Source of the DNA: an uncultured archaeon
Lineage (GTDB): Archaea; Thermoplasmatota; Penumbrarchaeia; JASLWR01
Direction: 5' to 3'
Assembly (NCBI GenBank): GCA_964342815.1
Contig: CAYFHS010000021.1
Location: 1 to 64,000, forward strand
Length of the DNA stretch: 64,000 bases
In this document: positions 1 through 64,000 of the stretch, piece after piece
How the letters are laid out: every line of letters begins with the position of its first letter
How positions within the stretch are numbered: position 1 is the first letter of the stretch
Program-made: the position numbers and the translations under genes
Notes under the pieces: model-generated
The model's input: the letters and a program-made list of their open reading frames with translations, nothing else
What the model was told of the DNA's origin: nothing
Database searches by the model: none

Positions 1-133
1 GTCACTTTGTTCCCGTCTTTACGTGTAAAGCCGACCCATTCTGGCTCAACTTTACTGGGGAGTCCGCTTGTTTGGGAAATGGAGCGCCCAATCCCGGGAC
101 GAACCCGAAGTAGAAATTATCTTGGTACCTTGA

Positions 134-385
134 TTATTCCACTATACCCCAAAATTTGTAATCAATCTGATAATCAGTGCAGTCGATCCACTGTTCCTTC
201 ACTTTCTCTCCATAGCTATCCATAAGCGAAACCCGGGCTGCATTTTCCTCAAAAACCTCGATCCTTCACAGCTAGAACTCCATGTTCTGGATCTCCGGCT
301 GGTACGACGCTATCAGGTCGATCATTCTCTCTGTTACTCACCTGTCTGCCAGGTGTTTCACGCCATCCGTAAAGAAATAATTCAA
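134..385 (-). pseudogene. Decayed small ORF resembling the DUF6876 family
   Basis: Manual translation in one minus-strand frame gives LNYFFTDGVKHLADR*VTERMIDLIASYQPEIQNMEF*L*RIEVFEENAARVSLMDSYGEKVKEQWIDCTDYQIDYKFWGIVE*, with three internal stops. The TDGVK.LA / IDLIASYQ / EFQ.W pattern matches my recollection of DUF6876. Confidence 0.45.
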
Positions 386-471
386 TCAGCCATTGGCCAT
401 GGTTTGAATTTGAGATGATAATTATATATAGAGTTCCTCAACTCGTCTTAACCTAATCGTGGTGTAGTCCA

Positions 472-849
472 ATGTCCGTTATCAGCATTTCGATACCAAA
501 AGACGATCTAAAAAGATTCGACGAAGTAGTAAAGGATTTAGGCTTCTCAAGTCGATCAGATGCGATTAGAGAGGCTTTGCATCGATTCACAGCCCAACAT
601 AGATGGGTTGCTAGTAATGAAGAAACCTCTCCATTTATTGCTACAATAGTGTATCCCAATAAAAAGGAAGATTCAGTACATGATGCCCTTCACGAATTCG
701 ATGAAATCATCATTACCTCCACCCATACCCATTTTGGCGGAAAATGTGTTGAATGGGTAATATTGAAAGGTAAAGACATGAGATTTAAACAATTTGTCGA
801 GAGAATCGCCGGGATCAAAGATGTTTCGATATGTAGATGCTCGGTCTAA
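472..849 (+). CDS. nikR: NikR-like ribbon-helix-helix metal-responsive regulator
   Basis: N-terminal RHH (ISISIPKDDLKRFDEVVKDLGFSSRSDAIREAL) and a C-terminal metal site H...HTH....C (DALHEF...STHTHFGGKCVE). Confidence 0.85.
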   Translation: MSVISISIPKDDLKRFDEVVKDLGFSSRSDAIREALHRFTAQHRWVASNEETSPFIATIVYPNKKEDSVHDALHEFDEIIITSTHTHFGGKCVEWVILKGKDMRFKQFVERIAGIKDVSICRCSV

Positions 850-968
850 TCCTTTCCATATTCGATATCCTTTTTCAATCTTAATCCCCATTGAAAATAT
901 TATTAAAAAAGGGGGGATTTCTTAGCATTATCATTATATACATACTTATAGATGATCGAACCATCATT

Positions 969-984
969 TTTAGGTAAGCCTAAA
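969..984. promoter_or_regulatory. Palindromic operator TTTAGG-TAAG-CCTAAA, DtxR/SirR/MntR-box-like
   Basis: Perfect 6-bp arms 5 nt upstream of the FTR1 start and downstream of a TTATATA TATA-like box near 934-940. It matches the TTAGG-N4-CCTAA pattern of DtxR-family boxes. Confidence 0.6.
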
Positions 985-989
985 TTTAA

Positions 990-1841
990 ATGGTGGAAAA
1001 AATGTTAGGTCAATATCTACTTGCTTTCAGAGAAGTGTTTGAAGCAGCACTGATTACGAGCATAATTCTGGTTTTTTTTGCAAAAACCGGCAGAAAACAT
1101 CTTAATAAATATGTATGGATTGGTGTAGCTATCGCAATAGCGACGAGTACAATAATCGCCCTGTTTCTTTGGTTTATATACGGTGGTCTTTCTGATAAGA
1201 ACTCTAAGTTATTCGAAGGAATTGCCGGTCTACTGGCGGTTGCAGTATTAACGAGTATGATACTGTGGATGGCCATAAAGGGACAAAGGTTAAAAAGTGA
1301 GATCGAACTAAAAGTTGAGATTGCTTCGAAAAATAAAACTATGATAGGTATCGTGTTCCTGGCATTTGCAGTTGTATTCCGGGAAGGATTGGAGACAGTT
1401 TTATTTTTAACTCCGTATTGGATCGATGATTTAGGGGGAACCCTGTTCGGTGGAGGTCTGGGTCTCCTCAGTGCACTTGCAATCTCTGTCGGAGTTTACA
1501 AATTAGGAATAAAATTTGATATAAAGAAGTTATTTTATTTTACAAGTATATTATTGATACTCGTTGCCGCGGGGCTTGCAGGTTATGCTGTACACGAGTT
1601 ATTGGAATATCTACAGTTATTAGGGATTGATACCGGATGGTTTGGCTCAATAGCCTTCGATTTACAATTGGATAAAGGCAGTCTCCTGCATCATAAAGGT
1701 GCCATAGGTTCCATTTTTGCGGTAATGTTCGGATATTCATCCAAAATGGAATGGGGTAGGATCTTCATCCATGCTCTATATCTAATAATATTTTTACCTC
1801 TCACGATCCTTGTGTACAAAAAACCTGTAAAAAACAAGTGA
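990..1841 (+). CDS. FTR1/OFeT-family iron permease
   Basis: Two REXXE motifs (FREVFEAAL, FREGLETVLF) and about 7 hydrophobic helices. Confidence 0.92.
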   Translation: MVEKMLGQYLLAFREVFEAALITSIILVFFAKTGRKHLNKYVWIGVAIAIATSTIIALFLWFIYGGLSDKNSKLFEGIAGLLAVAVLTSMILWMAIKGQRLKSEIELKVEIASKNKTMIGIVFLAFAVVFREGLETVLFLTPYWIDDLGGTLFGGGLGLLSALAISVGVYKLGIKFDIKKLFYFTSILLILVAAGLAGYAVHELLEYLQLLGIDTGWFGSIAFDLQLDKGSLLHHKGAIGSIFAVMFGYSSKMEWGRIFIHALYLIIFLPLTILVYKKPVKNK

Positions 1842-2361
1842 TTTATCCGCAGGAAACAGCAGAATGCCCGGTTTGATCCGGTGACTTTTCAAGTCCCCTG
1901 CATCCTCGGGAGCAAGCTCCCTACGGATACACCCGTTTTCAAAAGGGGGATGAATGCTCCTCCGGTCGTTTCCGAGGATGATACCCACATTTTCAAATGT
2001 GGATTGTTCATAAAAAAATGAAAAAGATCGGATGTGTCATAACAATTTCCTCACTGCAGCAGTACGTTATCACTTACCCTGGACGTAAAAAAATTTGCAT
2101 TTGAGGGAGTCGCCCCCTTTTATTCCGGCAAAATCCTTTCCGTCTTTCTCACCGCCAGCTCAACGTTCGGAAATCTCTGCATCCGGTAGCAGAAAAAATC
2201 CATTTAAGTAATTGATTATTTGTATATTTTTTCCAATCCATCCATATATTGTGAGAAAAAATTTTATTCCGCAAATGAAAATAATGAAAATATCGGAAAA
2301 GATAATATAATGATGAACCTTTGCTGTTTTTCAAATTATACAAATTGTGTTTGGTGATAAT

Positions 2362-4560
2362 ATGAAAACGGTACGTATATTGACCTGCGGAATCATTCTG
2401 ATACTTGCGGTATTTTTCCCGAACGTGACAGCGGAAAACGATAGTATGAAAATATTTCTGACTATTGACCGTGACGAGGTTTTTTCCGGCGGAGATACCG
2501 GCAAGGTTACGATGCATGTGTTCGACAAGGGGGAATATATCGAACCGGACGATATACCCAACTGTTTGATAGAGAGTGGAGATTTCAACGATGATACCGA
2601 AAGGGACATTAAACTCGAAGAGAAATCCACCGGGATATATAAGGGTGATTTCAAGATATACACCAGCGATGTCGATGATTTCGAAAGAATGACAATCAAA
2701 GGGGATGCCACCTATGGAAAGAGCGATGAGGACGATACGGAATACAACATGGATGATGATAGTCAAACCATCAATCTCGGATCAAGTGATGAAGCGGAAG
2801 CGGAAGTGAAGGTAACTATAATATATACACCCACTTCGGTGTTTCCGGGCGATTCATTCACACTGCGTATCAAGGTGGAACAGGGGGATGTTCTTAAGAA
2901 TGCCGATGAGCTGGATATCAATTATGAAATTGAAGATGATGAGTACGATCTGCCCTACGACAAGGTGAGTACTGGAATTTATGAAGCCGTTCTGGAAGTT
3001 CCAAATAACATCAAGGAGAGCTGTGAGATCGATATGGAGGCAAAGGCAACCATCGATGAGATGTACGACCGTGATTTCCAGAGCGTTGATATCGATTTTT
3101 TCTCCGTATGGTACAATAAAGGGCCGATCGGTCTGACCATTTGCACTTTTGATGTCTACGTGGCCGATGCCAATGGAAAAGCAGTTTCGGATGCGGATAT
3201 CAAACTTAACTGGGATGTGGGACGGCGTTCATTGGAGAACGAAGTGACGAAGCTTACTGACAGTAATGGGAAAGCGTCCTTTGATATGACCTATGAAGAG
3301 GATACCTATAATCTAGATATTGAAGGCAAGGTTTTGGAGGACGGAAAGACCCAGTTATTTTCGGGAGAAATCGAGCTGAAAGAGGATAGTACAGGTGAAA
3401 GTGAATGGGATGAGCCCCACAATTACGAGTTGGATGTTGTATTAAAGAATAGGTTCCTCACAGGGAAATCCCCCTATACTATGGAATGCAGAGCCTTTAT
3501 GAACGGTCAGCGGATATCTGAAAAGGAAGTTTACTATTATCTATATACCGATTTGGATGTCATCGCCAACGGAGCCGTTACCACTGATATCGATGGTGAA
3601 TTCACACTGAAATTTTCTCACAGCCCAAGTACGTCCTCTGACATTATTTGGGCATATTTCGAGACCGAAAATGGAGATTTTGATGGATGGAGTTGGAGCG
3701 AACGTGATAATTCCCTGGATGGGAAGGAATATGCCGATGAGAGAGAAATTATCTTGATTGATTCCAGGGAAAAAGTCGAGGATATGAAGTTCGATGACCC
3801 TTCTATCAAGTTAAGCGTGGATAAACTGGAAATAGGAGGTTTGACGGATGTAACGGTTACAGGTATCCCTGAGGATTTCCTGCCGCTCGTTTTATGGTTG
3901 CCAATCTCGATAAAGGACATTTGGGACATCGAGGATCTCGAGGAATGGGGAGAAACCTTTGAATGGCGACAATGGGGGGGGAGCGGACTTATGATCCAGG
4001 AGAACAGCTTTTCAAATGGGAAGGTCACCTGTAAGCTGATGATCCCCGAATTCTTGCCGTCGGGTAAATATACTGTCATTGCCGGATATATTGATGATTC
4101 ATACATATACGATCCGGATGTTTCACTGGAAGACGCATATCACATCAATAACGTCATCCTGGAACCGGGTAAATCCGGAACCTCAATCGGGACTGCAGGA
4201 ACCACCGAAAGTTCATTTTTCGGTGACAACATTGTAATGCTATCGGCAGGTATTTTATTACTGCTGATAGTGATAATCGTGATAGTTCTCATGGTAAAAA
4301 GAAAAAAGGGGAAAACCGAGACTTATGAATCGGAACCGGATGAGCGTTTTCAAAAGATAGACTCCGATGATGCGGACGGGGATCAAATGGATCATTACTA
4401 TCCGCCACCCTATGAATCCGATACCGGACATCCCGGTACAAACTATCCCGAGCACCGAGAGAATATTCCTCGTCCACCGATACAGCATTCGCATGGTTCG
4501 CAACCAGATCAATATCCACAGCATCCCAGGACCGGGAGATTCCCTCCGCCCCCGTACTGA
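2362..4560 (+). CDS. Large acidic exported protein with C-terminal membrane anchor and Pro/Gln/Tyr-rich tail, function unknown
   Basis: Long ORF with a signal-peptide-like N-terminus. ATG 2362 is preceded by GGTGA. It has an Asp/Glu-rich body, a TM helix followed by KRKKGK, and ends in PPPPY. Confidence 0.8.
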   Translation: MKTVRILTCGIILILAVFFPNVTAENDSMKIFLTIDRDEVFSGGDTGKVTMHVFDKGEYIEPDDIPNCLIESGDFNDDTERDIKLEEKSTGIYKGDFKIYTSDVDDFERMTIKGDATYGKSDEDDTEYNMDDDSQTINLGSSDEAEAEVKVTIIYTPTSVFPGDSFTLRIKVEQGDVLKNADELDINYEIEDDEYDLPYDKVSTGIYEAVLEVPNNIKESCEIDMEAKATIDEMYDRDFQSVDIDFFSVWYNKGPIGLTICTFDVYVADANGKAVSDADIKLNWDVGRRSLENEVTKLTDSNGKASFDMTYEEDTYNLDIEGKVLEDGKTQLFSGEIELKEDSTGESEWDEPHNYELDVVLKNRFLTGKSPYTMECRAFMNGQRISEKEVYYYLYTDLDVIANGAVTTDIDGEFTLKFSHSPSTSSDIIWAYFETENGDFDGWSWSERDNSLDGKEYADEREIILIDSREKVEDMKFDDPSIKLSVDKLEIGGLTDVTVTGIPEDFLPLVLWLPISIKDIWDIEDLEEWGETFEWRQWGGSGLMIQENSFSNGKVTCKLMIPEFLPSGKYTVIAGYIDDSYIYDPDVSLEDAYHINNVILEPGKSGTSIGTAGTTESSFFGDNIVMLSAGILLLLIVIIVIVLMVKRKKGKTETYESEPDERFQKIDSDDADGDQMDHYYPPPYESDTGHPGTNYPEHRENIPRPPIQHSHGSQPDQYPQHPRTGRFPPPPY

Positions 4561-4973
4561 GGTTATGGCGTTTGTATTATTACCAAGTGCCATTGATGAT
4601 TTGGATCGGGAACCGATTGACTAAGGCCCACAAACCGTTTTTTTTAATTTCAATAATATCTCTATAATTATCAACGGACCTTACTGCTGTAAAATCCGGT
4701 ATGTTTTCATCATTAAGATACGAGGGCGATGTTTAAAAAACCGGAAATCGATAGCCACATTATGACCGATTACGTAACCATCTTTGATAAACCGGGAAAT
4801 ATCCCCGATAATATCCTAGATCAACGGCTATACGTCGACGATGAAATACTTATCGAAATAAGTGCAGTTTTCGATTTCACTGATCTATGCAACAACGAAC
4901 AGTGTTTCGTTTCCAATTTTTAAAATATGATGAAGTTCATTTGGAAACGGATTTTATAAACGGGTGTACGGTG

Positions 4974-6782
4974 ATGAACGAGTCCAACGAGTGTGATTTT
5001 CCCCTTAAAAGAGCAAGGAAAACCCTGGATGAACTGTTGAAGGAAGTTCTCGGCTCCATGGGATGCGCCGGAGCCGTTGCGCTGGAAAAACCGCCCAGGG
5101 AAATGGGTGATCTGTCCCTCCCGTGTTTCACGCTTGCAAAGACCATGCGGAAGAATCCCGCCCTGATCGCCTCGGACATCGCAGCAGAACTCGCCGCTCC
5201 CCGTTATTCCGACATTGGAAAATTCTTCGAGATGGAGGCCAGGGGCCCGTACCTGAACTTCACGCTTCGTGCAGATTACCTCATCGAAAACGTACTTTCT
5301 TCCATACTTGACCAAGGGGCGAATTACGGTTCATTCCGTACCAGGAACGAATTCGTAATACTGGAACACACTTCCGCAAATCCCAACGGCCCCTTTCACG
5401 TGGGCAGGGCCCGGAACCCCATAATAGGCGACACCCTTGCCAGGATCCTCCGGAAACTCGGCTTTACCGTGGAAGTGCAGTACTGGGTGAACGATATGGG
5501 ACGCCAGGCGGCAACTCTGAGCTGGGCCAAGGCCAATCTGCCCGATTCCTCCATCCCGCCAATGGACCCCGATAATCCATTTTCCAACAAGAGCGACCAC
5601 CGGCTCGTTCGTTATTACCAGGAAGCGCACAGGCGCATCGAGGACGACGAGAACCTCGCCACCGAGATAGATCGTATACTCTACGAGATAGAGGACGGTA
5701 ACGAGCTAACGAAGAAAATGGTGCAAGCGAGGAGTATAGAGGTCCTCGAGGGAATGAAGGAAAGCCTGTCCACCTTACATATTGACTATAATAAGTTCGT
5801 GTGGGAGTCGGCCACTGTGGAAGACGGCACGGTTACCGAAGTTATTCAGATCCTTAAAAAATCGGAATACGCCCATCAGGATGAGGGAGCCTGGTACCTG
5901 GAGCTGGAGGACTTCGGTATTTCCGGGCGCAGCACCCGTTTTTTCTTTACACGCGGCGACGGGACCTCGCTTTATACAACACGGGACCTTGCATATCATC
6001 TCTCCAAGTTGAGACAGTGCGACAGGGCCGTGAACATCCTCGGGGAGGACCACAAGCTACAGGCCCAACAGTTGAAGATCGCTCTCGGGCTGCTGGGGAG
6101 CAAAGTTCTTCCCGAAAGCATCTTCTACAGTTTCGTATCTCTCGCGGAAGGCAAGATGTCAACGCGCAAAGCCAAAGTAGTATATCTCGACGACCTGATT
6201 CATGAATCCCTTCAAAGGGCTTACGAGGAAGTGGCCAGAAGAAGGCCTCAGCTCGACGAGGAACAGAAACGGCGGATAGGGCTGGTTGTGGGGCTCGGTT
6301 GCATCCGTTACAATATCATAAGGGTGCAGGCCGACAAGAAGATCGTATTCAGATGGGAGGAAGCCCTGAATTTCGAAGGCGACAGCTCGCCGTTCCTTCA
6401 GTACGCCCATGCAAGGTGCTGCGGTATTCTTGACAAGGCGAAAGGACTGGGATATGCAACGCCTTCCGGGTCCGATATGGAAGAGATGGCCGCAGGCATT
6501 TTCACAGCTGGTACGCATGAGAACGAGCGGAAACTTTTAAAGGTACTGGCCGATTTCCCCGAACGCATTGAGGAGGCCGGGCTCGGATACCGCCCTCATT
6601 TCATCCCCAAATACCTGCAGGAACTTGCCTCCGCGTTCAACAATTTCTACCAGAGCTGTCCCGTTATTTCCGGTACTAACGACGAAATAAAGAGATTCCG
6701 CCTCGGTCTGGTGGACTGCACCAGGATCCTTCTCGCTGAAGGCCTCGGTCTTCTTGGTATCACAGCACCCGAATCCATGTGA
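4974..6782 (+). CDS. argS: Arginine--tRNA ligase
   Basis: HIGH-like EHTSANPNGPFHVGRARNPIIGD, KMSTR, and C-terminal DALR domain (FEGDSSPFLQYAHARCCGIL). Start placed at ATG 4974; the ORF is open from 4887. Confidence 0.97.
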   Translation: MNESNECDFPLKRARKTLDELLKEVLGSMGCAGAVALEKPPREMGDLSLPCFTLAKTMRKNPALIASDIAAELAAPRYSDIGKFFEMEARGPYLNFTLRADYLIENVLSSILDQGANYGSFRTRNEFVILEHTSANPNGPFHVGRARNPIIGDTLARILRKLGFTVEVQYWVNDMGRQAATLSWAKANLPDSSIPPMDPDNPFSNKSDHRLVRYYQEAHRRIEDDENLATEIDRILYEIEDGNELTKKMVQARSIEVLEGMKESLSTLHIDYNKFVWESATVEDGTVTEVIQILKKSEYAHQDEGAWYLELEDFGISGRSTRFFFTRGDGTSLYTTRDLAYHLSKLRQCDRAVNILGEDHKLQAQQLKIALGLLGSKVLPESIFYSFVSLAEGKMSTRKAKVVYLDDLIHESLQRAYEEVARRRPQLDEEQKRRIGLVVGLGCIRYNIIRVQADKKIVFRWEEALNFEGDSSPFLQYAHARCCGILDKAKGLGYATPSGSDMEEMAAGIFTAGTHENERKLLKVLADFPERIEEAGLGYRPHFIPKYLQELASAFNNFYQSCPVISGTNDEIKRFRLGLVDCTRILLAEGLGLLGITAPESM

Positions 6783-6926
6783 TCGACCGAACCTAAAAAG
6801 TACATCTGCGCAGATAATTGAAATAACGCTCTAACACACGAAAAAATAGCAATCGATATTATTATGGTGAATGCTTATATTAGTATATCGTTAATGTAAC
6901 ATTTGCAAAATAGGCCCCCGCGTGGA

Positions 6927-9900
6927 ATGAAAATGCATGAAAAGATCATAATGCTCATTTCAATAATCTTTTTTATTCAACCCTTTGCCGTTCTCATGGG
7001 CCAGGCGCCCCAAGCGGAAATGGGATTCCACATGGAAGAATTGATAACATGGGAAAACTCTATGGACGGCAACCATATGGCTGAGCCCCGTCATTTTGCG
7101 TATAACGATTCTGACGGAAATCGTATTGACGATTATATCGATGGGCGGCTGAGCCGAGACCCTGAAATGCGTTTAGACGTTTTCGTCAATTATGAACGGC
7201 CTGTGGAAGATATTCATCTCAATGATCTTGGGAAAATTAGTTTGGCCCCCGCTTTCGTATCCAAATACATCAACTCCGTTATACTCGAGGACGTTGGTTC
7301 CCGTGAGATGAACGCCGTTTTGCAGCTCCGTGATGTTTTGGGGGTCGAGAACGCGCCACCGGTCCACCCCATGCTGGATATTTCCACACGGGCTGTAAAG
7401 GCCAGGGAAAGCGACATTTACTCTCCTGTAATCTGGGACGATCTTGGGCTGAGCGGTACCAACGTAAATGTGGCTCTCATCGACAGCGGTGTGGATGATA
7501 TCGTTCACGCCGGGTTAAGAGGCAAGTTTGTGGGGGGTGTGGACACCACCTCGTCATTTGGCTCCATGGAGCGGAATCCCGATGATGGTATCGGCCACGG
7601 CACCCACTGTGCCGGTATCATAATGGGAACCGGCAGTGGGGGAGACAACATAGGCGTTGCCCCCAATGCTTCCCTGGTGGACTGCAGGGTGGGGGATACC
7701 ATTACCCTGGGCTCTGCCACAATGACGAACTTCATGGAAGCTCTGGAGTGGGTAAGGGATAATTCTGTGAAACACAACATTTCAGTGCTGTCCATATCCA
7801 TGGGGACCTCATATTCCTCGGACGGGAAGGATGCATCGTCAAGAATGGCCAACGAAGTGGTGGATGCAGGAGTGACGGTGGTTGTGGCTATCGGGAACGA
7901 TGATAACGGCCGTAACGCCAATGTTGTCTCATCTCCCGGGTCGGCGGACAAGGTTATTACTGTAGGTGCCGTGCACGACCGTAACACGGTCCAAAGAAAT
8001 GATGACATCATAGCCGGATATTCACAGAGAGGTCCGCGTCCCTCGGACGGCGACAATGATGATATGGATGAGTTGAAACCGGATATTACGGCCCCTGGCT
8101 CCGACATAACTTCATGCATGCACAACACCCTCGGATCGTACATTTCTTTCTCCGGAACCTCCATGGCGACCCCACACGTCTCCGGTGTTGCTGCCCTGAT
8201 GAAAGAGGCGTATCCGGCCCTGAAACCGGAACATATCAAGGATATTTTGCACCGATCCGCAGAGAGTAAAGGCGGTGCATCGTACCCAGGCAAGGACGGC
8301 AAATACAATACCAAATACGGGTGGGGTATGCTGGATGCTTACGGGGCGGTGAGGCGGGCCGTGGACATGATCACCCCGGAGATGAATCTCCCCTCTTACG
8401 TGGACAGTGGAAGCAGGCTCAATGTTCGAGCGGTGATGGACCTCGCCAGGACTTCGGCTATGGAGACCTCTGATATGATGGAGTGGAAAATATCGTTCCC
8501 CGCGTACTTTGCAATCCCCAATAATATCAGTGTCAGTACAGGCAACGACGCGGAAACCGTAATAACATGGAATGATCCCTACCAGGAGAATGGTGAATGG
8601 CATCTTGACGTGCAGGTCGAGATATCTGGCGGAGTTGGCGATCTAATCGAGGTTGCTCCGGAAGCAGTATTCTTCACAACGGCGCCTCATGTGGGACAAG
8701 CACAGGAATTCACATTCATTATGAACACCAGTGTGAACGGGATATTTTCACCCGAGAGAACAAGCATCATGACGGTGGGAGATGATGCGGAATACAAACC
8801 GGACCTCACCATTACCCCGAATGACATCACGTTTTCGAATAATCCTGCCACCACAGGCCAGGAGGTCGTGATATTTGCGAATGTTACCAATGCGGGGCTC
8901 AGCGACACCCACGGCGTCACCGTGGAATTTTACGACGGCAATCCGGCGAGCGGAATACTCATCGGCTCCGCCAAGATGGATATTCCCCGGGAAAGCAAAC
9001 GTCAAGCCAGTGCTGAGTGGGTGGCCACCTCGGGAACCGTTCATAATATTTTCGTGACGGTGGACCCCGCAGACGATATCGATGAGATTTCCGAGAACAA
9101 CAATACCGCCTCCAAACCCCTGGCGGTGAGGGGAGGTATCAATCTGGCTCCCACATCCAATCTCACCGTGGAGCCAATTCCGGCTGACGTTGATGAGGAA
9201 GTGTCCTTCGACGGACGCGCCTCCAGCGATCCCGATGGTACTGTTACCCAGTGGAAGTTTTTTTTCGGAGATGGCACCGACAGCGGTTGGTTATCCGTGG
9301 GGTATACGGATTACAATTATCCGGCCCCGGGGAATTATTCTGCCTTTCTCGTGGTGAAAGACAATGGCGGCAGGGAAAGTACCAATAACGACAGCAAGTT
9401 AATTAAGGTAAAGGAACTGGCAGGGGGCAGCATGGGATTGTATCTTTCGGGTGCGAGCAATCTTACGTTGTCAAGGCCCCAGGGTGTCATGGAAAATACC
9501 CTCCCCTGTCCCGATGGTTACACTCCCTTTCCCTTCCCGGGAAGTCCGGTGGGAAGAGTGGAATACCGCGAAATCGGTATCTGGCAGAGCTCCTATCCCA
9601 TTGAAACGAGGGAATTGGTGGAAAGGGACACAATTACATTCTGGATACGAAATACCAATGATGGGCAGGGCTACGATGCTCAGTTCAGGACCGTGGTAAG
9701 GGTCGATGGGGAAATCCTTATGGAAAAGGAGACCGCTGAGATACATGTGGAACCGGGCAGCCCGCCGTTGAAGATCGAAACACACAGCGAAGTATCCGAC
9801 TTCGAATTGAAATATCTCTCTACCTTCGAGATAAGAATGGAGGTCATGGTCAACGGAAACGGGCTCGAACTGGTTTACGGGGTGCAGAAGTACCCTTCGG

Positions 9901-11264
9901 GCTTTACCACAAAATACCTTCCTGTGAAAAACAGTGTACCGGAGATCACGCATGCACCGGACGTACAAGGGTGGGCGGGTGACGAGATCGGATTCATTGT
10001 CAATGCCGAGGACAGTGACGGGAAAATAGTCGCCTACCGCTGGGATGTTGATAATGATCTCCAATGGGATTTGGAGACTGGCGATAATGAGACTTCGTAT
10101 ATTTTCGATGTCCCTGACGAGTACCGTATTAACATTAATGTAGTTGACGATGATGGGACTTCGGCCACAGGTCATTTTACCGCTCTCATCAGTGCAGTGG
10201 GCGAGAGTCTGCCGCCAGAGGTGGCAATAGATTTTCCTGAGAACGGCACCCCCATTTCGGGGGTGACCAGATTCCGGGGACGAGCAAGCGACGATCGCGG
10301 GATCAGTGAAGTCCACGGCCGCATAGATAACGGACCCTTCGAACTTATATCCAGGGATAATACGTGGGTGATGGAGGTGGATGCAGCCGAGCTTAATTTG
10401 GGCGAACACATTTTCTATGTTATGGCAAGGGACTCGGATGGGCAGGAGTCAGCGGTAGAAAGTGTAATATTCTTCGTGGTTTCGACCCGCGCCCCCCCCT
10501 TCATCAAACAGGTTATCCCGTTACCTCAGAAGGTGAATAACAGCGGAAAGGGGCAGTTCCTGCTTACGGTATATGTTGATGATCCGGACGGTTTGGATGA
10601 TATAGAATCCGTAACTATCGACCTCGCCGAAATGGGTATGGGAGAGAAGAAATGCGAAATGGAGAGGCAGGGTGTTTTCGTGCGCTCCGTTACCGTTCCA
10701 TACGGTACTCCCGCGGGATTGAGAAGCATCCATGTGGTGGCGAGGGACGTTTGGGGTCTTGAAAATGAGACCAACGTAACGGTTTCGGTGGTGGAGATGA
10801 ATCATAAACCGCAGATCAGTGACCTGACCGAAGATAAACGAATATCTCTAGGCAAACCGGCTGTATTGAAGATTATGGTCAGGGTCACCGATGAGAATGG
10901 TGAAGGCGATATTTCCTCGGTCACCATCGACCTCAGCCCCATGGGAGTGGATCTCATAAAAGCTCTCAACGACGACGGGGTTTTTGGCGATGAGCTAGAA
11001 GGTGACGGGATCTATACTCTGGAGTTCTCGGTTCCCGAAAACGCTCCCTCGGGAACCAAGAGGTTCGTGGTAACCGCGGAAGACAGGGGCGGCGAGATGG
11101 CCCACGAGGACGTTTCCATTACCTTCAGCAAACCCTCCCCGGACGACTCGGAGGGAGCGGGAGTGACCGAATTCTACGAGGAACCCATAGTTTTTATCGG
11201 CGTTGTCTTGGCAGTCGTTCTTATGATAGTCTATATTTTAACAAGAAAATATAAATCTCATTAA
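6927..11264 (+). CDS. Membrane-anchored S8 (subtilisin-family) serine protease with CARDB, PKD and Ig-like domains
   Basis: Catalytic triad motifs LIDSGVD, GHGTHCAG and SGTSMATPHV. CARDB (PDLTITPNDITFS...VDPADDIDEISENNN), PKD (FDGRASSDPDG...W.FGDG), an LNDDG..GD...GDGIYT motif and a C-terminal TM helix. Confidence 0.92.
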   Translation: MKMHEKIIMLISIIFFIQPFAVLMGQAPQAEMGFHMEELITWENSMDGNHMAEPRHFAYNDSDGNRIDDYIDGRLSRDPEMRLDVFVNYERPVEDIHLNDLGKISLAPAFVSKYINSVILEDVGSREMNAVLQLRDVLGVENAPPVHPMLDISTRAVKARESDIYSPVIWDDLGLSGTNVNVALIDSGVDDIVHAGLRGKFVGGVDTTSSFGSMERNPDDGIGHGTHCAGIIMGTGSGGDNIGVAPNASLVDCRVGDTITLGSATMTNFMEALEWVRDNSVKHNISVLSISMGTSYSSDGKDASSRMANEVVDAGVTVVVAIGNDDNGRNANVVSSPGSADKVITVGAVHDRNTVQRNDDIIAGYSQRGPRPSDGDNDDMDELKPDITAPGSDITSCMHNTLGSYISFSGTSMATPHVSGVAALMKEAYPALKPEHIKDILHRSAESKGGASYPGKDGKYNTKYGWGMLDAYGAVRRAVDMITPEMNLPSYVDSGSRLNVRAVMDLARTSAMETSDMMEWKISFPAYFAIPNNISVSTGNDAETVITWNDPYQENGEWHLDVQVEISGGVGDLIEVAPEAVFFTTAPHVGQAQEFTFIMNTSVNGIFSPERTSIMTVGDDAEYKPDLTITPNDITFSNNPATTGQEVVIFANVTNAGLSDTHGVTVEFYDGNPASGILIGSAKMDIPRESKRQASAEWVATSGTVHNIFVTVDPADDIDEISENNNTASKPLAVRGGINLAPTSNLTVEPIPADVDEEVSFDGRASSDPDGTVTQWKFFFGDGTDSGWLSVGYTDYNYPAPGNYSAFLVVKDNGGRESTNNDSKLIKVKELAGGSMGLYLSGASNLTLSRPQGVMENTLPCPDGYTPFPFPGSPVGRVEYREIGIWQSSYPIETRELVERDTITFWIRNTNDGQGYDAQFRTVVRVDGEILMEKETAEIHVEPGSPPLKIETHSEVSDFELKYLSTFEIRMEVMVNGNGLELVYGVQKYPSGFTTKYLPVKNSVPEITHAPDVQGWAGDEIGFIVNAEDSDGKIVAYRWDVDNDLQWDLETGDNETSYIFDVPDEYRININVVDDDGTSATGHFTALISAVGESLPPEVAIDFPENGTPISGVTRFRGRASDDRGISEVHGRIDNGPFELISRDNTWVMEVDAAELNLGEHIFYVMARDSDGQESAVESVIFFVVSTRAPPFIKQVIPLPQKVNNSGKGQFLLTVYVDDPDGLDDIESVTIDLAEMGMGEKKCEMERQGVFVRSVTVPYGTPAGLRSIHVVARDVWGLENETNVTVSVVEMNHKPQISDLTEDKRISLGKPAVLKIMVRVTDENGEGDISSVTIDLSPMGVDLIKALNDDGVFGDELEGDGIYTLEFSVPENAPSGTKRFVVTAEDRGGEMAHEDVSITFSKPSPDDSEGAGVTEFYEEPIVFIGVVLAVVLMIVYILTRKYKSH

Positions 11265-11287
11265 TACTAATATTTTCACAGATACTT

Positions 11288-11545
11288 ATGCTCTTCGTAG
11301 CGTTGCTCAGCGCCATGCCCGGAGCTGCCCGCCATCTCATACGGGGAATCAAGAATATTCAAATGCCTTCAGGGGTGAAGATGGAGAAGATCTACGGGCT
11401 TTTCGGCGAGTACGACCATATAATCATCTTCGAGGCGGAAAGCCACGCTCATGCAGATATATTTCTGAGCCAGTTCAAGGATCTGGCAAGAATTCTTGTG
11501 AGAAGCGCCACAGAAGCGAATAATCTGCGCTGGACCAGTTATTAG
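11288..11545 (+). CDS. Small GYD-domain-like protein
   Basis: 85 aa with LFGEYDHIIIFEA, the pattern of the GYD family. Confidence 0.65.
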   Translation: MLFVALLSAMPGAARHLIRGIKNIQMPSGVKMEKIYGLFGEYDHIIIFEAESHAHADIFLSQFKDLARILVRSATEANNLRWTSY

Positions 11546-11583
11546 TATAGTTCCGTTCAGTTGACAACACTTCGTTCCGTTTT

Positions 11584-14500
11584 CTATTTTCTATTCGTAT
11601 CCTCTTTCATTTTCCGCCGGATTATTACAATCCAGGTCAGTGCTGCAAGAATAATGCCCACGATAAATACGAGAATCAAGATATCGATCTTTAGAGAACT
11701 TCTCTTCTTATGGTCTTCGTTCTCCTTCCCGTTATCGTTATTCATGTAAGTCTCGTTCACTAGGAACGATAAATCTTTCTGAAAATGCAAACCTGTCAGC
11801 TCTATCTCCGCCGTAACCGTATATGCCCCTGCAAGCCGAGGTATGAAGCTCCAACCTGTTCCGTTTGCCCCTGTTATGTTAAATCCCGGATTTTCCGTAA
11901 ATAATATATGCCATTTCACCCGGGGAACCTCGTCCAGGAATGGAGGTGTGATCAATGAAAAAGAAACACTTTTATTTGTCCTGACGGATTCCGTGGTCGA
12001 TAGTATGATTGACCATGCCGCGTCCCAATCCTCCCATGGGACCGCGGTGATATTACGTTTGAACTTATACCTGAGCCCTTGGGCGGAAAGGACGATCAGG
12101 ATGAGCCGGTAATCCGCTGCTTTAGTGAAATTGAGAAACAGTTCTGGAGTGTGATAGGTGACAGAGTTCTCTTCCAGCATCACGATCCAGGTGTAATTGA
12201 CAGGCGGGTCGTTCCCCCAGGAGAGATTGGCACGGCATTTGACGGTAGTCTTCGTTCCCACTACACTTGTTACCCATATACCGCCCTTCACTGGTTCCGG
12301 AGTGATATTTTCAAGGACATGCATAACTGATTTCAAATTGATGACGGCCGGTGGATCGAGATAAGCACCTCCGTCGGAAAGGTTCAGGTGGATGAGATAG
12401 GTTCCGGGACTGTTGAAACTGGTGAGGAACGTGGGTGACGAGGACCGGGTGAATCCGCATTTCGAAAGCAGATGCTGAAAGCTTGCGTTATAGGGGTCTA
12501 TTTCACCGCTGACATTGAACAGCCACCATTGGTAGAACATTTCGCTCCCTTCGGGGTCCATGGGAGATTCAACCGATATTGTGATTTTCTCTCCCACCAG
12601 AACTGTGCGATTCTCGAGAGGGTCTGCGGAAGGAGGGAGGTTGTTGGGAGCGTCATCAAGTGAAAAAGTGAAGACAGGCGAAGTCACACTGCTTTCATTC
12701 TCATCCTCCATATGCACTTTCCAGTAATATCGTTCCCCCACAGATATGGATCCCTTTGCGACCGGGACTATTAACAGGCCCACGGAAGGTCTGATCTCGT
12801 GGTAGATAGTATTCCACTGCCCCGGGCCGTTAGAGCTGTCTTTTGCAAAATTGACCTTGATATCAAGCAGGTCCCCATCCAGGTCTTCGGGAAGGAAGGA
12901 AAGAACGACGTCAGTTGTGTTCCATGGCAGTAATGAATCGTTTATTGGCTCATGAAGCGTCACAGTGGGTTCAAAATTTATGTCAACGAAGAAGGAAGAA
13001 AATACCGGATGACATGTTCCGTTGTCCACTCCGTCAGCGGGTACGACCCACCAATCGTACCATGTGGCATCTTTCAATTCCACGCTAAATGTATGATTAG
13101 ACCCGAACGTGATCGACGAAGTCATTGCCGGTGTCGCGATCCCACTTGGCTTCCAGAATATCTCGCCGGTTGTGTTGTTTCCGTCATGGTCGTGGATATT
13201 GAACTCCATTGTTGGAGTGAGAGTCCCGAAGCGAGAACCGTTTTCCGTGATGAGCTGTGCCCACGGGGGTCGATTTCCGGCATGACTCACATTGTTCGTC
13301 AGGTATATTTCGCTGTTTTCACCTGTGCTGTTCTCACTCGCAAACACCACCCACAGTCTTCCGTCGGAAGCCGCGAGAGTGGAGGGTGATGCATCATGCT
13401 CCATCTTTGGGGTAAGAAGAAGTTCCCCGCCCCATGTGGAGCCGTTGTCACCGGATACAGTATAGAAGATATCCCCGTTTACTTTGGCATCATCGGTTCG
13501 ATCGCTGGTGTAGAAAAGGTAGAGTTTTCCATCTTGGTCCCCCATTGCCGGTTCCCCGACTCCAAAATTATTACCATCTACCAGCATTACCGGGTCGGTC
13601 CATCCGCCCCAGCTAGGGGAACTGGTGCCCCAGATGCTGCTCTTGCCCCCCGAGACCTGCGACCATATCATCCAAAGAATGCCATTTGCGGTCTGAGTAT
13701 TATAGACGCTTTTTACTGCACTATCATTATCCGAAAGTCGGGTCGGTGTATTGAAGCTCACCCCGTTGTTAACCGAATAACAGAAATATGCTCCACCTAG
13801 CTGCCCATCCGAAGTGAACGCGCACCACAGAGTTCCGTATCGGGTGCGGAAAACCCGGGGGGAGCTCAGGTTGCTGCCCGGGAGATGGCTGCTCAATTCT
13901 TTCTCCACTTCCCATGTCGTACCCCCGTCCGTGGATATTTGATAGTAGATCCGGCTCTTTCCTCCCTGATCCCTAACATAGGCAAGGAACCACGTGCCGT
14001 CCTTCGTTTGGGTGAAGGTAGGAGAGCTCGAGGTGCCACTGCCGGTAGAAAGTTTTTTCTTCTTTTCCCAGGAAATCCCGCCGTCAGGGCTGCACTTGTA
14101 TGATATTAGCGATCCATTTACCGTCTTCTCTTCCCACACGAGGCAGATCTGCCCACCGGCCAACTCGGCGAGATGGGGATTTCCACTTTCGTTTTCTCCA
14201 TGGGTCACCTGGGCGAGATCGTGAACCGTACCTGGTAGTTCAAGGTCCGGTCTAGCTAGATTATAATAGTCGAATATTCCGAAAAGCATCCCTCTGGCCG
14301 CTGCTTTCTTGAAACTCTCCTGGTGAAGTAGAAGATTATCATCATAATTATCGTGAAATGCCACTTCCACGAGACTGGCCGGCATATCGGTTTCCCGCAG
14401 GACACAAAGTGAAAATCCCGACATGTCCTCGTCCTTCCACACTCCCCTGTCTAACGTTGCGCACTGGTCAACCACTGGTGGATGGAGCTTGTCCGCAAGA

Positions 14501-15081
14501 GCTTTGTCATTGGCGGGGGAGCCGCCGCCGGTTCCCGCATCCTGGCCTCCCCACAAGGTCATGGTGCCTCTTGCCGAACCGCCGCCCGCATTGGTGTGGA
14601 TCGAGATGAAGATGTCACCGGCAACAAGGTTTGCGTAATCGGGCCGAATGTTCAGGTCCTGGTTTTTGGAACCCATTCCGCCGTATCCCATTGCTGAACG
14701 TAGATAACACCAGGCGCCTTCCTGCCATTTCGGCTGTCCAGAAATACCGTTTCCGGCATTTTTGTCCAGTTCTCTCGTGACATATATGTCAGCGCCGGTT
14801 TCATCTCCTAGGTAGCTTTTCAGGTATGAAGCAATTTCAATGGTCAGCTCATCCTCGACTATGCCCCAGCAGTAAGGGCGTTGGTATTTCCAGTTACCGT
14901 TGTCATAGTACAGCCCGTGTCCGGGATCTATCACTATCTTCTTTCCCGCCAGCGGAAGGGCCCGATCGGAGCTAGACGGGACGGGGTCACAGGTTTCCGG
15001 ATAGATAATGGGTAAACCTGACAGTACCAAAAACATGACCAGCACCGCTGAAATGAGAAATCGAAAATACGACGAACCCAT
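11584..15081 (-). CDS. Membrane-anchored N-acetylmuramoyl-L-alanine amidase (Amidase_3) fused to an Asp-box/BNR propeller and Ig/PKD-like domains
   Basis: KIVIDPGHG, E in IVEDELT, FISIHTNA and PASLVEVAF supply the Zn ligands and catalytic Glu. Four Asp boxes (SPDGGISW, STDGGTTW, SVNNGVSF, SGDNGSTW), an N-terminal signal and a C-terminal TM helix. Confidence 0.88.
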   Translation of the reverse strand: MGSSYFRFLISAVLVMFLVLSGLPIIYPETCDPVPSSSDRALPLAGKKIVIDPGHGLYYDNGNWKYQRPYCWGIVEDELTIEIASYLKSYLGDETGADIYVTRELDKNAGNGISGQPKWQEGAWCYLRSAMGYGGMGSKNQDLNIRPDYANLVAGDIFISIHTNAGGGSARGTMTLWGGQDAGTGGGSPANDKALADKLHPPVVDQCATLDRGVWKDEDMSGFSLCVLRETDMPASLVEVAFHDNYDDNLLLHQESFKKAAARGMLFGIFDYYNLARPDLELPGTVHDLAQVTHGENESGNPHLAELAGGQICLVWEEKTVNGSLISYKCSPDGGISWEKKKKLSTGSGTSSSPTFTQTKDGTWFLAYVRDQGGKSRIYYQISTDGGTTWEVEKELSSHLPGSNLSSPRVFRTRYGTLWCAFTSDGQLGGAYFCYSVNNGVSFNTPTRLSDNDSAVKSVYNTQTANGILWMIWSQVSGGKSSIWGTSSPSWGGWTDPVMLVDGNNFGVGEPAMGDQDGKLYLFYTSDRTDDAKVNGDIFYTVSGDNGSTWGGELLLTPKMEHDASPSTLAASDGRLWVVFASENSTGENSEIYLTNNVSHAGNRPPWAQLITENGSRFGTLTPTMEFNIHDHDGNNTTGEIFWKPSGIATPAMTSSITFGSNHTFSVELKDATWYDWWVVPADGVDNGTCHPVFSSFFVDINFEPTVTLHEPINDSLLPWNTTDVVLSFLPEDLDGDLLDIKVNFAKDSSNGPGQWNTIYHEIRPSVGLLIVPVAKGSISVGERYYWKVHMEDENESSVTSPVFTFSLDDAPNNLPPSADPLENRTVLVGEKITISVESPMDPEGSEMFYQWWLFNVSGEIDPYNASFQHLLSKCGFTRSSSPTFLTSFNSPGTYLIHLNLSDGGAYLDPPAVINLKSVMHVLENITPEPVKGGIWVTSVVGTKTTVKCRANLSWGNDPPVNYTWIVMLEENSVTYHTPELFLNFTKAADYRLILIVLSAQGLRYKFKRNITAVPWEDWDAAWSIILSTTESVRTNKSVSFSLITPPFLDEVPRVKWHILFTENPGFNITGANGTGWSFIPRLAGAYTVTAEIELTGLHFQKDLSFLVNETYMNNDNGKENEDHKKRSSLKIDILILVFIVGIILAALTWIVIIRRKMKEDTNRK

Positions 15082-15238
15082 AAACCTGAGAAAGGATTCT
15101 ATCTTATAAAAAATAAACGAAAAGAAAAAAAACGTTAAATCAATTGTACCGCTCGCTTATGAAAACACGGAGGGTCAAAGATTGGACGATGCGGTAGTGT
15201 GTGGCAATTGGGTCCATTTGTTCATAAAAAAAATCCTT

Positions 15239-16699
15239 ATGACCATTGTGATATCCCTATTCCTTATTACAACAACGAATGTCTCCGGCCAAAGCAATAG
15301 CGATTGTTCCACCTGCCATTCGTTCCCGGATCCCAGCGACGGATATGTTTATGATCCTCCTGTCATTTTTATCAATGTACCCTTTTTCGTCGATCTCCAT
15401 GAGGATTTTACAATTGAAGCAGGGCTCGATTTTAACGAATATGAGATAAAGGAAATAACTTTGACCATCGCGCAAGATCAGCCCATATTAGATTTTGAAA
15501 AAACAACTATCAAAGCAAATGATTTGGATGAAAGGACTACCTTTGATTTCAAGGCCACCACCCTTAAATTGGGTGTAACAAAATTATCCATCACGGCGGA
15601 GGTCATGGTCTACTTTGACCACGCGGCCGGGGAGGAAGATGACTACAGGGAGGAGTCCATTGTAAAATATGCTCTCGTATCGGTAGGGCCCACATATCTC
15701 GAGCCGTCTTCATGGAGTATTTTATTGGGCGAAAAGGGAGAAATAATAACCCTGACTGCCATCGAAGATATTACCGATTTAAAGATAATCCCGCCATCTT
15801 CTCTTACTGCCTCGCCCACAGAAACAAATATATTGAACAAGGGCGGTGCGCTTTCCGTTAAATTGAGCCCCGTAAACGATGAAAAGATCGATGATAATAT
15901 AATTGTTACCTGGAAGCAGGAGGGCACACCTTACGCTTTGACCATAGGGGTCGTATATAATCCGGAAACGGAAGGGGGGACCGACTACCATTCCTGGGTC
16001 GGAAGAATTACGGGAATCGCCTGTATAATCTTGCTGATATTATCTTTGATACTAGGGGGTATGTGGAATACGAAGGGTTTGTTGAACCGAATCATCAAAT
16101 CCTCCACCAGGATCAAGATCCACTGCGCCGTTTCCTGGTTCCTGTTCGCTCTGGCCCTTTATCACGGACTCAATCTGTTGATATCCCCCTATTCTCAAAA
16201 ATTATGGAATCCGTGGATAGTCCTGGGAGAGATCGGGGCTCTGTCAATGTTAGTGGTAGGTCTAACTGGCAGCTACATGAAGTTCACGATAAAGTTGATG
16301 GGTGCCAGGAAATGGAGGGGATTTCACCTCTATGCCACCTTTGCCGCCCTGGTATTGAGTTCGATTCACGGTATTCGCATTGGAACCGATCTCGCATTCA
16401 TAAGGGATAATATGATATTGAGTAGAATCATAATTATTTTATTGGCGATGGGGGTGGTCCTGTCCATCGTTCTATATATTGCCTCGGGAAAGAAAAGCAA
16501 GAAGAAAACTGCAGCTGACCGTGATACCCAGCATACCAAAAAGTCAGACTTAAATAAGAAAAATTCACAGGAGGATTATAATTGGAATACAAGGGGCAGC
16601 CGTGATTATTATATGGACGATTATTATGATAATGCGGAAAAAAATCATAAAAAAGGTCAGCCTGACTATTACGGTGATGATCACCGGGAAGATTATTGA
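15239..16699 (+). CDS. Exported CxxCH domain plus ferric-reductase-like/cytochrome b transmembrane domain
   Basis: Signal peptide, then CSTCH (15305-15319). Four C-terminal TM helices carry paired His (KIHCAVSW...LYHG; GFHLYA...SIHG), followed by a Tyr/Asp-rich tail. Start placed at ATG 15239; the ORF is open from 15182. Confidence 0.65.
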   Translation: MTIVISLFLITTTNVSGQSNSDCSTCHSFPDPSDGYVYDPPVIFINVPFFVDLHEDFTIEAGLDFNEYEIKEITLTIAQDQPILDFEKTTIKANDLDERTTFDFKATTLKLGVTKLSITAEVMVYFDHAAGEEDDYREESIVKYALVSVGPTYLEPSSWSILLGEKGEIITLTAIEDITDLKIIPPSSLTASPTETNILNKGGALSVKLSPVNDEKIDDNIIVTWKQEGTPYALTIGVVYNPETEGGTDYHSWVGRITGIACIILLILSLILGGMWNTKGLLNRIIKSSTRIKIHCAVSWFLFALALYHGLNLLISPYSQKLWNPWIVLGEIGALSMLVVGLTGSYMKFTIKLMGARKWRGFHLYATFAALVLSSIHGIRIGTDLAFIRDNMILSRIIIILLAMGVVLSIVLYIASGKKSKKKTAADRDTQHTKKSDLNKKNSQEDYNWNTRGSRDYYMDDYYDNAEKNHKKGQPDYYGDDHREDY

Positions 16700-17042
16700 C
16701 GCTGAACGGAATATGAAAATGTACGTCGCAATGGCGCAGCGGATTATGTGGATGAAGGTCCGGCATGGCCGGATTGGCCCGGATCCGAATGTCGGAGGAC
16801 CAGCGGTTGAAAAGGATTTTATCTTTCCCATAAGTTCCATTATCTTCTTATTTTTGCTGACTCTTAGCTTAAAAAAAATTGTTCAAAATTAAATCACCAT
16901 AAGATTTATATGATGCTTTTACGATATTGTTTACACCAGCCGTAAAGATGATATTAACACTATTGATGGACTTGTCCAAGAGGTTTTTGGGAGTTATGAA
17001 GTGAAAGAGATAATTAAAAAAAGGACATTAGTGGTGTAGGGC

Positions 17043-17327
17043 ATGACCTGTCAAAGGTGTGCAAATTGTATAAATGAAACAATATCGAAGATCGATGGGA
17101 TAAAAAAAGTCGGAATCAAGAAAATGGGCAGCGTTCATGTGGAATACGATCTGATGAGGCTCAACATAAAAATGATCGAGAACGAGATAATCAATCTCGG
17201 ATACGGTATATCGACAAATCTTTGGCAAAGAGTAAAGAGAGGTTGGATACATTATTCCGAGGAGACTGAATCTCAAAATATGAATTTACCTGCGCCCCCC
17301 TGCTGTTCAAAACCTCCGATACCTTGA
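17043..17327 (+). CDS. HMA-domain metal chaperone-like protein, N-terminus interrupted by an in-frame TAG
   Basis: GMTCQRC HMA motif and C-terminal PPCCSKPP. The upstream frame from GTG 17001 reads VKEIIKKRTLVV*GMTC. Confidence 0.7.
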   Translation: MTCQRCANCINETISKIDGIKKVGIKKMGSVHVEYDLMRLNIKMIENEIINLGYGISTNLWQRVKRGWIHYSEETESQNMNLPAPPCCSKPPIP

Positions 17328-17409
17328 AAACTAAGTTGCGATTTACCGCGATATACACTGCCGGTTTCCAAAGGTGCTTTGAATATCATATGATAAATTG
17401 GAGAATACC

Positions 17410-19878
17410 ATGACCGAAGAGGATCGAAAAAACGTCAAATTGAAGATATCGGGCATGACCTGTGCCATGTGCTCCAAGGCCGTTGATAAGGCTCTGTCCG
17501 GTCTGGAAGGTGTTCAGAACGTAAATGTAAACCTGGGGACCGAAACCGCCAGTTTGGAGTACGACCCGGGCAAAGTCAATGTGGCGGCCATTGAAAAATC
17601 AGTGAAGGATGCCGGTTACAGTGTCGTAAACAGTAAGACGACCATCAAGATCAGCGGCATGACCTGTGTCATGTGCGTCAAGGCCATCGAGAAAGCAGTC
17701 GGCGAGCTGCCCGGGGTAACGGAAGTGAACGTCAATCTCACAGCAGAAAAAGCCTCTGTTTCATACAATTCAGTACTTACGAAAATTCAAGATATGAAGA
17801 GAGCGGTTGAGGGAGCCGGTTACAAATATCTGGGAGTGGTTGGCGAGGATGCCGTGGATGTAGAGAAGGAAATGAGGGAATCTGAACTGAAATGGAAGAT
17901 GATAAGGTTCATAGTGGGATTTGCCCTGGCCGCTCCCATGATGCTTCTTATGTATCTGATGAAACTCGATATAATTATGATAAAACCTCCCGTTCCACTG
18001 GGTTACATATATCTGATTATAACGACTCCGGCATTCATTTTTGTCAGCTACCCGATATTTGTGGGAGCATTCAAGGCATTGAAGAACAAAAATCTCGATA
18101 TGAACGTCATGTATTCCATGGGGATCGGTGTCGCCTACGTATCCAGTATACTTGGAACCTTCGAGCTTGTTCTCACAAAGAATTTCATGTTCTATGATAC
18201 GGCGTTAATGCTTGCCGGCTTTCTGATGCTGGGTAGGTTCCTGGAGTCCAGGGCTAAGGGACGTACCTCGGAAGCAATAAAGAAACTCATGGGTCTGAGG
18301 CCCAAGACCGCCACTGTTCTCCGGGGCGGCAATGAGGTCGAGATAGATATTGATGAGGTGAAGGTAGGCGACATAGTAATAATAAAGCCCGGAGAAAAGG
18401 TCCCTGTGGACGGTGTGGTGGTCAAGGGAGGGAGCTATGTTGATGAATCCATGATAACGGGCGAGCCCATTCCTCCGCTGAGGACGATAGGAAATAATGT
18501 TATCGGCGGGACATTGAACAAAAATAGTGTTCTGAGAGCGAAGGCGGGAAAGGTGGGCAGCGAAACTATGCTCGCTCAGATAATACAATTGGTAGAGGAC
18601 GCTCAAGGGTCGAAACCTCCCGTTCAAAGGCTTGCGGACAGGGTGGTTACCTTTTTCATTCCTGTCATTCTCGCCATTGCGGTAATATCCTTCATTGCGT
18701 GGTTCGTGGTTGCGGACGAGTCGCTTCTTTTTTCCCTTACGGTTCTAATCTCCATACTTGTAGTGGCGTGTCCCTGCGCACTGGGTCTCGCAACGCCAAC
18801 AGCCGTAACGGTGGGAATCGGCAGAGGAGCCGAACTGGGTATATTGATCAAGAACGGCGAGGCACTCCAGGTCTCGGAAAAGCTCACTTCCATACTTTTC
18901 GATAAGACCGGGACTCTCACACAGGGAAAACCCGAGGTCACGGATATCATAGCCATGGGCATGGATGAAAAAGAATTAATCATGGTAGCCGCCAGCGTTG
19001 AGAGGAACTCCCAGCATCCTCTGGGGGATGCCGTGGTGAAAAAGGCAGAGGACCGCAAGATAAAATTGAGAGAGGTTTTCGATTTCGATACCTTCGGCGG
19101 CAAGGGAATTTCAGCAAAATTCGACGAAAAGGAAATTATCATTGGAAATAGAACGCTTTTCCAGGAGAGGAACATCAGCTACAAAAAAGAGACGAAAAAA
19201 ATACTTGGTCTTGAGAACGAAGGAAAGACCGTGATATTGGTCGCACTTGAGAGTAAATTATGCGGTATTATCGCCATCGCGGACACGTTGAAGAAAACCA
19301 CCAAGGATGCCATAAGGGAACTAATGGGCATGAAATTCAAGGTCTATATGATCACCGGCGACAATAAAAGGACTGCGAATGCTATCGCAAAACAGATAGG
19401 CATCAAGAATGTCCTGGCGGAGGTTTTACCCCAGGATAAAGCGAGAGAGGTTCGGAATCTTCAGAAAAAAGGTGAGATAGTTGCCTTTGTTGGCGATGGG
19501 ATAAATGACGCGCCTGCCCTGGCGCAGGCCAATGTTGGTATCGCCATGGGCGGCGGGACCGACGTTGCCATGGAGAGCGGAGATATAGTGCTGATAAAGG
19601 ATGAGCTAATGGATGCGGTTTCGGGAATTCGGCTGAGCAAGAAGGTGATGGGGCGTATAAAACAAAACCTTTTTTGGGCCTTTGCCTACAATACTGCCCT
19701 TGTTCCGCTGGCGGCAGGAGGTTTGCACCTGCTTTTTGGCATTACCTTTCCTCCGGAACTGGCTGGCGGCGCCATGGCAATGAGCAGTGTGACGGTGGTA
19801 ACACTATCGCTGATGTTGAAAAAATACGTTCCCCCTTCGGCTTCATCAAGAGAAGAGCGCAGTAATAAATTGAGTTGA
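17410..19878 (+). CDS. copA: Cu(I)-exporting P1B-type ATPase
   Basis: Two HMA domains (GMTCAMC, GMTCVMC), TGE, CPC, DKTGT, HP, GDGIND, YN and MAMSS motifs. Confidence 0.97.
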   Translation: MTEEDRKNVKLKISGMTCAMCSKAVDKALSGLEGVQNVNVNLGTETASLEYDPGKVNVAAIEKSVKDAGYSVVNSKTTIKISGMTCVMCVKAIEKAVGELPGVTEVNVNLTAEKASVSYNSVLTKIQDMKRAVEGAGYKYLGVVGEDAVDVEKEMRESELKWKMIRFIVGFALAAPMMLLMYLMKLDIIMIKPPVPLGYIYLIITTPAFIFVSYPIFVGAFKALKNKNLDMNVMYSMGIGVAYVSSILGTFELVLTKNFMFYDTALMLAGFLMLGRFLESRAKGRTSEAIKKLMGLRPKTATVLRGGNEVEIDIDEVKVGDIVIIKPGEKVPVDGVVVKGGSYVDESMITGEPIPPLRTIGNNVIGGTLNKNSVLRAKAGKVGSETMLAQIIQLVEDAQGSKPPVQRLADRVVTFFIPVILAIAVISFIAWFVVADESLLFSLTVLISILVVACPCALGLATPTAVTVGIGRGAELGILIKNGEALQVSEKLTSILFDKTGTLTQGKPEVTDIIAMGMDEKELIMVAASVERNSQHPLGDAVVKKAEDRKIKLREVFDFDTFGGKGISAKFDEKEIIIGNRTLFQERNISYKKETKKILGLENEGKTVILVALESKLCGIIAIADTLKKTTKDAIRELMGMKFKVYMITGDNKRTANAIAKQIGIKNVLAEVLPQDKAREVRNLQKKGEIVAFVGDGINDAPALAQANVGIAMGGGTDVAMESGDIVLIKDELMDAVSGIRLSKKVMGRIKQNLFWAFAYNTALVPLAAGGLHLLFGITFPPELAGGAMAMSSVTVVTLSLMLKKYVPPSASSREERSNKLS

Positions 19879-19885
19879 TACATCC

Positions 19886-21661
19886 ATGAAATGGAAAATT
19901 ATTCTATTACATATGGTACTGATCGGCGCAAGCATAGGTCTTACTGGTTGTTTGAATCTGATGGATCAGGGTGCCAATACAGGGGGGGATGAGAAATACG
20001 AGATGATGGAGGGCATGGTAGTCACGGAATCGGGATACTCCGGGGACCCGCAGAACGGCAATGAACCATCGCAGCAAACATTGGAGCTAGAACTGATGGA
20101 AGGAATGCTGACCGAGATAAGTTTTACGCTGAGCTGGACCGATGACGAACCCGAATCCGATCCTGATGAATTCAAGCTGGAGGTCAGTGGAAATGTTGGG
20201 GGCAGCGAAAAGTCCTTTTCCACCGCCAGCTCTTCTGGAGAGCTCGAGATACTGGTGAGCATCGATGGTTTTTCTATAGAGACTTATGACGGAGATCCAA
20301 GCCTATTGCTGGGCAGTTCCTGGAAAGTAACAGTGACCGTGCTTTCCTGTGGTTCGAAGCCCCTGCTGCCCATTGGCCCAGGAATCTTTCTCAATGATCC
20401 CGATGAAGGGAATGCATGGGACCTTTCAGTGGGGAACCGGCATATTATAAAAATGTCCGGAGATAAACTGAATAAAGCTCCGGATTTCACCATAACGGAC
20501 ACCGACGGAAACAAGGTTTCCTTGTCGGGTTTCTCTGGAAAAATAATCATCCTGGACCTGATGATGGACTGCCCGACGTGTGAAGAACAGATCGATCATC
20601 TCAAGGATCTACAAAAGAAGATGAGAGATCAGATAATCATTATTTCCGTTGATATCGATCCGAGCGATTCCGTGGAAGACGTTAAACGGATAAAGGAAAA
20701 ACACAAGGCCGATTGGATATTTGCGAAAGATACCGATGATCTTCTGGGTAAGTATAGAGTAACCGGCATGCGGAAACTTATTGTGATAGACCAGGATGGA
20801 ATTCCAACATTTACCTCTGACGGTGTTGTGAATTCAGAAAAGTTAGTAGAAAAGGTAAATGGTGCCATAGAAGGGCAGGTCGGGATCATGGTCGGCATAT
20901 CGTCCAGTATTTTTCTCATTGCCTTTATAACGGGTATTACTGCCTTTTTTGCTCCATGCGCTTTCCCTATGCTGCCCGGATATATTACCTATTACGTCAC
21001 AATAGACGAAAAGAACGGAAAGGATGAATCGTCCCCAGATCAAAGGACGAAGTGGGATATTTTATCAAAAGGGCTTTTTACGGGGGCGGTGACTGCATTG
21101 GGCATTGGATCTATTTATATCATCTTTGGACTGCTTCTGTCGATATTCGGAATTTCGATAATGTTCGCCATGAGCTATCTCGCTCCGATAATCGGAGTTC
21201 TCGTTATCCTGATCGGATTAATATTCGTTATGGGTTACCACGATTATATCCAAATATATTTATACCGGGCGAAAAGGGCTGTTGGTCTGGAATCTCTCGG
21301 AAATAAATTGGATCTGGGAAAGAGATTCAAGTTCCGGGATAGGAAGAAAACTGGATACAGCGGTCTTTTCTATTATGGTATGGGTTACGGAGCGGCGTCA
21401 ACCGGATGTCACGGTATCGCCTTCATCTCCATCGTTCTGGTCGGTCTCGCATCAAACGGATTTGTGGGCTCAATCACCACCACACTGCTATGGATACTGG
21501 GAATGGTGATGATCATGATATTGGTAACCGTTATTCTAGCATTTGCCAGGACGGGCTTCATATCGTTCATAACAAAGAATATGGGAAAGATCAACAGGAT
21601 CACGGGAGCCTTTCTGGTCCTCGCCGGAATTGTGATATTGATCTATGAATACACGGTCTGA
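19886..21661 (+). CDS. Fusion: exported N-terminal domain + thioredoxin-like redoxin + CcdA/DsbD transmembrane domain
   Basis: Lipoprotein-like signal (LTGC), KAPDFTITDTDG...DCPTC redoxin domain, and CcdA motifs FFAPCAFPMLP and STGCHG across six TM helices. Confidence 0.85.
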   Translation: MKWKIILLHMVLIGASIGLTGCLNLMDQGANTGGDEKYEMMEGMVVTESGYSGDPQNGNEPSQQTLELELMEGMLTEISFTLSWTDDEPESDPDEFKLEVSGNVGGSEKSFSTASSSGELEILVSIDGFSIETYDGDPSLLLGSSWKVTVTVLSCGSKPLLPIGPGIFLNDPDEGNAWDLSVGNRHIIKMSGDKLNKAPDFTITDTDGNKVSLSGFSGKIIILDLMMDCPTCEEQIDHLKDLQKKMRDQIIIISVDIDPSDSVEDVKRIKEKHKADWIFAKDTDDLLGKYRVTGMRKLIVIDQDGIPTFTSDGVVNSEKLVEKVNGAIEGQVGIMVGISSSIFLIAFITGITAFFAPCAFPMLPGYITYYVTIDEKNGKDESSPDQRTKWDILSKGLFTGAVTALGIGSIYIIFGLLLSIFGISIMFAMSYLAPIIGVLVILIGLIFVMGYHDYIQIYLYRAKRAVGLESLGNKLDLGKRFKFRDRKKTGYSGLFYYGMGYGAASTGCHGIAFISIVLVGLASNGFVGSITTTLLWILGMVMIMILVTVILAFARTGFISFITKNMGKINRITGAFLVLAGIVILIYEYTV

Positions 21662-21738
21662 AGGCGGATTCTCGTATATCTCTAACATAATGCTGTGAGA
21701 ATTGAAGATGCGGATGACTAAAATGAATTGGTGATACA

Positions 21739-21969
21739 ATGATGTTGTTTGGCGTGAAGGGTGAAAAGGTTCTACTCAAAATAGATGGTATGACCTGCGG
21801 CCACTGTGTAATGAGGGTCGAGAAGACACTGAACGGCTTGGAAGGTGTGAAAAGGTCAAGGGTTTCCCTGAAAAAAAAACATGCCGAGATAATATATGAC
21901 GGCAAGAAGACGACGGTTGAGACCTTGAAGAACGCGATAATCGAGGCAGGTTACAGTATAGTTGAATAG
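21739..21969 (+). CDS. copZ: CopZ-type copper chaperone
   Basis: LKIDGMTCGHCVMRVEKTL, a single 76-aa HMA domain. Confidence 0.9.
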   Translation: MMLFGVKGEKVLLKIDGMTCGHCVMRVEKTLNGLEGVKRSRVSLKKKHAEIIYDGKKTTVETLKNAIIEAGYSIVE

Positions 21970-22048
21970 CTAGGATGAATATTGATTGCCAATTATCGGA
22001 TGAACGATACGGCTGTTCCCAGAAAATCATGCAAATATCTTGATCCAA

Positions 22049-23146
22049 TCACATGCTGCTGCCGTGGGGCTGCACCATGAAGACCAGGAATACGAAGATA
22101 CCCATGAAGAAGTAGCACAACGCCACCTCCCTTTTACTAAGGCGGGAGTCCTTAACGTTCTGGGCTCGTCTCATGGCAAATTTGCTCCACCCGAATAATT
22201 TTTTGTAAGTATTGCTTCTCATTATCTGCGCCCTGTTGAGATACATGGGAATCGCCCATAGTATCAACACGATGGATGAAACATTATCTGCATTTGTATA
22301 TGAAAAAGCGTCGGGCTGCCAGATTGCAGGTATTCCGGTCCAGCAGTTTGCCCACCCGTACATCTTGCCAGCAACCCAAATGCCTATGGGCACCGCAGCG
22401 AGAAAGAAAGCCCAGAACGATATCATACCCAGCCAGATCGTGAGCCCCTGTCCCGAAAACAGTTTTTTGATCCGTGAGTTTGTCCCTTCCCATCTGTTTC
22501 TTACCAGCAGGTATATTCCCGATGCCGCACTGGTAATGAGAAATGTGTAAGTGGAAAGGATCATGAGTCCGACATGTGTCCAGAATATCGGGGAGGCCAG
22601 CAGCGCCACAACGTTGGCGGGAGGTCCTCCAGGCCCACCGCTCATTGGCTCGGTGTAAACATAGGTGATCACGAGGCTCCAGCTGTTGCCCGGGTCAGTG
22701 GCCTGTCTCAATCCCAGGATGCCAATGGGTGTTGGTCCGGCGGATAGGCACGCGACCTCCACTGTAAAGCTATTATTAAGATTCTCCTCGGTTCGGGTTA
22801 CAGTCACTCCACCACTGTTGCTCTGGCCCGATACGGGACCGTTTACGGTATCGACTGCGGTCAAACTGAAAGTGTCCGGGTCTGAGCTTGAGCCTTCGTC
22901 GTCCTGCCAGGAGAGAACGAAGGTAATTTCGATTATCGTGCCCTCGGGGAGGTTGACTGATTCTTCTTGGACGGAGCCGGCCTGATTCGTGGAGGGATTG
23001 TCACAATAACCGTTCATAGTTATTGTTCCGGTTTTTTCTTCCGGTTCCTCTCCTACGTGCGGTGGTTGAGCGGCACCGCTGATATTTCCAAAAACCAATA
23101 GCAATAATATCATAATGATGGCTGATGTGACGATTCTATCTGACAT
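22049..23146 (-). CDS. Exported N-terminal domain + divergent CcsA/CcmC-like heme-handling membrane domain
   Basis: Signal peptide and an N-domain similar to that of 19886..21661. The TM part has WTHVG and IGIWVAGKMYGWANCWTGIP, resembling a degenerate WWD loop. It lies directly downstream of ccmE. Confidence 0.5.
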   Translation of the reverse strand: MSDRIVTSAIIMILLLLVFGNISGAAQPPHVGEEPEEKTGTITMNGYCDNPSTNQAGSVQEESVNLPEGTIIEITFVLSWQDDEGSSSDPDTFSLTAVDTVNGPVSGQSNSGGVTVTRTEENLNNSFTVEVACLSAGPTPIGILGLRQATDPGNSWSLVITYVYTEPMSGGPGGPPANVVALLASPIFWTHVGLMILSTYTFLITSAASGIYLLVRNRWEGTNSRIKKLFSGQGLTIWLGMISFWAFFLAAVPIGIWVAGKMYGWANCWTGIPAIWQPDAFSYTNADNVSSIVLILWAIPMYLNRAQIMRSNTYKKLFGWSKFAMRRAQNVKDSRLSKREVALCYFFMGIFVFLVFMVQPHGSSM

Positions 23147-23287
23147 TTAAGGTCTCCGTTTGATGGGATACGGAAAAGATATTAATATTTTATTTTATCG
23201 TTATTTACTAATGTTAATCTACCGGATATGTTCGGATGATATTTCCTTTACATGTACTTGGGCCTGAGGAAAAAGTAGAATCGAGCA

Positions 23288-23686
23288 TCAGTATTTGGAT
23301 GGACAACCGGTCTGGATTTCGTTTGATTCAACGTGAATTGGATCCTTGTGAAAGACTCCCGTGACGGTGACTGTTGAGTTGATTCCGAAATTTTCCGGTA
23401 TTGTTCCGGTATAGGTTATATTTATTGCCAGATTATCATCATTCGAGTCTCCCAGGGTGAAATTCACCGTACTGCTGTCCCATTTTATTACCACTCCCTG
23501 CAGACTCAATTCCTCCCCATCGTATTTATCGGGATCATCGAGAAGATCGGATACCTCGTATATTTCATTATTCGGGATCATTGCCCATATCATTATTCCC
23601 ACGATAAGAAGCACTATTATAATGGCAATCGTGATTTTGACCTGTTTTTCAGAGAGTTTCTTCCTTTTCTTTTTTTCTTCCGCCAT
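23288..23686 (-). CDS. ccmE: Heme chaperone CcmE, CxxxY variant
   Basis: N-terminal TM anchor, OB-fold-like body and C-terminal GCPSKY, adjacent to ccmC. Confidence 0.88.
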   Translation of the reverse strand: MAEEKKKRKKLSEKQVKITIAIIIVLLIVGIMIWAMIPNNEIYEVSDLLDDPDKYDGEELSLQGVVIKWDSSTVNFTLGDSNDDNLAINITYTGTIPENFGINSTVTVTGVFHKDPIHVESNEIQTGCPSKY

Positions 23687-23817
23687 CGACTACCTCCACG
23701 AGTAATTCAAGATCTTTTTTTAGATTTTTCTGATCAACGTGAAGTTTCAGAATATAGATAAATAGTGCAGCCCAGATAATAGTGTAGGCTATGTAAAGAT
23801 ACATCAGATTGTCCATC

Positions 23818-24498
23818 TCAATCACCTATTTTTTGTTTTATGAACTCGATTGATTCACGAAGATTCTCGTTTTCGACCTTGGTTAAAAGCAGATAGATAT
23901 ACAGAAAGGTGAATGCAACCGTGGCAACGGCAAGTGAAATTCCCATGGAAGCCCTAAGGCTCCCCTCTGACGAGGCGATAACCGTTGGATGGGATTGTTT
24001 CCATATCCGGTTGGCGGCGAAACTCATGGGAATGGATAAGAATCCGATAATCCCGAATACGGCACTGAGGTTTGCCTTCTGTGTTCTTGAATGGACGTTT
24101 GCCCTAAGCGCAAGATAGGCTATAAATATCAACCAGAGGACCAGGGTCATAAATAATTTGATGTCCTCCCATCTCCAGTAAACCCCCCACACGGCCTTGC
24201 CCCACAAGGGGCCCGTGGTTATGGCAATGGTGCAGAAAACAACACCAAGTTCGGCTGAACCGAATGCGTACTTGTCCCATTTCATATCTTTCGTCTTGAG
24301 ATATATCAATCCCGCAACAAAGGTAACGGCGAAGGCAAGATAGGAGATCCATGCGGAGGCTACATGAAAATAAAATATCCTCTGGACATCGCCCATTGTT
24401 TCATGTGGAGGAGCATAGACAAATGCCATGTAAATTGCTACTAACGTAAGAACAATTGCAATCAGCAATATAGGCAATTTTAACTTATTTATATTCAT
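23818..24498 (-). CDS. ccmC: Heme exporter/cytochrome c biogenesis protein CcmC
   Basis: IFYFHVASAW, WWD loop WGKAVWGVYWRWE and a second His in KQSHP. Confidence 0.95.
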   Translation of the reverse strand: MNINKLKLPILLIAIVLTLVAIYMAFVYAPPHETMGDVQRIFYFHVASAWISYLAFAVTFVAGLIYLKTKDMKWDKYAFGSAELGVVFCTIAITTGPLWGKAVWGVYWRWEDIKLFMTLVLWLIFIAYLALRANVHSRTQKANLSAVFGIIGFLSIPMSFAANRIWKQSHPTVIASSEGSLRASMGISLAVATVAFTFLYIYLLLTKVENENLRESIEFIKQKIGD

Positions 24499-24499
24499 A

Positions 24500-25183
24500 T
24501 CACGCCTCTAAAATATAATCCGCTAACAGGTAACCCATGGCGATAAAGACAACGTCAAACGCTAATATAAACTTTATCTCGTTAGCTACGTCGGAAATAT
24601 TTCCACCGGAAAATATCTGGGCCGTACCCGTAACGGCCGACATGACTATTGTGAAGAGCAGGATGGGGACCAGAAGTACGGGGAGCATCACTGCACTGTA
24701 TGCGACCTTTGAGGATATTGCGGAAATCAAGTTTCCCATTGCGGCAAATCCCACGGTTCCCAGAACGATCAGCGTCAGAAGCGCCGGAATATCCGGAGTA
24801 TCCACGGGAAAGAAGGCGAAGAACAGTACAAGTGAAAACATTTCGAGAATGAACATTACCAGCAGGTTTGCCAGGAATTTTCCAAAAAATATGGAGGAGG
24901 GTGAAATAGGGGCCAGCAGAAGTCCGTCCAGTGTTCCTTCGTCTATCTCCCTTCGATATGTAAGTGAAAGGGTGAACATACCGGAAAAGAAGAAAGTGAT
25001 CCAGATCACGGGAGCTGCGATACTGTTCAGAGACATTTCTAGCATGGAGAAGGCGAATCTGAACGACGCAATTATCATCACGGATAGGATGAATGAAGTA
25101 ACGATCATCTGTTTGTTTCGGAACTCCACTTTCAGTTCCTTCAGAAAGATCGCCTTAACAACACTCAGGCAGACTCCCCCCAT
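24500..25183 (-). CDS. ccmB: Heme exporter permease CcmB
   Basis: KELKVEFR, EIDEGTLDGLLLAP, IFFGK and six TM helices, located between ccmA and ccmC. Confidence 0.93.
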   Translation of the reverse strand: MGGVCLSVVKAIFLKELKVEFRNKQMIVTSFILSVMIIASFRFAFSMLEMSLNSIAAPVIWITFFFSGMFTLSLTYRREIDEGTLDGLLLAPISPSSIFFGKFLANLLVMFILEMFSLVLFFAFFPVDTPDIPALLTLIVLGTVGFAAMGNLISAISSKVAYSAVMLPVLLVPILLFTIVMSAVTGTAQIFSGGNISDVANEIKFILAFDVVFIAMGYLLADYILEA

Positions 25184-25878
25184 ATTATTTCATTTAATTT
25201 ATCCGAGAATTCCGATTTGCTGATTCCTTCCGCTTCATATACTATCCGACCGTTTGAAAGGATTGCGCCTCTGTTAGCAATCTCGAAACCCTTGTGGATG
25301 TTGTGGGTGATGAAAACGAAGGTCTTCCCCTTTTTATTCAATCGAAGAATCAGTTCGTTCAGTATATTTTGTGCCTTGATATCCAGGCCCGAGTATGCCT
25401 CGTCGAGAAATATGAGGTCGGGATCATGAAGCAGGGTCCTCGCGAGAGCCAACCTCTGTTTCATGCCTCTGGAGAAAGAGCCCATCCTGTCATAGGCCCT
25501 ATGAAGCAGTCCGGTCTCCTGGAGAAGAACTTTGATCCTTGAGCTTCTGTTCTTGACCGAGTAGAGATAGGCAAAGAAATCCAGGTTCTCCCACGCCGAA
25601 AGCTCAGGGTACAGGTATGGATCGTGGGACATGAAACCGATTTTGGACTTCAGTTCCTTCGAGCCTCCATCGGTATTCTTCCCGAACAGGGTTATTTCTC
25701 CTGAATCGGGAGACATCAGGGTTGATAATATTCTCACGAGAGTGGTCTTGCCTGCGCCGTTGGATCCAAATAGGATATATCTATCACCCTTTTCTATGGT
25801 GAGATCCAGCCCCTTAAGGACCTGCAAACGTCCGAATGATTTTTCAATTCCCTTGGCTACTAATACCGGCTTAGCCAT
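25165..25878 (-). CDS. ccmA: ABC ATPase CcmA
   Basis: Walker A GSNGAGKT, signature FSRGMKQR and Walker B LIFLDE, upstream of ccmB. Confidence 0.92.
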   Translation of the reverse strand: MAKPVLVAKGIEKSFGRLQVLKGLDLTIEKGDRYILFGSNGAGKTTLVRILSTLMSPDSGEITLFGKNTDGGSKELKSKIGFMSHDPYLYPELSAWENLDFFAYLYSVKNRSSRIKVLLQETGLLHRAYDRMGSFSRGMKQRLALARTLLHDPDLIFLDEAYSGLDIKAQNILNELILRLNKKGKTFVFITHNIHKGFEIANRGAILSNGRIVYEAEGISKSEFSDKLNEIIWGESA

Positions 25879-26057
25879 CTAATCCGAGAGAATAATTCTT
25901 CTAGTAATATATTTCGCTGTTAATTATGTAAGACATTTATGGGAATTTTTTTTAATCGCTCGGAATAATAGAAAATAAAACAAGCCGGAGATTTAATAAT
26001 TCCCCATATTTCCGAATATTTCAGGTGTCGATGGATCTTCCCGAGCATTTATCAAAC

Positions 26058-28805
26058 TTAATCATACTCCCAATCGTCATCATTCTGATAATCACCATGT
26101 TCCCAATCGCCATCATTCTGATAATCACCGTGTTCCCAATCGTCATCACCGTAATACGCATCATCGTAATCATCTTCATCGAATTCCTCATCATAATAAT
26201 CCTCATCAAAGTAATCGAATTCTTCACCTCTTTCGTCTTGCGCATGGGCTTTATTTGATAAGTCGCGACGTCTGGGATGCGGGGCGTATCGTTGATTTCT
26301 TTCTCTTTCCCTTTCTTCAAAATATTTTCGCTCCGATTTTGACAGGTTTAGTTTTTCCCCCTTCACTTTCCCCTTTCTTTTCTTTTTGTAAAAGAACCCA
26401 AGATATGCGCCTATTATCCCCAAAAATACTATACCGCCAAATAAGATAAAATCTTTAATAAAATCGGGAAATCTTGCACTTTTGGTGATTTTTTTGTCAT
26501 CCTTTGTATCCTCCTCTTCAGAGACCAAAATGTTCCAGCTTATGTTTTTCGACAATCCCGAATCTTCATTGGTTATCTTCAATCTAACAAAATGATCACC
26601 CGACCCCAGGATCGGATAGGTCAGCGTGGATATTCCGGTGGCATAACTCTCGTTGTCCACGTACCAAATGTATGACGAATTACCCTCGCTTTCCACATAC
26701 AGAACAGCAACCTCGTTTTCTTTTACATGCACATTTCCATCTTCGGGATAGGAGAAGCTTATTATTGGAAATTCGGGCTCAACGGGATCTTCTTTAAGCT
26801 GAAGGATCATGCTCACATTATTGCTGTGAGGACTCTCGCCGACAATATTCGTCGCAGTAACATAATAATAATATGTACCTTTGAAGACAGTTGGATCCCG
26901 ATAGATGGTCATAATGGAATTGACCTTTGCGACCCTCACCTCAGTCCCCGGGGACGAACCCCGATAGATGTTATATTCTAAAATTGGATAGCCGCCGTCA
27001 TCTTCAGGTATTTCCCAGGAAATATCCACGTAACCTTTACCCAGTGTCGCACTAAGATTGAGTGGGGAGGTTGGGACACTTTGGGGGACGATCTTTACAA
27101 TTAGGCTCGAGTCCCCTTCCCACAAGGAATTGACTGCGGTTACGGCGTAATAATAAATGACGCCGTTTCTAACCGAAGTGTCATTATACATAAGAGTGGT
27201 GGGATCAGCCGAACTAAGATTGATCAGATCATCCGAGCTGTTCCCCCTGTAAATGTTATATGAGGTCAAATTCAATCCACCGTCATTCCCTGTTTCATCC
27301 CAGGTCAGATTAACATATCCGTTGCCGGCTTCTGCTCGAATCATTCCGGGAGGTTCCGGAGGTCCCCGGGGGTTTTCAACAATTATATTACTGGGTTCGG
27401 ACTCCCCTAGTGGATTTAGAGCAGTTACAAAAAAATAATAGCTTATACCGTTTATAACAGTGGTATCGTTGTGCGAGATAGTGAACCCTATTTCCGAATC
27501 AAAATACGTTTCATTACCGGGACTGGTTCCTCTGTAGATCTTGTATCCCATTAAAACGGAGCCGCCATCGTCCTCCGGCGCTTCCCAGGATAGCTCCACA
27601 AAACCATTTCCCGTGTTCGCTTCAAGGTTTTGGGGTGGGGATGGTGTTGTAACATCTCTCATTGGTGTTGTTGCAACTCCTATGCTCGGTTCGGACTCGC
27701 CCAGCGAATTTACCGCAGTAACTATATGATAATAAGTGATCCCATTGGTTAGACCGGTATCGTTGTATGAGGTATTATCGGGGCTGGCAGAATCGAAATA
27801 GACCTCGCCCCCGTACTCGGTTCCTCTGAATATCCTGTATTCGGTTATGGCCAATCCTCCGTCATGGTCCGGTGCTTCCCAGGATAGCTGGACATAACGA
27901 TCACCCCCTTCCCCCACTAGGTTTCTTGGCAATTTCGGACGCCCCAGCGGTAATTCGGATACCTCGTTACTGGAATTTGACTCCCCCACGGTATTGATGG
28001 CAGTCACATAATAGTAGTAATTCACACCGTTCATAACAGTTGTATCATTGTATGAGAATGAAGTCCCGCTTACACTATCATATAGTATCTCTCCACCCGA
28101 GCTGGTTCCCCTGTAGATGGAATATTCAGTTATGGAAGCGTTCCCGTCGCTGGCCGAAGCTTCCCAAGATAGCTGAACAAAGCCATCGCCGGAACTGGAA
28201 ATCAGATTTTGAGGCGGTGTGGCTATGAACTGAGGCAGTGTGACTGAAATGAAATAAGAATACTGATCTCTGACCCAAAGGTTTAGATTATTATTGGGCG
28301 ACTGCTTCGAGTGAGCATTGAAAGCGTAAAGGTCGAATGTCAAGGTGTCCGCACCGGTACTATTTCCCGTGACCGACCACTGGAATGTTTCAGTATACGG
28401 GGGGAGCAGGTCGTATCTTTCCTGTGAGGGGTTCTGGATTATCACTTTCCCGTTAGAACTGGTCAGGTTAACTATTAACAGGTCTATGGTGTACCAGTGA
28501 TTTATATGCCCTCCCCCTCCATCTAAGTTGATTACCATTTTCACAATATTTGTTTCATTCAATTCAAAGGTGGTTGGCAGGACCGAAGAAGTATCTGTGG
28601 GCGTTAGATTGGTGTACTCGTAATATCGATTCCCGTGGCATCCAAGACACATGTCTACGGATGCCCTGTTCGAATCTCCCAGTATCGCAAGATCGATAGC
28701 GAGCAATGCGATCAATATCCCGCATATAACCACTATGGGTGGAGCAGCTCTTAAGCCTTTTTCTCTCCGGACTCCATGACCCGATAGACTGACTTTCATT
28801 TTCAA
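26058..28805 (-). CDS. Surface protein: N-terminal CxxCH, five fibronectin type III repeats, C-terminal TM and acidic repeat tail
   Basis: CLGCH at 28635-28649. Five repeats of P..P.NL....G.G.V.LSW..P..DGG....Y.IYRG, then a TM helix followed by KKKRKGK. Confidence 0.85.
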   Translation of the reverse strand: MKMKVSLSGHGVRREKGLRAAPPIVVICGILIALLAIDLAILGDSNRASVDMCLGCHGNRYYEYTNLTPTDTSSVLPTTFELNETNIVKMVINLDGGGGHINHWYTIDLLIVNLTSSNGKVIIQNPSQERYDLLPPYTETFQWSVTGNSTGADTLTFDLYAFNAHSKQSPNNNLNLWVRDQYSYFISVTLPQFIATPPQNLISSSGDGFVQLSWEASASDGNASITEYSIYRGTSSGGEILYDSVSGTSFSYNDTTVMNGVNYYYYVTAINTVGESNSSNEVSELPLGRPKLPRNLVGEGGDRYVQLSWEAPDHDGGLAITEYRIFRGTEYGGEVYFDSASPDNTSYNDTGLTNGITYYHIVTAVNSLGESEPSIGVATTPMRDVTTPSPPQNLEANTGNGFVELSWEAPEDDGGSVLMGYKIYRGTSPGNETYFDSEIGFTISHNDTTVINGISYYFFVTALNPLGESEPSNIIVENPRGPPEPPGMIRAEAGNGYVNLTWDETGNDGGLNLTSYNIYRGNSSDDLINLSSADPTTLMYNDTSVRNGVIYYYAVTAVNSLWEGDSSLIVKIVPQSVPTSPLNLSATLGKGYVDISWEIPEDDGGYPILEYNIYRGSSPGTEVRVAKVNSIMTIYRDPTVFKGTYYYYVTATNIVGESPHSNNVSMILQLKEDPVEPEFPIISFSYPEDGNVHVKENEVAVLYVESEGNSSYIWYVDNESYATGISTLTYPILGSGDHFVRLKITNEDSGLSKNISWNILVSEEEDTKDDKKITKSARFPDFIKDFILFGGIVFLGIIGAYLGFFYKKKRKGKVKGEKLNLSKSERKYFEERERERNQRYAPHPRRRDLSNKAHAQDERGEEFDYFDEDYYDEEFDEDDYDDAYYGDDDWEHGDYQNDGDWEHGDYQNDDDWEYD
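26068..26150. repeat. 33-nt tandem repeat (about 2.5 copies) encoding DWEHGDYQND(G/D)
   Basis: tcccaatcg(t/c)catcattctgataatcacc(a/g)tgt at 26068-26100 and 26101-26133, with a partial third copy from 26134. Confidence 0.9.
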
Positions 28806-29149
28806 TCACCCACCGTTATCGATATTTACCTGCACATTCTCAATTTCAGAGTCCCCGTCAATGAACGTGACAGGTTTGTGATTACCTTCCCGCACCGAGC
28901 TGGTGGGAATGATAAATCCTCCAAAACATAAGGCCAATCTTGTTATTAAAAGTATCGTGAATTCCTGTTTTATCATTTTAAATCATCCTGGGAATCCAAT
29001 GATTATTAGTATATTAATGAGATTTGGTACAAAAGTTGGACTGAATGGGGTTTGTACCATAAGCCTTATATAGCGATGAAAATTTTTAGACCGGGTTGTT
29101 TCCCCGTTCTTTTTGTAGCAGTAAGCATATTTGCTGAAGGCTATTTCGG

Positions 29150-30604
29150 CTAGGACTGTTTTTCGTAGATATCAATATATCTTTCCCTCAATTCGAGATA
29201 TACTTCTTCATCAAGGGAGCCGGATTCATAATCGTCTTCCAGGCCCATTAATGCTTCGAGGGATTTCCGTTTCCGTTCACCCGTTTTTTCCTCATTTATG
29301 TCATGGCTTATTCGCTCGGATGAATTTTCAGAGGTATTGGTAACATTATCCATCTTCCTCGTCAAGCGTTTCCTGAGTATTATGAAAATGGTGAGAACAA
29401 TACCGATTGCCACCAGCATCAATGTTATGGCAAGCTGATTATCACTATTACGCCCGCCATCCTGATTATCGTCCGCTTTTTTCTCTCCGGTGTTGGGCAA
29501 TGCTCCCATGAGCTCGAAACTTATCTCTGTTCCCTGGTCTCCCTCCCATTCTCCGTAGTAGTAATCACTATTACCTGAAGACCTCTTCTGAAAAGATATT
29601 TCCTCAATTCCCACCGGCGGCCCCGTCTTCGGAATCACGAAAACCCTCATAAGTGAAGTGCCATAAAGCGTTTCTTTTGAAATTTTTATGGTTCCGTTCT
29701 CCGTGGGTTCGAACATTTTCTCATATAACGAGAAAAAGTGCAGCATATAATTTGCCTTGATATAAACGAAGAATGTCTTTTTTTCATTGCTTTCCAGGTT
29801 GATGTCAGGGATGCCGTTTTTATTGGAATCGAATGTTGAAGCGGCTTCCCAATATCCATCATGATCGCTATCGTATCCCACCAGTGTATCGTTATTGTTC
29901 AGCCATCCGTCTTCGTTGCTGTCCGCGTACATTTCCAAGGTCAGCCCGGCGGGGATACCGGAGTTATTGATTTCATAGATCGATCTTTTACCGGCATTGT
30001 TCACCACGGAGAAGTTCAGGATGGATTTCCAGCCTCTGGTAAAACCCTCCCGTACCCATCCCCATTCATCGGTTTCAACCATAATGTCGGAATCCGTGGA
30101 GCCCGAATCGACCTTTCGGGTATAGCTAGTGGTGTCTTCGGGTTCGTCGATGGAACGGGCCTCTATCTCGAAATCAAATTGTTTAGCATAGTTTTCCGGA
30201 AGGATCACATTTTGCGTATCCCAGTAGTAATTATTTCTATCACGGCTCCAGCCGAAACAACTGTGTCCACCGGTCTCCGAGACCTTGCACGTCATCCCCT
30301 CACTTGTATCGATATCGTCCGGAAGCCAGTTGTAGACAAGACCGTAATAGGGTTTACTGCCCCGATTTCGTATCCAGAACTCATCTTGAACAGATATTCT
30401 ATTGAGATCATTCTCTTGTGTTAGGCTTATTCTGTGCTCGGCCACTTCAAGATTGTCAAAGCCCTGGCCGTCACCCGATCTTGAGATAAGCAGGGAGGGT
30501 GTAATCCCGGCGGCATTGTCCGCACCAATCCCCGGATTTATCAGAATACCCAATAATAGAACGAAGCTGAAAAATAGAATGGACCGGCCCCTGCCAATAT
30601 TCAT
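29150..30604 (-). CDS. Exported membrane-anchored protein with a C-terminal short helical motif, ccm-operon accessory
   Basis: Signal peptide, large ectodomain with CKVSETGGHSC, TM helix, and tail LEDDYESGSLDEEVYLELRERY. Confidence 0.75.
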   Translation of the reverse strand: MNIGRGRSILFFSFVLLLGILINPGIGADNAAGITPSLLISRSGDGQGFDNLEVAEHRISLTQENDLNRISVQDEFWIRNRGSKPYYGLVYNWLPDDIDTSEGMTCKVSETGGHSCFGWSRDRNNYYWDTQNVILPENYAKQFDFEIEARSIDEPEDTTSYTRKVDSGSTDSDIMVETDEWGWVREGFTRGWKSILNFSVVNNAGKRSIYEINNSGIPAGLTLEMYADSNEDGWLNNNDTLVGYDSDHDGYWEAASTFDSNKNGIPDINLESNEKKTFFVYIKANYMLHFFSLYEKMFEPTENGTIKISKETLYGTSLMRVFVIPKTGPPVGIEEISFQKRSSGNSDYYYGEWEGDQGTEISFELMGALPNTGEKKADDNQDGGRNSDNQLAITLMLVAIGIVLTIFIILRKRLTRKMDNVTNTSENSSERISHDINEEKTGERKRKSLEALMGLEDDYESGSLDEEVYLELRERYIDIYEKQS

Positions 30605-30609
30605 TGCCT

Positions 30610-31893
30610 TTACTCCTTTATCCGATCGATCTCCTTGAGAATTTCGATTGTCTGTTTTTTATATACTCCCACCATTTCCTCATACAGTTCTTCATCGAGA
30701 ACACCGGTTTCCCGGTCATCTTCCAGTTTGCTGATGGCTTTCAGCATTCTTTCCTTCTTGAGGAGCAATTCTCTCATTTCTTTACTCTCAGCTTTCGAGG
30801 CATTTTGGGTGGATTCTTCATCAAATTCAGCGATCCTTTTTTTGATTTTTTTCAATTTGAGTTTATATTCGCCTCGAAGCTCGTCGAAAATCTCCTTGGA
30901 AATAAGACCGCTCTTGTAATCCTTTTTCAGTCGTTCGGTGGTTTTGAGTATCTTTTTGATCTCACCGGTTAGTTCACTCCTATCCTCCACAGAAGACACC
31001 GTTTCGACCTTTTCATCCGCCGGTTCCGGATCGTGTTCGCTTTCCTGTACTGCCCATTTACTTGCGGCCCTTTTTTGCCTTGTAGATGTTTTCGTTCCAA
31101 CAGAGTGAGTTCCCGCTTCCTCTTGGATAGTTTGATTTTTATTACCTTTTTTATAGATGAACATGATAATTACAAAGCCAATCGCGATTATAATTAGAAT
31201 ATAGATGAACATTTTCGTCGAGTTTTCCGATGATACTTTCACAGGTCCCGGATCTGTATCATCGTCCCCGGCGTTCAGATCTTTCGAAAAGCTGAATGAT
31301 ATCCCTTCGCCCTGTATCTTTGACAGGGTTACGCTGTGCTGGGTAACATATTTATTTGAACTGGCAAGGTATATAAGTTCAAGATCGTTCTCTCCCTTTA
31401 CCTGTGTATCTTCGAAGGGTTCGAAAGTTATCAATATGTTCTCATTGTCATAAAGAAAGGTCTTTCCGAAAAGGTTTTTTTCAGCTATGGGATACTCCAG
31501 AGTATATGAAAAGGCCATCTGAAGGATTTCACCGGGTTTGAGTGATACATTGCCGGTAGTATTGACATACAGAAAATTGCTGACCGGATGTACTTTCAAG
31601 TTGTACGTTTTTTCATTATATATGACACTAAATGCTCGGATTTCCTTCAATATATTCCCTGGTTGGGACCAGGTATATATTTTTCCTGAAAAATCTTCAT
31701 CACCGGTGTTGTTGAACCAGATATTTTCATCTACCAGGAGAGTTGTCTGTGATGTCTGCTCGATTGTAATGTAATGATTGTCCACGATCAGCGATGCCGC
31801 AAAATTGGGCATTTCATCCCCTTCGGAGCCGTGCTGCGCCGATAAGGTGGGACTGATAAGCGTAAAACTTGCGAATATTATAATGGTCATCAT
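30610..31893 (-). CDS. Exported membrane-anchored protein with two C-terminal short helical motifs, ccm-operon accessory
   Basis: Signal, ectodomain and TM helix, then LKKDYKSGLISKEIFDELRGEY and LEDDRETGVLDEELYEEMVGVY. Its N-terminal region (H.I.I.Q...V.E..W..N.G...Y.G.IY.W.P) resembles that of 29150..30604. Confidence 0.75.
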   Translation of the reverse strand: MMTIIIFASFTLISPTLSAQHGSEGDEMPNFAASLIVDNHYITIEQTSQTTLLVDENIWFNNTGDEDFSGKIYTWSQPGNILKEIRAFSVIYNEKTYNLKVHPVSNFLYVNTTGNVSLKPGEILQMAFSYTLEYPIAEKNLFGKTFLYDNENILITFEPFEDTQVKGENDLELIYLASSNKYVTQHSVTLSKIQGEGISFSFSKDLNAGDDDTDPGPVKVSSENSTKMFIYILIIIAIGFVIIMFIYKKGNKNQTIQEEAGTHSVGTKTSTRQKRAASKWAVQESEHDPEPADEKVETVSSVEDRSELTGEIKKILKTTERLKKDYKSGLISKEIFDELRGEYKLKLKKIKKRIAEFDEESTQNASKAESKEMRELLLKKERMLKAISKLEDDRETGVLDEELYEEMVGVYKKQTIEILKEIDRIKE

Positions 31894-31948
31894 GGTAAAT
31901 ATGCGAATAATTCTTGATCAAAAATTCTCAACTTTTCTCATGTGCTAA

Positions 31949-34648
31949 TCAACTCCTAAATCTTTTCAATTCTTCTTCCAACATCTTTTCATAATCATTT
32001 TCAATCTCCGTCCCAATCGCCTTTTCGATGGGGATCTCGCTTCTTTTCTTAAGAGGCCTCGTGAAAGGTTTCCGCGCATGTTTCTTTTTTGTGGGGAAAT
32101 AATCCACCAGGGTTCTGATGGTTATGCCAAGTACAAATAATATCATACCAGCCCAGAGTGCGTTCATACCGGGAATGGTCTTAGCTGTGACGCGGACCTC
32201 GTTGTCCCTGATTCCATTGAAACTGACATAGAGATCCTCCTTGAACATTTGATTTACATAAATGGCGGATTTCGTAAGACCTGTAAATCGGTGTTTTCCA
32301 TGAACATTAAAATAGTCTCCCATATCTTCGATAATAAAGCTTCTGTCGTCATCCTCCAATATTACAAATTTGTTTATTTGTTTTGTCTCAAATTCTTTTT
32401 TCGCCGCACTGTATACGCGTTTAAAGTGCGGCCCCATTCCAGTTGATATTTTCGCCTCATCACTTAATTGGACTCCGTTTTTCTCAAATTCATTACGAAT
32501 TATGGAATCAACCGGGCCAGCTTTCAAGCTCTCCCGATAACCCGATGATAGACGTAATAACCATTCCCGAATATCATATTTTCCATTGCGACTGTAAATC
32601 ATACCCATTTTGCCTTCTTCGATGAAATCATTCTCTTCATAAACTTCAATACTTACATCCCAGGTATCCCAGTATTCGTTGGATTCCTTATCGCCGGTAT
32701 CTTCAGTTATATCGATCGACGTAAGTTTGAGTCTATAAGAATCGATGATGATCGTGTCTTTAAATACAGTTATTCCTCCCATGGAAACCTCAAGTCGGTA
32801 CTCTACGGCACCGTCAATTATTTTCCACGTATTTTCATCGAGGGGTATGATTTTTGGGTTTGGTGATGATAATGGTACATCATATGCTTCAAAGGCTTCG
32901 GAAAGTTTTTCCGCTACAGGTCCTTCCGTTAAATAACTGCTATAACTCACAGATAAGGTGAATAAGGCACCTGTCTTAACCCAGTCGTTCGTCTCTATTG
33001 TCATTGTTTGACTGACCCCGTAACCGATGAATAATAATCCCACTCCAAGATGAATGAGATGCGGACTGGTTGTTTTCAACGTGTTTTTAAGGGAACGAAA
33101 ATTGACAAGTTTTATTATTTTATAAATTGAGGCGAAAATTGCTAGAAGGCAAAAAGGGATCAGAAACCCAATTACGTGATGCGTGGATATGAAATCGAAG
33201 TAGAACATTTCCGCCTTGCCCGGGAATAGGTATTTGGGGAGGAACAATGCACACACAATTCCTCCCAAGAAGGTCCATCCAATGATGTACATGGTATTTT
33301 CTTTTCCAAAATACCTCCAGCATAGACAAACTCCCATGGTGATCAACAAAAGAATAAGAAAGGGAGCATATCGGGTCTCGTAAAACCTCTGGTCTATCTT
33401 CCCCATGGTAAAGACCAAGCCGATTATCGTAACGATGGTAAGGATAGCAAAAAGCAATATTGTCGCTTGCATGCTCAGGGAATCCCATCTATTCTTGTAA
33501 TTCGTCTTGGGTTCATCGAGGACTTCAGTGCGATCTCTTGTGAAAATAGACATAATGATGATTATGGCGCTCACGATCAGAGTGGTTATCATGGCCGCGA
33601 TGAGAATCCACCCAATCTTGGTTTCGGACCAGGCGTGAACGGATTCCCACATGCCGCTTCTAGTAATAAATGTGGCGAATATGACCAATAAAAATGTAAT
33701 GGCTCCTAGGATCGGCGTTATGAAAACATATTCCTTTTTTCGTTTATTCATCAATTGAGTATGCAGAAAAGCAGAGAGCGTTATCCACGGAACGAGAGAT
33801 CCGACTTCCACGGGATCCCATGCCCAGTATCCGCCCCATCCCAGGGCCACGTAGGCCCAGCCTGCACCCACACAAATACCCAGTGTCAGGAACAACCAGG
33901 CAAGCCTGCTCCATTGCAAGGAGACGTTTGTCCATTTTTTATCCCCGGTGATGGAGTAAGAAAGACTTGATGCAAAGGGAATTGTGATGAAAGCGTATCC
34001 AATGAATAGCAGTGGCGGATGGATCACCATCCAGAGATTACGAAGCATTGGATTTCCGCCGAGCCCTCCGGGGTTGAGAACTCGCGGGTCTGTTGGTATT
34101 ACCGTTCCGTCAGCTTTAGTAATGTCTATAAAATGATTGGTTATTGCATCGAACGGATCTTTGACTACGAGGAGAATTAAGAATACTAGGATGACCCCGA
34201 GGACAATGGTTCTTGTAAAATCATAGGTTCTATCGACCGTCTCTGTGTTGTTTTCGTCATCAGTGTCATTCGAATCCAGAAGGAACGGTCTGTTTTTTCT
34301 GTTTTTTAAATGCTGGATCAGTTCCTGGACTCCAAGGGGGATTGTAATGAGCCATACCCATAGAAGAAATGATCCCTCCTGTCCGGCCCAAGTCCCGGAA
34401 ATCTTGAGATACCAGGGAAAGTTCTTTGCTGTGTTGTTCCAAACATAAAATATGTCGAAATTCGTTGTAATGAAGTAATATACGAGCAAAAAGTATGCCA
34501 GGCTTATCGTGGCCACAACTCCGATGGCTGCGATAATGGCAAATTGTCGATAATTTCGGTCCCTGGTAAAATGGTGAATTATCGACGTTAAGAACGCACC
34601 GCCGCAAAGAAACAACGATGCCCATAATAGAAACGTTCCAGGATTCAT
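31949..34648 (-). CDS. ccmF: Cytochrome c synthetase CcmF with enlarged C-terminal external loop
   Basis: WAGQEGSFLLW, HPPLLFIGYA, WWD loop WAYVALGWGGYWAWDPVE, and further His in AFLHT, SVHAW and LIHLG. Start placed at ATG 34648; the ORF is open from 34729. Confidence 0.95.
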   Translation of the reverse strand: MNPGTFLLWASLFLCGGAFLTSIIHHFTRDRNYRQFAIIAAIGVVATISLAYFLLVYYFITTNFDIFYVWNNTAKNFPWYLKISGTWAGQEGSFLLWVWLITIPLGVQELIQHLKNRKNRPFLLDSNDTDDENNTETVDRTYDFTRTIVLGVILVFLILLVVKDPFDAITNHFIDITKADGTVIPTDPRVLNPGGLGGNPMLRNLWMVIHPPLLFIGYAFITIPFASSLSYSITGDKKWTNVSLQWSRLAWLFLTLGICVGAGWAYVALGWGGYWAWDPVEVGSLVPWITLSAFLHTQLMNKRKKEYVFITPILGAITFLLVIFATFITRSGMWESVHAWSETKIGWILIAAMITTLIVSAIIIIMSIFTRDRTEVLDEPKTNYKNRWDSLSMQATILLFAILTIVTIIGLVFTMGKIDQRFYETRYAPFLILLLITMGVCLCWRYFGKENTMYIIGWTFLGGIVCALFLPKYLFPGKAEMFYFDFISTHHVIGFLIPFCLLAIFASIYKIIKLVNFRSLKNTLKTTSPHLIHLGVGLLFIGYGVSQTMTIETNDWVKTGALFTLSVSYSSYLTEGPVAEKLSEAFEAYDVPLSSPNPKIIPLDENTWKIIDGAVEYRLEVSMGGITVFKDTIIIDSYRLKLTSIDITEDTGDKESNEYWDTWDVSIEVYEENDFIEEGKMGMIYSRNGKYDIREWLLRLSSGYRESLKAGPVDSIIRNEFEKNGVQLSDEAKISTGMGPHFKRVYSAAKKEFETKQINKFVILEDDDRSFIIEDMGDYFNVHGKHRFTGLTKSAIYVNQMFKEDLYVSFNGIRDNEVRVTAKTIPGMNALWAGMILFVLGITIRTLVDYFPTKKKHARKPFTRPLKKRSEIPIEKAIGTEIENDYEKMLEEELKRFRS

Positions 34649-34730
34649 TTTTACACCGATCAAATCACAGTATTCAGGGATCAACACGTGAAAATCTTTT
34701 TCTATTTTATCCACAACAACAGTCTTCAAA

Positions 34731-35048
34731 TTATCTTGAATATCTTATATCACCGTTTTCGATATTTATGGTTGTCGATAGTTCCTTCACCTCGTGTTTC
34801 CAGTCATTTTCGACCCGTACTTTGTATTCGAAATCATAATTTTCGGGTACTTCGGTGGGTGCGTCTAGTATCGGGGAAAAGGCAATGAAACCGGAATGAC
34901 ATGATCCGCATTCGTCATTCTGACGAGACGGGCCGGCTGCCAATGATGGCGCAGCAGGCAGAGAGCTGAGAAACACCGCGATAACCAGTGCGGTCATCGC
35001 AATGATCATGCATAATGTTCTTTTGTTCATCATTATATCCCGGACCAA
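34731..35048 (-). CDS. Short exported CxxCH protein, possibly truncated or frameshifted
   Basis: Signal peptide, then CGSCH (34896-34910). The following region resembles the N-domain of 15239..16699 but ends after 105 aa. Confidence 0.6.
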   Translation of the reverse strand: MVRDIMMNKRTLCMIIAMTALVIAVFLSSLPAAPSLAAGPSRQNDECGSCHSGFIAFSPILDAPTEVPENYDFEYKVRVENDWKHEVKELSTTINIENGDIRYSR

Positions 35049-35184
35049 TGAGCAATCTAATATTAGTTCATAAACCTTTTGAGTACATTATCAAGGAAAT
35101 ATTCATATTGGATAAATGTATCACTGTTATGAGGGAAATTCACGTATAAATAGTGTTTTTTAGTCTGTTAATGGAGGGCGTATT

Positions 35185-35673
35185 ATGAACGTAAAAGAGA
35201 TATTTGACCCGAATTACAAGTGCACCTGCGTCCTCTGCTGTTTTTTCAATCTTAAACCTATCCATGTATCGGTATACCGGTATCTTGTCAAATACGGCGA
35301 AAAGAATGCGCAGGAAATTGGGAATTTCCTGGGCAGGGACCGAAGTACCGCATACCGGGTGCTGACCAAGCTGTGTTCTTTCGATATTCTTTACAAGAAA
35401 ACCGAATTCATCCCCCGGGGCGGGTACTATCATGTCTATGCTGCCAAGGACCCAATAGAGCTTATGGAGGATTTGAGAATTAACATCACAAAGTGGTACG
35501 AGCGAATGATATCTCTGATAGAAGAAGCGGAGAAAACCACGGGAACTCTTAAGGGCTTGACCCACCATTTCAATAAAAGAGCCATCTTCAGCGAGACCGT
35601 TAGGGAAATGATACGGGAGGAAAATACCCAAACTGTTGAGCAGGAGCAGGCCGACAAAGAAACTGCCTCCTGA
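35185..35673 (+). CDS. TrmB-like winged-helix transcriptional regulator
   Basis: HTH region NAQEIGNFLGRDRSTAYRVLTKL and wing RGGYYHVY. It is divergent from the ccm operon. Confidence 0.8.
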   Translation: MNVKEIFDPNYKCTCVLCCFFNLKPIHVSVYRYLVKYGEKNAQEIGNFLGRDRSTAYRVLTKLCSFDILYKKTEFIPRGGYYHVYAAKDPIELMEDLRINITKWYERMISLIEEAEKTTGTLKGLTHHFNKRAIFSETVREMIREENTQTVEQEQADKETAS

Positions 35674-36954
35674 AAATCTACGAAGTCAAATAAAATTCCC
35701 CGCTCATATCGTATTATAATTTTGCTTCGGAAAGTGTATTAAACAAAACGTTTTCTAATTATTTATAAGCCCTCTGCACTAAACATCGCCACATTAGGAT
35801 TTTATGGAAAGTGATATTGGTCTTAAATCCAATACCCTTATTACGACCTTCCTCTTATGGTTTGGAATTTTCGCGTATTACTGCTAATGACGCAAGAAAT
35901 CAAAATTACTGTAAACACCTCCTATCTCCCTACTGCTTCCCCCCTCCCTTCTAGTAAAAGTGAGGAATCATTTACTCCGGTGGTTCGGGAAATCGAGGAC
36001 ATTCACTAAGGGTATTGGCTTTGTGGACAGTCCCATATATGCTCACAAAATCAAACTTATTTGAACATCGCCTCCTCAAAGATAACAACTTTAAAACCCC
36101 CCATTATCAGAGATATACTTTTTTGTACTAGGTAATCCTTTTTTGGAAAATATACATTCACTAGGTGACACTTAACATTTCCACAAACTCAATGTCCATT
36201 CTATATCTCATATTAAGGACGACTACGCTCTTAAAACCGATATATCAGGTTCGCAAGTAACTCGTTTATATGGGCAAGTTAAATCCCAATTTTTTCATCA
36301 TTTAGGAAATACAGACCATGCCTACTTTGTTCCGCAGAATCAGATATACTGCTGCACCTTCGATTTCCTTTGGAAATCTGCAGGTCCAGTCGATTTTTTC
36401 GTCAATTGCGAGAACTGTACCTCCCTCTTTTTTTGGGCTGCTTTTTCCAAAAAAGAAGTTTTGTGCCGCTTTTTTTTCTAAAAAAAAAAGTGGTTTTTCA
36501 TTCGAAAATACTCCTGGTTTAAGGTAAAACCTGGAAGTGTTTCAGTAAGTAAATTAGAAATGACGTTATTGAATATACAGGTTTGGATTATTTTCGTTTA
36601 ATCTATGTTTTTCAAAAATCTCCAGAGATATTTTAAGTCCATGGAAATATTACAAAATCTGAATGTGATCACTTGCGTCGACACGAGAATTAAATTGCAT
36701 CTTATGAAATATATTATTTTCTTGGCAATTCATAGGGATAACTGCCTTTCCCTCGATACTTCATAGACAAATATTATATAAGTTATTAGCAATCTCCCCG
36801 TTTGTTAGATTCGGAGTACAATCCTTTTTTAGAGGATTCCCGAAAACTGTTGTACTACTATCTCTAGGAGAAACTGCCTCTGATTATTACCCGTACGATA
36901 ATGCATTGTAAATCAAATGCAATTCAGAAAAATGGAGTTTGATGGGGAGAGGTT

Positions 36955-37359
36955 ATGTTGAAAGGAAATATCGCAACTTCGAATATATCGGATGTCTTCG
37001 AGAAGTACTATTGGTCCGAGATTGACGAAAAGACGATTTCCCAAAATGATGTTTCGGAACCTCTTCTTGACCTTATCGATCATGTCGAGAAAGCCATCAA
37101 CGTTGGTTTGGAAAAACGGGGAGTATGTGCTTATGCTGGCTCCGTCCTTCTTTTCTTGGTGCTCGAAGGAACCGGCAGGAAATTTTCTTATAACATCGAC
37201 GAAACCAACGACCTCTATAAGGAGGGAAAGATAATGGCAGGCAATCTCTGGGATGCTCTTGTTGATGGCTTGACCTCAGTGAATATCAAGAAACAGGTGA
37301 GTGGGTCCCTCTGGAACGACTATTTGCGACGCCATCCCAAAAAAAGGTCGGGAGAATGA
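36955..37359 (+). CDS. Hypothetical protein, first gene of the cupredoxin operon
   Basis: 134-aa ORF with a purine-rich RBS (GGGAGAGG) and a 6-nt gap to the next gene. No family recognised. Confidence 0.65.
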   Translation: MLKGNIATSNISDVFEKYYWSEIDEKTISQNDVSEPLLDLIDHVEKAINVGLEKRGVCAYAGSVLLFLVLEGTGRKFSYNIDETNDLYKEGKIMAGNLWDALVDGLTSVNIKKQVSGSLWNDYLRRHPKKRSGE

Positions 37360-37365
37360 TCGACC

Positions 37366-39351
37366 ATGGCCAAGATCAACAAATTCAGAAAGGGAAATAT
37401 CATATTCGTCCTCATCATCTTAGTGCTACTTTTAGCTCCTCTGGGCATATCATATGTCATTATCACGGGAAAAGCTCAGAAGGTCCTCCGAGCTTTCGAA
37501 TTATCCGATGAAGACGGCGAAGCCAGGATCATCGATATTACGGCATCCCAGTTCCAATTCAATCCCAATGTTATTCGTGTTGGCCTCGGCGAGAAGATCA
37601 TTTTCAGGGTGACTTCCACTGATGTGATGCATGGATTTTATATAGACGGGAAAGATGTGTTCGCAGAGGTTCCACCTGGAGAGACCATTGAAGTAGGGCC
37701 TTTACAATTCAACCAGCCGGGCAAGTTCAAGATACGTTGTGCCATTACCTGCGGGCCATTACATCCATTCATGATCGCTGACCTGATCGTGGAACCTGAT
37801 TATACCCTATTCGTTTTTGTCGCTCTCACTGTGTTAACTGCCATAACTGTACTCCTGTACGTTAAAACCAAGGGTCGGGAAGACAGGATACTGGGCATCA
37901 ATCGCAAAGTAAAAATAGATGTCCTTAAAAGGGTTAGAATTATTGGTCCCTTATTGAAAAGGGTCCTCCAGTGGAGAGGGATACATTTTCTGCTTATTTT
38001 ACCTAATCTTCTGTTTTTCATGTTAATATTTGCAACAGGTTTTTTTGGAAACCCAACTGGGAATAAGAACTTTTCCATTGCGGTTGTTTGGATCCTTTGG
38101 TTCGCACTTATCGAATTTATGATTATATTTGCAAGTCGGACCTGGTGCACCATGTGTCCCCTACCCGCCGTGGGTGAGTGGATCGCCAGAAGACGTTTTG
38201 TTGGTGTTCATAAGGTAAGGAAATGGTTTTCATTGAACAAAAAATGGCCAAAATCACTTGACAATATGTGGATCGGTGCGCTCTCATTCCTTGTTATGTC
38301 TCTGATGATACTTTGGCTCGTCACGAGGCCAGTGATATCAGCCATTCTTTTTTTAATACTCATAATTATGGGGACCGTACTATACTTGATAGTACCAGCA
38401 AGGCACTTCTGTAGAAGCATCTGTCCTGCCGGTGCATATATCGGTTATCACTCTAATGAATCGATCTTCGAGGTACGCTCAAGAAGCAAAGCCATATGCG
38501 ACGCTCATCCGGGTAAAGAATGTATCAGAGGAAGTCCCAAAGGCTATGGTTGTCCGTGGAAACTTTACCCTGGAGGCAACCAAGAGAATACCTATTGCGG
38601 CCAGTGCTACGAATGTCTTAAAAACTGTCCCCTTGACAATATGACCATAAAAGCCAGGATGATCGGGGAGGACCTCCCGGAAAAGGCGATTAGGACCAAG
38701 AACAACTATGACGAATCATGGATGGGTTTTATCAGATTCTCTCTCGTTATTTTCTACACACTTGCGTTCTTCGGGCCCTACTGGTTCTTAAAGGACTGGG
38801 GAAATATGGGCAATCCTTATGGCGCCAATCTGGCTTCTATCAATCTTCTCATGCCGACAATGGGTGGGTTCCAGAAATGGCTCAATTGGGCACTATTGGT
38901 TTCTTTTGTCGCCTTGATTGGTTTCCCTGCGATCTTTTACGGATTTTCCTGGCTGGCCAGAAAAGCAGCAAAAGTGAAGGATATCCCGACCAAGGATATG
39001 TTCGGCGCTTACAGCTATGTCCTCGCCCCATTCGGTTTAACGCTATGGATAGGTTTCGCCATTACGCTTATTTTGGTCAATTGGGCTTATCCTGTAAATG
39101 CTTTTTCTGATCCCTTCGGTTGGGGTTGGAACCTTTTTGGATTCAAGTTCGATTGGTATCCCATCTTCCCAAACTTGATTCCCTTTATCCAATTACCCCT
39201 GATTCTATTGGGTCTTGCCCTTGCGATCAACTTCACTTACATCATTTCGCTCAAGTTCTTTAATGGAAGGAAACCCGCTTTCAGGTCCACCGCAGTTATG
39301 ACTGTCCTTTATACTGGTTCCGCGTTGTTATTCGTTTACTTAATAGGGTGA
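37366..39351 (+). CDS. CuA-type cupredoxin fused to a NapH/NosR-like membrane polyferredoxin
   Basis: CuA ligand pattern DVMHGF...CAITCGPLHPFM. The membrane part has WCTMCP, HFCRSICP and CGQCYECLKNCP across many TM helices. Confidence 0.82.
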   Translation: MAKINKFRKGNIIFVLIILVLLLAPLGISYVIITGKAQKVLRAFELSDEDGEARIIDITASQFQFNPNVIRVGLGEKIIFRVTSTDVMHGFYIDGKDVFAEVPPGETIEVGPLQFNQPGKFKIRCAITCGPLHPFMIADLIVEPDYTLFVFVALTVLTAITVLLYVKTKGREDRILGINRKVKIDVLKRVRIIGPLLKRVLQWRGIHFLLILPNLLFFMLIFATGFFGNPTGNKNFSIAVVWILWFALIEFMIIFASRTWCTMCPLPAVGEWIARRRFVGVHKVRKWFSLNKKWPKSLDNMWIGALSFLVMSLMILWLVTRPVISAILFLILIIMGTVLYLIVPARHFCRSICPAGAYIGYHSNESIFEVRSRSKAICDAHPGKECIRGSPKGYGCPWKLYPGGNQENTYCGQCYECLKNCPLDNMTIKARMIGEDLPEKAIRTKNNYDESWMGFIRFSLVIFYTLAFFGPYWFLKDWGNMGNPYGANLASINLLMPTMGGFQKWLNWALLVSFVALIGFPAIFYGFSWLARKAAKVKDIPTKDMFGAYSYVLAPFGLTLWIGFAITLILVNWAYPVNAFSDPFGWGWNLFGFKFDWYPIFPNLIPFIQLPLILLGLALAINFTYIISLKFFNGRKPAFRSTAVMTVLYTGSALLFVYLIG

Positions 39352-39357
39352 TATAGC

Positions 39358-39774
39358 ATGGTAAAGAGATCCAGCAAAATCAGATGGGAAGTCATCGCCG
39401 GTGCGATCGTGCTCCTTACGCTTGCCATGTTTCTTGTGCCGAGATTGGACGACATGGTAATGGGAAAGGATACAAATACCATACTTATTCGTGCGTCGAT
39501 CAAAGAAGCTGGAGGCTTTGACAAACGCTCCATCGAAGTGAAAGCAGGTGAGAAGATCACATTCGATATATACAGCATGGATATGACTCACAGTTTTATT
39601 ATCAATGACGAGAGGCTGGAGTCGAATGTTAATACAGGGCCGATACACACGGGAGAACACAAGACAGTAGAGGTAGTTTTTGACGAACCGGGAGAGTATA
39701 TCTTCAGATGCGGAGTCTACTGCAGCGATCTTCACGGTGCCATGACGGGCAAGATAACCGTGCTAGAGAAATGA
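39358..39774 (+). CDS. Membrane-anchored CuA-type cupredoxin
   Basis: N-terminal TM helix, MTHSF and RCGVYCSDLHGAM (C-x3-C-x3-H-x2-M). Confidence 0.85.
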   Translation: MVKRSSKIRWEVIAGAIVLLTLAMFLVPRLDDMVMGKDTNTILIRASIKEAGGFDKRSIEVKAGEKITFDIYSMDMTHSFIINDERLESNVNTGPIHTGEHKTVEVVFDEPGEYIFRCGVYCSDLHGAMTGKITVLEK

Positions 39775-40409
39775 GAGAAATGGATGAGAAACATATGAGT
39801 GAATATGGGAAAAAAGGCATAACAGTCACCCTCATGGTGATCGCAATACTTGTGATTCTATCTCTTGTTAGCGGATGTGTTTTATTAAACCAAATAAACG
39901 AAAACGATGAGGGGCTCCCGGTCATCCGGAAAGCCTCCGATTTCACTCTGATCAATCAGGACAATAAAAGCGTAACATTGAGCAAACTTCAAGGCAAGAC
40001 AGTGCTTATGTGCTTCATTTACATCCGGTGTGAGATGCCTATGATGTGTCCTCGAACGACCCAAAACTTCAGGTTGATCCAGGATATCCTGCCGGAAAAT
40101 GCCAGAACGGAAACCTCACTTATAACAATCACATTTGATCCCGATTACGATACCCCTGAAAAGTTGAGGGAATACGGCGAGGCGTACGGTGCCAACTTCA
40201 CTAGTTGGCAGTTCCTCACCGGAGACAATGAATCCATCGGCAAGGTGATGGACGACTACAATGTCTATTACAATAAAACTGAAAACGAAACCTACAGTCA
40301 TACAATGCTCGCAGTCCTTATCGATAAGGATGGGGACGTGAGAAAGGAATATTTTGGCTCCATGTGGAAAGCCAAAACGGTAACAGCTGATATTGTAGAA
40401 GTGATGTAA
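39771..40409 (+). CDS. SCO1/SenC-family copper chaperone
   Basis: ASDFTLINQD, FIYIRCEMPMMCP, TFDPDYDTPEKL, WQFLTG and YSHT. ATG 39771 overlaps the upstream TGA. Confidence 0.9.
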   Translation: MREMDEKHMSEYGKKGITVTLMVIAILVILSLVSGCVLLNQINENDEGLPVIRKASDFTLINQDNKSVTLSKLQGKTVLMCFIYIRCEMPMMCPRTTQNFRLIQDILPENARTETSLITITFDPDYDTPEKLREYGEAYGANFTSWQFLTGDNESIGKVMDDYNVYYNKTENETYSHTMLAVLIDKDGDVRKEYFGSMWKAKTVTADIVEVM

Positions 40410-40841
40410 ATGACTATTACAAAGAAGATTATACAGGGAGTTAAATTCCCGCCAATCATGTTCTTTATTATAATTCTCTTAATATATTCCGGTTTCAACG
40501 GATATGTGAAGTTTTTTGCAGAAGGGACCAACTGGGAGGACGGCGAGATCATTCATATGAATGCTACGCAGTTCGAGTTTAGTCCAAATAATTTCACAGT
40601 GGTCAAAGACACTTTGGTCGTTTTGAATATTTACTCCATGGGCGAAATAGAGTCCGGGTTCACAATGCACGGTTTTTATCTGGAAGACTACGAGATCTCA
40701 AAGATACTGCCCTTCGGGGAAACCACTACAATTAGATTCAAGGCCGACAAGGTGGGGACCTTTAATTTCATGTGTACAGTAACTTGCGGTTCAGGACATT
40801 TGGAAATGTGGGGGCAGCTCATAGTCGTGGAGGACCTGTAA
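40410..40841 (+). CDS. Membrane-anchored CuA-type cupredoxin (COX2/NosZ C-terminal-like)
   Basis: N-terminal TM helix, MHGFYL and MCTVTCGSGHLEM. Confidence 0.85.
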   Translation: MTITKKIIQGVKFPPIMFFIIILLIYSGFNGYVKFFAEGTNWEDGEIIHMNATQFEFSPNNFTVVKDTLVVLNIYSMGEIESGFTMHGFYLEDYEISKILPFGETTTIRFKADKVGTFNFMCTVTCGSGHLEMWGQLIVVEDL

Positions 40842-40905
40842 TGATGCGTAGCATTCTGATATTTCGAAAGAACGGTGGCGAGCATTCTGGCGGGAGGATA
40901 TCGAG

Positions 40906-43617
40906 ATGAAGAAAATGAACGACGAACTAGTAGAGGGACTTAAGGGACATTTTGGTGACCGTGCCGTGTTCAGTTATAATGAGATGCTGCCATATTCCCA
41001 CGATGTAGGGGCTTTGCCAGGGGAGATCAATCTTCTACTAAAAAGGATGCCGGAAGCCATTATCCAGCCGATTACGACGGACGAACTGAAGTATCTTCTC
41101 GATGCAGCCCATAAATATGAGATACCCCTGGTTCCCCGAGGATCCGGCACCTCCGGTGTCGGGGGGGCCGTACCTGTTAAGGGCGGTATCGTTGTGGACT
41201 TCAATCGCATGGATAGGATCATTGATATAGACGAAAAAAACAAGACCGTCTCAGTTGAACCCGGGATAATCTGGGATCCATTGGAAAAGGAACTAAATAA
41301 GAGTGGATTATCGCTTCGTATTTATCCAACCAGCTCTCTATCGTCAACAGTCGGGGGCTGGGTCGCGCAAGGCGGCATCGGCATCGGCAGCTTCCAATTC
41401 GGGTCCATAAGGAACAACATCGAATCCCTGAAACTCCTCAATCCCCTAAAAGAACTCGTGGAAATTCGAGGAAGTGACCTCGATGTTGTGGCCGACTGCG
41501 AGGGGATAACCGGCTTCATAACCCAGGTCACACTCAAGGTGAGGGATTTAGATGAGACTATCCCCGTCCTCAGCTGGTACGACACTGCCGAGGACATCGC
41601 ACGAGTGCTCCTGGAACTTGCGAAAAGCAAGCTATCCTTGTGGTCAATTGGGCTCAACTCTCCAAAATGTATCGAGATGGAGAGAGAGGCCGAGGCCGAG
41701 GGCGAGGGTAATTTGCATCCCCCAATGGGAAAGTATGTACTTTTGGTCGCCATGCCAAAGAGCAATTACAGGAAAGAGGGGGGCAAGCTTAAGAAAATAC
41801 TGACCGCGAAAGGAAAGGGCGAGATAGGAGACAAAAAGCTTGCATCCCATAAGTGGGAGAACCGGTTCTATCCCATGAGGATAAAGGCCATCGGACCCTC
41901 ACTGATACCGGGCGAGGTGTACATGCCATTGGAGAAATTGGCGGAATTTCTTAAACATTTCGAGAAAAAGTTCGGCAAAGAACCTATTGCTCTCGAGGGA
42001 ACACTGGCAAACAAGTCCGAAGCAAGCCTTTTGGCATTCATGCTCCATGATGAAAGAACTTTCGACTACGCGTTCGGCTGGGGTTTTCCCATCAGGTTCC
42101 TCTCCCTTGCGAAAAAGTACAAGGGCAGAACCTACCAGACTGGGATATTCCTCCCCCTCGAGGTGAAGAACTTCTATGGTAAAGAAAGATATTCGCGTAT
42201 TAAAAAGTTCAAAATAAAAAATGACCCGTCAAACATAATGAATCCAGGGAAATTGATAACACCCGCTTTATCCTCTCCATTGCTTCTCAAGGGCATGATG
42301 ATGACATCGGGTCCAATGCTGAAGATGGCCTCATGGGCTCTGCCGTACCAACGTCCATTGGATGAATATAAGGTCAATGATAAGATAGCTGCCGGGCTCA
42401 AGAAGCAAAATTCGGACAATGGTCTACATTTATGGGATCTATATGCTTGCGCGCAGTGCGGTTACTGTAAGACCGTCTGCCCGATGTTCAAAACACGCAG
42501 GGTCGATACGGCATCGCCCCATGGGAAGCTCTATCAGCTCAAACAGTACTTTACAAACAATGATGCTATTAACCACAGGACCGGGGTAGGCTTTCTTCCT
42601 GACGAAGAATGGGTCGAAAAGATGTACTGCACTCTTTGCTCCAGATGCGAAACCATTTGTCATGTGAACATCAAGTTCCATGAGTACTGGGAAGAAATTC
42701 GGCATTGGATGGCAAAGAAAGGACACGGACCTCCCAAAAACGCAGTGAATATGTATAAATCAATATTCGACCCTACATATTGGAACCCGTTCCAAGAACC
42801 CAGGGAGAAGAGAGACGAATGGTACAGGGATGACTATAAGCTCCCAGAAAAGGCGGAGGTGGTCTATTTCGTTGGTTGTATGACGGCATACCACGAGTAT
42901 AAACTTCTCTTTAGCTACCTGAAGATATTCACCAAGGCGGGGTTGAATTTCACCACATTGGGTCCGGATGAAAAGTGCTGTGGAGCTATCAACCTGTTCA
43001 CAGGACAACCGGAAAACTTTGAAGAATTGGCCCGTTACAACATAGGCCAGGTCGAAAAACGCGGCGCTCATACGGTGGTCACAGGATGTCCCGGATGCTA
43101 TAGAGCTCTTAATAAATACAAAAAAATCGTTGATTACGATTACGAGATGCTCCATACATCTGAACTTATAGCGAGGCTTATCCGTAACGGCAAACTCAAG
43201 CTGACCCGCAAGTTCCAATCTAAGAAAAATCCTGTCATCTATCACGATCCCTGTGAATTGGGTCGCATTCCAGAGCTTGAACTCGGAAGGGGTGTCTACG
43301 ATGATCCCCGATTCATACTGAATAGCGTTCCAGGTCTGGAACTCATTGAGTTCGAAAGCAATAAGAGGAACTCTGACTGCTGCGGGGGAGGGGGTGGATT
43401 AAAGGCTGTGGATTACGACATAAGCACAGAGATAACCAGACGGCGTGTTAACGCCGGTCTGGAGCTTGGAGCTACCACCATTGCCTCGATGTGCAACAAC
43501 TGCAAGAACCAGATGTATCCGGTGGCAAAAGATATGAAATTAGAATTCAAGGAAGCAGGAGATAAGCGTAACATCAATATAATAGATGTGGCCGAGATCG
43601 TGGCTAGAGCCATCTGA
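40906..43617 (+). CDS. FAD-linked oxidoreductase (GlcD/D-lactate dehydrogenase-like) fused to 2[4Fe-4S] and CCG domains (GlcF/HdrD-like)
   Basis: PRGSGTSGVGG, VEPG, PTSSLSSTVGGW, MNPGKL, CAQCGYCKTVCP, CTLCSRCETIC, YFVGC, KCCG, YHDPC and DCCGGGGG. Confidence 0.9.
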   Translation: MKKMNDELVEGLKGHFGDRAVFSYNEMLPYSHDVGALPGEINLLLKRMPEAIIQPITTDELKYLLDAAHKYEIPLVPRGSGTSGVGGAVPVKGGIVVDFNRMDRIIDIDEKNKTVSVEPGIIWDPLEKELNKSGLSLRIYPTSSLSSTVGGWVAQGGIGIGSFQFGSIRNNIESLKLLNPLKELVEIRGSDLDVVADCEGITGFITQVTLKVRDLDETIPVLSWYDTAEDIARVLLELAKSKLSLWSIGLNSPKCIEMEREAEAEGEGNLHPPMGKYVLLVAMPKSNYRKEGGKLKKILTAKGKGEIGDKKLASHKWENRFYPMRIKAIGPSLIPGEVYMPLEKLAEFLKHFEKKFGKEPIALEGTLANKSEASLLAFMLHDERTFDYAFGWGFPIRFLSLAKKYKGRTYQTGIFLPLEVKNFYGKERYSRIKKFKIKNDPSNIMNPGKLITPALSSPLLLKGMMMTSGPMLKMASWALPYQRPLDEYKVNDKIAAGLKKQNSDNGLHLWDLYACAQCGYCKTVCPMFKTRRVDTASPHGKLYQLKQYFTNNDAINHRTGVGFLPDEEWVEKMYCTLCSRCETICHVNIKFHEYWEEIRHWMAKKGHGPPKNAVNMYKSIFDPTYWNPFQEPREKRDEWYRDDYKLPEKAEVVYFVGCMTAYHEYKLLFSYLKIFTKAGLNFTTLGPDEKCCGAINLFTGQPENFEELARYNIGQVEKRGAHTVVTGCPGCYRALNKYKKIVDYDYEMLHTSELIARLIRNGKLKLTRKFQSKKNPVIYHDPCELGRIPELELGRGVYDDPRFILNSVPGLELIEFESNKRNSDCCGGGGGLKAVDYDISTEITRRRVNAGLELGATTIASMCNNCKNQMYPVAKDMKLEFKEAGDKRNINIIDVAEIVARAI

Positions 43618-43690
43618 GACTCTGCCTATGCTAATACATTTGAAAATGATGAGCTTGGTTATTATACTTTGAAACAAAACATAAAGAGGG

Positions 43691-43957
43691 ATGCAAATGA
43701 TAATAAGTAAATGTGGATACGCTTGTAGCGAGTGCCTATTTTTGGGAGAACTATGCGAGGGATGTACTCTAGACAATCCTATATCTAGATCCTGTAAAGC
43801 TATTGTGTGCCTGGCTCAAAAGGATTATAAAAATTGTTTGAAATGCTCTCGTCATGGTGAGTGCAAAGTTCTGGTCAATGCTGTATACTACTGCCCATGT
43901 AGACATTCTGTAACAACTGCCTTACGGCATAAATTCAAGGAAAGAGGTGTATGCTGA
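43691..43957 (+). CDS. Small Cys-rich protein, DUF3795-like
   Basis: SKCGYACSEC...CEGC...C.AIVC..QK....C..C pattern. Confidence 0.6.
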   Translation: MQMIISKCGYACSECLFLGELCEGCTLDNPISRSCKAIVCLAQKDYKNCLKCSRHGECKVLVNAVYYCPCRHSVTTALRHKFKERGVC

Positions 43958-44766
43958 TGATCGTTATAACGAGACTTAAACCTGATGGAGATCCAAAAAA
44001 ACTGTGGAATTTTCTATCCAAAGAAATGGAATCAAATCGATACAAGTTCACTCCCCTTTATTTGACTCACAGTCATAATAGAGAGGATATCAGTTTGGTT
44101 ACCGAAACGGATGATATCGAGGAAGTTCATAGATTTGTCCTGGAGAAGATCGTCCCAATGGAATCTTTGAGAGGTATGTGGATATTTAACCTAATAACCC
44201 CTCATTTCTACGATGTTCCAGATGATCTATCTCCAGCCTTGCAGAGATTCACGATCACCATACAAGTTCGACCAGAGTTCTACACTGCTGTGTTCGAAAA
44301 CTTGAAAAATTTAAACACGGGAAAGGGCATCATTCCAACTTTTGTGGCATTCACACATCACAACTATGGAAACGACTTAATTCTTTCCCTTCTTGGTAAT
44401 AACATCAATACGGTAGAAAAGTTCCTCACCAATCGTATTCGTCCTATGAATGGGGTAAGCGATATTTCCGTGATTTCAGTGGAGACAAAGATGCTCAAGG
44501 CTAATTTCTCTTTGGTCAGTGAGGTTATTGTGAGCGGCTGCGGGATTGTATGCAGTGATTGTATAAGGAAGAGTACTGGCAAGTGTCCTGGCTGCTTAGT
44601 CGATAATGGAGAGTTACAGGGGTGTGCAATTATTCAATGTCTCGCAGAAAAAAATCTCAAATATTGTTTAGCATGCAATCGTAGACTTGTTTGCCAAAAA
44701 ATGAAGGAATCAATGATGAGTTGTCCTTTGGAGCACATGAGAGAGTACTCTTTACATTTTAGATAA
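43951..44766 (+). CDS. Tandem Lrp/AsnC ligand-binding-like domains + C-terminal DUF3795-like Cys cluster
   Basis: Two similar ferredoxin-fold segments, then SGCGIVCSDC...CPGC...C.IIQC..EK....C..C. Confidence 0.55.
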   Translation: MLMIVITRLKPDGDPKKLWNFLSKEMESNRYKFTPLYLTHSHNREDISLVTETDDIEEVHRFVLEKIVPMESLRGMWIFNLITPHFYDVPDDLSPALQRFTITIQVRPEFYTAVFENLKNLNTGKGIIPTFVAFTHHNYGNDLILSLLGNNINTVEKFLTNRIRPMNGVSDISVISVETKMLKANFSLVSEVIVSGCGIVCSDCIRKSTGKCPGCLVDNGELQGCAIIQCLAEKNLKYCLACNRRLVCQKMKESMMSCPLEHMREYSLHFR

Positions 44767-44864
44767 AAATATTATGGGGCGATAACGAATATTCGGAAGA
44801 ATCCTGAGATCGTGCATTGCACCGGTAATAAATAACTTTAAAGGTTATTCAAATCCAAACAAAG

Positions 44865-45812
44865 GTGGTGTTAACTTTATCAAATAATATGGTAAAAAAC
44901 GATAGAGGCAATGGCACTCGATACTCCCTACCAAAACTTATTTTGTCGATATTACACTTCGTTGGTATTGAGTTTTGGATAGTGGCGATGGGCCCGTTCT
45001 ATATAGGTTGGGCCATTGCCAAGCAACAAACCTATCCGGACTCCCTCGGTATATTGGGTTTGGTCACTATAGGTCCATTATTGGGAGGTTTTACATTCCT
45101 GTTCAACGATTACAGCGATATGCTGAACGATAATGAACATCGGCGTAAAAAAACCTCCCCTCTTCTCAAGGGGGTAATCGAACCAAAAATGATACTGTAC
45201 TCTTCCTACGCCTTGGGATTATTGGGAGTGTTTTTGGCATTCATAATATCTTTTGAATTTGCTTTGATAGCTATATTTATCGTAATATTATCTCTTTCAT
45301 ACTCACATCCGTCAATCAAACTCAAAGCAGTAGGCGGCTTTGATATAACCATTAATATGATAGGTATAGGACTCTTGTGCCCATTGGGGGGTTGGATCAT
45401 CGGTGGTAGGAATGTTTTTGATTTTCCAATTTATTTTTTGTTATCTATAGTTCTTATTATCGGAGGATTATATGCTCCTACCACGGTGGCAGATTATGAT
45501 GTAGACAAAGCCCATGGAGTAAAAACGTTAGCCGTGCGCTTAGGACCCCGGAGAACCATTATTCTGGCTCACGTTCTTCTAGTAACGGGCATTGCATCCT
45601 TGATAATAGAGGGATGGTTCGACTATGTATTAACCCGCCAGATACTTTATAAAACCTGGCCTTTTCTGGTTATCCAGCCCCTAATCTATTTGATCTTCCT
45701 TAGAAAACCCACTTATTCCAATATCGTAGCCGCACTGGTTCTGGTGAGCATTGTTTCTGGTTTGGGCACTATGCTTTTTCTATTGTATTATTCAGGGCAG
45801 CTCCAACCGTGA
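44865..45812 (+). CDS. UbiA-family prenyltransferase
   Basis: Asp-rich motifs FNDYSDMLND and VADYDVD..GVKTLAVRLG, with about 9 TM helices. Confidence 0.88.
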   Translation: MVLTLSNNMVKNDRGNGTRYSLPKLILSILHFVGIEFWIVAMGPFYIGWAIAKQQTYPDSLGILGLVTIGPLLGGFTFLFNDYSDMLNDNEHRRKKTSPLLKGVIEPKMILYSSYALGLLGVFLAFIISFEFALIAIFIVILSLSYSHPSIKLKAVGGFDITINMIGIGLLCPLGGWIIGGRNVFDFPIYFLLSIVLIIGGLYAPTTVADYDVDKAHGVKTLAVRLGPRRTIILAHVLLVTGIASLIIEGWFDYVLTRQILYKTWPFLVIQPLIYLIFLRKPTYSNIVAALVLVSIVSGLGTMLFLLYYSGQLQP

Positions 45813-45849
45813 AAATCTCATATCATATTGTCTATGATGTGAATCTCGA

Positions 45850-46225
45850 TGTCCCATGCGGCGCACGCTTTGTCGCGGCGTAACTCCGTCACACCTGACC
45901 TGCCCGTAGGTATACGGTCAGACCTCGATACACCTTGCGGTGTGTCTGGCCTATCGGAACGTTACCCGATAGATTCCGTAACACCGATATGGCATCCACT
46001 ATGTTCTGCAATACCTTCGGCAGGATTGCTACACCCTCGACAAGTGTGTCTGCAGGTTTAGCTGAGCCGAAGGTTCAGCGGAACGGGAGTGGAAACCCTC
46101 GGGAGGTGTCCTTGCGGGCTCTTCTGACTTGTCCGCAAGTGTGCGGTCAAGTGGGGGGCACGGTTTTGGGATTTGCCAAAACTTTTTGCCGTGCCCTTTC
46201 CAGCGCACCCGAGCATCAAAAAGTT
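45850..46225. repeat. Hairpin-rich intergenic element A
   Basis: Serial inverted repeats, e.g. CTATCGG/CCGATAG 45951-45972, GCTGAGCC/GGTTCAGC 46061-46079 and GGGCACGG/CCGTGCCC 46156-46196. It shares a 30-nt core (46027-46056) with element B. Confidence 0.6.
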
Positions 46226-47031
46226 TTAGATTTCGAAGGTTTTCCCTTTTCATTTAATTCATGTAATAATTTCTTATGAATTAAGCCGTTACTTGCTACA
46301 ATGGAATCCATAAAAATATTATAATCATTACCCAAAATGTCGGTTATGAGACCACCCGCTTCTTGTAGGATGAACATCCCCGCAGCCGTGTCCCACGGCT
46401 TTAAATTTAGCTCCCAAAACCCATCATAACGACCAGAAGCTACGTAGCATAGATCTAGAGCAGCAGAACCATCTCTACGAAAACCTTCGCATTTCTTCCA
46501 TATGTTTGCAAAGTTCCTTATCACCTCATTTCCACTACTTTTATCTGACGGAAAACCTGCTGCTATAATACTCTTCCTTAACTTATTATTCGTAGAAACC
46601 GTTATTTTTTTACTTTTGAGATATGCTCCTCTTCCCACTACTGCAGAGAACATTTCCATTTTAATTGGATCATAAACTACTCCAAGGACAGGCTGTCCTT
46701 TATATTCAAGACCTATAGAAACGCAAAAGAAAGGAACATTATGATAGTAATTTGTAGTGCCATCTAAAGGGTCCACAAACCATATGTAATCCGAATTCTT
46801 ATTTCTGTTCTGTCCTTCTTCGGATATTATGCCGTGTTTGGGATAAATGTCACTTATCCTTGAAATAATAAACTCTTCTGATTTTAGATCTGCGATCGTT
46901 AATGGTTCACCGCTCTCTTTAATTTCTACCTTTTTTATTTGGCCAAAATTTTTGATTAGAATATTACCCGCTTTTTTTGCAGTTGCAATCGTAAATTCGA
47001 GACACTCATTCGTATTTAACAAGTTAAACAA
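46216..47031 (-). CDS. suhB: Inositol monophosphatase
   Basis: IISEEG, WFVDPLDGTTNY, GSAALDLCYVASGR and WDTAAG. Confidence 0.95.
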   Translation of the reverse strand: MFNLLNTNECLEFTIATAKKAGNILIKNFGQIKKVEIKESGEPLTIADLKSEEFIISRISDIYPKHGIISEEGQNRNKNSDYIWFVDPLDGTTNYYHNVPFFCVSIGLEYKGQPVLGVVYDPIKMEMFSAVVGRGAYLKSKKITVSTNNKLRKSIIAAGFPSDKSSGNEVIRNFANIWKKCEGFRRDGSAALDLCYVASGRYDGFWELNLKPWDTAAGMFILQEAGGLITDILGNDYNIFMDSIVASNGLIHKKLLHELNEKGKPSKSKTF

Positions 47032-47140
47032 CCCATGGGAAGCACTTTATAATTTCTCGTAAATATATTCTCTAACATATATTTAACTTTTTTCTCTTCC
47101 CATTTTTAAATTACCTGCAAAGTATACGACATTGTTTGGA

Positions 47141-48064
47141 TCAGGCAATATCTTTTTTCCAAAATCCATTCCTAAAAATTTTTGTTCCGGGATTATTAGG
47201 ATCGTGTATATTTTTGATGAACATTGGAATGTTGCTATTCATTAACGGCTCGATCGTTCTCGGGTGTAATATCCTAGCTCCAAGATACGATAGTTCTGCA
47301 GCCTCGGAATATGATAATGTATCGATCTTATATGCGGATTTTACGACCTTAGGGTCTGCGCTCATAAATCCAGATACGTCTTTCCAAATTTCCAAAACAG
47401 ATGCGCTTGCACCATTTGCAATCACTGCAGCACTGTAATCTGAACCATTTCTACCGAGAGTTGTAACTTTTCCATCTTTTGTGCAACCAAAGTACCCCGT
47501 TATAATTGGAATTGTTCCATTTTTAACTAAAGGAAGCACTGTGCGTTTTAGATTATTCTTGACCAAGGGCAATATTGCTGTAGCATTTTCAAACGAAGAA
47601 TTAGTAATTAATCCAATCTTATCGGACTCGATAGCCCTCGCATTAACGCCCTTTGATAGTAATACCCCCTCTAAGATAAGCACTGAGATGCGTTCTCCAT
47701 AACTAAGAATTAATGCTTTGGTAGAATCTAAAAGTTCTTTCGTATATACGATACCGTACAATAACCCTTCTAGTTTTTGAATTTTTGTGCTAATAGATTT
47801 GATAGTTCGATCTAATATTTGTTTGTTTTTAATAGCTTTTTTAGCGCGAGTTAGATGTACTTTTCTGATCTTGTTTATCATTATAATGACTTCATGTTCG
47901 TTCGTTTTGACTTTTTGTAAGCAATCTAATAAACTGTCTGTCACGTTAAAAATGGCAGAGAGAACTACAATCGTTTCCTCTTTTTCTGATGTGATTATCT
48001 CTGCTACTTTTAGAAAGCTTGTTTTATCTTTCAAACATGCCCCACCAAACTTCATAACTTTCAT
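47141..48064 (-). pseudogene. Aspartate kinase catalytic domain only; ACT domains absent (truncated)
   Basis: MKVMKFGG, VVLSA, GERIS, TLGRNGSDYSA, WKDVSG..SADP and LSY.EA.ELSYLGA.ILHP. The stop falls where ACT domains would begin. Confidence 0.65.
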
Positions 48065-48234
48065 GTAAACAAACTCCATTCATTTTATGTACTTTTCCTA
48101 CCCTTGGTGGAATTTCGTTACTTACAACCCAATTCACCTTTTCTCCAAATTTCGTACCTGCTAATCTTTTTGATGCTACTAATGTATAACTCACATCTCT
48201 CCTTAAATACAGAAGTTTTTGAGAGGGCAAGTTG

Positions 48235-49557
48235 TCAGATTACCCTATAGAGCATTCCAAGAAATTGCGTAGCATCAAAGGATTTGGGCGCATAGTCGTC
48301 AAGTCCATCATCTGAGCAAATCATCACTGCCATTTGCTCATTAGTATTTGCCGGTAACCCATGTGAGCCTTTGATAAGTTCTGGTTTGATAGGTATTCTT
48401 TTAGTATCAAGGTCAATAAATAGCTCACATGGGTCATAGCCAGGTTTATTATGAATATCAACTGTATCAGCATAGAATGGCGCCCTCTTCTCATCAAGCC
48501 AGTAGTAATATGCAAACCAGCTGTCTCTATCAGCAAGGGCAATCAACTCCCCACTGCGGTTATGATGAATTTCAAGTTCACGCTGCTTCTCTCGGTCAAG
48601 CACAGAAGAGATATTCTCTACACTGTTTAAAATATCCCTAGTTCGTTCAATCATATTCTTTTTGCAGTAAATATGAGCTACCTGATGGTCAACAACGGCA
48701 AATGCATCGCTCTGCTCGAAGTCTATATACTCACATCCCGCAATTTCCCGCACTCTCAGGAGCCCGTGCTTCCGCAAAAGTATATTTGGGTATATAGTAC
48801 GATTAACTGGGACTAAACCATATTCGGATACCACGAAAAGCACCATGCTATCTCGACCATATTCTTCTCTGAAGTTCACAAATTTTCCAACGATTCCGTC
48901 TATAAAGGAAAGTTCACTCTCAAGATCATTTGAGTTGGGATCTACACGTTGACATACATAATCGAGGTGTGGGATATAGACAAGAAGCATATCCGGCAAC
49001 TGTCTCTTCAGAACTAAAAGCGATGCGTTAGTGATCCAATCACTAGAGCCAGCCCCAGCTAACGGTCCCCAGTAGTCCTTTAGATGGAATTCCCCCAATT
49101 CTTCGGCAAGACCTTCATACATCCCTGTTGGCTTTGAATAACACCATTCTATCATACCCGAATCGGTGTGTAGTGGAGAGGGTGATATTACGATATCCGC
49201 ATCGATATACTTGCTGTTCTGCCAGAATAGAACCCCGACTTTTGCATTGGCATCCCGTTCTCTCATAATATCCGAGATTCGCGGACCCCTGATTAGCGCA
49301 TTTTCCTGGCGCCAGAATTCAGGTTTCATAGTAACTCGATTGAAGTATCCATTACCAACAATTCCGTGATCCGCAGGCGGCTTACCGCTCAAGAGGCTCG
49401 CCTGAACCGAGCATGTAACTGCAGGGAAGGTTGGAGTCATCTTGCGATATGTTCCTTCCTCTCTCAGTCTATTTATGTTTGGCAAATTTTTCCGTTTTTC
49501 AAGTAATGCTGGAGAAAGTCCAGCTATATCAAGGACAACTACTATTTTCTTTTTCAT
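48235..49557 (-). CDS. Nucleotide pyrophosphatase/alkaline phosphatase superfamily protein, EboF-like
   Basis: VVLDIAGL, PTFPAVTCSVQAS, GIVGNG, YIPHLDY, SEYG, VDHQVAHIY, DIHNKPGYDPCELF and IKGSHG. Confidence 0.88.
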   Translation of the reverse strand: MKKKIVVVLDIAGLSPALLEKRKNLPNINRLREEGTYRKMTPTFPAVTCSVQASLLSGKPPADHGIVGNGYFNRVTMKPEFWRQENALIRGPRISDIMRERDANAKVGVLFWQNSKYIDADIVISPSPLHTDSGMIEWCYSKPTGMYEGLAEELGEFHLKDYWGPLAGAGSSDWITNASLLVLKRQLPDMLLVYIPHLDYVCQRVDPNSNDLESELSFIDGIVGKFVNFREEYGRDSMVLFVVSEYGLVPVNRTIYPNILLRKHGLLRVREIAGCEYIDFEQSDAFAVVDHQVAHIYCKKNMIERTRDILNSVENISSVLDREKQRELEIHHNRSGELIALADRDSWFAYYYWLDEKRAPFYADTVDIHNKPGYDPCELFIDLDTKRIPIKPELIKGSHGLPANTNEQMAVMICSDDGLDDYAPKSFDATQFLGMLYRVI

Positions 49558-49568
49558 GACAGATCCTC

Positions 49569-50264
49569 CTAGGATACTTCAAATATCTTACTGAATATGA
49601 CCGCCGGGACTATTAGCATACAGACCATTAAACCTTGCCACCAATATCCGTATGCAAATACTATTGACCCGTCGATCAATGGAATGAGAAGGACACCTGC
49701 TACAACCACTTTCTTGAATACAGGTTTCTTCGTCTCAAATTTAGCAACCGCTGTGAGTCCCGCTATGTAAACAAAGATGGCTATTGGGAAGAATATGAAC
49801 CGCGTGGATATCTCACCGCCCGCTTCCAAACCGAGACCCCAGTTGAGTCCACGACACAGCCCCATGCTGATTATACATGGAAAGAACCATCTCTTTAGAA
49901 ACCCGTCATAAAGAAGGACAAAAAGGGCGATTGCACTAGTGATGACACCCCCTAAGAGCGATATCATGAAACCACTCGCAACACCCAGCACAAGAAGAGA
50001 TACTCCAATCAACAGAGCGGTTCGCGCCGATACGCTACCGGAAGGGATGGGGCGTTCGGGGCGAAATTGTTTATCATAGTCGCGGTCGAAATAATCATTT
50101 AGAGCTATGCCGCCTCCATAAAGAGTAGCCGACGCTAAGGTTGCGAACAGGACATCCGGAAAGGGAAAGTTTCCACCATTTGCAATAAAAACAGCAGCCC
50201 ATATGTTGGAAATAGCTGTGAATATATTGGGCAATCTAATAAGTTTTAGGATAGAGAAAAACAT
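49569..50264 (-). CDS. UbiA-family prenyltransferase, EboC/SCO3242-like
   Basis: RLPNIFTA, GGIALNDYFDRDYD...RPERPIPSG, LLYD and MGLCRGLN. Confidence 0.88.
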   Translation of the reverse strand: MFFSILKLIRLPNIFTAISNIWAAVFIANGGNFPFPDVLFATLASATLYGGGIALNDYFDRDYDKQFRPERPIPSGSVSARTALLIGVSLLVLGVASGFMISLLGGVITSAIALFVLLYDGFLKRWFFPCIISMGLCRGLNWGLGLEAGGEISTRFIFFPIAIFVYIAGLTAVAKFETKKPVFKKVVVAGVLLIPLIDGSIVFAYGYWWQGLMVCMLIVPAVIFSKIFEVS

Positions 50265-50276
50265 TCTCGAACCCCT

Positions 50277-51095
50277 TCATATAAAGCGTTTGAGAAACTC
50301 AAGGCTTTCGCGACCTGCATCCACCGGATTATCTTGGTAAGGATAAAGTTCCACACTGATAAATCCGTTATAGTCTATTTCATTTAATGTATCAAATATT
50401 TGCCGAAAGTCCATATCCCCCTGTCCGCAGATCTTGTGATCATGCACACGGTTTTTTATATCCTCTATATGAATGTGTCCTATCACATGGGCAAATCTTT
50501 TTATTACTTCTGCGGGGTCCTCTCCCGCACAGTAGAAGTGCCCAAGATCACAGTTGAGTCCAACGACGGAGTCATCCACCTTGGAAAGAAACTTTTCAAA
50601 CTGCACCGCATTTTCCATTAGCAAATCCGGCTCGGGCTCAACAAGTATCTTTACCCCCAATTGTCTGGCATGAGGAATAACCTGCTCGAGACCACTTAAA
50701 AAAATCTCCATTGCCACCTCAGACGAATAATGTTCAACCTTGCCGCCAGGCTGAATAGATATATTGTTGCAGTCAAGTTTTGCTGCAAGTGAGATGCAGT
50801 TTTTTGTATGTTGTATGCGTATCTGACGCTTCTCCTCTTCCCTCTCAATCCATGACGGATGATGCATATCCCCTACTGCAAAGAGGGTAAAAGAATTTAG
50901 GTTCGAAACAGACAATCCAACATTATCCAGTTTTCTCTTCAGCTCAGTAAGCCTTTCTGTGCTATAATCCGGTGGATACAGGTGTGGCCGATCTGCCAGG
51001 ATCTCGATAGCATCAAACCCGATATTTTTAATCAATTCGATGGCTCTTTCAAGAGAATAATTCTTGAACGCATTTGTGCTATAGGCAAATTTCAT
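50277..51095 (-). CDS. Sugar-phosphate isomerase/epimerase TIM barrel (xylose isomerase-like, EboE-position)
   Basis: AYSTN, LVEPEP, LNCDLGH, HIHIEDI...HDH...GQGDMDF and SVELY. Confidence 0.88.
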   Translation of the reverse strand: MKFAYSTNAFKNYSLERAIELIKNIGFDAIEILADRPHLYPPDYSTERLTELKRKLDNVGLSVSNLNSFTLFAVGDMHHPSWIEREEEKRQIRIQHTKNCISLAAKLDCNNISIQPGGKVEHYSSEVAMEIFLSGLEQVIPHARQLGVKILVEPEPDLLMENAVQFEKFLSKVDDSVVGLNCDLGHFYCAGEDPAEVIKRFAHVIGHIHIEDIKNRVHDHKICGQGDMDFRQIFDTLNEIDYNGFISVELYPYQDNPVDAGRESLEFLKRFI

Positions 51096-51896
51096 TTAAT
51101 CCTCTACCTTGAACTTGGGAGATTGTGAGTAGAAATTATAGGCGTTTTCGAACACTACCTTTCGAATAGCCTCCTCACTCAACCCTAATTGTGGGAATTG
51201 AGCTGCGGCTTCTGCCACATTCAGGGGATATGATTTTCCCCAATCAGCTGAACTGTTAATGACAATTCGTTCAGCTCCATATTCTTTTATCATCGCTGCT
51301 GCCCGCTCGTTATTGATCTTCGTCGGATATAGCGTCATGCCTGCAAGTATCTTCGGTATTTCTAATGTAATTGCCATGGTCTCCTCTGTGTTGTGGTCCA
51401 TGATATAACGTTTCAGGTCTACATTCTCTTCATCAAGGATCTTGAGCACACGCTCAACGCCCACACGCTTGTTTATATGAGGTAAGTGGATTATAACAAG
51501 AAGCTTATTCTTTTCAGCTATCTTCACATGTTTCCGAAATATATCCTCTTCTTCCGGGGTAATAAGGTCAAGCCCTATCTCCCCAACACCGAGGCAGTTT
51601 GGATGGTCAAGATACTCCTCAAGGGATTCAACTACCTCTAATGCAATATCAGTGTTTCGTGACTCTTTTGCGTTTACTCCCAGAAAAGAATAATGATAAA
51701 GACCGTATTTGCGTGCCCTATTATGCTCAAAATCGAGCATGTGTCTGAAGTAATCAAAGAAACTGCCTGCGCACGAGCGATCAGTTCCGGACCAAAATGC
51801 AGGTTCGATTACAGCGACATAGCCTGCTTCTTTCATCGCCTCGTAGTCATCTGTCGTGCGTGCATACATATGTATATGCGGATCAATAATTTTCAT
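51096..51896 (-). CDS. TatD-family metallohydrolase, EboB-like
   Basis: IDPHIHMYARTTDDY, EPAFW, GEIGLD, IIHLPH, MDHNTEE and INSSADWG. Confidence 0.88.
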   Translation of the reverse strand: MKIIDPHIHMYARTTDDYEAMKEAGYVAVIEPAFWSGTDRSCAGSFFDYFRHMLDFEHNRARKYGLYHYSFLGVNAKESRNTDIALEVVESLEEYLDHPNCLGVGEIGLDLITPEEEDIFRKHVKIAEKNKLLVIIHLPHINKRVGVERVLKILDEENVDLKRYIMDHNTEETMAITLEIPKILAGMTLYPTKINNERAAAMIKEYGAERIVINSSADWGKSYPLNVAEAAAQFPQLGLSEEAIRKVVFENAYNFYSQSPKFKVED

Positions 51897-51897
51897 A

Positions 51898-53097
51898 TTA
51901 TACCTCTTTGACTTTCTTTAAATAATTCCACAGAAGATCCCATTGCTCTGGTAGGCTTGCCACATCAGTTCCAAGCGGCTGTTTGAAAAAGAGCGCTAAA
52001 TGCACAAGGGCACCGCTATCCCCATTCCGATGAGCCAACTCGACCAATCTTACTAAATCAAGAACCAGTGGTGCAGCGAGTATCGAATCGCAACCTTGCC
52101 AGGTAAATTGTAAATTCATTTTTGTTCCAAGGAAACCTTCAAAATGAATGAAATCCCACGCAACTTTCCAGTCGCTAAGTGAGGGCACGTAATCAATCCC
52201 AACATGAGTGTGGGGCCTATAACCGAGTATCTGAGGCAGAACGCCATCTTTGGTGTTTACCTTGGATTTCTTATTATTTGGGTTATCCAGTACCTTTCCG
52301 TCCAGGTTGCCAAGAATGTTGTAACCTTGCCATGAGAGCACCCTCAAAACTCTGTATTTAAAGGCCAAACTCAGCACTGCCTTGATCAAGGTCTCACCGG
52401 TTTTGCCATCTTTACCGGCATGAGGCACTTTCTGGGCTCTTGCAAGTTCCAATAATGCAGGAATGGATGCTCCGTGCGAGGCTGTGAAGTTGATGAAAGG
52501 GAAACCACTCTTGAAGGCCACATATGCGTAGAGCATACTGGCTTGTATCAGGTCTTTTTGATCGTTCTGCAATGATTTTTCGAATCCCTCTAAGGTTTCG
52601 ATATGGTCGCCGGGAGGGACTGGTGGCTCCGTAGAGGCAAGATTCACTACGATAACTGTTCGCAAATTGTATTTTCTCTTAAAATTATCTAGATCTTCAC
52701 TAATCTTGGCTGTCAGATCTAATAAATGGTGTGCATCGATATTAACGGATTTATCTGTAAGTGCAGAGATGCTTTTACCACAACCCATACCAGTCCCCAT
52801 ACATATATTATCTTCCACCACATCGAGTTGGCACCCAATATTCTCTATTAGTTTTTGATTGATACCAGCTGCGTCCGATAGGACGGTAAATGATTTCCGT
52901 AAGCTTTTGTTACTTATTTCGTGCCCACCAAAGATCATTTGGTCAAACGGTAAAAAACCCATATCGGCAAGTTCTGGAAGTTCCGTGATGAGCCCGGTTG
53001 GTGCTGCTCTTTTGACTGCTAGCAGCTTTGCTCCAGCGATAACCGTGGATGCAACGGAGCCACAAGCTCCTATGATCCAAACGCCAACATTTGTCAT
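51898..53097 (-). CDS. ino1: myo-Inositol-1-phosphate synthase (ebo/SCO3243-type)
   Basis: GVWIIGACGSVAST, VVNLASTE, GKDGKTGETL, NILGNLDG, K..TK, WDFIHFEGFLG and DSILAAPLVLDL. Confidence 0.9.
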   Translation of the reverse strand: MTNVGVWIIGACGSVASTVIAGAKLLAVKRAAPTGLITELPELADMGFLPFDQMIFGGHEISNKSLRKSFTVLSDAAGINQKLIENIGCQLDVVEDNICMGTGMGCGKSISALTDKSVNIDAHHLLDLTAKISEDLDNFKRKYNLRTVIVVNLASTEPPVPPGDHIETLEGFEKSLQNDQKDLIQASMLYAYVAFKSGFPFINFTASHGASIPALLELARAQKVPHAGKDGKTGETLIKAVLSLAFKYRVLRVLSWQGYNILGNLDGKVLDNPNNKKSKVNTKDGVLPQILGYRPHTHVGIDYVPSLSDWKVAWDFIHFEGFLGTKMNLQFTWQGCDSILAAPLVLDLVRLVELAHRNGDSGALVHLALFFKQPLGTDVASLPEQWDLLWNYLKKVKEV

Positions 53098-53399
53098 TGT
53101 AATTCAAACCTCCAGCGGATACCGACATGGCGGTGAAATAGTTTCCAGTCCAGCTATCTATGTTAATCATATAAAATTATTTTGATACATTTTTTAAATC
53201 AAGGGCGTCAGTAAAAGTAAACAAAATATGGGCCTAAGTTTTTGCGAATGGGGAAAAAGGGCACTTCCTAAGTTAGACAATTAGTCCTTTATGCTCTTTC
53301 CAGCTTTTTTTCCCGGTTCCATATTATCCTTCTTGTCTCAGGTGCCCAACGCCTATGGAGGAAGATTTATTGTATTTGTTTAGCTAAGGTGAAAGGGGG

Positions 53400-53790
53400 T
53401 TTTCTGCGGGAGAATAATCTCTCCCTAAACCCCCGTAGGAACCGGAGGTTCCGAAGGTGTCCGATTTACTTCGCAAAATCCGAAGATTATGCTACACCCT
53501 CGACATGTATGTCTGCGGGGAAGGGTGAATCTTGATTCACCGTAGTAACTACGTGCACCCTCTCTTTTCCTTACTGACTAGGGGTTGCGTGCACCCGCAG
53601 GGTAACGCCCCGAGGGTCCAGTTGCATCTGTGATGCAACGGAGCGACAGCGGGGAACCCCTGAATAGTAATAAAAGGGGGATAAGGAAGAGAGCCGGACG
53701 ATTTTTCCGGAAATCGGACGGGACAGAAGTATTCCCGAAGGGAAGGTCTTCAGTATCTTCCCTTCTCCATACCTGCTAAACAAATGCTAA
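53400..53790. repeat. Hairpin-rich intergenic element B
   Basis: GGGAGA/TCTCCC 53408-53425, GGAACC/GGTTCC 53438-53452, GGTGAATC/GATTCACC 53524-53541, CGTAGT/ACTACG 53541-53553 and GTTGCATC/GATGCAAC 53621-53639. Core shared with element A at 53490-53519. Confidence 0.6.
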
Positions 53791-53885
53791 AAATATATTC
53801 CAAAGAATCCCAACATATAAGCGATACACATCAATGTGGTGATGAAAGCACAGAGCCTGAAGGTAGCTGCATAGACAAGGATCGT

Positions 53886-55001
53886 TCATAACGAGATTAT
53901 TCCTGTTAAAATCAATGTATCCATCACTAATCCAATTACAAAAAGGGCGCCAGCCAGCCTCACGAAGTGAAATGCCCATGCAACATACCAAAGTGGCCAG
54001 ATCGGATAATCGTCCGGGGGGTCATCAGGAGTATATCCTTTCTTAAGATGGTTTGGTATGGCATCATAGGCTATTCTGAATGCTTCTTGGGGAGTACCTG
54101 GAACGGGCCTCCCGATCATTTTGATTGACCGTATGGCTCTAGGTAGCGCGAAAAACACGACAAGTAGGAGTAGGGAGTGTCCCTGCCAAACTATAAATGC
54201 CGTGGCCGGAAAGAAAAACAGAATGAGAAATTGTGTGATGCGAGATGATGCTGGAAGACCGATCAGTACCGGCAGGGTATGGACAGGTTTTTCGCGATCA
54301 TCATGATATTTATCCATATGTTTTCCCATAACCACGGCCATGACCACGAGTCCATATGGCACTGAGAACAGCATAGCATCGTACAGCATTTCTCCATTGG
54401 AATTGTCCCCGGTCAATGCTAGAAAGGTGCCCCCAACCATCAAAGGGCCCCAAATCAGAAAAATCCCAAACTCCCCAAGCCCAAGATTCTTCAGACGAAC
54501 TGGTTTAGCCACATAGAAGACCGAAATGAGTATCCCTGCAAAAACAAAGTACAGGATTTCTATTCCAACCTTCTGGTAGAAGTAAATAGCGATTAATAGG
54601 TCAACAAGGTTACATAGAAATACGAGTCCCAGAAGCCCTTTCTTACTTATCAGCTTGTGAACGATTGGGTGTGGCCCGTATTTCAACCTGGGGTAATCAT
54701 CAATATCAACTCCGTGCATTAAGTCAAAGAAATCGTTGATCATGTTATTGGCAGCATGGGCCAGTACCAGACCTATAACGACAATAATAGCCTCCACAGG
54801 ATTAACAACCCCGTTACCGACTTGAATTGCAAGCATTATTCCAATCAAGGCGGAGACCAGGGTCATATTGTGGACATAGGCTCTCGTAATGAGCATCCAT
54901 TTGCTAACGGGGTCAAGTGGCGCGCCTGGAAGAGGATTGGCGGCACCGAGAATCGTACGCCATCGTCTCCAGTAGGTGAACTCAGTCATGTGAATTGCCA
55001 T
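53886..55001 (-). CDS. menA: MenA-like 1,4-dihydroxy-2-naphthoate prenyltransferase (UbiA family)
   Basis: AHAANNMINDFFDLMHGVD, LKNLGLGEF..F..WGPLMV.GT and HMDKYHDD.....TLPV.IG. Confidence 0.72.
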   Translation of the reverse strand: MAIHMTEFTYWRRWRTILGAANPLPGAPLDPVSKWMLITRAYVHNMTLVSALIGIMLAIQVGNGVVNPVEAIIVVIGLVLAHAANNMINDFFDLMHGVDIDDYPRLKYGPHPIVHKLISKKGLLGLVFLCNLVDLLIAIYFYQKVGIEILYFVFAGILISVFYVAKPVRLKNLGLGEFGIFLIWGPLMVGGTFLALTGDNSNGEMLYDAMLFSVPYGLVVMAVVMGKHMDKYHDDREKPVHTLPVLIGLPASSRITQFLILFFFPATAFIVWQGHSLLLLVVFFALPRAIRSIKMIGRPVPGTPQEAFRIAYDAIPNHLKKGYTPDDPPDDYPIWPLWYVAWAFHFVRLAGALFVIGLVMDTLILTGIISL

Positions 55002-55104
55002 CTAATATCTGGTGAACTGAAGTTAAGCATGAATAGGATATGAATATATATTACTCGATATATATTGATTCCGAAGAAAAACCATTATATACATAGTAAA
55101 TATT

Positions 55105-56085
55105 ATGACACTGGGTATGCTGGATTTAGACCTGGGTATATATGAGGAATTGGACCTTGTAGAGGAGCAGATAAGAGAGAGGATCGATTGTGGAATCTCC
55201 ACCATAAATGAAGTGGCTCACCATGTAATTGATGCTGGTGGAAAGAGAATTCGACCGGGAGTACTTCTTCTATCATTCAAAGCACTTCAAGGGAAAGATA
55301 TTGCGAAAGTCGCACCTTTGGCAGCGGCCTTCGAGCTTATTCATACCGGCACTATTCTCCACGATGATATCAATGATGGGAGTATATTGCGCCACAACAG
55401 ACTGACAGCACACCAGAAGTTTGGAACGACCAATGCCCTTGTTACAGGGGATTATCTATTTGCTAAAGCGTTCGAAATCGGGAGTGAATATAAAAAAGAA
55501 ATCAGGGATGTGATTTTAGATGCTTCAATAGGATTGGCTGTAGGGGAGATCATCCAATCCCAGAATATAATGAATATTGGTATTTCGGAAAAAATATATC
55601 TCGAGATCATCGAGAAGAAGACGGCGGGTCCTATTTCCGCCTGCGCCAGGGCTGGTGGGATAATGGCCGGTGGAACCTTAGCCCAGATAAAAATTCTTGC
55701 AGATTTTGGTTTATACATGGGGATGGCATTTCAGATAATGGATGATATATTGGATGTGATCGGTATTAAGACCAAAACAGGAAAATCAGTTGGTAAGGAC
55801 ATATCCGAGGGAAAACTCACCATACTATCCATACATGCGCTCAAGCATTCTACACCTCTTCAAAGAGAGAGATTAAAAAAAGTGCTTCTAAACCCTGATA
55901 ATACCAACCAAGAAATCTCGGAAGCCATAGATATTATAAAAAATACACATTCAGAAGATTTCGCGAGAAACATGGGCAAAAAATATGCTGATATAGCAAT
56001 AGGATCCATAGATAATTTGCCTGATTCCGAGTGGAAATCTAAATTAAAATACCTTGCAGAGTTCACTATAGGAAGAAATTATTGA
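55105..56085 (+). CDS. trans-Polyprenyl diphosphate synthase
   Basis: GGKRIRP, FELIH...LHDDIND....RH, KTA, FQIMDDILD and GKDISEGK. Confidence 0.95.
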   Translation: MTLGMLDLDLGIYEELDLVEEQIRERIDCGISTINEVAHHVIDAGGKRIRPGVLLLSFKALQGKDIAKVAPLAAAFELIHTGTILHDDINDGSILRHNRLTAHQKFGTTNALVTGDYLFAKAFEIGSEYKKEIRDVILDASIGLAVGEIIQSQNIMNIGISEKIYLEIIEKKTAGPISACARAGGIMAGGTLAQIKILADFGLYMGMAFQIMDDILDVIGIKTKTGKSVGKDISEGKLTILSIHALKHSTPLQRERLKKVLLNPDNTNQEISEAIDIIKNTHSEDFARNMGKKYADIAIGSIDNLPDSEWKSKLKYLAEFTIGRNY

Positions 56086-56143
56086 TCGCCATCGGATTAA
56101 TAGATAATTGAAATAATAAAATATCCAAATCAATGGGATAGTC

Positions 56144-57247
56144 ATGGATAGATATGATGTTATTGTAATTGGTGCGGGTCCCGCGGGAAGTACCACTGCT
56201 TACTATGCAGCCAAAAATCAATTAAATGTCTTAATTCTAGATAAAAAAAAGGAAATAGGATATCCCGTACAGTGTGGTGAATTTTTACCTGCCGTTGATG
56301 AGATTCGGGATATCTTGCCAAAGGTAAATAATTTAGGAGAATTGTTTGCTATAAAAGAAAAATTAATCTCTAAAAGGACCGCGTCCATTAAAATATTTTC
56401 CTCCAAGAGAAAGTGCTATGAGTTAAAATTCAATGGATTCTCGGTTGAGCGAAGGGACTTTGATAAATATCTTGTAGAGAAGGCCGTCAAGATGGGGGCA
56501 GAGCTAAAGACAGATGTTAAAGTTACGGGCATCGATGGCCATAGGGTAATAACCAATGGGGGGGATTTCAGTTCAAAAGTAATAGTAGGTGCTGACGGTC
56601 CTTTCTCGAAGGTAGCGGGATGGATGGGATTACGAGGCCCAAAGAAGCTGTCTCCCTGTATATTGTGTGAAATACCAGGCGATTTCGAACCCATGGTGGA
56701 AATGTATTTTGGCAGTATTGCGCCTGGAGGTTATGCATGGGTCATTCCGAAAGCAAGAGGAGCAAATATCGGGCTGGGGGTGCAGAAAAGGGGTAAAATT
56801 CCACTTAAAACCCTGTTGTTAAAGTTTCTAAAATTCATTGACATAAACGCAGAACCGATATTTTGGAGTGCAGGTCATGTACCTGTCTCGGGACCTATAC
56901 CTCAAACTGTGAAGGGAAATGTTATTGTAGTGGGGGACGCCGCAGGTCATGTAATGGCCACAAATGGCGGGGGCATTCCCATTGCCATGATATGCGGAAG
57001 GATCGCGGGAAATGTCATAGGAAGACATATCAATTCCAAATCGCCTCTTGAAGATTACGAGACAGAGTGGAGGCAAGCTGTGGGCAGAGAGCTCAAGACC
57101 GCATTGATGACAAAAAGACTTGCCGACCTCTCTTTCAAGAGCGATTGGACGCTTGATCTTGCCATGAGAATCTTGGGTACAAAAAGGATGGACCTGTCAA
57201 TAAAATGCAAACCAATATTTGGTGGTTGGAGAACTCGTAAGAACTGA
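56144..57247 (+). CDS. Geranylgeranyl reductase-family flavoprotein
   Basis: VIGAGPAGS, PVQCGE, R..FD, VGADG, PGGYAWVIPK, GDAAG...NGGGI and E..W. Confidence 0.93.
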   Translation: MDRYDVIVIGAGPAGSTTAYYAAKNQLNVLILDKKKEIGYPVQCGEFLPAVDEIRDILPKVNNLGELFAIKEKLISKRTASIKIFSSKRKCYELKFNGFSVERRDFDKYLVEKAVKMGAELKTDVKVTGIDGHRVITNGGDFSSKVIVGADGPFSKVAGWMGLRGPKKLSPCILCEIPGDFEPMVEMYFGSIAPGGYAWVIPKARGANIGLGVQKRGKIPLKTLLLKFLKFIDINAEPIFWSAGHVPVSGPIPQTVKGNVIVVGDAAGHVMATNGGGIPIAMICGRIAGNVIGRHINSKSPLEDYETEWRQAVGRELKTALMTKRLADLSFKSDWTLDLAMRILGTKRMDLSIKCKPIFGGWRTRKN

Positions 57248-57295
57248 AAAGGTGATTAGATCCCTCAATGAAATGTGTATCCATGGGAATTCACG

Positions 57296-58369
57296 TCACC
57301 TGGAATGTACCCGTTTCAAGTGACGTTCAAGATTTTCAGGCTTCAGGTCGCTCATGCACTCAGGACATTTCATCATCGACTTTTTTTTCTTCGTATTATT
57401 TGTTTTTTCAATCGATTCTTCGGATTTTATCTTACGATATCTCCGTTTCTTCAAAATTACCTGTATAATGATAGTAACTATTATCACAATTACCACCGAC
57501 ACGACAAAGGTCGATAACATTACGTTATACTTTTCATCGCCAGTAGCACCTGAATCATTCGGTTCGAATCCCTTGGTGATATTCACCCACATGGTATCCG
57601 TTCCCGCTTGACCCGCGGCATCGGTCACGCGGAGGGTTATCAAGTAGTCACCCTTGATCAGGAATGTAAAGCTTGCAATCTTTCCAAACAGGACACGAAC
57701 TTTCCCGTCGTAATTTAATGTCCAAGTCCAGTTCGCAACTCCCACGTTGTCAGCCGACAAAGATCCGTTGAACTCTGCAACCGTTCCCCGAGGACCCTGC
57801 AAATCGAGTCCGGCCATTGCCGTCGGCGGGGTAATATCCTTCACCACAAATTTTAACCCAACGGTATTATCCTGTCGGTATCTGGCACCATTCCCATGAT
57901 GCTCACTTGCAAATAGATAATAAGTTCCCGCTTTCGTCGGTCCCTTTAGTTCCCATGTCAAGGTATCTCCTAGGGTAACGTTATTTTTCTGATAAAAATT
58001 GTAGTTACTGGTACCGCCTGGGTCAGTAACAATATCCCAGCCATCCACTGAGGGTTGGCTGCTACTCGTTATCAGGCTTTTTCTGAGGAATACACCCATC
58101 GGGGAGTTGCTGGCTTCGGCACCATCCACTGTCACGGTTACGACCACCGTCTGGCCGGCTTCCAGATTGAGATCACTGGCACCCATGCTGATCGTCGAAG
58201 TGCTTTGGATACCATGGCAGGAACCACCGCAGTTATACTCCCGATTGCCGCTTCCCGGACCACCTGGATTTCCGGAAGTTTCCATAGAAAATAACAATAA
58301 CAACACTCCAGTTGAAATCATCAAAACGATTATACCTCTGATTTTTTCCGTTCTTTTCAATTTCATCAC
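57296..58369 (-). CDS. Exported protein with N-terminal CxxxCH, PKD domain, TM anchor and cytoplasmic C2H2 zinc finger
   Basis: CGGSCH at 58214-58231, PKD-like FNGSLSADNVG...WTW...TLRVTDAAG, a TM helix, and CPEC....KPENLERHLKRVH. Confidence 0.78.
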   Translation of the reverse strand: MMKLKRTEKIRGIIVLMISTGVLLLLFSMETSGNPGGPGSGNREYNCGGSCHGIQSTSTISMGASDLNLEAGQTVVVTVTVDGAEASNSPMGVFLRKSLITSSSQPSVDGWDIVTDPGGTSNYNFYQKNNVTLGDTLTWELKGPTKAGTYYLFASEHHGNGARYRQDNTVGLKFVVKDITPPTAMAGLDLQGPRGTVAEFNGSLSADNVGVANWTWTLNYDGKVRVLFGKIASFTFLIKGDYLITLRVTDAAGQAGTDTMWVNITKGFEPNDSGATGDEKYNVMLSTFVVSVVIVIIVTIIIQVILKKRRYRKIKSEESIEKTNNTKKKKSMMKCPECMSDLKPENLERHLKRVHSR

Positions 58370-58513
58370 TCCCCCGAATCTACATCTATTTATTGATCTC
58401 CGAGGATAATGTTGATGCTAGAGTAACACCCACGCTATCAAAAGCGATCCTACCATTTCGGTCGATCATCACCATTTTTATGATGGTTATTAGAAAGAGA
58501 AAAACCATTTTTC

Positions 58514-60934
58514 TCATGTTTCCTTCTTCTTGTGATAATTCGCAAGATATACGCCTAGCACCATGAGCACGGCCATGCCACCGTAGAGCACTGAGTTCCT
58601 CATCCAAGCAGGAAACGGGGAATCCCCACTCTGCTCTTTAGGTTCGATGTTGGCATCATCTTCTATTGCCGTGATGTTCCAGGTTATCTCAATGAAACGA
58701 CCGGAAATCTCATTGGTTATCCGCGCCCTGATCGTACGTGTTCCGACGTTTACTACTGGATAGGCCAATGTAAATATCCCGGTTGCATAAGGTTTGTTAT
58801 CCTCGTACCAGTTAATAGATACATTTCCGACCGTTTCTACATATAATACCACAAGTTCATCTTTGTTAACTAGCAAAGTCTTGCTCCAAGGATGGTGCGA
58901 GATTATCTCGGGAAGACCGCGTTCAGTAGAACCACTGCTCACCTCTTGGGTCGTCACATTCACTTCATCACTCGGGGCGCTTTCTCCAAGCAAACTGACA
59001 GCAGTGACATAATAATATAAATTATTGTAATACGATATGTTTGGATCCCCATCTCGGTATTGAGTCAAAATTGAATTGACTGATGAATAATAGGTTTCGG
59101 CACCTGAAAAAGGACCGCGATAGATATTATATATAAAAATAGCCAAACCTCCGTCATCCGTTGGAGTTTCCCATGAGAGATCAACATATCCGTGACTGAG
59201 TATCCCGCTCAGGTTTAGGGGCGCCGAAGGTTCTCTTTGATAAATTACGTTTAGCTCCTTACTGGGTTCGCTCCCCCCCAAAGAGTTGATTGCAATAACA
59301 TGATAGTAATAGGACACTCCATTTATAACGGAGGTATCGTTGTAAGATAGCGTTAATCCACTGACCATGGAAAAGTCAATAAAATTGCCTGATCCATCCC
59401 CTCTATATATCCTAAAAGCAGTTATTATAGCTCCCCCGTCGTTATCCGGGGCTTTCCAGATCAACATGACATACTCCTTGCCCACACTAGCCTGAACTTC
59501 CTTCGGAGGTTCCGGGGGACCCCGTGGGTTTGTGATATTGATATCACTCGGCTCTGATTCTCCTACGGGGTTGACCGCGGTAACATAGTAATAATAAATT
59601 TCTCCGTTGATAATAGAGGTATCGTTGTATGAGGTTGTGAAACCCAGTGCGGAATCAAAGAGAGTTTCATCACCAGAATTAATACCCCGGTATATATTAT
59701 ATCCCATTATAACGGTACCACCGTCATCGGATGGAATCCCCCAGTATAAGTGGACAAAACCGTTTCCTGCAATGGCCTCGAAATTTCCCGGGGCTGAAGG
59801 ATTTGTAATATCTCTTTCAGGTGATGCAAACAGCTCGATACTGGGATAGGATTCACCAACCGAATTAACAGCGGTAATATAGTAGTAATATTTTATCCCG
59901 TTTGTAACTGATGTATCGTTGTATGAGGATTTATTAATGTCCTGGGAAATATGGTACGTCTCGTTGCCAGAGGAGTTACCTCGGTATATATTGTAGAACA
60001 TTATTGGTGATCCGCCGTCGTCAATCGATGTTTCCCAGTCCAGTTCAACATAACTATTTCCACTAGTTGCCTTTGGATTCAAAGGCGGCGCTGGACGCCC
60101 ATATGGAGTTACAAAGACCTCAGCACTCTTTTCGGATTCACCAATATAATTTGTTGCGATTATAGAATAATAATAGGTCTCTCCATTGGTAACCAAGGTA
60201 TCATTATATGATGTCGTTGTGCCGCTCAACATGTCATAATAAGTTTCACTGCCGGGATCTCCACCACGATATATTCGGTATTCCATTATGGGTCGATCTC
60301 CGTCATCGTTCGGTTCATTCCATGATAACAATATATAGCCATCTCCCGGGATTGCTGTGACATTTAAGGGCTGGGAGGGAGGTTCATATGGGACTTTAAC
60401 CGAAGTGATGTAGCTGTAAGTATCAATGGCAACGCTATTTTGATGTGGATCAAGGGCGTAGAGGCTAATGGTCAAGGTGTCCTCACCAGGGAGAACCCCT
60501 GTAACAGACCAATTAAAAATCACTTTTTCGTCCGGAAAAAGATTATTTTTTTCTTGCTGAGGGTTGGGAATGTCCAACTTATTATCATTACTGTTCAAGG
60601 TCACTAGTAGCGAGGATATCTCGAAATACGACGAAGGTCCGGGGTCTCCCGTGTTTATTATCTCAACAGCTATCTTAATGACAGTTGAATTCTCGGTAAA
60701 TTCTGTAGGCAGAACGGATAAGGGATCGTTGGGGAGAAGATTACTAAACTCCTTAAAACGGTTGCCATGACACCCTTCACACATATTATCCGAGGCTCTA
60801 TGGGAATCACCCATAATACCAAAGTCTATCACAAGTAGAACTATCAATACCATACTCATCGCGACAATAGGTTGCAGGGCGCGGGTTTTTTCAAATAGTT
60901 TACCGTTTTTCCCCTTAATAGAGCCTCTGAACAT
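58514..60934 (-). CDS. Surface protein: N-terminal CxxCH, five FN3 repeats, C-terminal TM (paralog of 26058..28805)
   Basis: CEGCH at 60767-60781 in the context GDSHRASDNMCEGCHGNRF (paralog: GDSNRASVDMCLGCHGNRY), five FN3 repeats, and a shared YATGI.TL.YP domain. Confidence 0.87.
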   Translation of the reverse strand: MFRGSIKGKNGKLFEKTRALQPIVAMSMVLIVLLVIDFGIMGDSHRASDNMCEGCHGNRFKEFSNLLPNDPLSVLPTEFTENSTVIKIAVEIINTGDPGPSSYFEISSLLVTLNSNDNKLDIPNPQQEKNNLFPDEKVIFNWSVTGVLPGEDTLTISLYALDPHQNSVAIDTYSYITSVKVPYEPPSQPLNVTAIPGDGYILLSWNEPNDDGDRPIMEYRIYRGGDPGSETYYDMLSGTTTSYNDTLVTNGETYYYSIIATNYIGESEKSAEVFVTPYGRPAPPLNPKATSGNSYVELDWETSIDDGGSPIMFYNIYRGNSSGNETYHISQDINKSSYNDTSVTNGIKYYYYITAVNSVGESYPSIELFASPERDITNPSAPGNFEAIAGNGFVHLYWGIPSDDGGTVIMGYNIYRGINSGDETLFDSALGFTTSYNDTSIINGEIYYYYVTAVNPVGESEPSDINITNPRGPPEPPKEVQASVGKEYVMLIWKAPDNDGGAIITAFRIYRGDGSGNFIDFSMVSGLTLSYNDTSVINGVSYYYHVIAINSLGGSEPSKELNVIYQREPSAPLNLSGILSHGYVDLSWETPTDDGGLAIFIYNIYRGPFSGAETYYSSVNSILTQYRDGDPNISYYNNLYYYVTAVSLLGESAPSDEVNVTTQEVSSGSTERGLPEIISHHPWSKTLLVNKDELVVLYVETVGNVSINWYEDNKPYATGIFTLAYPVVNVGTRTIRARITNEISGRFIEITWNITAIEDDANIEPKEQSGDSPFPAWMRNSVLYGGMAVLMVLGVYLANYHKKKET

Positions 60935-61026
60935 AGAACATCCTCTTTTCTTCCTGTCAATTGTTTTTTACTAAATTCCCTAAAATAATAGGTAGAAATC
61001 GTTTTTTATATTTCCAGGGCTACAGT

Positions 61027-62079
61027 CTACCCGGCCGGGTTGTTATGGTCAACCATTTTCATTGGCACCAATTTTCTATTCGTATTGGGGGTGAGCCCAA
61101 CCAACTCGTCGCCCAGGGTGAGGAGGAGCACACCGACCATGGCCATCTGTATGAGATAGAAATCGTTCAACATGCGTCCACTGATAGCTATGAGCAAAAG
61201 TCCGGGTACGAGGTACTTTCTCCGTCCCTTGCTGCGTACGAGGAGAAATAAGGTGAGAAGGTAACACCATAGGGCCCCAATATAGATCGGTAGGAATAGG
61301 TAAAACTGGAAACCCAATGACCACATGGTCACCAGGGGTAAGATGTCGGAGCGTAGGAATGCGAACATCAACATACCGCCGACCATTATGGTCGGAAGGA
61401 TCAGATCGACTAAGCGAGGCCTCCGCCAGAACGCCAGCAGGGCCAGGAATGCCGATGCGACAGCGAAGACCTCTCCAATCCCATATACCCCGGTCCTTCC
61501 GGGAAGGGACAAACCCAGATTTGCAAGATCGTTTCCTACGTGTAGGTATAAGGCACTGAGGTATGCGATAAGGAGGAAAAGAAAAAACAGTAGAAGCGCG
61601 ACACGATGAATTTTTTCAGGTGCTTCGGCATCTAATGCTTCATGTTCTTGTAAGAAAAAAATCCTGTGCAACTTCCGCATCACAAGGGTAAACAGGAGAA
61701 GAATCGCCGTGATGCTGCCCAATAACACTATCAGCTCAATCCACGACCCGATGACCGAGACACTAATGAGAACCGTGACCCATATTAACAAGAACAGTGA
61801 TAGTCTTTTTTCCTTGTTCCAAAAGAGATAAGCTATAATGAGAACGACCGATATGGATGTTATGAAGGCTAAATTGTAAGCGATGTTTCCCATGAAGACC
61901 ATTATGGCAGTACCGCTCCTCTTCATCCACCAAGGAAAGAGGTCCGCCATCCTGTTGAGACCCCGAAGGATGATGAACTCTACTAGGGCAGAGATCATCA
62001 AAAGCTTTACAAATGCCGGAAGCAGATTAGCATATCGAGTTCGAGCCGATCCCGCATCCAGGTAGATCTTGGGCCTCAT
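61027..62079 (-). CDS. Polytopic membrane protein of unknown family
   Basis: About 10 hydrophobic helices. It overlaps the end of the TorD-like gene; the true start is uncertain. Confidence 0.7.
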   Translation of the reverse strand: MRPKIYLDAGSARTRYANLLPAFVKLLMISALVEFIILRGLNRMADLFPWWMKRSGTAIMVFMGNIAYNLAFITSISVVLIIAYLFWNKEKRLSLFLLIWVTVLISVSVIGSWIELIVLLGSITAILLLFTLVMRKLHRIFFLQEHEALDAEAPEKIHRVALLLFFLFLLIAYLSALYLHVGNDLANLGLSLPGRTGVYGIGEVFAVASAFLALLAFWRRPRLVDLILPTIMVGGMLMFAFLRSDILPLVTMWSLGFQFYLFLPIYIGALWCYLLTLFLLVRSKGRRKYLVPGLLLIAISGRMLNDFYLIQMAMVGVLLLTLGDELVGLTPNTNRKLVPMKMVDHNNPAG

Positions 62080-62740
62080 CTATTGGCACCTCTATGATTT
62101 CGTCGATTCGGGCCCCCAGATATGAAGCGTCCCGTGTGACTATCTTATGAACGAGACCCACCAACAGGGGATAGATCGGGAAATTCGTCTTGTCTCTTAC
62201 AAGGCGGTGGTGGACGCCGATCCACCTACCGAGGTGGTCGGTGAGGAACTTGGTTTGTGCATCGCGGCATATTTTGGCCTCCTCCAGCATCTGGTTGGAT
62301 TGGGCGATGGATTCTTTAAGACACAGGAAGGACATGAACTCGAGTTCGCTGCTAAGGTTATCCTGGCGCTCCCCCTTTGGTTGAACGCCGAAAGCTAAAA
62401 AGAAACCCGAGATATCAGCAAGTTCATGTGTGACCCTGGATGAGGGTACGTAAGAGCATTCGTAAGGGGGGGCTTCTCCCTTGGAAAAGAGGCGGGTATA
62501 TTCTTGGTTCATTTCCCTTACTGTCGGGGCAATAGCGCGGATTGCCTCTTTTATGCACGCTAAATCATCGTCCAATTCCACGTAATCCGAGGTTTCGGAA
62601 GTGACTCGGCCGAGATCCCGCAGCAAGGTGTTATCAAGAACCTGATCGGAACTGGAGAAAATCCTGGCAAGGAGACCGTACACCTGGGACCTGGTGAAAG
62701 AGATCTCGCATTCATGTATATGATCATCTATTTCCGTCAT
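62027..62740 (-). CDS. TorD/DmsD-family molybdoenzyme chaperone
   Basis: EYTRLF...PPYECSY, DISGFF.AFG, DNLSSELEFMSFL and FLTDHLGRW. Confidence 0.9.
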   Translation of the reverse strand: MTEIDDHIHECEISFTRSQVYGLLARIFSSSDQVLDNTLLRDLGRVTSETSDYVELDDDLACIKEAIRAIAPTVREMNQEYTRLFSKGEAPPYECSYVPSSRVTHELADISGFFLAFGVQPKGERQDNLSSELEFMSFLCLKESIAQSNQMLEEAKICRDAQTKFLTDHLGRWIGVHHRLVRDKTNFPIYPLLVGLVHKIVTRDASYLGARIDEIIEVPIDEAQDLPGCGIGSNSIC

Positions 62741-62746
62741 CTTCCT

Positions 62747-63940
62747 TCAATCTCCTTTTCTCTTTTTTGCAGGCCTAACCTTATTTTTCGTAGATTTCTT
62801 TTGAGAGTTTCCCACCTTCTTCTTTTTACCTTCCCCGGTTTTCTCGGGTTGCTCCCCTTCTTTTAAATCGGGTTTATCCTCAGTTGCCCTTGCCTCCCCT
62901 TCTTCCTTGGAGACCTTCCCTTTTTTCTTTCGCTTCAGTCCAAATCCAATGAGGCCGATGATAGCCAATAGAGCGATCACATACAATATCAGAATACAGA
63001 TCTGAGCAACATATGGGGGATTTTCTTCTTTGGTCTTACCGCGGGTCTTGAGGGTGACCCAGCTACTGACCGACTTCCGCGCTCCCACATCTTGGCTCTC
63101 CCCGTCCCAAACGGCGAAGGCGAGGATGTTATCCTCCTTGATCACAGTATCGTCTTGGTCACCGGTGTCCAAGGCCCTGGAGATCACAACGCTCCATGTA
63201 CCGTTCTTCCATACTCCGCGGCCAACCGCGTTCTGGGTCGCTTGGGTTGTGATAGTGGAATAACCCTCGGCAATGGCATCCTCCACAGAAGTGACCTTCA
63301 ATGGATCGGAGAATGGATTTCCCACGTGATAACCGGGCAGGTAGAGACTTGCGTTCCCGGGGAAGTCCTCGGGAACCCGATAAGGAGGTTCTCCCACAGC
63401 ATAGGGATAATAATCCACCCAGAAGTTAGGGAATGAGTCCTCGAGATCCTGGAACCCTTCTTCGAGATCCCTCTGCCAATCCGACTTCCACTGAATAATA
63501 TGCATTCTTGTGGTACCGGTTGCGGCAGATCCCATACAGACGAATGGGATGGAGCCCTTGTCTGCGATCTGGATGGCAAGAGCGTCACGGAACTCCTGAT
63601 TCTTGGTTGTCTTGTTGTTCTTGACCGCGTCATTCCAGGTGATCCGAAAAGCGATGTGGGTACCGTTGTTAAGGGACTTGATACGAACGGACTCCACTGA
63701 TGGCAAGAGCCGTTTTGGATTGGTACTTGTCTGGCCTGAAATAGGTACTGTAATGGATGTGGCTTCATCCCATAAACTTGATTCTGGATCTGTGGTCGGG
63801 AGATCCTCTTCCGTATAGACCGATCTCAGTTCAGTTCCAGAGTCCGAGGTTCCCGGGACAATACCCTGATATTGGAGCACCGTGAGGACGATAGATACAG
63901 TGATAACAAACATAATAACGGTTTTTTTATTCTTGATCAT
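62747..63940 (-). CDS. Type II DMSO-reductase-family heme b (gamma) subunit, EbdC/PcrC-like, with C-terminal TM anchor
   Basis: V.IKSLNNG..IAFRITWND, FRDALAIQ, FVCMG, QWK.DWQ, G.W..GTWSVV..R.L and AFAVWDG....G.RK. RBS GGAGGTGA lies upstream. Confidence 0.88.
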   Translation of the reverse strand: MIKNKKTVIMFVITVSIVLTVLQYQGIVPGTSDSGTELRSVYTEEDLPTTDPESSLWDEATSITVPISGQTSTNPKRLLPSVESVRIKSLNNGTHIAFRITWNDAVKNNKTTKNQEFRDALAIQIADKGSIPFVCMGSAATGTTRMHIIQWKSDWQRDLEEGFQDLEDSFPNFWVDYYPYAVGEPPYRVPEDFPGNASLYLPGYHVGNPFSDPLKVTSVEDAIAEGYSTITTQATQNAVGRGVWKNGTWSVVISRALDTGDQDDTVIKEDNILAFAVWDGESQDVGARKSVSSWVTLKTRGKTKEENPPYVAQICILILYVIALLAIIGLIGFGLKRKKKGKVSKEEGEARATEDKPDLKEGEQPEKTGEGKKKKVGNSQKKSTKNKVRPAKKRKGD

Positions 63941-63952
63941 CCTTTCACCTCC

Positions 63953-64000
63953 CTACGTGATATTATGCCGGTAGACCTCCCTTTCCGAGTCGTGGAAGAC
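63953..64000 (-). CDS. C-terminal fragment of the upstream gene (partial), possibly the Fe-S beta subunit
   Basis: Open frame VFHDSEREVYRHNIT* ends 12 nt before the gamma-subunit ATG. The identity is inferred from usual operon order only. Confidence 0.4.
   Translation of the reverse strand, partial: VFHDSEREVYRHNIT

Follow-up and report, generated by a model that had tools for sequence, protein, structure and literature searches.

The window, a stretch of 64,000 nucleotides from an uncultured archaeon, carries a gene, P0001, that encodes an intact Amidase_3 head in a protein with the architecture of a type-I membrane protein (Table 1). Our preferred reading, to which as a whole we assign a probability of about one in two, is that P0001 is a surface-tethered amidase that scavenges bacterial wall material in a nutritional role. 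A C-terminal transmembrane helix would anchor the protein in the membrane of a marine Thermoplasmatota archaeon, and a stalk of ~500 residues together with a BNR propeller would hold a zinc-dependent MurNAc-L-Ala amidase at the N-terminal end. As the host appears to make no murein, the amidase would act outside the cell, on bacterial peptidoglycan, and sever stem peptides from the glycan strands, while the propeller may hold glycan. Bacterial wall debris or damaged neighbours would yield peptides that are kept near the host cell, and P0001 would be one of several surface-tethered depolymerases, others being the S8 subtilase encoded beside it and a protein with GH18 and PKD domains.

Table 1. 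Features of the P0001 gene and its upstream region (positions in the window)
Feature	Position	Strand	Residues	Remarks
P0001 whole gene	11584..15081	(-)	1165 aa	One ORF, ATG start; hydrophobic N-terminus, Amidase_3 head, BNR propeller, sequon-rich stalk, TM anchor
TATA-box-like element TTTATAA	15104..15110	(-)		-29..-23 from ATG
N-terminal hydrophobic segment	14989..15081	(-)	1-31 (about 5-31)	Kyte-Doolittle scan
Amidase_3 catalytic domain	14275..14937	(-)	49-269	"Long" subtype
H55	14917..14919	(-)	55	First Zn ligand (DPGHG); invariant 42/42
E76	14854..14856	(-)	76	Second Zn ligand; invariant 42/42
H162	14596..14598	(-)	162	Third Zn ligand (SIHTNA); invariant 42/42
E239	14365..14367	(-)	239	Catalytic Glu (LVEVAF); invariant 42/42
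BNR/sialidase-superfamily beta-propeller	13222..14208	(-)	about 292-620	Asp-boxes 331, 383, 436 (degenerate), 543
Stalk	11707..13221	(-)	621-1125	20/28 N-X-S/T sequons; probably PKD/Ig-like modules
C-terminal transmembrane helix	11620..11688	(-)	1132-1154	
Basic cytoplasmic tail RRKMKEDTNRK	11587..11619	(-)	1155-1165	

Amidase head, propeller and stalk of P0001

A preliminary description of this locus had claimed a complete Amidase_3 active site, and this claim was confirmed. The Pfam Amidase_3 profile scored 85 bits on P0001 (cut-off 27, E = 8.5e-24), covering positions 1 to 172 of its 174, and a match was present in all 10 members of the P0001 family. In an alignment of 42 archaeal and bacterial Amidase_3 sequences only 10 columns were invariant, including those of H55, E76, H162, and E239. 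The three zinc ligands were also unchanged in 10 of 10 orthologues, and E239 was aligned opposite the conserved glutamate of CwlV and 4rn7. An AlphaFold model of residues 36 to 290 (pLDDT 91.0, pTM 0.90) was in accord with the Amidase_3 fold, in which helices flank a twisted six-stranded sheet. When this model was compared with the PDB by VIA-align, the best 24 entries were all MurNAc-L-Ala amidases (Z 18.4 to 25.0) and the next entry had a Z of 10.3; in a Foldseek search, 4rn7 and 1jwq were found at a TM score of 0.86 (E = 1.9e-15). Compared with canonical Amidase_3, the long subtype to which the head belongs has insertions near residues 57-70, 105-140, and 176-190. Whereas in AmiB and AmiC an autoinhibitory helix covers the active site, the part of the P0001 model that is additional between H162 and E239 was a low-confidence, Gly-rich coil (model residues 147-151). 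The second residue after the third zinc ligand (H162-T163-N164) was Asn in 10 of 10 orthologues. According to the text of a study of LytH (PMC9245657), an Asp at this position is characteristic of the activator-dependent enzymes LytH, AmiB, and AmiC, and Asn is present in many other amidases. P0001 lacks this Asp, and its amidase is probably activator-independent.

In the case of the propeller, previously described as having four Asp-boxes, the propeller assignment and three canonical boxes were corroborated, whereas the box at residue 436 (SVNNGVSF) was degenerate. Pfam BNR_2 matched residues 292-509 with 57 bits versus 31.4 (E = 2.6e-15), and the propeller profile matched PDB sialidases down to E = 3.4e-12, most of these matches covering the Asp-box blades only. 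GH33 sialidases use an Arg triad, a Tyr/Glu nucleophile pair, and an acid/base Asp for catalysis. Among the P0001 orthologues, R377, R528, Y380, Y415, D527, and D531 were invariant at the level of sequence.

The whole protein contains 28 N-X-S/T sequons compared to 10.8 ± 2.9 in shuffled sequences, with none located in the amidase head, and the same difference between head and stalk was repeated in the homologues. Ig/PKD-like domains had been proposed for this region. PKD was matched in 5 of 10 and PKD_4 in 4 of 10 family members (E ≤ 0.001), but the match of P0001 itself was below the threshold (22.3 versus 23.5 bits), and language-model neighbours of the stalk were PKD clusters at 0.87 to 0.89, which is a lead only. 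The stalk is thus probably built of PKD/Ig-like modules. The proposed transmembrane anchor was recovered as a helix followed by a basic tail, which by the positive-inside rule would place the body of the protein outside the cell and, taken with the hydrophobic N-terminus and the sequons, suggests that P0001 is an extracellular, glycosylated surface protein. The N-terminal segment had a mean identity of only 0.22 across homologues, yet was hydrophobic in them, and it may either be cleaved off as a signal peptide or stay in place as an anchor. The amidase is indeed N-terminal, but its previously assumed distal position would apply only if this segment is cleaved.

Archaeal origin and inheritance of the gene

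The contig had been taken to be archaeal, and several lines of evidence agree with this. The 4.35-Mb host genome (completeness 88.9%, estimated contamination 3.2%) contains an archaeal SSU rRNA and belongs to the Thermoplasmatota, and the tetranucleotide profile of the 69.8-kb contig (C21) correlated with the genome mean at 0.982. A bacterial gene or contig misbinned into an archaeal genome could account for the mildly atypical GC content of the gene (0.505 versus 0.454 for the genome), and the contamination estimate and the presence in the bin of short, stray, bacterial-looking contigs (a PBP fragment on C111, MurQ on C78) are in line with it; the tetranucleotide correlation of the gene lay at the 6th percentile among random 3.5-kb pieces. 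Such an artefact is, however, hardly credible in view of the contig profile, the presence of orthologues in all four family genomes and of the amidase domain in two further families of the class, and the gene order, which is that of a same-genus record (L011) labelled Thermoplasmatota archaeon. Furthermore, the closest non-family relatives include an NCBI-labelled Thermoplasmata archaeon protein, the closest named bacterial homologues were just 22 to 35% identical among the matches listed, and the TATA-box-like element upstream of the gene, around -26, is of the archaeal type.

The P0001 gene has a chromosomal housekeeping context, with genes for ArgRS and an S8 subtilase on one side and for a Cu-ATPase on the other. 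Gene order around P0001 is kept within the genus, but in the comparison with two other genomes of the family (G002 and G003) nothing was shared beyond the P0001 gene itself. Contigs from 4 runs that matched at at least 99% identity were all short, and none of them spanned the gene plus its flanks, so that they do not independently corroborate the linkage. Among 17 runs listed, none that carried the sequence was of RNA. The distance from the TATA-box-like element to the ATG appears compatible with an archaeal leaderless transcript, and the stretch from -62 to -17 was almost identical in L011. A scan of the locus for sigma-70 promoters and terminators was set aside because the host is archaeal.

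P0001 orthologues were found as a single copy in each of the four family genomes, with identities of 85% within the genus, 75 to 77% within the family, and 46 to 56% within the class. The amidase was the best conserved part (mean pairwise identity 0.78, 133 of 245 columns invariant), compared to 0.39 for the stalk, and dN/dS rose from 0.10 in the amidase to 0.155 in the propeller and 0.24 in the stalk. These results show that the gene is fixed and vertically inherited in the family and under strong purifying selection. Besides L011, the named matches in a scan of the genome collection were canonical bacterial amidases with 22 to 33% identity, among the matches listed, and a wider search for long-type amidases retrieved mostly AMIN-Amidase_3 proteins of Selenomonadaceae with 31 to 35% identity. 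The amidase also matched the phage endolysin families phrog_435 and phrog_2742. A phage origin was rejected, as the best phage endolysins, from Bacillus phages, were 29 to 31% identical and hence no closer than the bacterial enzymes; no phage genes were found beside the locus.

Substrate and role at the cell surface

The absence of murein synthesis from the host, asserted previously, was supported by searches for the peptidoglycan polymerases SEDS and GT51, which gave 0 matches each in the 88.9%-complete genome; none of 37 class genomes had a SEDS match above the cut-off. The sole PBP match in the bin was the fragment on C111, a stray contig of 1566 bp. Two weak Mur_ligase_M matches in the host (40 and 33 bits) were uninformative, because the controls M. 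jannaschii and H. volcanii also matched. With the Amidase_3 site intact, bacterial peptidoglycan is most likely the substrate of P0001, and this target, which the preliminary description had named, is well supported by homology.

It is unlikely that the amidase fold does another job, acting on a non-murein amide substrate such as a marine glycopeptide or polymer, or belonging to an adhesin with secondary catalysis. This alternative would be in accord with the divergence of the long subtype, which has three insertions and scored 85 bits in P0001 versus 170 to 200 bits for canonical archaeal Amidase_3 copies, with the modules fused to most members of the subtype, which are lectin-like domains or propellers (PA14, ricin, Kelch, F5/8C) rather than classical wall-binding domains, and with the abundance in the host genome of giant adhesin-like proteins having the same stalk as P0001. 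A route of muropeptide catabolism was also not found. The 366.6-bit match of MurQ lies on a contig of 2792 bp (C78) that is probably stray, its tetranucleotide correlation being -0.005; MurQ was above the cut-off in 0 of 5 relatives, the search for S66 LD-carboxypeptidase gave no match, and the host could not be credited with any route for the uptake or breakdown of wall fragments. Speaking against another substrate, all four catalytic residues are invariant and strongly constrained, all structural neighbours above Z 18 are MurNAc-L-Ala amidases, and some other long-subtype members are fused to PG_binding_1, an S11 DD-carboxypeptidase, or GerMN.

The preliminary description had further suggested contact-dependent action. 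A stalk-held amidase might serve as an antibacterial weapon that cuts the walls of touching bacteria in competition or predation, a possibility to which we give limited credence. In agreement with it, secreted archaeal peptidoglycan hydrolases were reported to kill bacteria in the text of Strock et al. (PLoS Biol 2025; PMC12352652). A lone amidase can lyse cells, as the match of the head to the two endolysin families recalls, the active site is intact with Asn at position 164, and a weapon would need no immunity protein since the self-substrate is absent. Amidase_3 is also patchy across the phylum (14 of 401 genomes, 11 of 162 genera). Within the family, however, P0001 is a fixed gene with one copy per genome, vertical inheritance, and a dN/dS of 0.10, whereas weapons are tied to a patchy and plasmid-biased distribution in the text of Strock et al. 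(PMC12352652). Moreover, P0001 lacks a known wall-binding module, and no second lytic activity was detected in the family: M23 gave 0 matches in the host genome, and SLT, NlpC/P60, and Amidase_2 were each found in 0 of 4 family genomes. As no wall hydrolase family other than the amidase was found, complete wall digestion is not encoded. A tethered enzyme would also be unable to cross an outer membrane, and marine planktonic bacteria are mostly Gram-negative. If the N-terminal segment were uncleaved, it would put the head at the archaeal membrane, away from the tip.

Contact-dependent action would be a possible role, but fixed vertical inheritance, purifying selection, and a stalk-borne protease and GH18 protein fit scavenging at least equally well. 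The adjoining gene encodes a 1453-aa S8-CARDB-PKD protein, and another contig (C13) a protein with GH18 and five PKD domains. Taken together, fixed vertical inheritance, the housekeeping context, and these sister stalk hydrolases favour scavenging at least as much as killing, although P0001 has no recognised peptidoglycan-binding domain, which counts against scavenging, as do the negative search for a catabolic route, the single wall hydrolase family, the mildly atypical composition of the gene, and the killing of living bacteria by archaeal PGHs in the work of Strock et al. We consider it doubtful that a stalk-held, constitutively active amidase opens the bacteria it touches, with the propeller as a new glycan-binding module or a second glycan-cutting site. 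If true, P0001 would represent a tethered bifunctional muralytic organelle and point to archaeal predation on ocean bacteria by a large-genome, free-living lineage.

In the sea, much organic nitrogen is contained in peptidoglycan. P0001 is a conserved, single-copy, intact candidate wall degrader from a lineage of marine archaea that is abundant and uncultured, and its amidase head of about 250 residues should be easily expressed, which makes the question of its substrate directly testable.

Relation to known wall hydrolases

Archaea with such bacterial-wall enzymes were first described in 2025, when Strock et al. reported modular archaeal PGHs, namely Woldo/Danwoldo of Halogranum salarium and 210 homologues, and explicitly raised in their text the questions of which organisms degrade peptidoglycan and whether bacteria are food or opponents for archaea (PMC12352652). 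Like these proteins, P0001 is a bacterial-type wall hydrolase with predicted export in a murein-free archaeon, and Thermoplasmatota are named in the same text among the phyla rich in PGH genes. The enzymes tested there, as described in the text, are secreted M23 peptidases from a set that is patchy and has a significant plasmid fraction, whereas P0001 is an amidase with a membrane anchor, and its gene is chromosomal and fixed within the family. The catalytic domain PF01520 is contained both in their S10 Table and in P0001, but the cell-wall-binding domain that their survey also calls for is lacking: a Pfam scan of P0001 at E ≤ 0.1 returned only Amidase_3, BNR_2, GH43, BNR_4, and BNR. The term "BNR" had 0 occurrences in 12 of their 13 supplementary files, and "transmembrane" and "tether" had 0 occurrences in the main text. 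The tethered, propeller-bearing architecture without a canonical wall-binding domain thus falls outside the criteria of that survey. The share of archaeal genomes with such enzymes given in its text, about 5% (PMC12352652), is probably an underestimate, because surveys of domain pairs miss architectures of the P0001 type.

The fold of the head is that of C. difficile 4rn7, CwlV (1jwq), and Nostoc AmiC2 (5emi), with Z 23.9 to 24.9 and an rmsd of 1.5 to 2.0 Å over 176 to 181 residues. These free-standing domains have the H/E/H zinc site and the catalytic Glu in common with P0001 but are only 23 to 29% identical to it, the three insertions of P0001 adding about 50 residues. They act on the wall of the bacterium that makes them, in autolysis, sporulation, or septum remodelling. 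LytH of S. aureus (7tj4) and CwlD (Z 23.2 to 23.8) are membrane-held Amidase_3 enzymes like P0001. LytH, however, is tethered by an N-terminal transmembrane helix, has an SH3 domain, and needs ActH, whereas P0001 has a C-terminal anchor, a propeller, and a stalk, and no partner gene in the role of ActH was evident for it. In LytH the position occupied by Asn164 in P0001 is Asp, according to the text of the LytH study (PMC9245657).

Large murein-like lytic transglycosylases of DPANN archaea are likewise large archaeal proteins that are thought, in the text of the source, to bind and degrade bacterial wall (PMC10936187). They are SLT/GH23 enzymes of small symbiotic archaea, whereas P0001 is an amidase from a 4.35-Mb genome, and SLT was found in none of the four genomes of its family. 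Further parallels are multi-enzyme proteins of Thermoplasmatota from the same class (P0025 of genome G008 with 1865 aa, a protein of G005, and P0024/P0011), in which the same long-type N-terminal amidase, grouping with P0001 in the tree, is followed by BNR_2 and Ig-like modules. Beyond these modules they have another, canonical Amidase_3 as well as Big_7, an F5/8C lectin, and GH18 or GHL10; relatives in the class join Amidase_3, GH18, F5/8C lectin, and BNR_2 in a single surface protein. By comparison, P0001 is a pared-down form with one amidase and the propeller.

Domain architecture and active site of P0001

The most economical reading is that P0001 is a surface-tethered wall amidase acting on bacterial peptidoglycan. 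Its features are compiled in the table, together with those of the surrounding genes.

Features of P0001 and of other genes in the window
Feature	Position	Strand	Details
P0001 ORF	11584..15081	-	1165 aa, ATG start
Amidase_3	P0001 residues 49-269		Pfam, E 8.5e-24, 85 bits, cut-off 27
BNR_2	P0001 residues 292-509		Pfam, E 2.6e-15, 57 bits, cut-off 31.4
TM helix IDIL...VII	P0001 residues 1132-1154		inside second hydrophobic segment; followed by RRKMKEDTNRK
TTTATAA element	-29..-23 from amidase-gene ATG		upstream
Surface subtilase	6903-11264	+	1453 aa; S8 + CARDB + PKD + Big_7; convergent with amidase gene
P0023	15182-16699	+	505 aa; divergent from amidase gene
Cytochrome c maturation genes	23818-25878 and 31949-34729	-	CcmC-like, CcmB, ABC ATPase, CcmF-like
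Giant fn3 proteins	26058-28805; also 58514-60934		match 'Ig_J_second', phage tail-tip protein J
ebo-like cluster	48235-53097	-	phosphodiesterase, UbiA-like EboC, xylose-isomerase-like TIM barrel, TatD, myo-inositol-1-phosphate-synthase family protein
NarJ-like chaperone and EB_dh haem-b subunit	62027-63940	-	at the window's end

The preliminary description had claimed a complete Amidase_3 active site, and this claim held. Amidase_3 domains were aligned, 42 in all: that of P0001, 5 of the long type and 8 canonical ones of Thermoplasmatota, and 28 of bacteria, the last drawn from loci among the matches listed in a search of the species-level genome collection. Only 10 columns were invariant, and these include the three Zn ligands H55, E76, and H162 and the catalytic Glu E239. 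An AlphaFold model of residues 36-290 (pLDDT 91.0, pTM 0.90) had C. difficile 4rn7 and CwlV 1jwq at the top Foldseek ranks (E about 1e-15, target TM 0.86), and in VIA-align each of the best 24 entries was a MurNAc-L-Ala amidase (Z 18.4-25.0, rmsd 1.4-3.3 Å), the entry that follows having Z 10.3. In NCBIfam, all amidase models stayed below threshold, with CwlD at the top (56.5 bits). PMC9245657 describes a metal-binding Asp two positions after the His in the activator-dependent enzymes LytH, AmiB, and AmiC, and a flipped-out Asn in many other amidases. With Asn164 rather than Asp at His162+2, invariant within its family, the P0001 amidase looks to be of the activator-independent type.

Behind the head, weak Pfam matches to GH43, BNR_4, and BNR were found C-terminal to BNR_2. 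A propeller profile built from 8 sequences matched sialidases in the PDB (best E 3.4e-12), mainly through the Asp-box blades; NanA covered profile positions 88-311 (E 1.3e-6), a weak match to PL42 rhamnose-glucuronate lyase was seen, and the language-model neighbours were BNR_2 clusters (0.95). Four Asp-boxes had been proposed, of which those at 331, 383, and 543 are canonical and the copy at 436 is degenerate. The propeller, in which R377, R412, R528, Y380, Y415, Y460, D527, D531, and D537 are invariant, may serve to bind glycan or to cut it. The proposed Ig/PKD-like domains have less firm support: the PKD match of the P0001 stalk is sub-threshold, PKD was matched in 5 of 10 orthologues, and the atlas neighbours from the language model reached 0.87-0.89, so that the stalk appears to resemble PKD/Ig modules. 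Pieces of it have matches in 9 further giant surface proteins encoded by G000, the genome of P0001, with PKD, Kelch, FG-GAP, or laminin-G modules, and the amidase is therefore carried on a scaffold native to the organism.

A hydrophobicity scan revealed two hydrophobic segments, at the N-terminus (residues ~1-31) and at residues 1126-1158; the helix in the latter and the basic tail behind it confirm the C-terminal anchor. P0001 contains 28 N-X-S/T sequons versus 10.8 ± 2.9 expected from 1000 shuffles, with 0 in residues 1-290, 8 in 291-620, and 20 in 621-1120, and nine homologues have 13-31 each, with 0-1 within the first 290 residues. The pattern fits an archaeal surface protein that is exported and presumably N-glycosylated, its catalytic head being left bare of glycans. 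Should the N-terminal segment stay uncleaved, the head would lie beside the archaeal membrane, within reach of soluble fragments only.

Archaeal host and murein genes

The assignment of the contig to an archaeon was upheld. G000 (4.35 Mb, 116 contigs, 88.9% complete, 3.2% contaminated) contains an archaeal SSU rRNA on contig C9 (1512.9 bits), and the tetranucleotide profile of the amidase contig C21 (69.8 kb), whose positions 1-64000 form the window, correlates with the genome mean at 0.982. The best match to P0001 among those listed from the species-level genome collection is in L011, a Thermoplasmatota archaeon record of the same genus (74% identity, full length), which has the same gene order of ArgRS, S8 subtilase, amidase, 505-aa ORF, Cu-ATPase, and thioredoxin-like protein.

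As to the suggested check for murein genes, neither SEDS nor GT51 was found in the 88.9% complete G000, and across the 37 class genomes SEDS never exceeded its cut-off. Two weak Mur_ligase_M matches in G000 are uninformative because the control also matches two murein-free archaea. The one match to PBP, a transpeptidase fragment, lies on C111 (1566 bp, GC 0.517, profile correlation 0.40), probably a stray bacterial contig in the bin. Judged from its gene content, the host archaeon lacks murein. The same bin holds C78 (2792 bp) with MurQ (366.6 bits), whose tetranucleotide correlation with the genome is -0.005 and which is probably another stray bacterial contig.

Conservation of the gene and the long amidase subtype

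A full-length homologue of P0001 was present in all three other genomes of the family (73%, 47%, and 45% identity), with a single Amidase_3 match in each of the four family genomes. Amidase_3 was found in 6 of 37 genomes of the class and in 14 of 401 genomes (11 of 162 genera) of the phylum sample. In each of 10 full-length homologues taken from public data it is combined with BNR_2. For the amidase, where 133 of 245 columns are invariant, pairwise identity averages 0.78, compared with 0.52 for the propeller, 0.39 for the stalk, and 0.23 for the anchor, and dN/dS against the same-genus orthologue is 0.10, 0.155, and 0.24 for the first three parts, values that are rough because dS is about 0.8-1.1. 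The orthologue in L011/G001 shifts frame near residue 1055 (L011 ~9150-9200; G001:C109:10536-10862), so that the TM anchor lies in another frame; the frame is intact in P0002, a 73%-identical homologue from other data. The frame change may stem from faulty assembly or mark a variant that lacks the anchor and is secreted.

The stretch from -62 to -17 upstream of the amidase gene is nearly identical in L011, and together with the TTTATAA element this fits a conserved archaeal promoter with a putatively leaderless transcript. Near-identical DNA occurs in marine and seawater metagenome runs of 8 studies, possibly including the source itself. Contigs from runs X3 and X5 depart from the window at 15100-15132, within the intergenic promoter region that separates the amidase gene from P0023, which indicates a strain variant. 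The gene is mildly atypical in composition (GC 0.505, profile correlation at the 6th percentile), and its neighbours are not kept beyond the genus.

Three insertions extend the Amidase_3 domain to ~221 residues, against 174 profile positions, and define a long subtype. Searched exhaustively with HMMER, 1.84 billion representatives yielded 5434 matches with E <= 1e-3, 553 with E <= 1e-10, and 29 with E <= 1e-30. The best ones beyond the family of P0001 were P0024 (1977 aa) and P0025, the latter identical to a protein of 1865 aa in G008, a genome of the same class. Next came P0026, named 'N-acetylmuramoyl-L-alanine amidase, partial [Thermoplasmata archaeon]' by NCBI. All 28 further representatives that we scanned contained a long Amidase_3, with partner domains including PG_binding_1, S11 DD-carboxypeptidase, GerMN, and S8 as well as PA14, ricin, Kelch, PQQ, CARDB, and PKD. 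The wall-related partners support peptidoglycan as the substrate of the subtype, and the numerous lectin-like ones leave room for other possible targets.

We calculated a quick maximum-likelihood tree with 101 rows, for which 79 of 85 candidate proteins were kept, the other 6 having been dropped as lacking one single alignment of >180 residues. Canonical and long domains were separated (SH-aLRT 99), and every long domain from Thermoplasmatota fell into one clade with moderate support (86-89), composed of 13 family rows, the domain of same-class genome G005, and the P0026/P0025/G008 group. Beside this archaeal clade branch 66 long-type sequences without an assigned taxon.

Possible role and neighbouring genes

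Feeding on bacterial peptidoglycan is one role that the amidase could serve, and it is favoured by the gene's fixation as a single chromosomal copy under strong constraint, which differs from the patchy, plasmid-biased pattern to which Strock et al. (PMC12352652) tie weapons. The adjoining gene for the S8-CARDB-PKD protease, a GH18 + 5xPKD protein elsewhere in G000, and fusions of the same amidase with GH18, F5/8C lectin, and BNR_2 in class relatives point in the same direction, but MurNAc or stem-peptide catabolism attributable to the organism was not found. Killing of bacteria, the competing role, has a published precedent in archaeal peptidoglycan hydrolases and agrees with the similarity of the amidase to endolysins; against it, neither a wall-binding module in P0001 nor a second lytic enzyme was found, with no M23 in G000 and SLT, NlpC/P60, and Amidase_2 each in 0 of 4 family genomes. 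Strock et al. themselves left scavenging versus predation undecided.

Archaeal peptidoglycan hydrolases (PMC12352652) and murein hydrolases of DPANN archaea (PMC10936187) are already described, and our literature search gave nothing specific on a Thermoplasmatota amidase with the P0001 architecture. The principle is already known; new are this architecture, its fixation throughout the family, and the long subtype.

In another genome of the phylum, locus L105 (G312:C81:3937-7809, minus strand) encodes a 1290-aa protein with PKD x3, PPC x3, Peptidase_M23, SH3_3, and a canonical Amidase_3, by its predicted domains a classical two-enzyme wall hydrolase; numerous overlapping ORFs suggest a high-GC contig.

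Within the window, the surface subtilase is syntenic in L011 (76% identity), and P0023 is likewise kept beside the amidase gene there. P0023 has no match in Pfam or NCBIfam; a signal-like segment lies at its N-terminus and a His-rich multi-TM domain at its C-terminus, and it contains a CSTCH (CXXCH) haem-binding motif. The cluster at 48235-53097, its genes tabulated in order, appears to resemble the bacterial/algal ebo operon, here in an archaeon; its UbiA-like EboC scored 180.8 bits with NF035940, below the cut-off of 250. Giant fn3 proteins lie beside the cytochrome c maturation genes, and the NarJ-like chaperone and EB_dh subunit suggest a DMSO-reductase-family respiratory complex.

What the first reader, a model, noticed from the sequence alone, without database searches (positions are those of the whole stretch)
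15239..60934. Family of single-CxxCH exported proteins interleaved with their own Ccm maturation machinery
Seen: five exported proteins carry one heme-c-type motif immediately after the signal/anchor: CSTCH (15305), CLGCH (28635), CGSCH (34896), CGGSCH (58214) and CEGCH (60767). None resembles a classical globular cytochrome c. Two lie inside the ccm gene run and two follow a molybdoenzyme operon. Established: Ccm attaches heme to exported CxxCH motifs. Inference: a possibly undescribed class of monoheme surface proteins on Ig/FN3/PKD scaffolds, used for extracellular electron transfer, redox sensing or heme handling. This is my top candidate for a novel system.
Basis: partly seen in the sequence, partly recalled or inferred. 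Interest (0 to 1): 0.85.

Follow-up and report, generated by a model that had tools for sequence, protein, structure and literature searches.

The report
Archaeal single-haem Ig-fold cytochromes, membrane wire
A marine Thermoplasmatota archaeon encodes single-haem c-type cytochromes of an undescribed type, built on immunoglobulin-like domains, one of them fused to a two-haem membrane domain; together they probably carry electrons across the membrane to enzymes or metals outside the cell.

Summary
All five motifs sit at the stated coordinates, just after a hydrophobic N-terminus. Genome-wide only six such single-motif proteins exist, and five are in this window.

They are not one family of surface proteins.
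- P1 (15239-16699) has a CARDB-like Ig domain carrying CxxCH, a second sandwich, and a ferric-reductase-type (FRD) membrane domain with four invariant His.
- P2 and P5 carry a homologous haem domain (hhalign 96.9%) followed by five FN3 domains.
- P3 is a 105-aa truncated copy of a 442-aa P1-family paralogue.
- P4 (Cx3CH, PKD) is a more distant family with Reeler-carrying Atlas neighbours.

CxxCH is invariant in 52 P1-family representatives and in all 18 aligned P2/P5-type sequences. A second His is invariant in the P2/P5 (18/18) and P4 (4/4) families and 73% conserved in P1.

In 15 relatives a P5-like gene lies directly upstream of a P1-like gene. In 19, a ~140-aa CcsA-like haem-handling gene follows. 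This genus has CcmABCEF instead. Here and in relatives P5 ends an exported type II DMSO-reductase operon.

Best reading (0.6): real c-type cytochromes forming a transmembrane electron wire. No description was found; database members are "hypothetical protein". Haem binding is untested.

The parts
15239..16699 (+). P1: signal peptide, CSTCH, CARDB-like Ig haem-c domain, second beta-sandwich, then 5 predicted TM helices with His295/His309 and His363/His377 (an FRD-type di-haem-b domain), then an acidic Tyr/Asp-rich cytoplasmic tail.
   Evidence: (AF2 pLDDT 84).
19886..21661 (+). Exported N-domain, ResA/TlpA-like thioredoxin and a C-terminal polytopic domain read by eye as CcdA-like. Probably the thiol-reducing branch of cytochrome c maturation.
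   Evidence: The N-domain is shared with the 22049 gene (BLAST 1e-11). The CcdA-like part had no family hit.
22049..23146 (-). The same exported N-domain fused to a membrane domain with a weak haem-handling-protein (PF01578) match.
   Evidence: 21.6 bits, below the cut-off of 29.9.
23288..23686 (-). ccmE, ending in CPSKY (Cys in place of the usual His; the archaeal-type assignment is from memory).
23818..24498 (-). ccmC.
   Evidence: TIGR01191, 1.4e-31.
24500..25183 (-). ccmB.
25165..25878 (-). ccmA (ABC ATPase).
26058..28805 (-). P2: N-terminal TM segment, CLGCH haem domain, FN3 repeats (six by eye; Pfam scores three stretches), an Ig domain, a C-terminal TM segment and an acidic tail. Paralogue of P5 (47% identity).
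29150..30604 (-). Unknown exported, C-terminally anchored protein between P2 and ccmF. No CxxCH and no family hit.
30610..31893 (-). Unknown exported, anchored protein. No CxxCH and no family hit.
31949..34729 (-). ccmF/nrfE-type haem lyase with a C-terminal extension of about 340 aa. The true start is probably the ATG near 34648.
34731..35048 (-). P3: 105-aa remnant (signal peptide, CGSCH, about 55 aa of sandwich) of a P1-family paralogue. The orthologue in the same genus is 442 aa with an FRD domain.
57296..58369 (-). P4: signal/anchor, CGGSCH (Cx3CH), a beta-sandwich with an invariant HGNG motif (Atlas neighbours include Reeler-carrying clusters), PKD domain, TM segment, and a Cys2-His2-like cytoplasmic tail.
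58514..60934 (-). P5: N-terminal TM anchor, CEGCH haem domain (invariant C52, C55, H56, W142, H164 in protein numbering), FN3 repeats (six by eye; Pfam scores four stretches), Ig domain, C-terminal TM segment. Last conserved gene of the molybdoenzyme operon.
61027..62079 (-). 350-aa polytopic membrane protein conserved in the operon. No family hit.
62027..62740 (-). NarJ/TorD-like chaperone (delta).
62747..63940 (-). Type II DMSO-reductase gamma subunit (EB_dh, haem b) with a C-terminal TM anchor. The beta and Tat-signal alpha genes continue beyond the window (locus L004).

Best explanation
The motifs are genuine haem-c attachment sites on a previously undescribed monohaem cytochrome c domain. 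The domain is a CARDB/macroglobulin-like Ig beta-sandwich. Its N-terminal extension carries CxxCH, and a conserved His near the end of the sandwich probably provides the sixth ligand.

P1 fuses this domain to a ferric-reductase-type four-to-five-helix membrane domain that should bind two b haems through four invariant His. P1 would therefore be a single-polypeptide wire running from the inner membrane face or quinol pool, through haem b (inner) and haem b (outer), to the external haem c. This is inferred.

P2 and P5 carry the same haem domain on an FN3 array and are its conserved partner. They would pass electrons on to acceptors outside. In this genus the acceptor is the haem-b gamma subunit of a Tat-exported, membrane-anchored type II DMSO-reductase-family enzyme, or the flow runs in reverse. 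In four sediment relatives the module sits next to feoB, which suggests Fe(III).

Haem would be attached here by the adjacent archaeal System I genes (CcmABCEF plus a thioredoxin with a CcdA-like membrane domain). P3 is a decayed copy. P4 is a separate, more distant Cx3CH family of unknown partner.
For: Shown:
- The motifs are real and clustered far beyond chance.
- In the P1 family, 52 representatives at 50% identity or less have C23, C26, H27, H295, H309, H363 and H377 100% conserved, and H128 73% conserved. Seventy of 81 short hits of an exhaustive profile search carry CxxCH within the first 90 aa.
- The membrane domain matches Pfam Ferric_reduct in 40 of 44 members (best 2.5e-9). Its profile aligns its His pairs onto the haem ligands of DUOX1 and a bacterial protein deposited as 'FAD-binding FR-type domain-containing protein' (8qq7), which I take from memory to be a NOX homologue (E 0.016-0.037).
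- The P2/P5 haem domain is homologous to the P1 haem domain, with CxxCH and the distal His aligned (hhalign 96.9%, E 1.8e-10). C, C, H, W and H are invariant in 18 sequences down to 18% identity.
- The fold is CARDB/MG-like.
- Gene order: a P5-like gene lies directly upstream of a P1-like gene in 15 relatives and 2 metagenome contigs. A ~140-aa CcsA-like gene (HPP...WGxFWSWDPKET...GLHSF) lies directly downstream in 19 genomes, and 7 second paralogous pairs exist.
- Co-occurrence of P1-like with a haem-handling protein: 26 genomes have both, 4 have P1-like only, 0 have the haem-handling protein only, 11 have neither. Related genomes are not independent.
- The operon alpha(Tat)-beta-gamma-delta-membrane-P5-P1 paralogue is conserved in G001 and in an ENA contig.
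- System I genes are present next to P2 and P3.
Against: - No haem has been detected. All evidence is sequence-based.
- P1 itself does not reach any Pfam threshold. FRD membership rests on family-level and marginal PDB profile hits.
- The distal His of the P1 family is only 73% conserved in my alignment.
- In this genome the module is dispersed. P1 lies 42 kb from P5, and the slot after P5 is occupied by P4.
- The FN3 array would place a cleaved N-terminal haem far from the membrane. Whether the N-terminal helix of P2/P5 is cleaved is unknown.
- Four genomes with a P1-like hit showed no haem-handling gene. All are incomplete, and in two the P1-like hit lies at a contig edge.
- The electron donor is not identified. 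No cytoplasmic dehydrogenase domain is present.
Confidence: 0.6

Rival explanations
1. Assimilatory ferric reductase. The P5-like/P1-like module reduces extracellular Fe(III), or Cu(II), for uptake, as eukaryotic FRE and CYBDOM proteins do. It is not part of a respiratory chain. The link to the molybdoenzyme operon in this genus is secondary.
For: The membrane domain belongs to the ferric reductase superfamily. In four relatives of family f7 the module lies about 0.7 kb downstream of feoB. In other relatives it sits among housekeeping genes, not respiratory genes. In the window P1 lies 0.7 kb upstream of a heavy-metal (HMA-domain) P-type ATPase.
Against: In G000, G001 and an ENA contig P5, and in the latter two also a P1 paralogue, are the last genes of a Tat-exported type II DMSO-reductase operon. 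That is the arrangement expected for an electron-donor module. The feoB synteny is limited to one family and is not a tight operon.
Confidence: 0.25
2. Haem handling rather than electron transfer. P1-family proteins together with the ~140-aa CcsA-like protein form a CcsBA-like haem export and attachment machine. The membrane His residues bind haem in transit, and the CxxCH is a covalent relay in the manner of CcmE.
For: The CcsA-like protein has the WWD loop and both flanking His but none of the extra helices or a CcsB partner. It is paired one-to-one with P1-family genes, including second paralogous pairs. In this genus, which has System I, no mini-CcsA was found and one P1-family copy (P3) has decayed.
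Against: Two His pairs with 13-residue spacing on two helices, and matches to Ferric_reduct and NOX-family proteins, are the signature of stably bound b haems. The CxxCH domain has a conserved distal His and an Ig fold typical of a finished redox protein. P1, P2 and P5 are retained intact where CcmABCEF is present.
Confidence: 0.12
3. The Cys-x-x-Cys-His motif is not a haem site. It forms a disulfide or a Zn/Fe site that stabilises the N-terminus of an extracellular Ig domain. The proteins are adhesins or S-layer-associated proteins.
For: The scaffolds (CARDB, FN3, PKD) are typical of adhesins. No known cytochrome fold was recovered. P4 uses the unusual Cx3CH spacing, and its paralogue on contig C2 has no redox neighbours.
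Against: The His directly after the second Cys is invariant, and a second His is conserved in all three families. One family is fused to a di-haem membrane domain. P1-like genes are strictly adjacent to, and co-occur with, haem-handling proteins. Ccm genes and an exported redox enzyme are neighbours.
Confidence: 0.08

Closest known systems
FRD superfamily proteins without a dehydrogenase domain (MsrQ/YedZ, short bacterial FRE; Pfam PF01794)
   Same: The membrane domain has four His on two helices spaced for two b haems. There is no cytoplasmic flavin domain. From memory, MsrQ feeds a periplasmic molybdoenzyme (MsrP), much as P1-family genes end a molybdoenzyme operon here.
   Different: P1 carries an N-terminal extracellular monohaem-c Ig domain and a second sandwich. 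This architecture is not among those catalogued in PMC3591440, which also inferred that archaea lack ancient FRD genes. P1 itself is below Pfam thresholds.
CYBDOM / FRRS1 (SDR2) proteins: DOMON and/or Reeler domain plus cytochrome b561
   Same: The logic is the same: an extracellular beta-sandwich with one haem is fused to a di-haem-b membrane domain and works as a trans-membrane (ferric) reductase (PMC10784544, PMC10691727).
   Different: The membrane family differs (b561 versus FRD), the sandwich differs (DOMON versus CARDB/MG-like), and the haem is b rather than covalently bound c. No sequence or fold match was found here.
Cytochrome f, and the monohaem cytochrome-porin Cyc2 (from memory)
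   Same: A single CxxCH lies very close to the mature N-terminus and is packed against a beta-rich domain. Cytochrome f also has a C-terminal TM anchor.
   Different: Neither appeared in the top 50 rows of the Foldseek or VIA fold searches. The sixth ligand here is probably His, not the N-terminal amine. There is no porin.
Predicted monohaem cytochromes c of Ignicoccus hospitalis (cluster 38 in PMC4429474)
   Same: These are archaeal proteins with CxxCH just after the signal peptide. They were modelled on a Reelin-N beta-sandwich, which recalls the Reeler-carrying Atlas neighbours of P4.
   Different: No sequence relationship was tested here. Those proteins have no FRD, FN3 or PKD fusions.
System II CcsA / System I CcmC and CcmF haem-handling proteins
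   Same: The ~140-aa proteins next to P1-like genes in relatives have the WGxFWSWDPKET loop and both flanking His. Their best NCBIfam match is TIGR03144.
   Different: They are less than half the size of CcsA. They score far below the cut-off (62.9 versus 187.6 bits). No CcsB/ResB partner is adjacent in the loci examined. No such gene was found in the window's own genome, which uses CcmABCEF.

Membership tests
c-type cytochrome (covalent haem on CxxCH) | CxxCH (or CxnCH) motif, conserved among homologues | tested here: met
   The motif is invariant in 52 P1-family representatives, in 18 P2/P5-family sequences and in 4 P4-family sequences as Cx3CH.
c-type cytochrome (covalent haem on CxxCH) | The motif lies on the extracytoplasmic side (signal peptide or N-terminal anchor) | tested here: met
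   A hydrophobic N-terminal segment precedes every motif. AF2 models show an N-terminal helix followed by the sandwich. No dedicated signal-peptide predictor was available.
c-type cytochrome (covalent haem on CxxCH) | A cytochrome c maturation system is encoded in the genome | tested here: met
   ccmA, B, C, E, F and a thioredoxin fusion with a CcdA-like membrane domain are in the window. In relatives a CcsA-like gene lies next to the P1-like gene.
c-type cytochrome (covalent haem on CxxCH) | Covalently bound haem in the protein | not testable with these tools
   This needs a haem stain, pyridine haemochrome or mass spectrometry.
Classical cytochrome c families (Pfam/NCBIfam cytochrome c models) | Match to a curated cytochrome c model | tested here: not met
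   None of the five proteins has a cytochrome c family hit at E <= 0.01 (Pfam) or E <= 0.1 (NCBIfam), apart from a 13-bit chance-level hit of P3.
Ferric reductase domain superfamily (PF01794), for the P1 membrane domain | Two His pairs on two TM helices, about 13 residues apart | tested here: met
   H295/H309 and H363/H377 are 100% conserved in 52 sequences. In the AF2 model they lie on predicted helices 288-315 and 356-381.
Ferric reductase domain superfamily (PF01794), for the P1 membrane domain | Significant match to the family model | tested here: inconclusive
   P1 alone has no hit at E <= 0.01 or E <= 1 (member 1). Forty of 44 family members match at E <= 1 (best 2.5e-9). The family profile hits DUOX1 and a bacterial FR-type protein (8qq7) at E 0.016-0.037 with the His residues aligned.
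NCBIfam choice-of-anchor V (NF041895), for P4 | Score above the curated cut-off (42 bits) | tested here: not met
   P4 scores 24.9 bits, the C2 paralogue 34.7 bits and P3 17.3 bits.
DOMON / EB_dh haem-binding sandwich (CYBDOM-like), for the haem domains | Sequence or fold match to DOMON/EB_dh | tested here: inconclusive
   There is no Pfam hit. The top fold matches are macroglobulin MG, CARDB and transglutaminase-C Ig domains at Z about 10. DOMON is not listed, which does not exclude it.
System II CcsA (TIGR03144), for the ~140-aa neighbour gene in relatives | WWD loop with two flanking His, and a full-length model match | tested here: inconclusive
   The motifs are present in more than 20 sequences. 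The score is 62.9 bits against a cut-off of 187.6, and only the C-terminal third of the model is covered.

The most novel reading that the evidence does not exclude
Thermoplasmatota carry a self-contained three-gene electron-export module. It comprises an FN3-borne monohaem cytochrome, a monohaem-c/di-haem-b FRD wire, and a ~140-aa CcsA-like protein that would be the smallest known cytochrome c synthase. That protein would mature its neighbour with no detected System I (CcmE, full-length CcmF) and no adjacent CcsB. In this marine genus the module has been re-plumbed. System I replaces the mini-synthase, and the cytochromes serve as the quinol-side electron donor of an outward-facing Nar-type molybdoenzyme. 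That would be a third archaeal way of wiring such enzymes, beside bc-type NarBC and NarM.
Probability: 0.3. Interest if true: 0.85.

Novelty: new variant of a known kind. Interest (0 to 1): 0.7.

Why it matters
How archaea with a single membrane connect outward-facing redox enzymes, or external metals, to the quinone pool is known for only a few cases.

If the reading holds, it adds three things:
1. A new structural class of c-type cytochrome, with the haem on an Ig/CARDB fold.
2. The first FRD (NOX/MsrQ-type) membrane cytochrome fused to a haem c. This would overturn the view that archaea lack old FRD genes.
3. In relatives, a candidate minimal haem lyase. This would be a simple system for studying how haem is attached to cytochrome c.

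The family occurs in marine and cold-seep Thermoplasmatota, a group with no cultured planktonic members. It therefore also bears on their respiratory and iron physiology.

Tried and rejected
- Complex prediction of P1 (A1) with the P5 N-domain (A4) gave no verdict (score 0.02). It is not evidence either way.
- Foldseek on the full P1 model was dominated by tandem Ig proteins and said nothing about the membrane domain.
- Word-indexed homologue searches found only near-identical proteins: P5 had 3 hits and P4 only itself. The exhaustive profile search was needed.
- The search for related loci with A1 failed because no stretch was conserved enough. With P0008 it only named close relatives, as Thermoplasmatota/Thermoplasmata MAGs.
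- No RNA run holding the stretch is listed, so nothing can be said about expression.
- I considered an Asgard origin because of genome sizes. No actin-family hit was found, and NCBI names give Thermoplasmatota.
- I considered that P3 and ccmF are one frameshifted gene. The frames differ, the same-genus orthologue continues into an FRD domain instead, and tblastn finds only residues 1-94 in G000.
- G012 has a P1-like and a P4-like gene but no haem-handling gene was found. The record contains N-runs and is 78% complete, so the absence is inconclusive.
- Cytochrome f, DOMON and Cyc2 do not appear in the fold-search lists. This does not exclude them.
- Literature searches found no description of the family.

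Full report
**1. Observation**

The window is contig C21 (1-64000) of a 4.35-Mb, 89%-complete genome. The small-subunit rRNA fits the archaeal model at 1513 bits. NCBI names for near-identical proteins say Candidatus Thermoplasmatota. The DNA is held by seawater and marine metagenomes from several studies.

All five motifs exist where stated, each shortly after a hydrophobic N-terminus. By amino-acid composition about 0.0004 CxxCH motifs are expected in residues 20-110 of one protein.

A six-frame census of the whole genome finds 10 ORFs with this layout. Three are multihaem cytochromes and one is spurious. Six are single-motif proteins. Five of the six lie in this 46-kb stretch, and the sixth is a P4 paralogue on contig C2. 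None of the five hits a cytochrome c model.

**2. What the five proteins are**

*P1 (15239-16699).*
- A search of 40 relatives found full-length homologues in 29 of them, so 30 of 41 genomes counting the window's own.
- In 27 sequences taken from these genomes, CxxCH directly follows the signal peptide.
- An exhaustive profile search with the N-domain (A2) against 1.84 billion representatives gave 362 hits. Seventy of the 81 hits of 650 aa or less have CxxCH within the first 90 residues. Most are 400-450 aa with two H-x13-H pairs at fixed positions.
- In 52 such representatives C23, C26, H27, H295, H309, H363 and H377 are 100% conserved, and H128 is 73% conserved.
- The AF2 model (pLDDT 84) shows two beta-sandwiches followed by five long helices.
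- The membrane part matches Pfam Ferric_reduct in 40 of 44 members (best 2.5e-9). Its profile aligns the His pairs onto the haem ligands of DUOX1 and of a bacterial protein deposited as an FAD-binding FR-type domain protein (8qq7), which I take from memory to be a NOX homologue (E 0.016-0.037). P1 alone is below threshold.
- The remaining hits of the N-domain profile are repeated CARDB domains in giant surface proteins.

*P2 and P5.* They are 47% identical paralogues. Each has an N-terminal TM helix, a 140-aa domain, FN3 repeats (six by eye; Pfam scores three or four stretches), an Ig domain and a C-terminal TM segment.
- In 18 homologues down to 18% identity, C33, C36, H37, W123 and H145 are invariant.
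- A profile-profile comparison with the P1 N-domain gives 96.9% probability (E 1.8e-10). CxxCH aligns with CxxCH and the late His with the late His.
- The AF2 model (pLDDT 88.6) is an Ig-like sandwich. Its closest matches are macroglobulin MG, transglutaminase-C and CARDB domains (Z about 10). No haem protein is among the top 50.

*P3.* It matches only the first 94 residues of a 442-aa same-genus protein that continues into an FRD domain. tblastn finds no remainder in this genome. P3 belongs to a second subfamily of the P1 family, with the motif CxxCHSGF...P.EVP. It is a remnant.

*P4.*
- It has an invariant Cx3CH and an invariant HGNG in its four homologues.
- It has a sub-threshold hit to NCBIfam choice-of-anchor V.
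- Among its ESM Atlas neighbours are clusters in which a minority of members carry a Reeler domain.
- Its relation to the P1 domain is only weak: 84% probability to A2 and 24% to A4.

**3. Context**

*In the window.* ccmA, B, C and E are present; ccmE ends in CPSKY. Also present are a CcmF/NrfE-type lyase, a fusion of a thioredoxin with a membrane domain that I read as CcdA-like, and a weak third haem-handling-like protein. P2 and P3 lie inside this run.

P5 and P4 follow the genes for gamma (EB_dh, with a C-terminal anchor), delta (NarJ-like) and a 350-aa membrane protein. The beta gene and a Tat-signal alpha gene of the type II DMSO-reductase family lie just beyond the window.

*In relatives.* The same operon in same-genus genome G001 and in an ENA contig ends with P5 followed by a P1 paralogue, not P4.

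A P5-like gene lies directly upstream of a P1-like gene in 15 genomes. A gene of about 140 aa lies directly downstream of the P1-like gene in 19 genomes. Seven further pairs link a second P1-family paralogue with a second copy of this small gene. The small protein has the motifs HPP, WGxFWSWDPKET and GLHSF. Its best NCBIfam match is System II CcsA (62.9 bits, far below the cut-off).

CcmE was found in only 3 of 41 genomes, by both the protein query and the Pfam model. Full-length CcmF was found in 4. These genomes lack the small gene.

Co-occurrence of P1-like genes with any haem-handling partner is as follows (Fisher p 4e-7, but related genomes are not independent):

| | Haem-handling partner found | Not found |
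|---|---|---|
| P1-like present | 26 | 4 |
| P1-like absent | 0 | 11 |

The four exceptions are incomplete genomes. In two of them the P1-like hit lies at a contig edge.

In four genomes of family f7 the module follows feoB. Elsewhere it sits among housekeeping genes.

**4. Mechanism**

Shown:
- A conserved CxxCH plus a second conserved His on an exported Ig domain.
- Fusion of that domain to a membrane domain with the di-haem His signature.
- Strict adjacency of P1-like genes to a haem-handling gene, or presence of System I.
- Operon linkage to an exported molybdoenzyme.

Inferred:
- Covalent, bis-His haem c.
- Two b haems in the membrane domain.
- Electron flow from the quinol pool or inner face, through the b haems, to the P1 haem c, then to the P5/P2 haem c, then to the gamma-subunit haem b or to Fe(III).

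The donor and the direction of flow are unknown. Rival readings are an assimilatory ferric reductase, a haem-handling role, and a non-haem motif. They are weighed in the Rival explanations section.

**5. Comparison with what is known**

The closest functional analogues are MsrQ-type FRD proteins and eukaryotic CYBDOM/FRRS1 proteins. The FRD survey PMC3591440 does not list a cytochrome c fusion and regarded archaeal FRDs as rare transfers from bacteria. The archaeal cytochrome c survey PMC4429474 reports no System II in archaea; its only similar case is a pair of Ignicoccus proteins modelled on a Reelin-N sandwich. Five literature searches found no description of the family. Database members are named 'hypothetical protein'.

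**6. Verdict**

I class it as a new variant of known kinds (c-type cytochromes, FRD wires). Interest is 0.7. Haem binding remains to be shown.

Noticed in passing
Loci L003:6019-6498, L013:2728-3144 and more than 20 others in relatives (not in the window): A family of ~140-aa CcsA-like haem-handling proteins (HPP...WGxFWSWDPKET...GLHSF) always lies directly downstream of a P1-family gene. It occurs in genomes where CcmE and full-length CcmF were not found. It is a candidate minimal cytochrome c synthase.
   Followed up: partly
Window 19886-21661 (+) and 22049-23146 (-): The same ~150-aa exported domain (BLAST 1e-11) caps two proteins. One is a fusion of a ResA-like thioredoxin with a CcdA-like membrane domain. 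The other is a membrane protein with a weak PF01578 match (21.6 bits).
   Followed up: partly
Window 23288-23686 (-) and 31949-34729 (-): CcmE ends in CPSKY, with Cys in place of the usual His. CcmF carries an extracytoplasmic C-terminal extension of about 340 aa with no family hit.
   Followed up: no
G000 contig C2, about 62474-63740 (locus L039): A P1-family paralogue has the FRD His pairs and extracellular sandwiches but no CxxCH.
   Followed up: partly
Loci L058, L059, L060, L062 (family f7 relatives): The P5-like/P1-like/mini-CcsA module lies about 0.7 kb downstream of feoB and a small conserved ORF. This hints at reductive iron uptake.
   Followed up: partly
Window 57296-57400 (C-terminus of P4), and the P4 paralogues in L053 and L057: The cytoplasmic tails of the P4-family copies in G000 and G001 end in a conserved Cys-x2-Cys...His/Cys zinc-finger-like motif. 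That is unusual for a membrane-anchored surface protein. The G012 homologue lacks this tail.
   Followed up: no
Window 48235-53097 (-): An ebo-like cluster: an inositol-phosphate-synthase-like gene, a TatD-like gene, a xylose-isomerase-like TIM barrel, a UbiA prenyltransferase and a phosphodiesterase-like gene. It is rare in archaea.
   Followed up: no
I saw the ORFs but did not test the claim. If correct, it could be another acceptor for the cytochromes.
   Followed up: no
Locus L026 (G001 contig C109, orthologue of P1): The same-genus orthologue of P1 is interrupted by an in-frame TGA. This is either a pseudogene or a sequencing error.
   Followed up: no
Window 16540-16699 and 26058-26330: P1 and P2 end in long cytoplasmic tails rich in Asp, Tyr and Glu (DDYYDE-like repeats). 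Their function is unknown.
   Followed up: no
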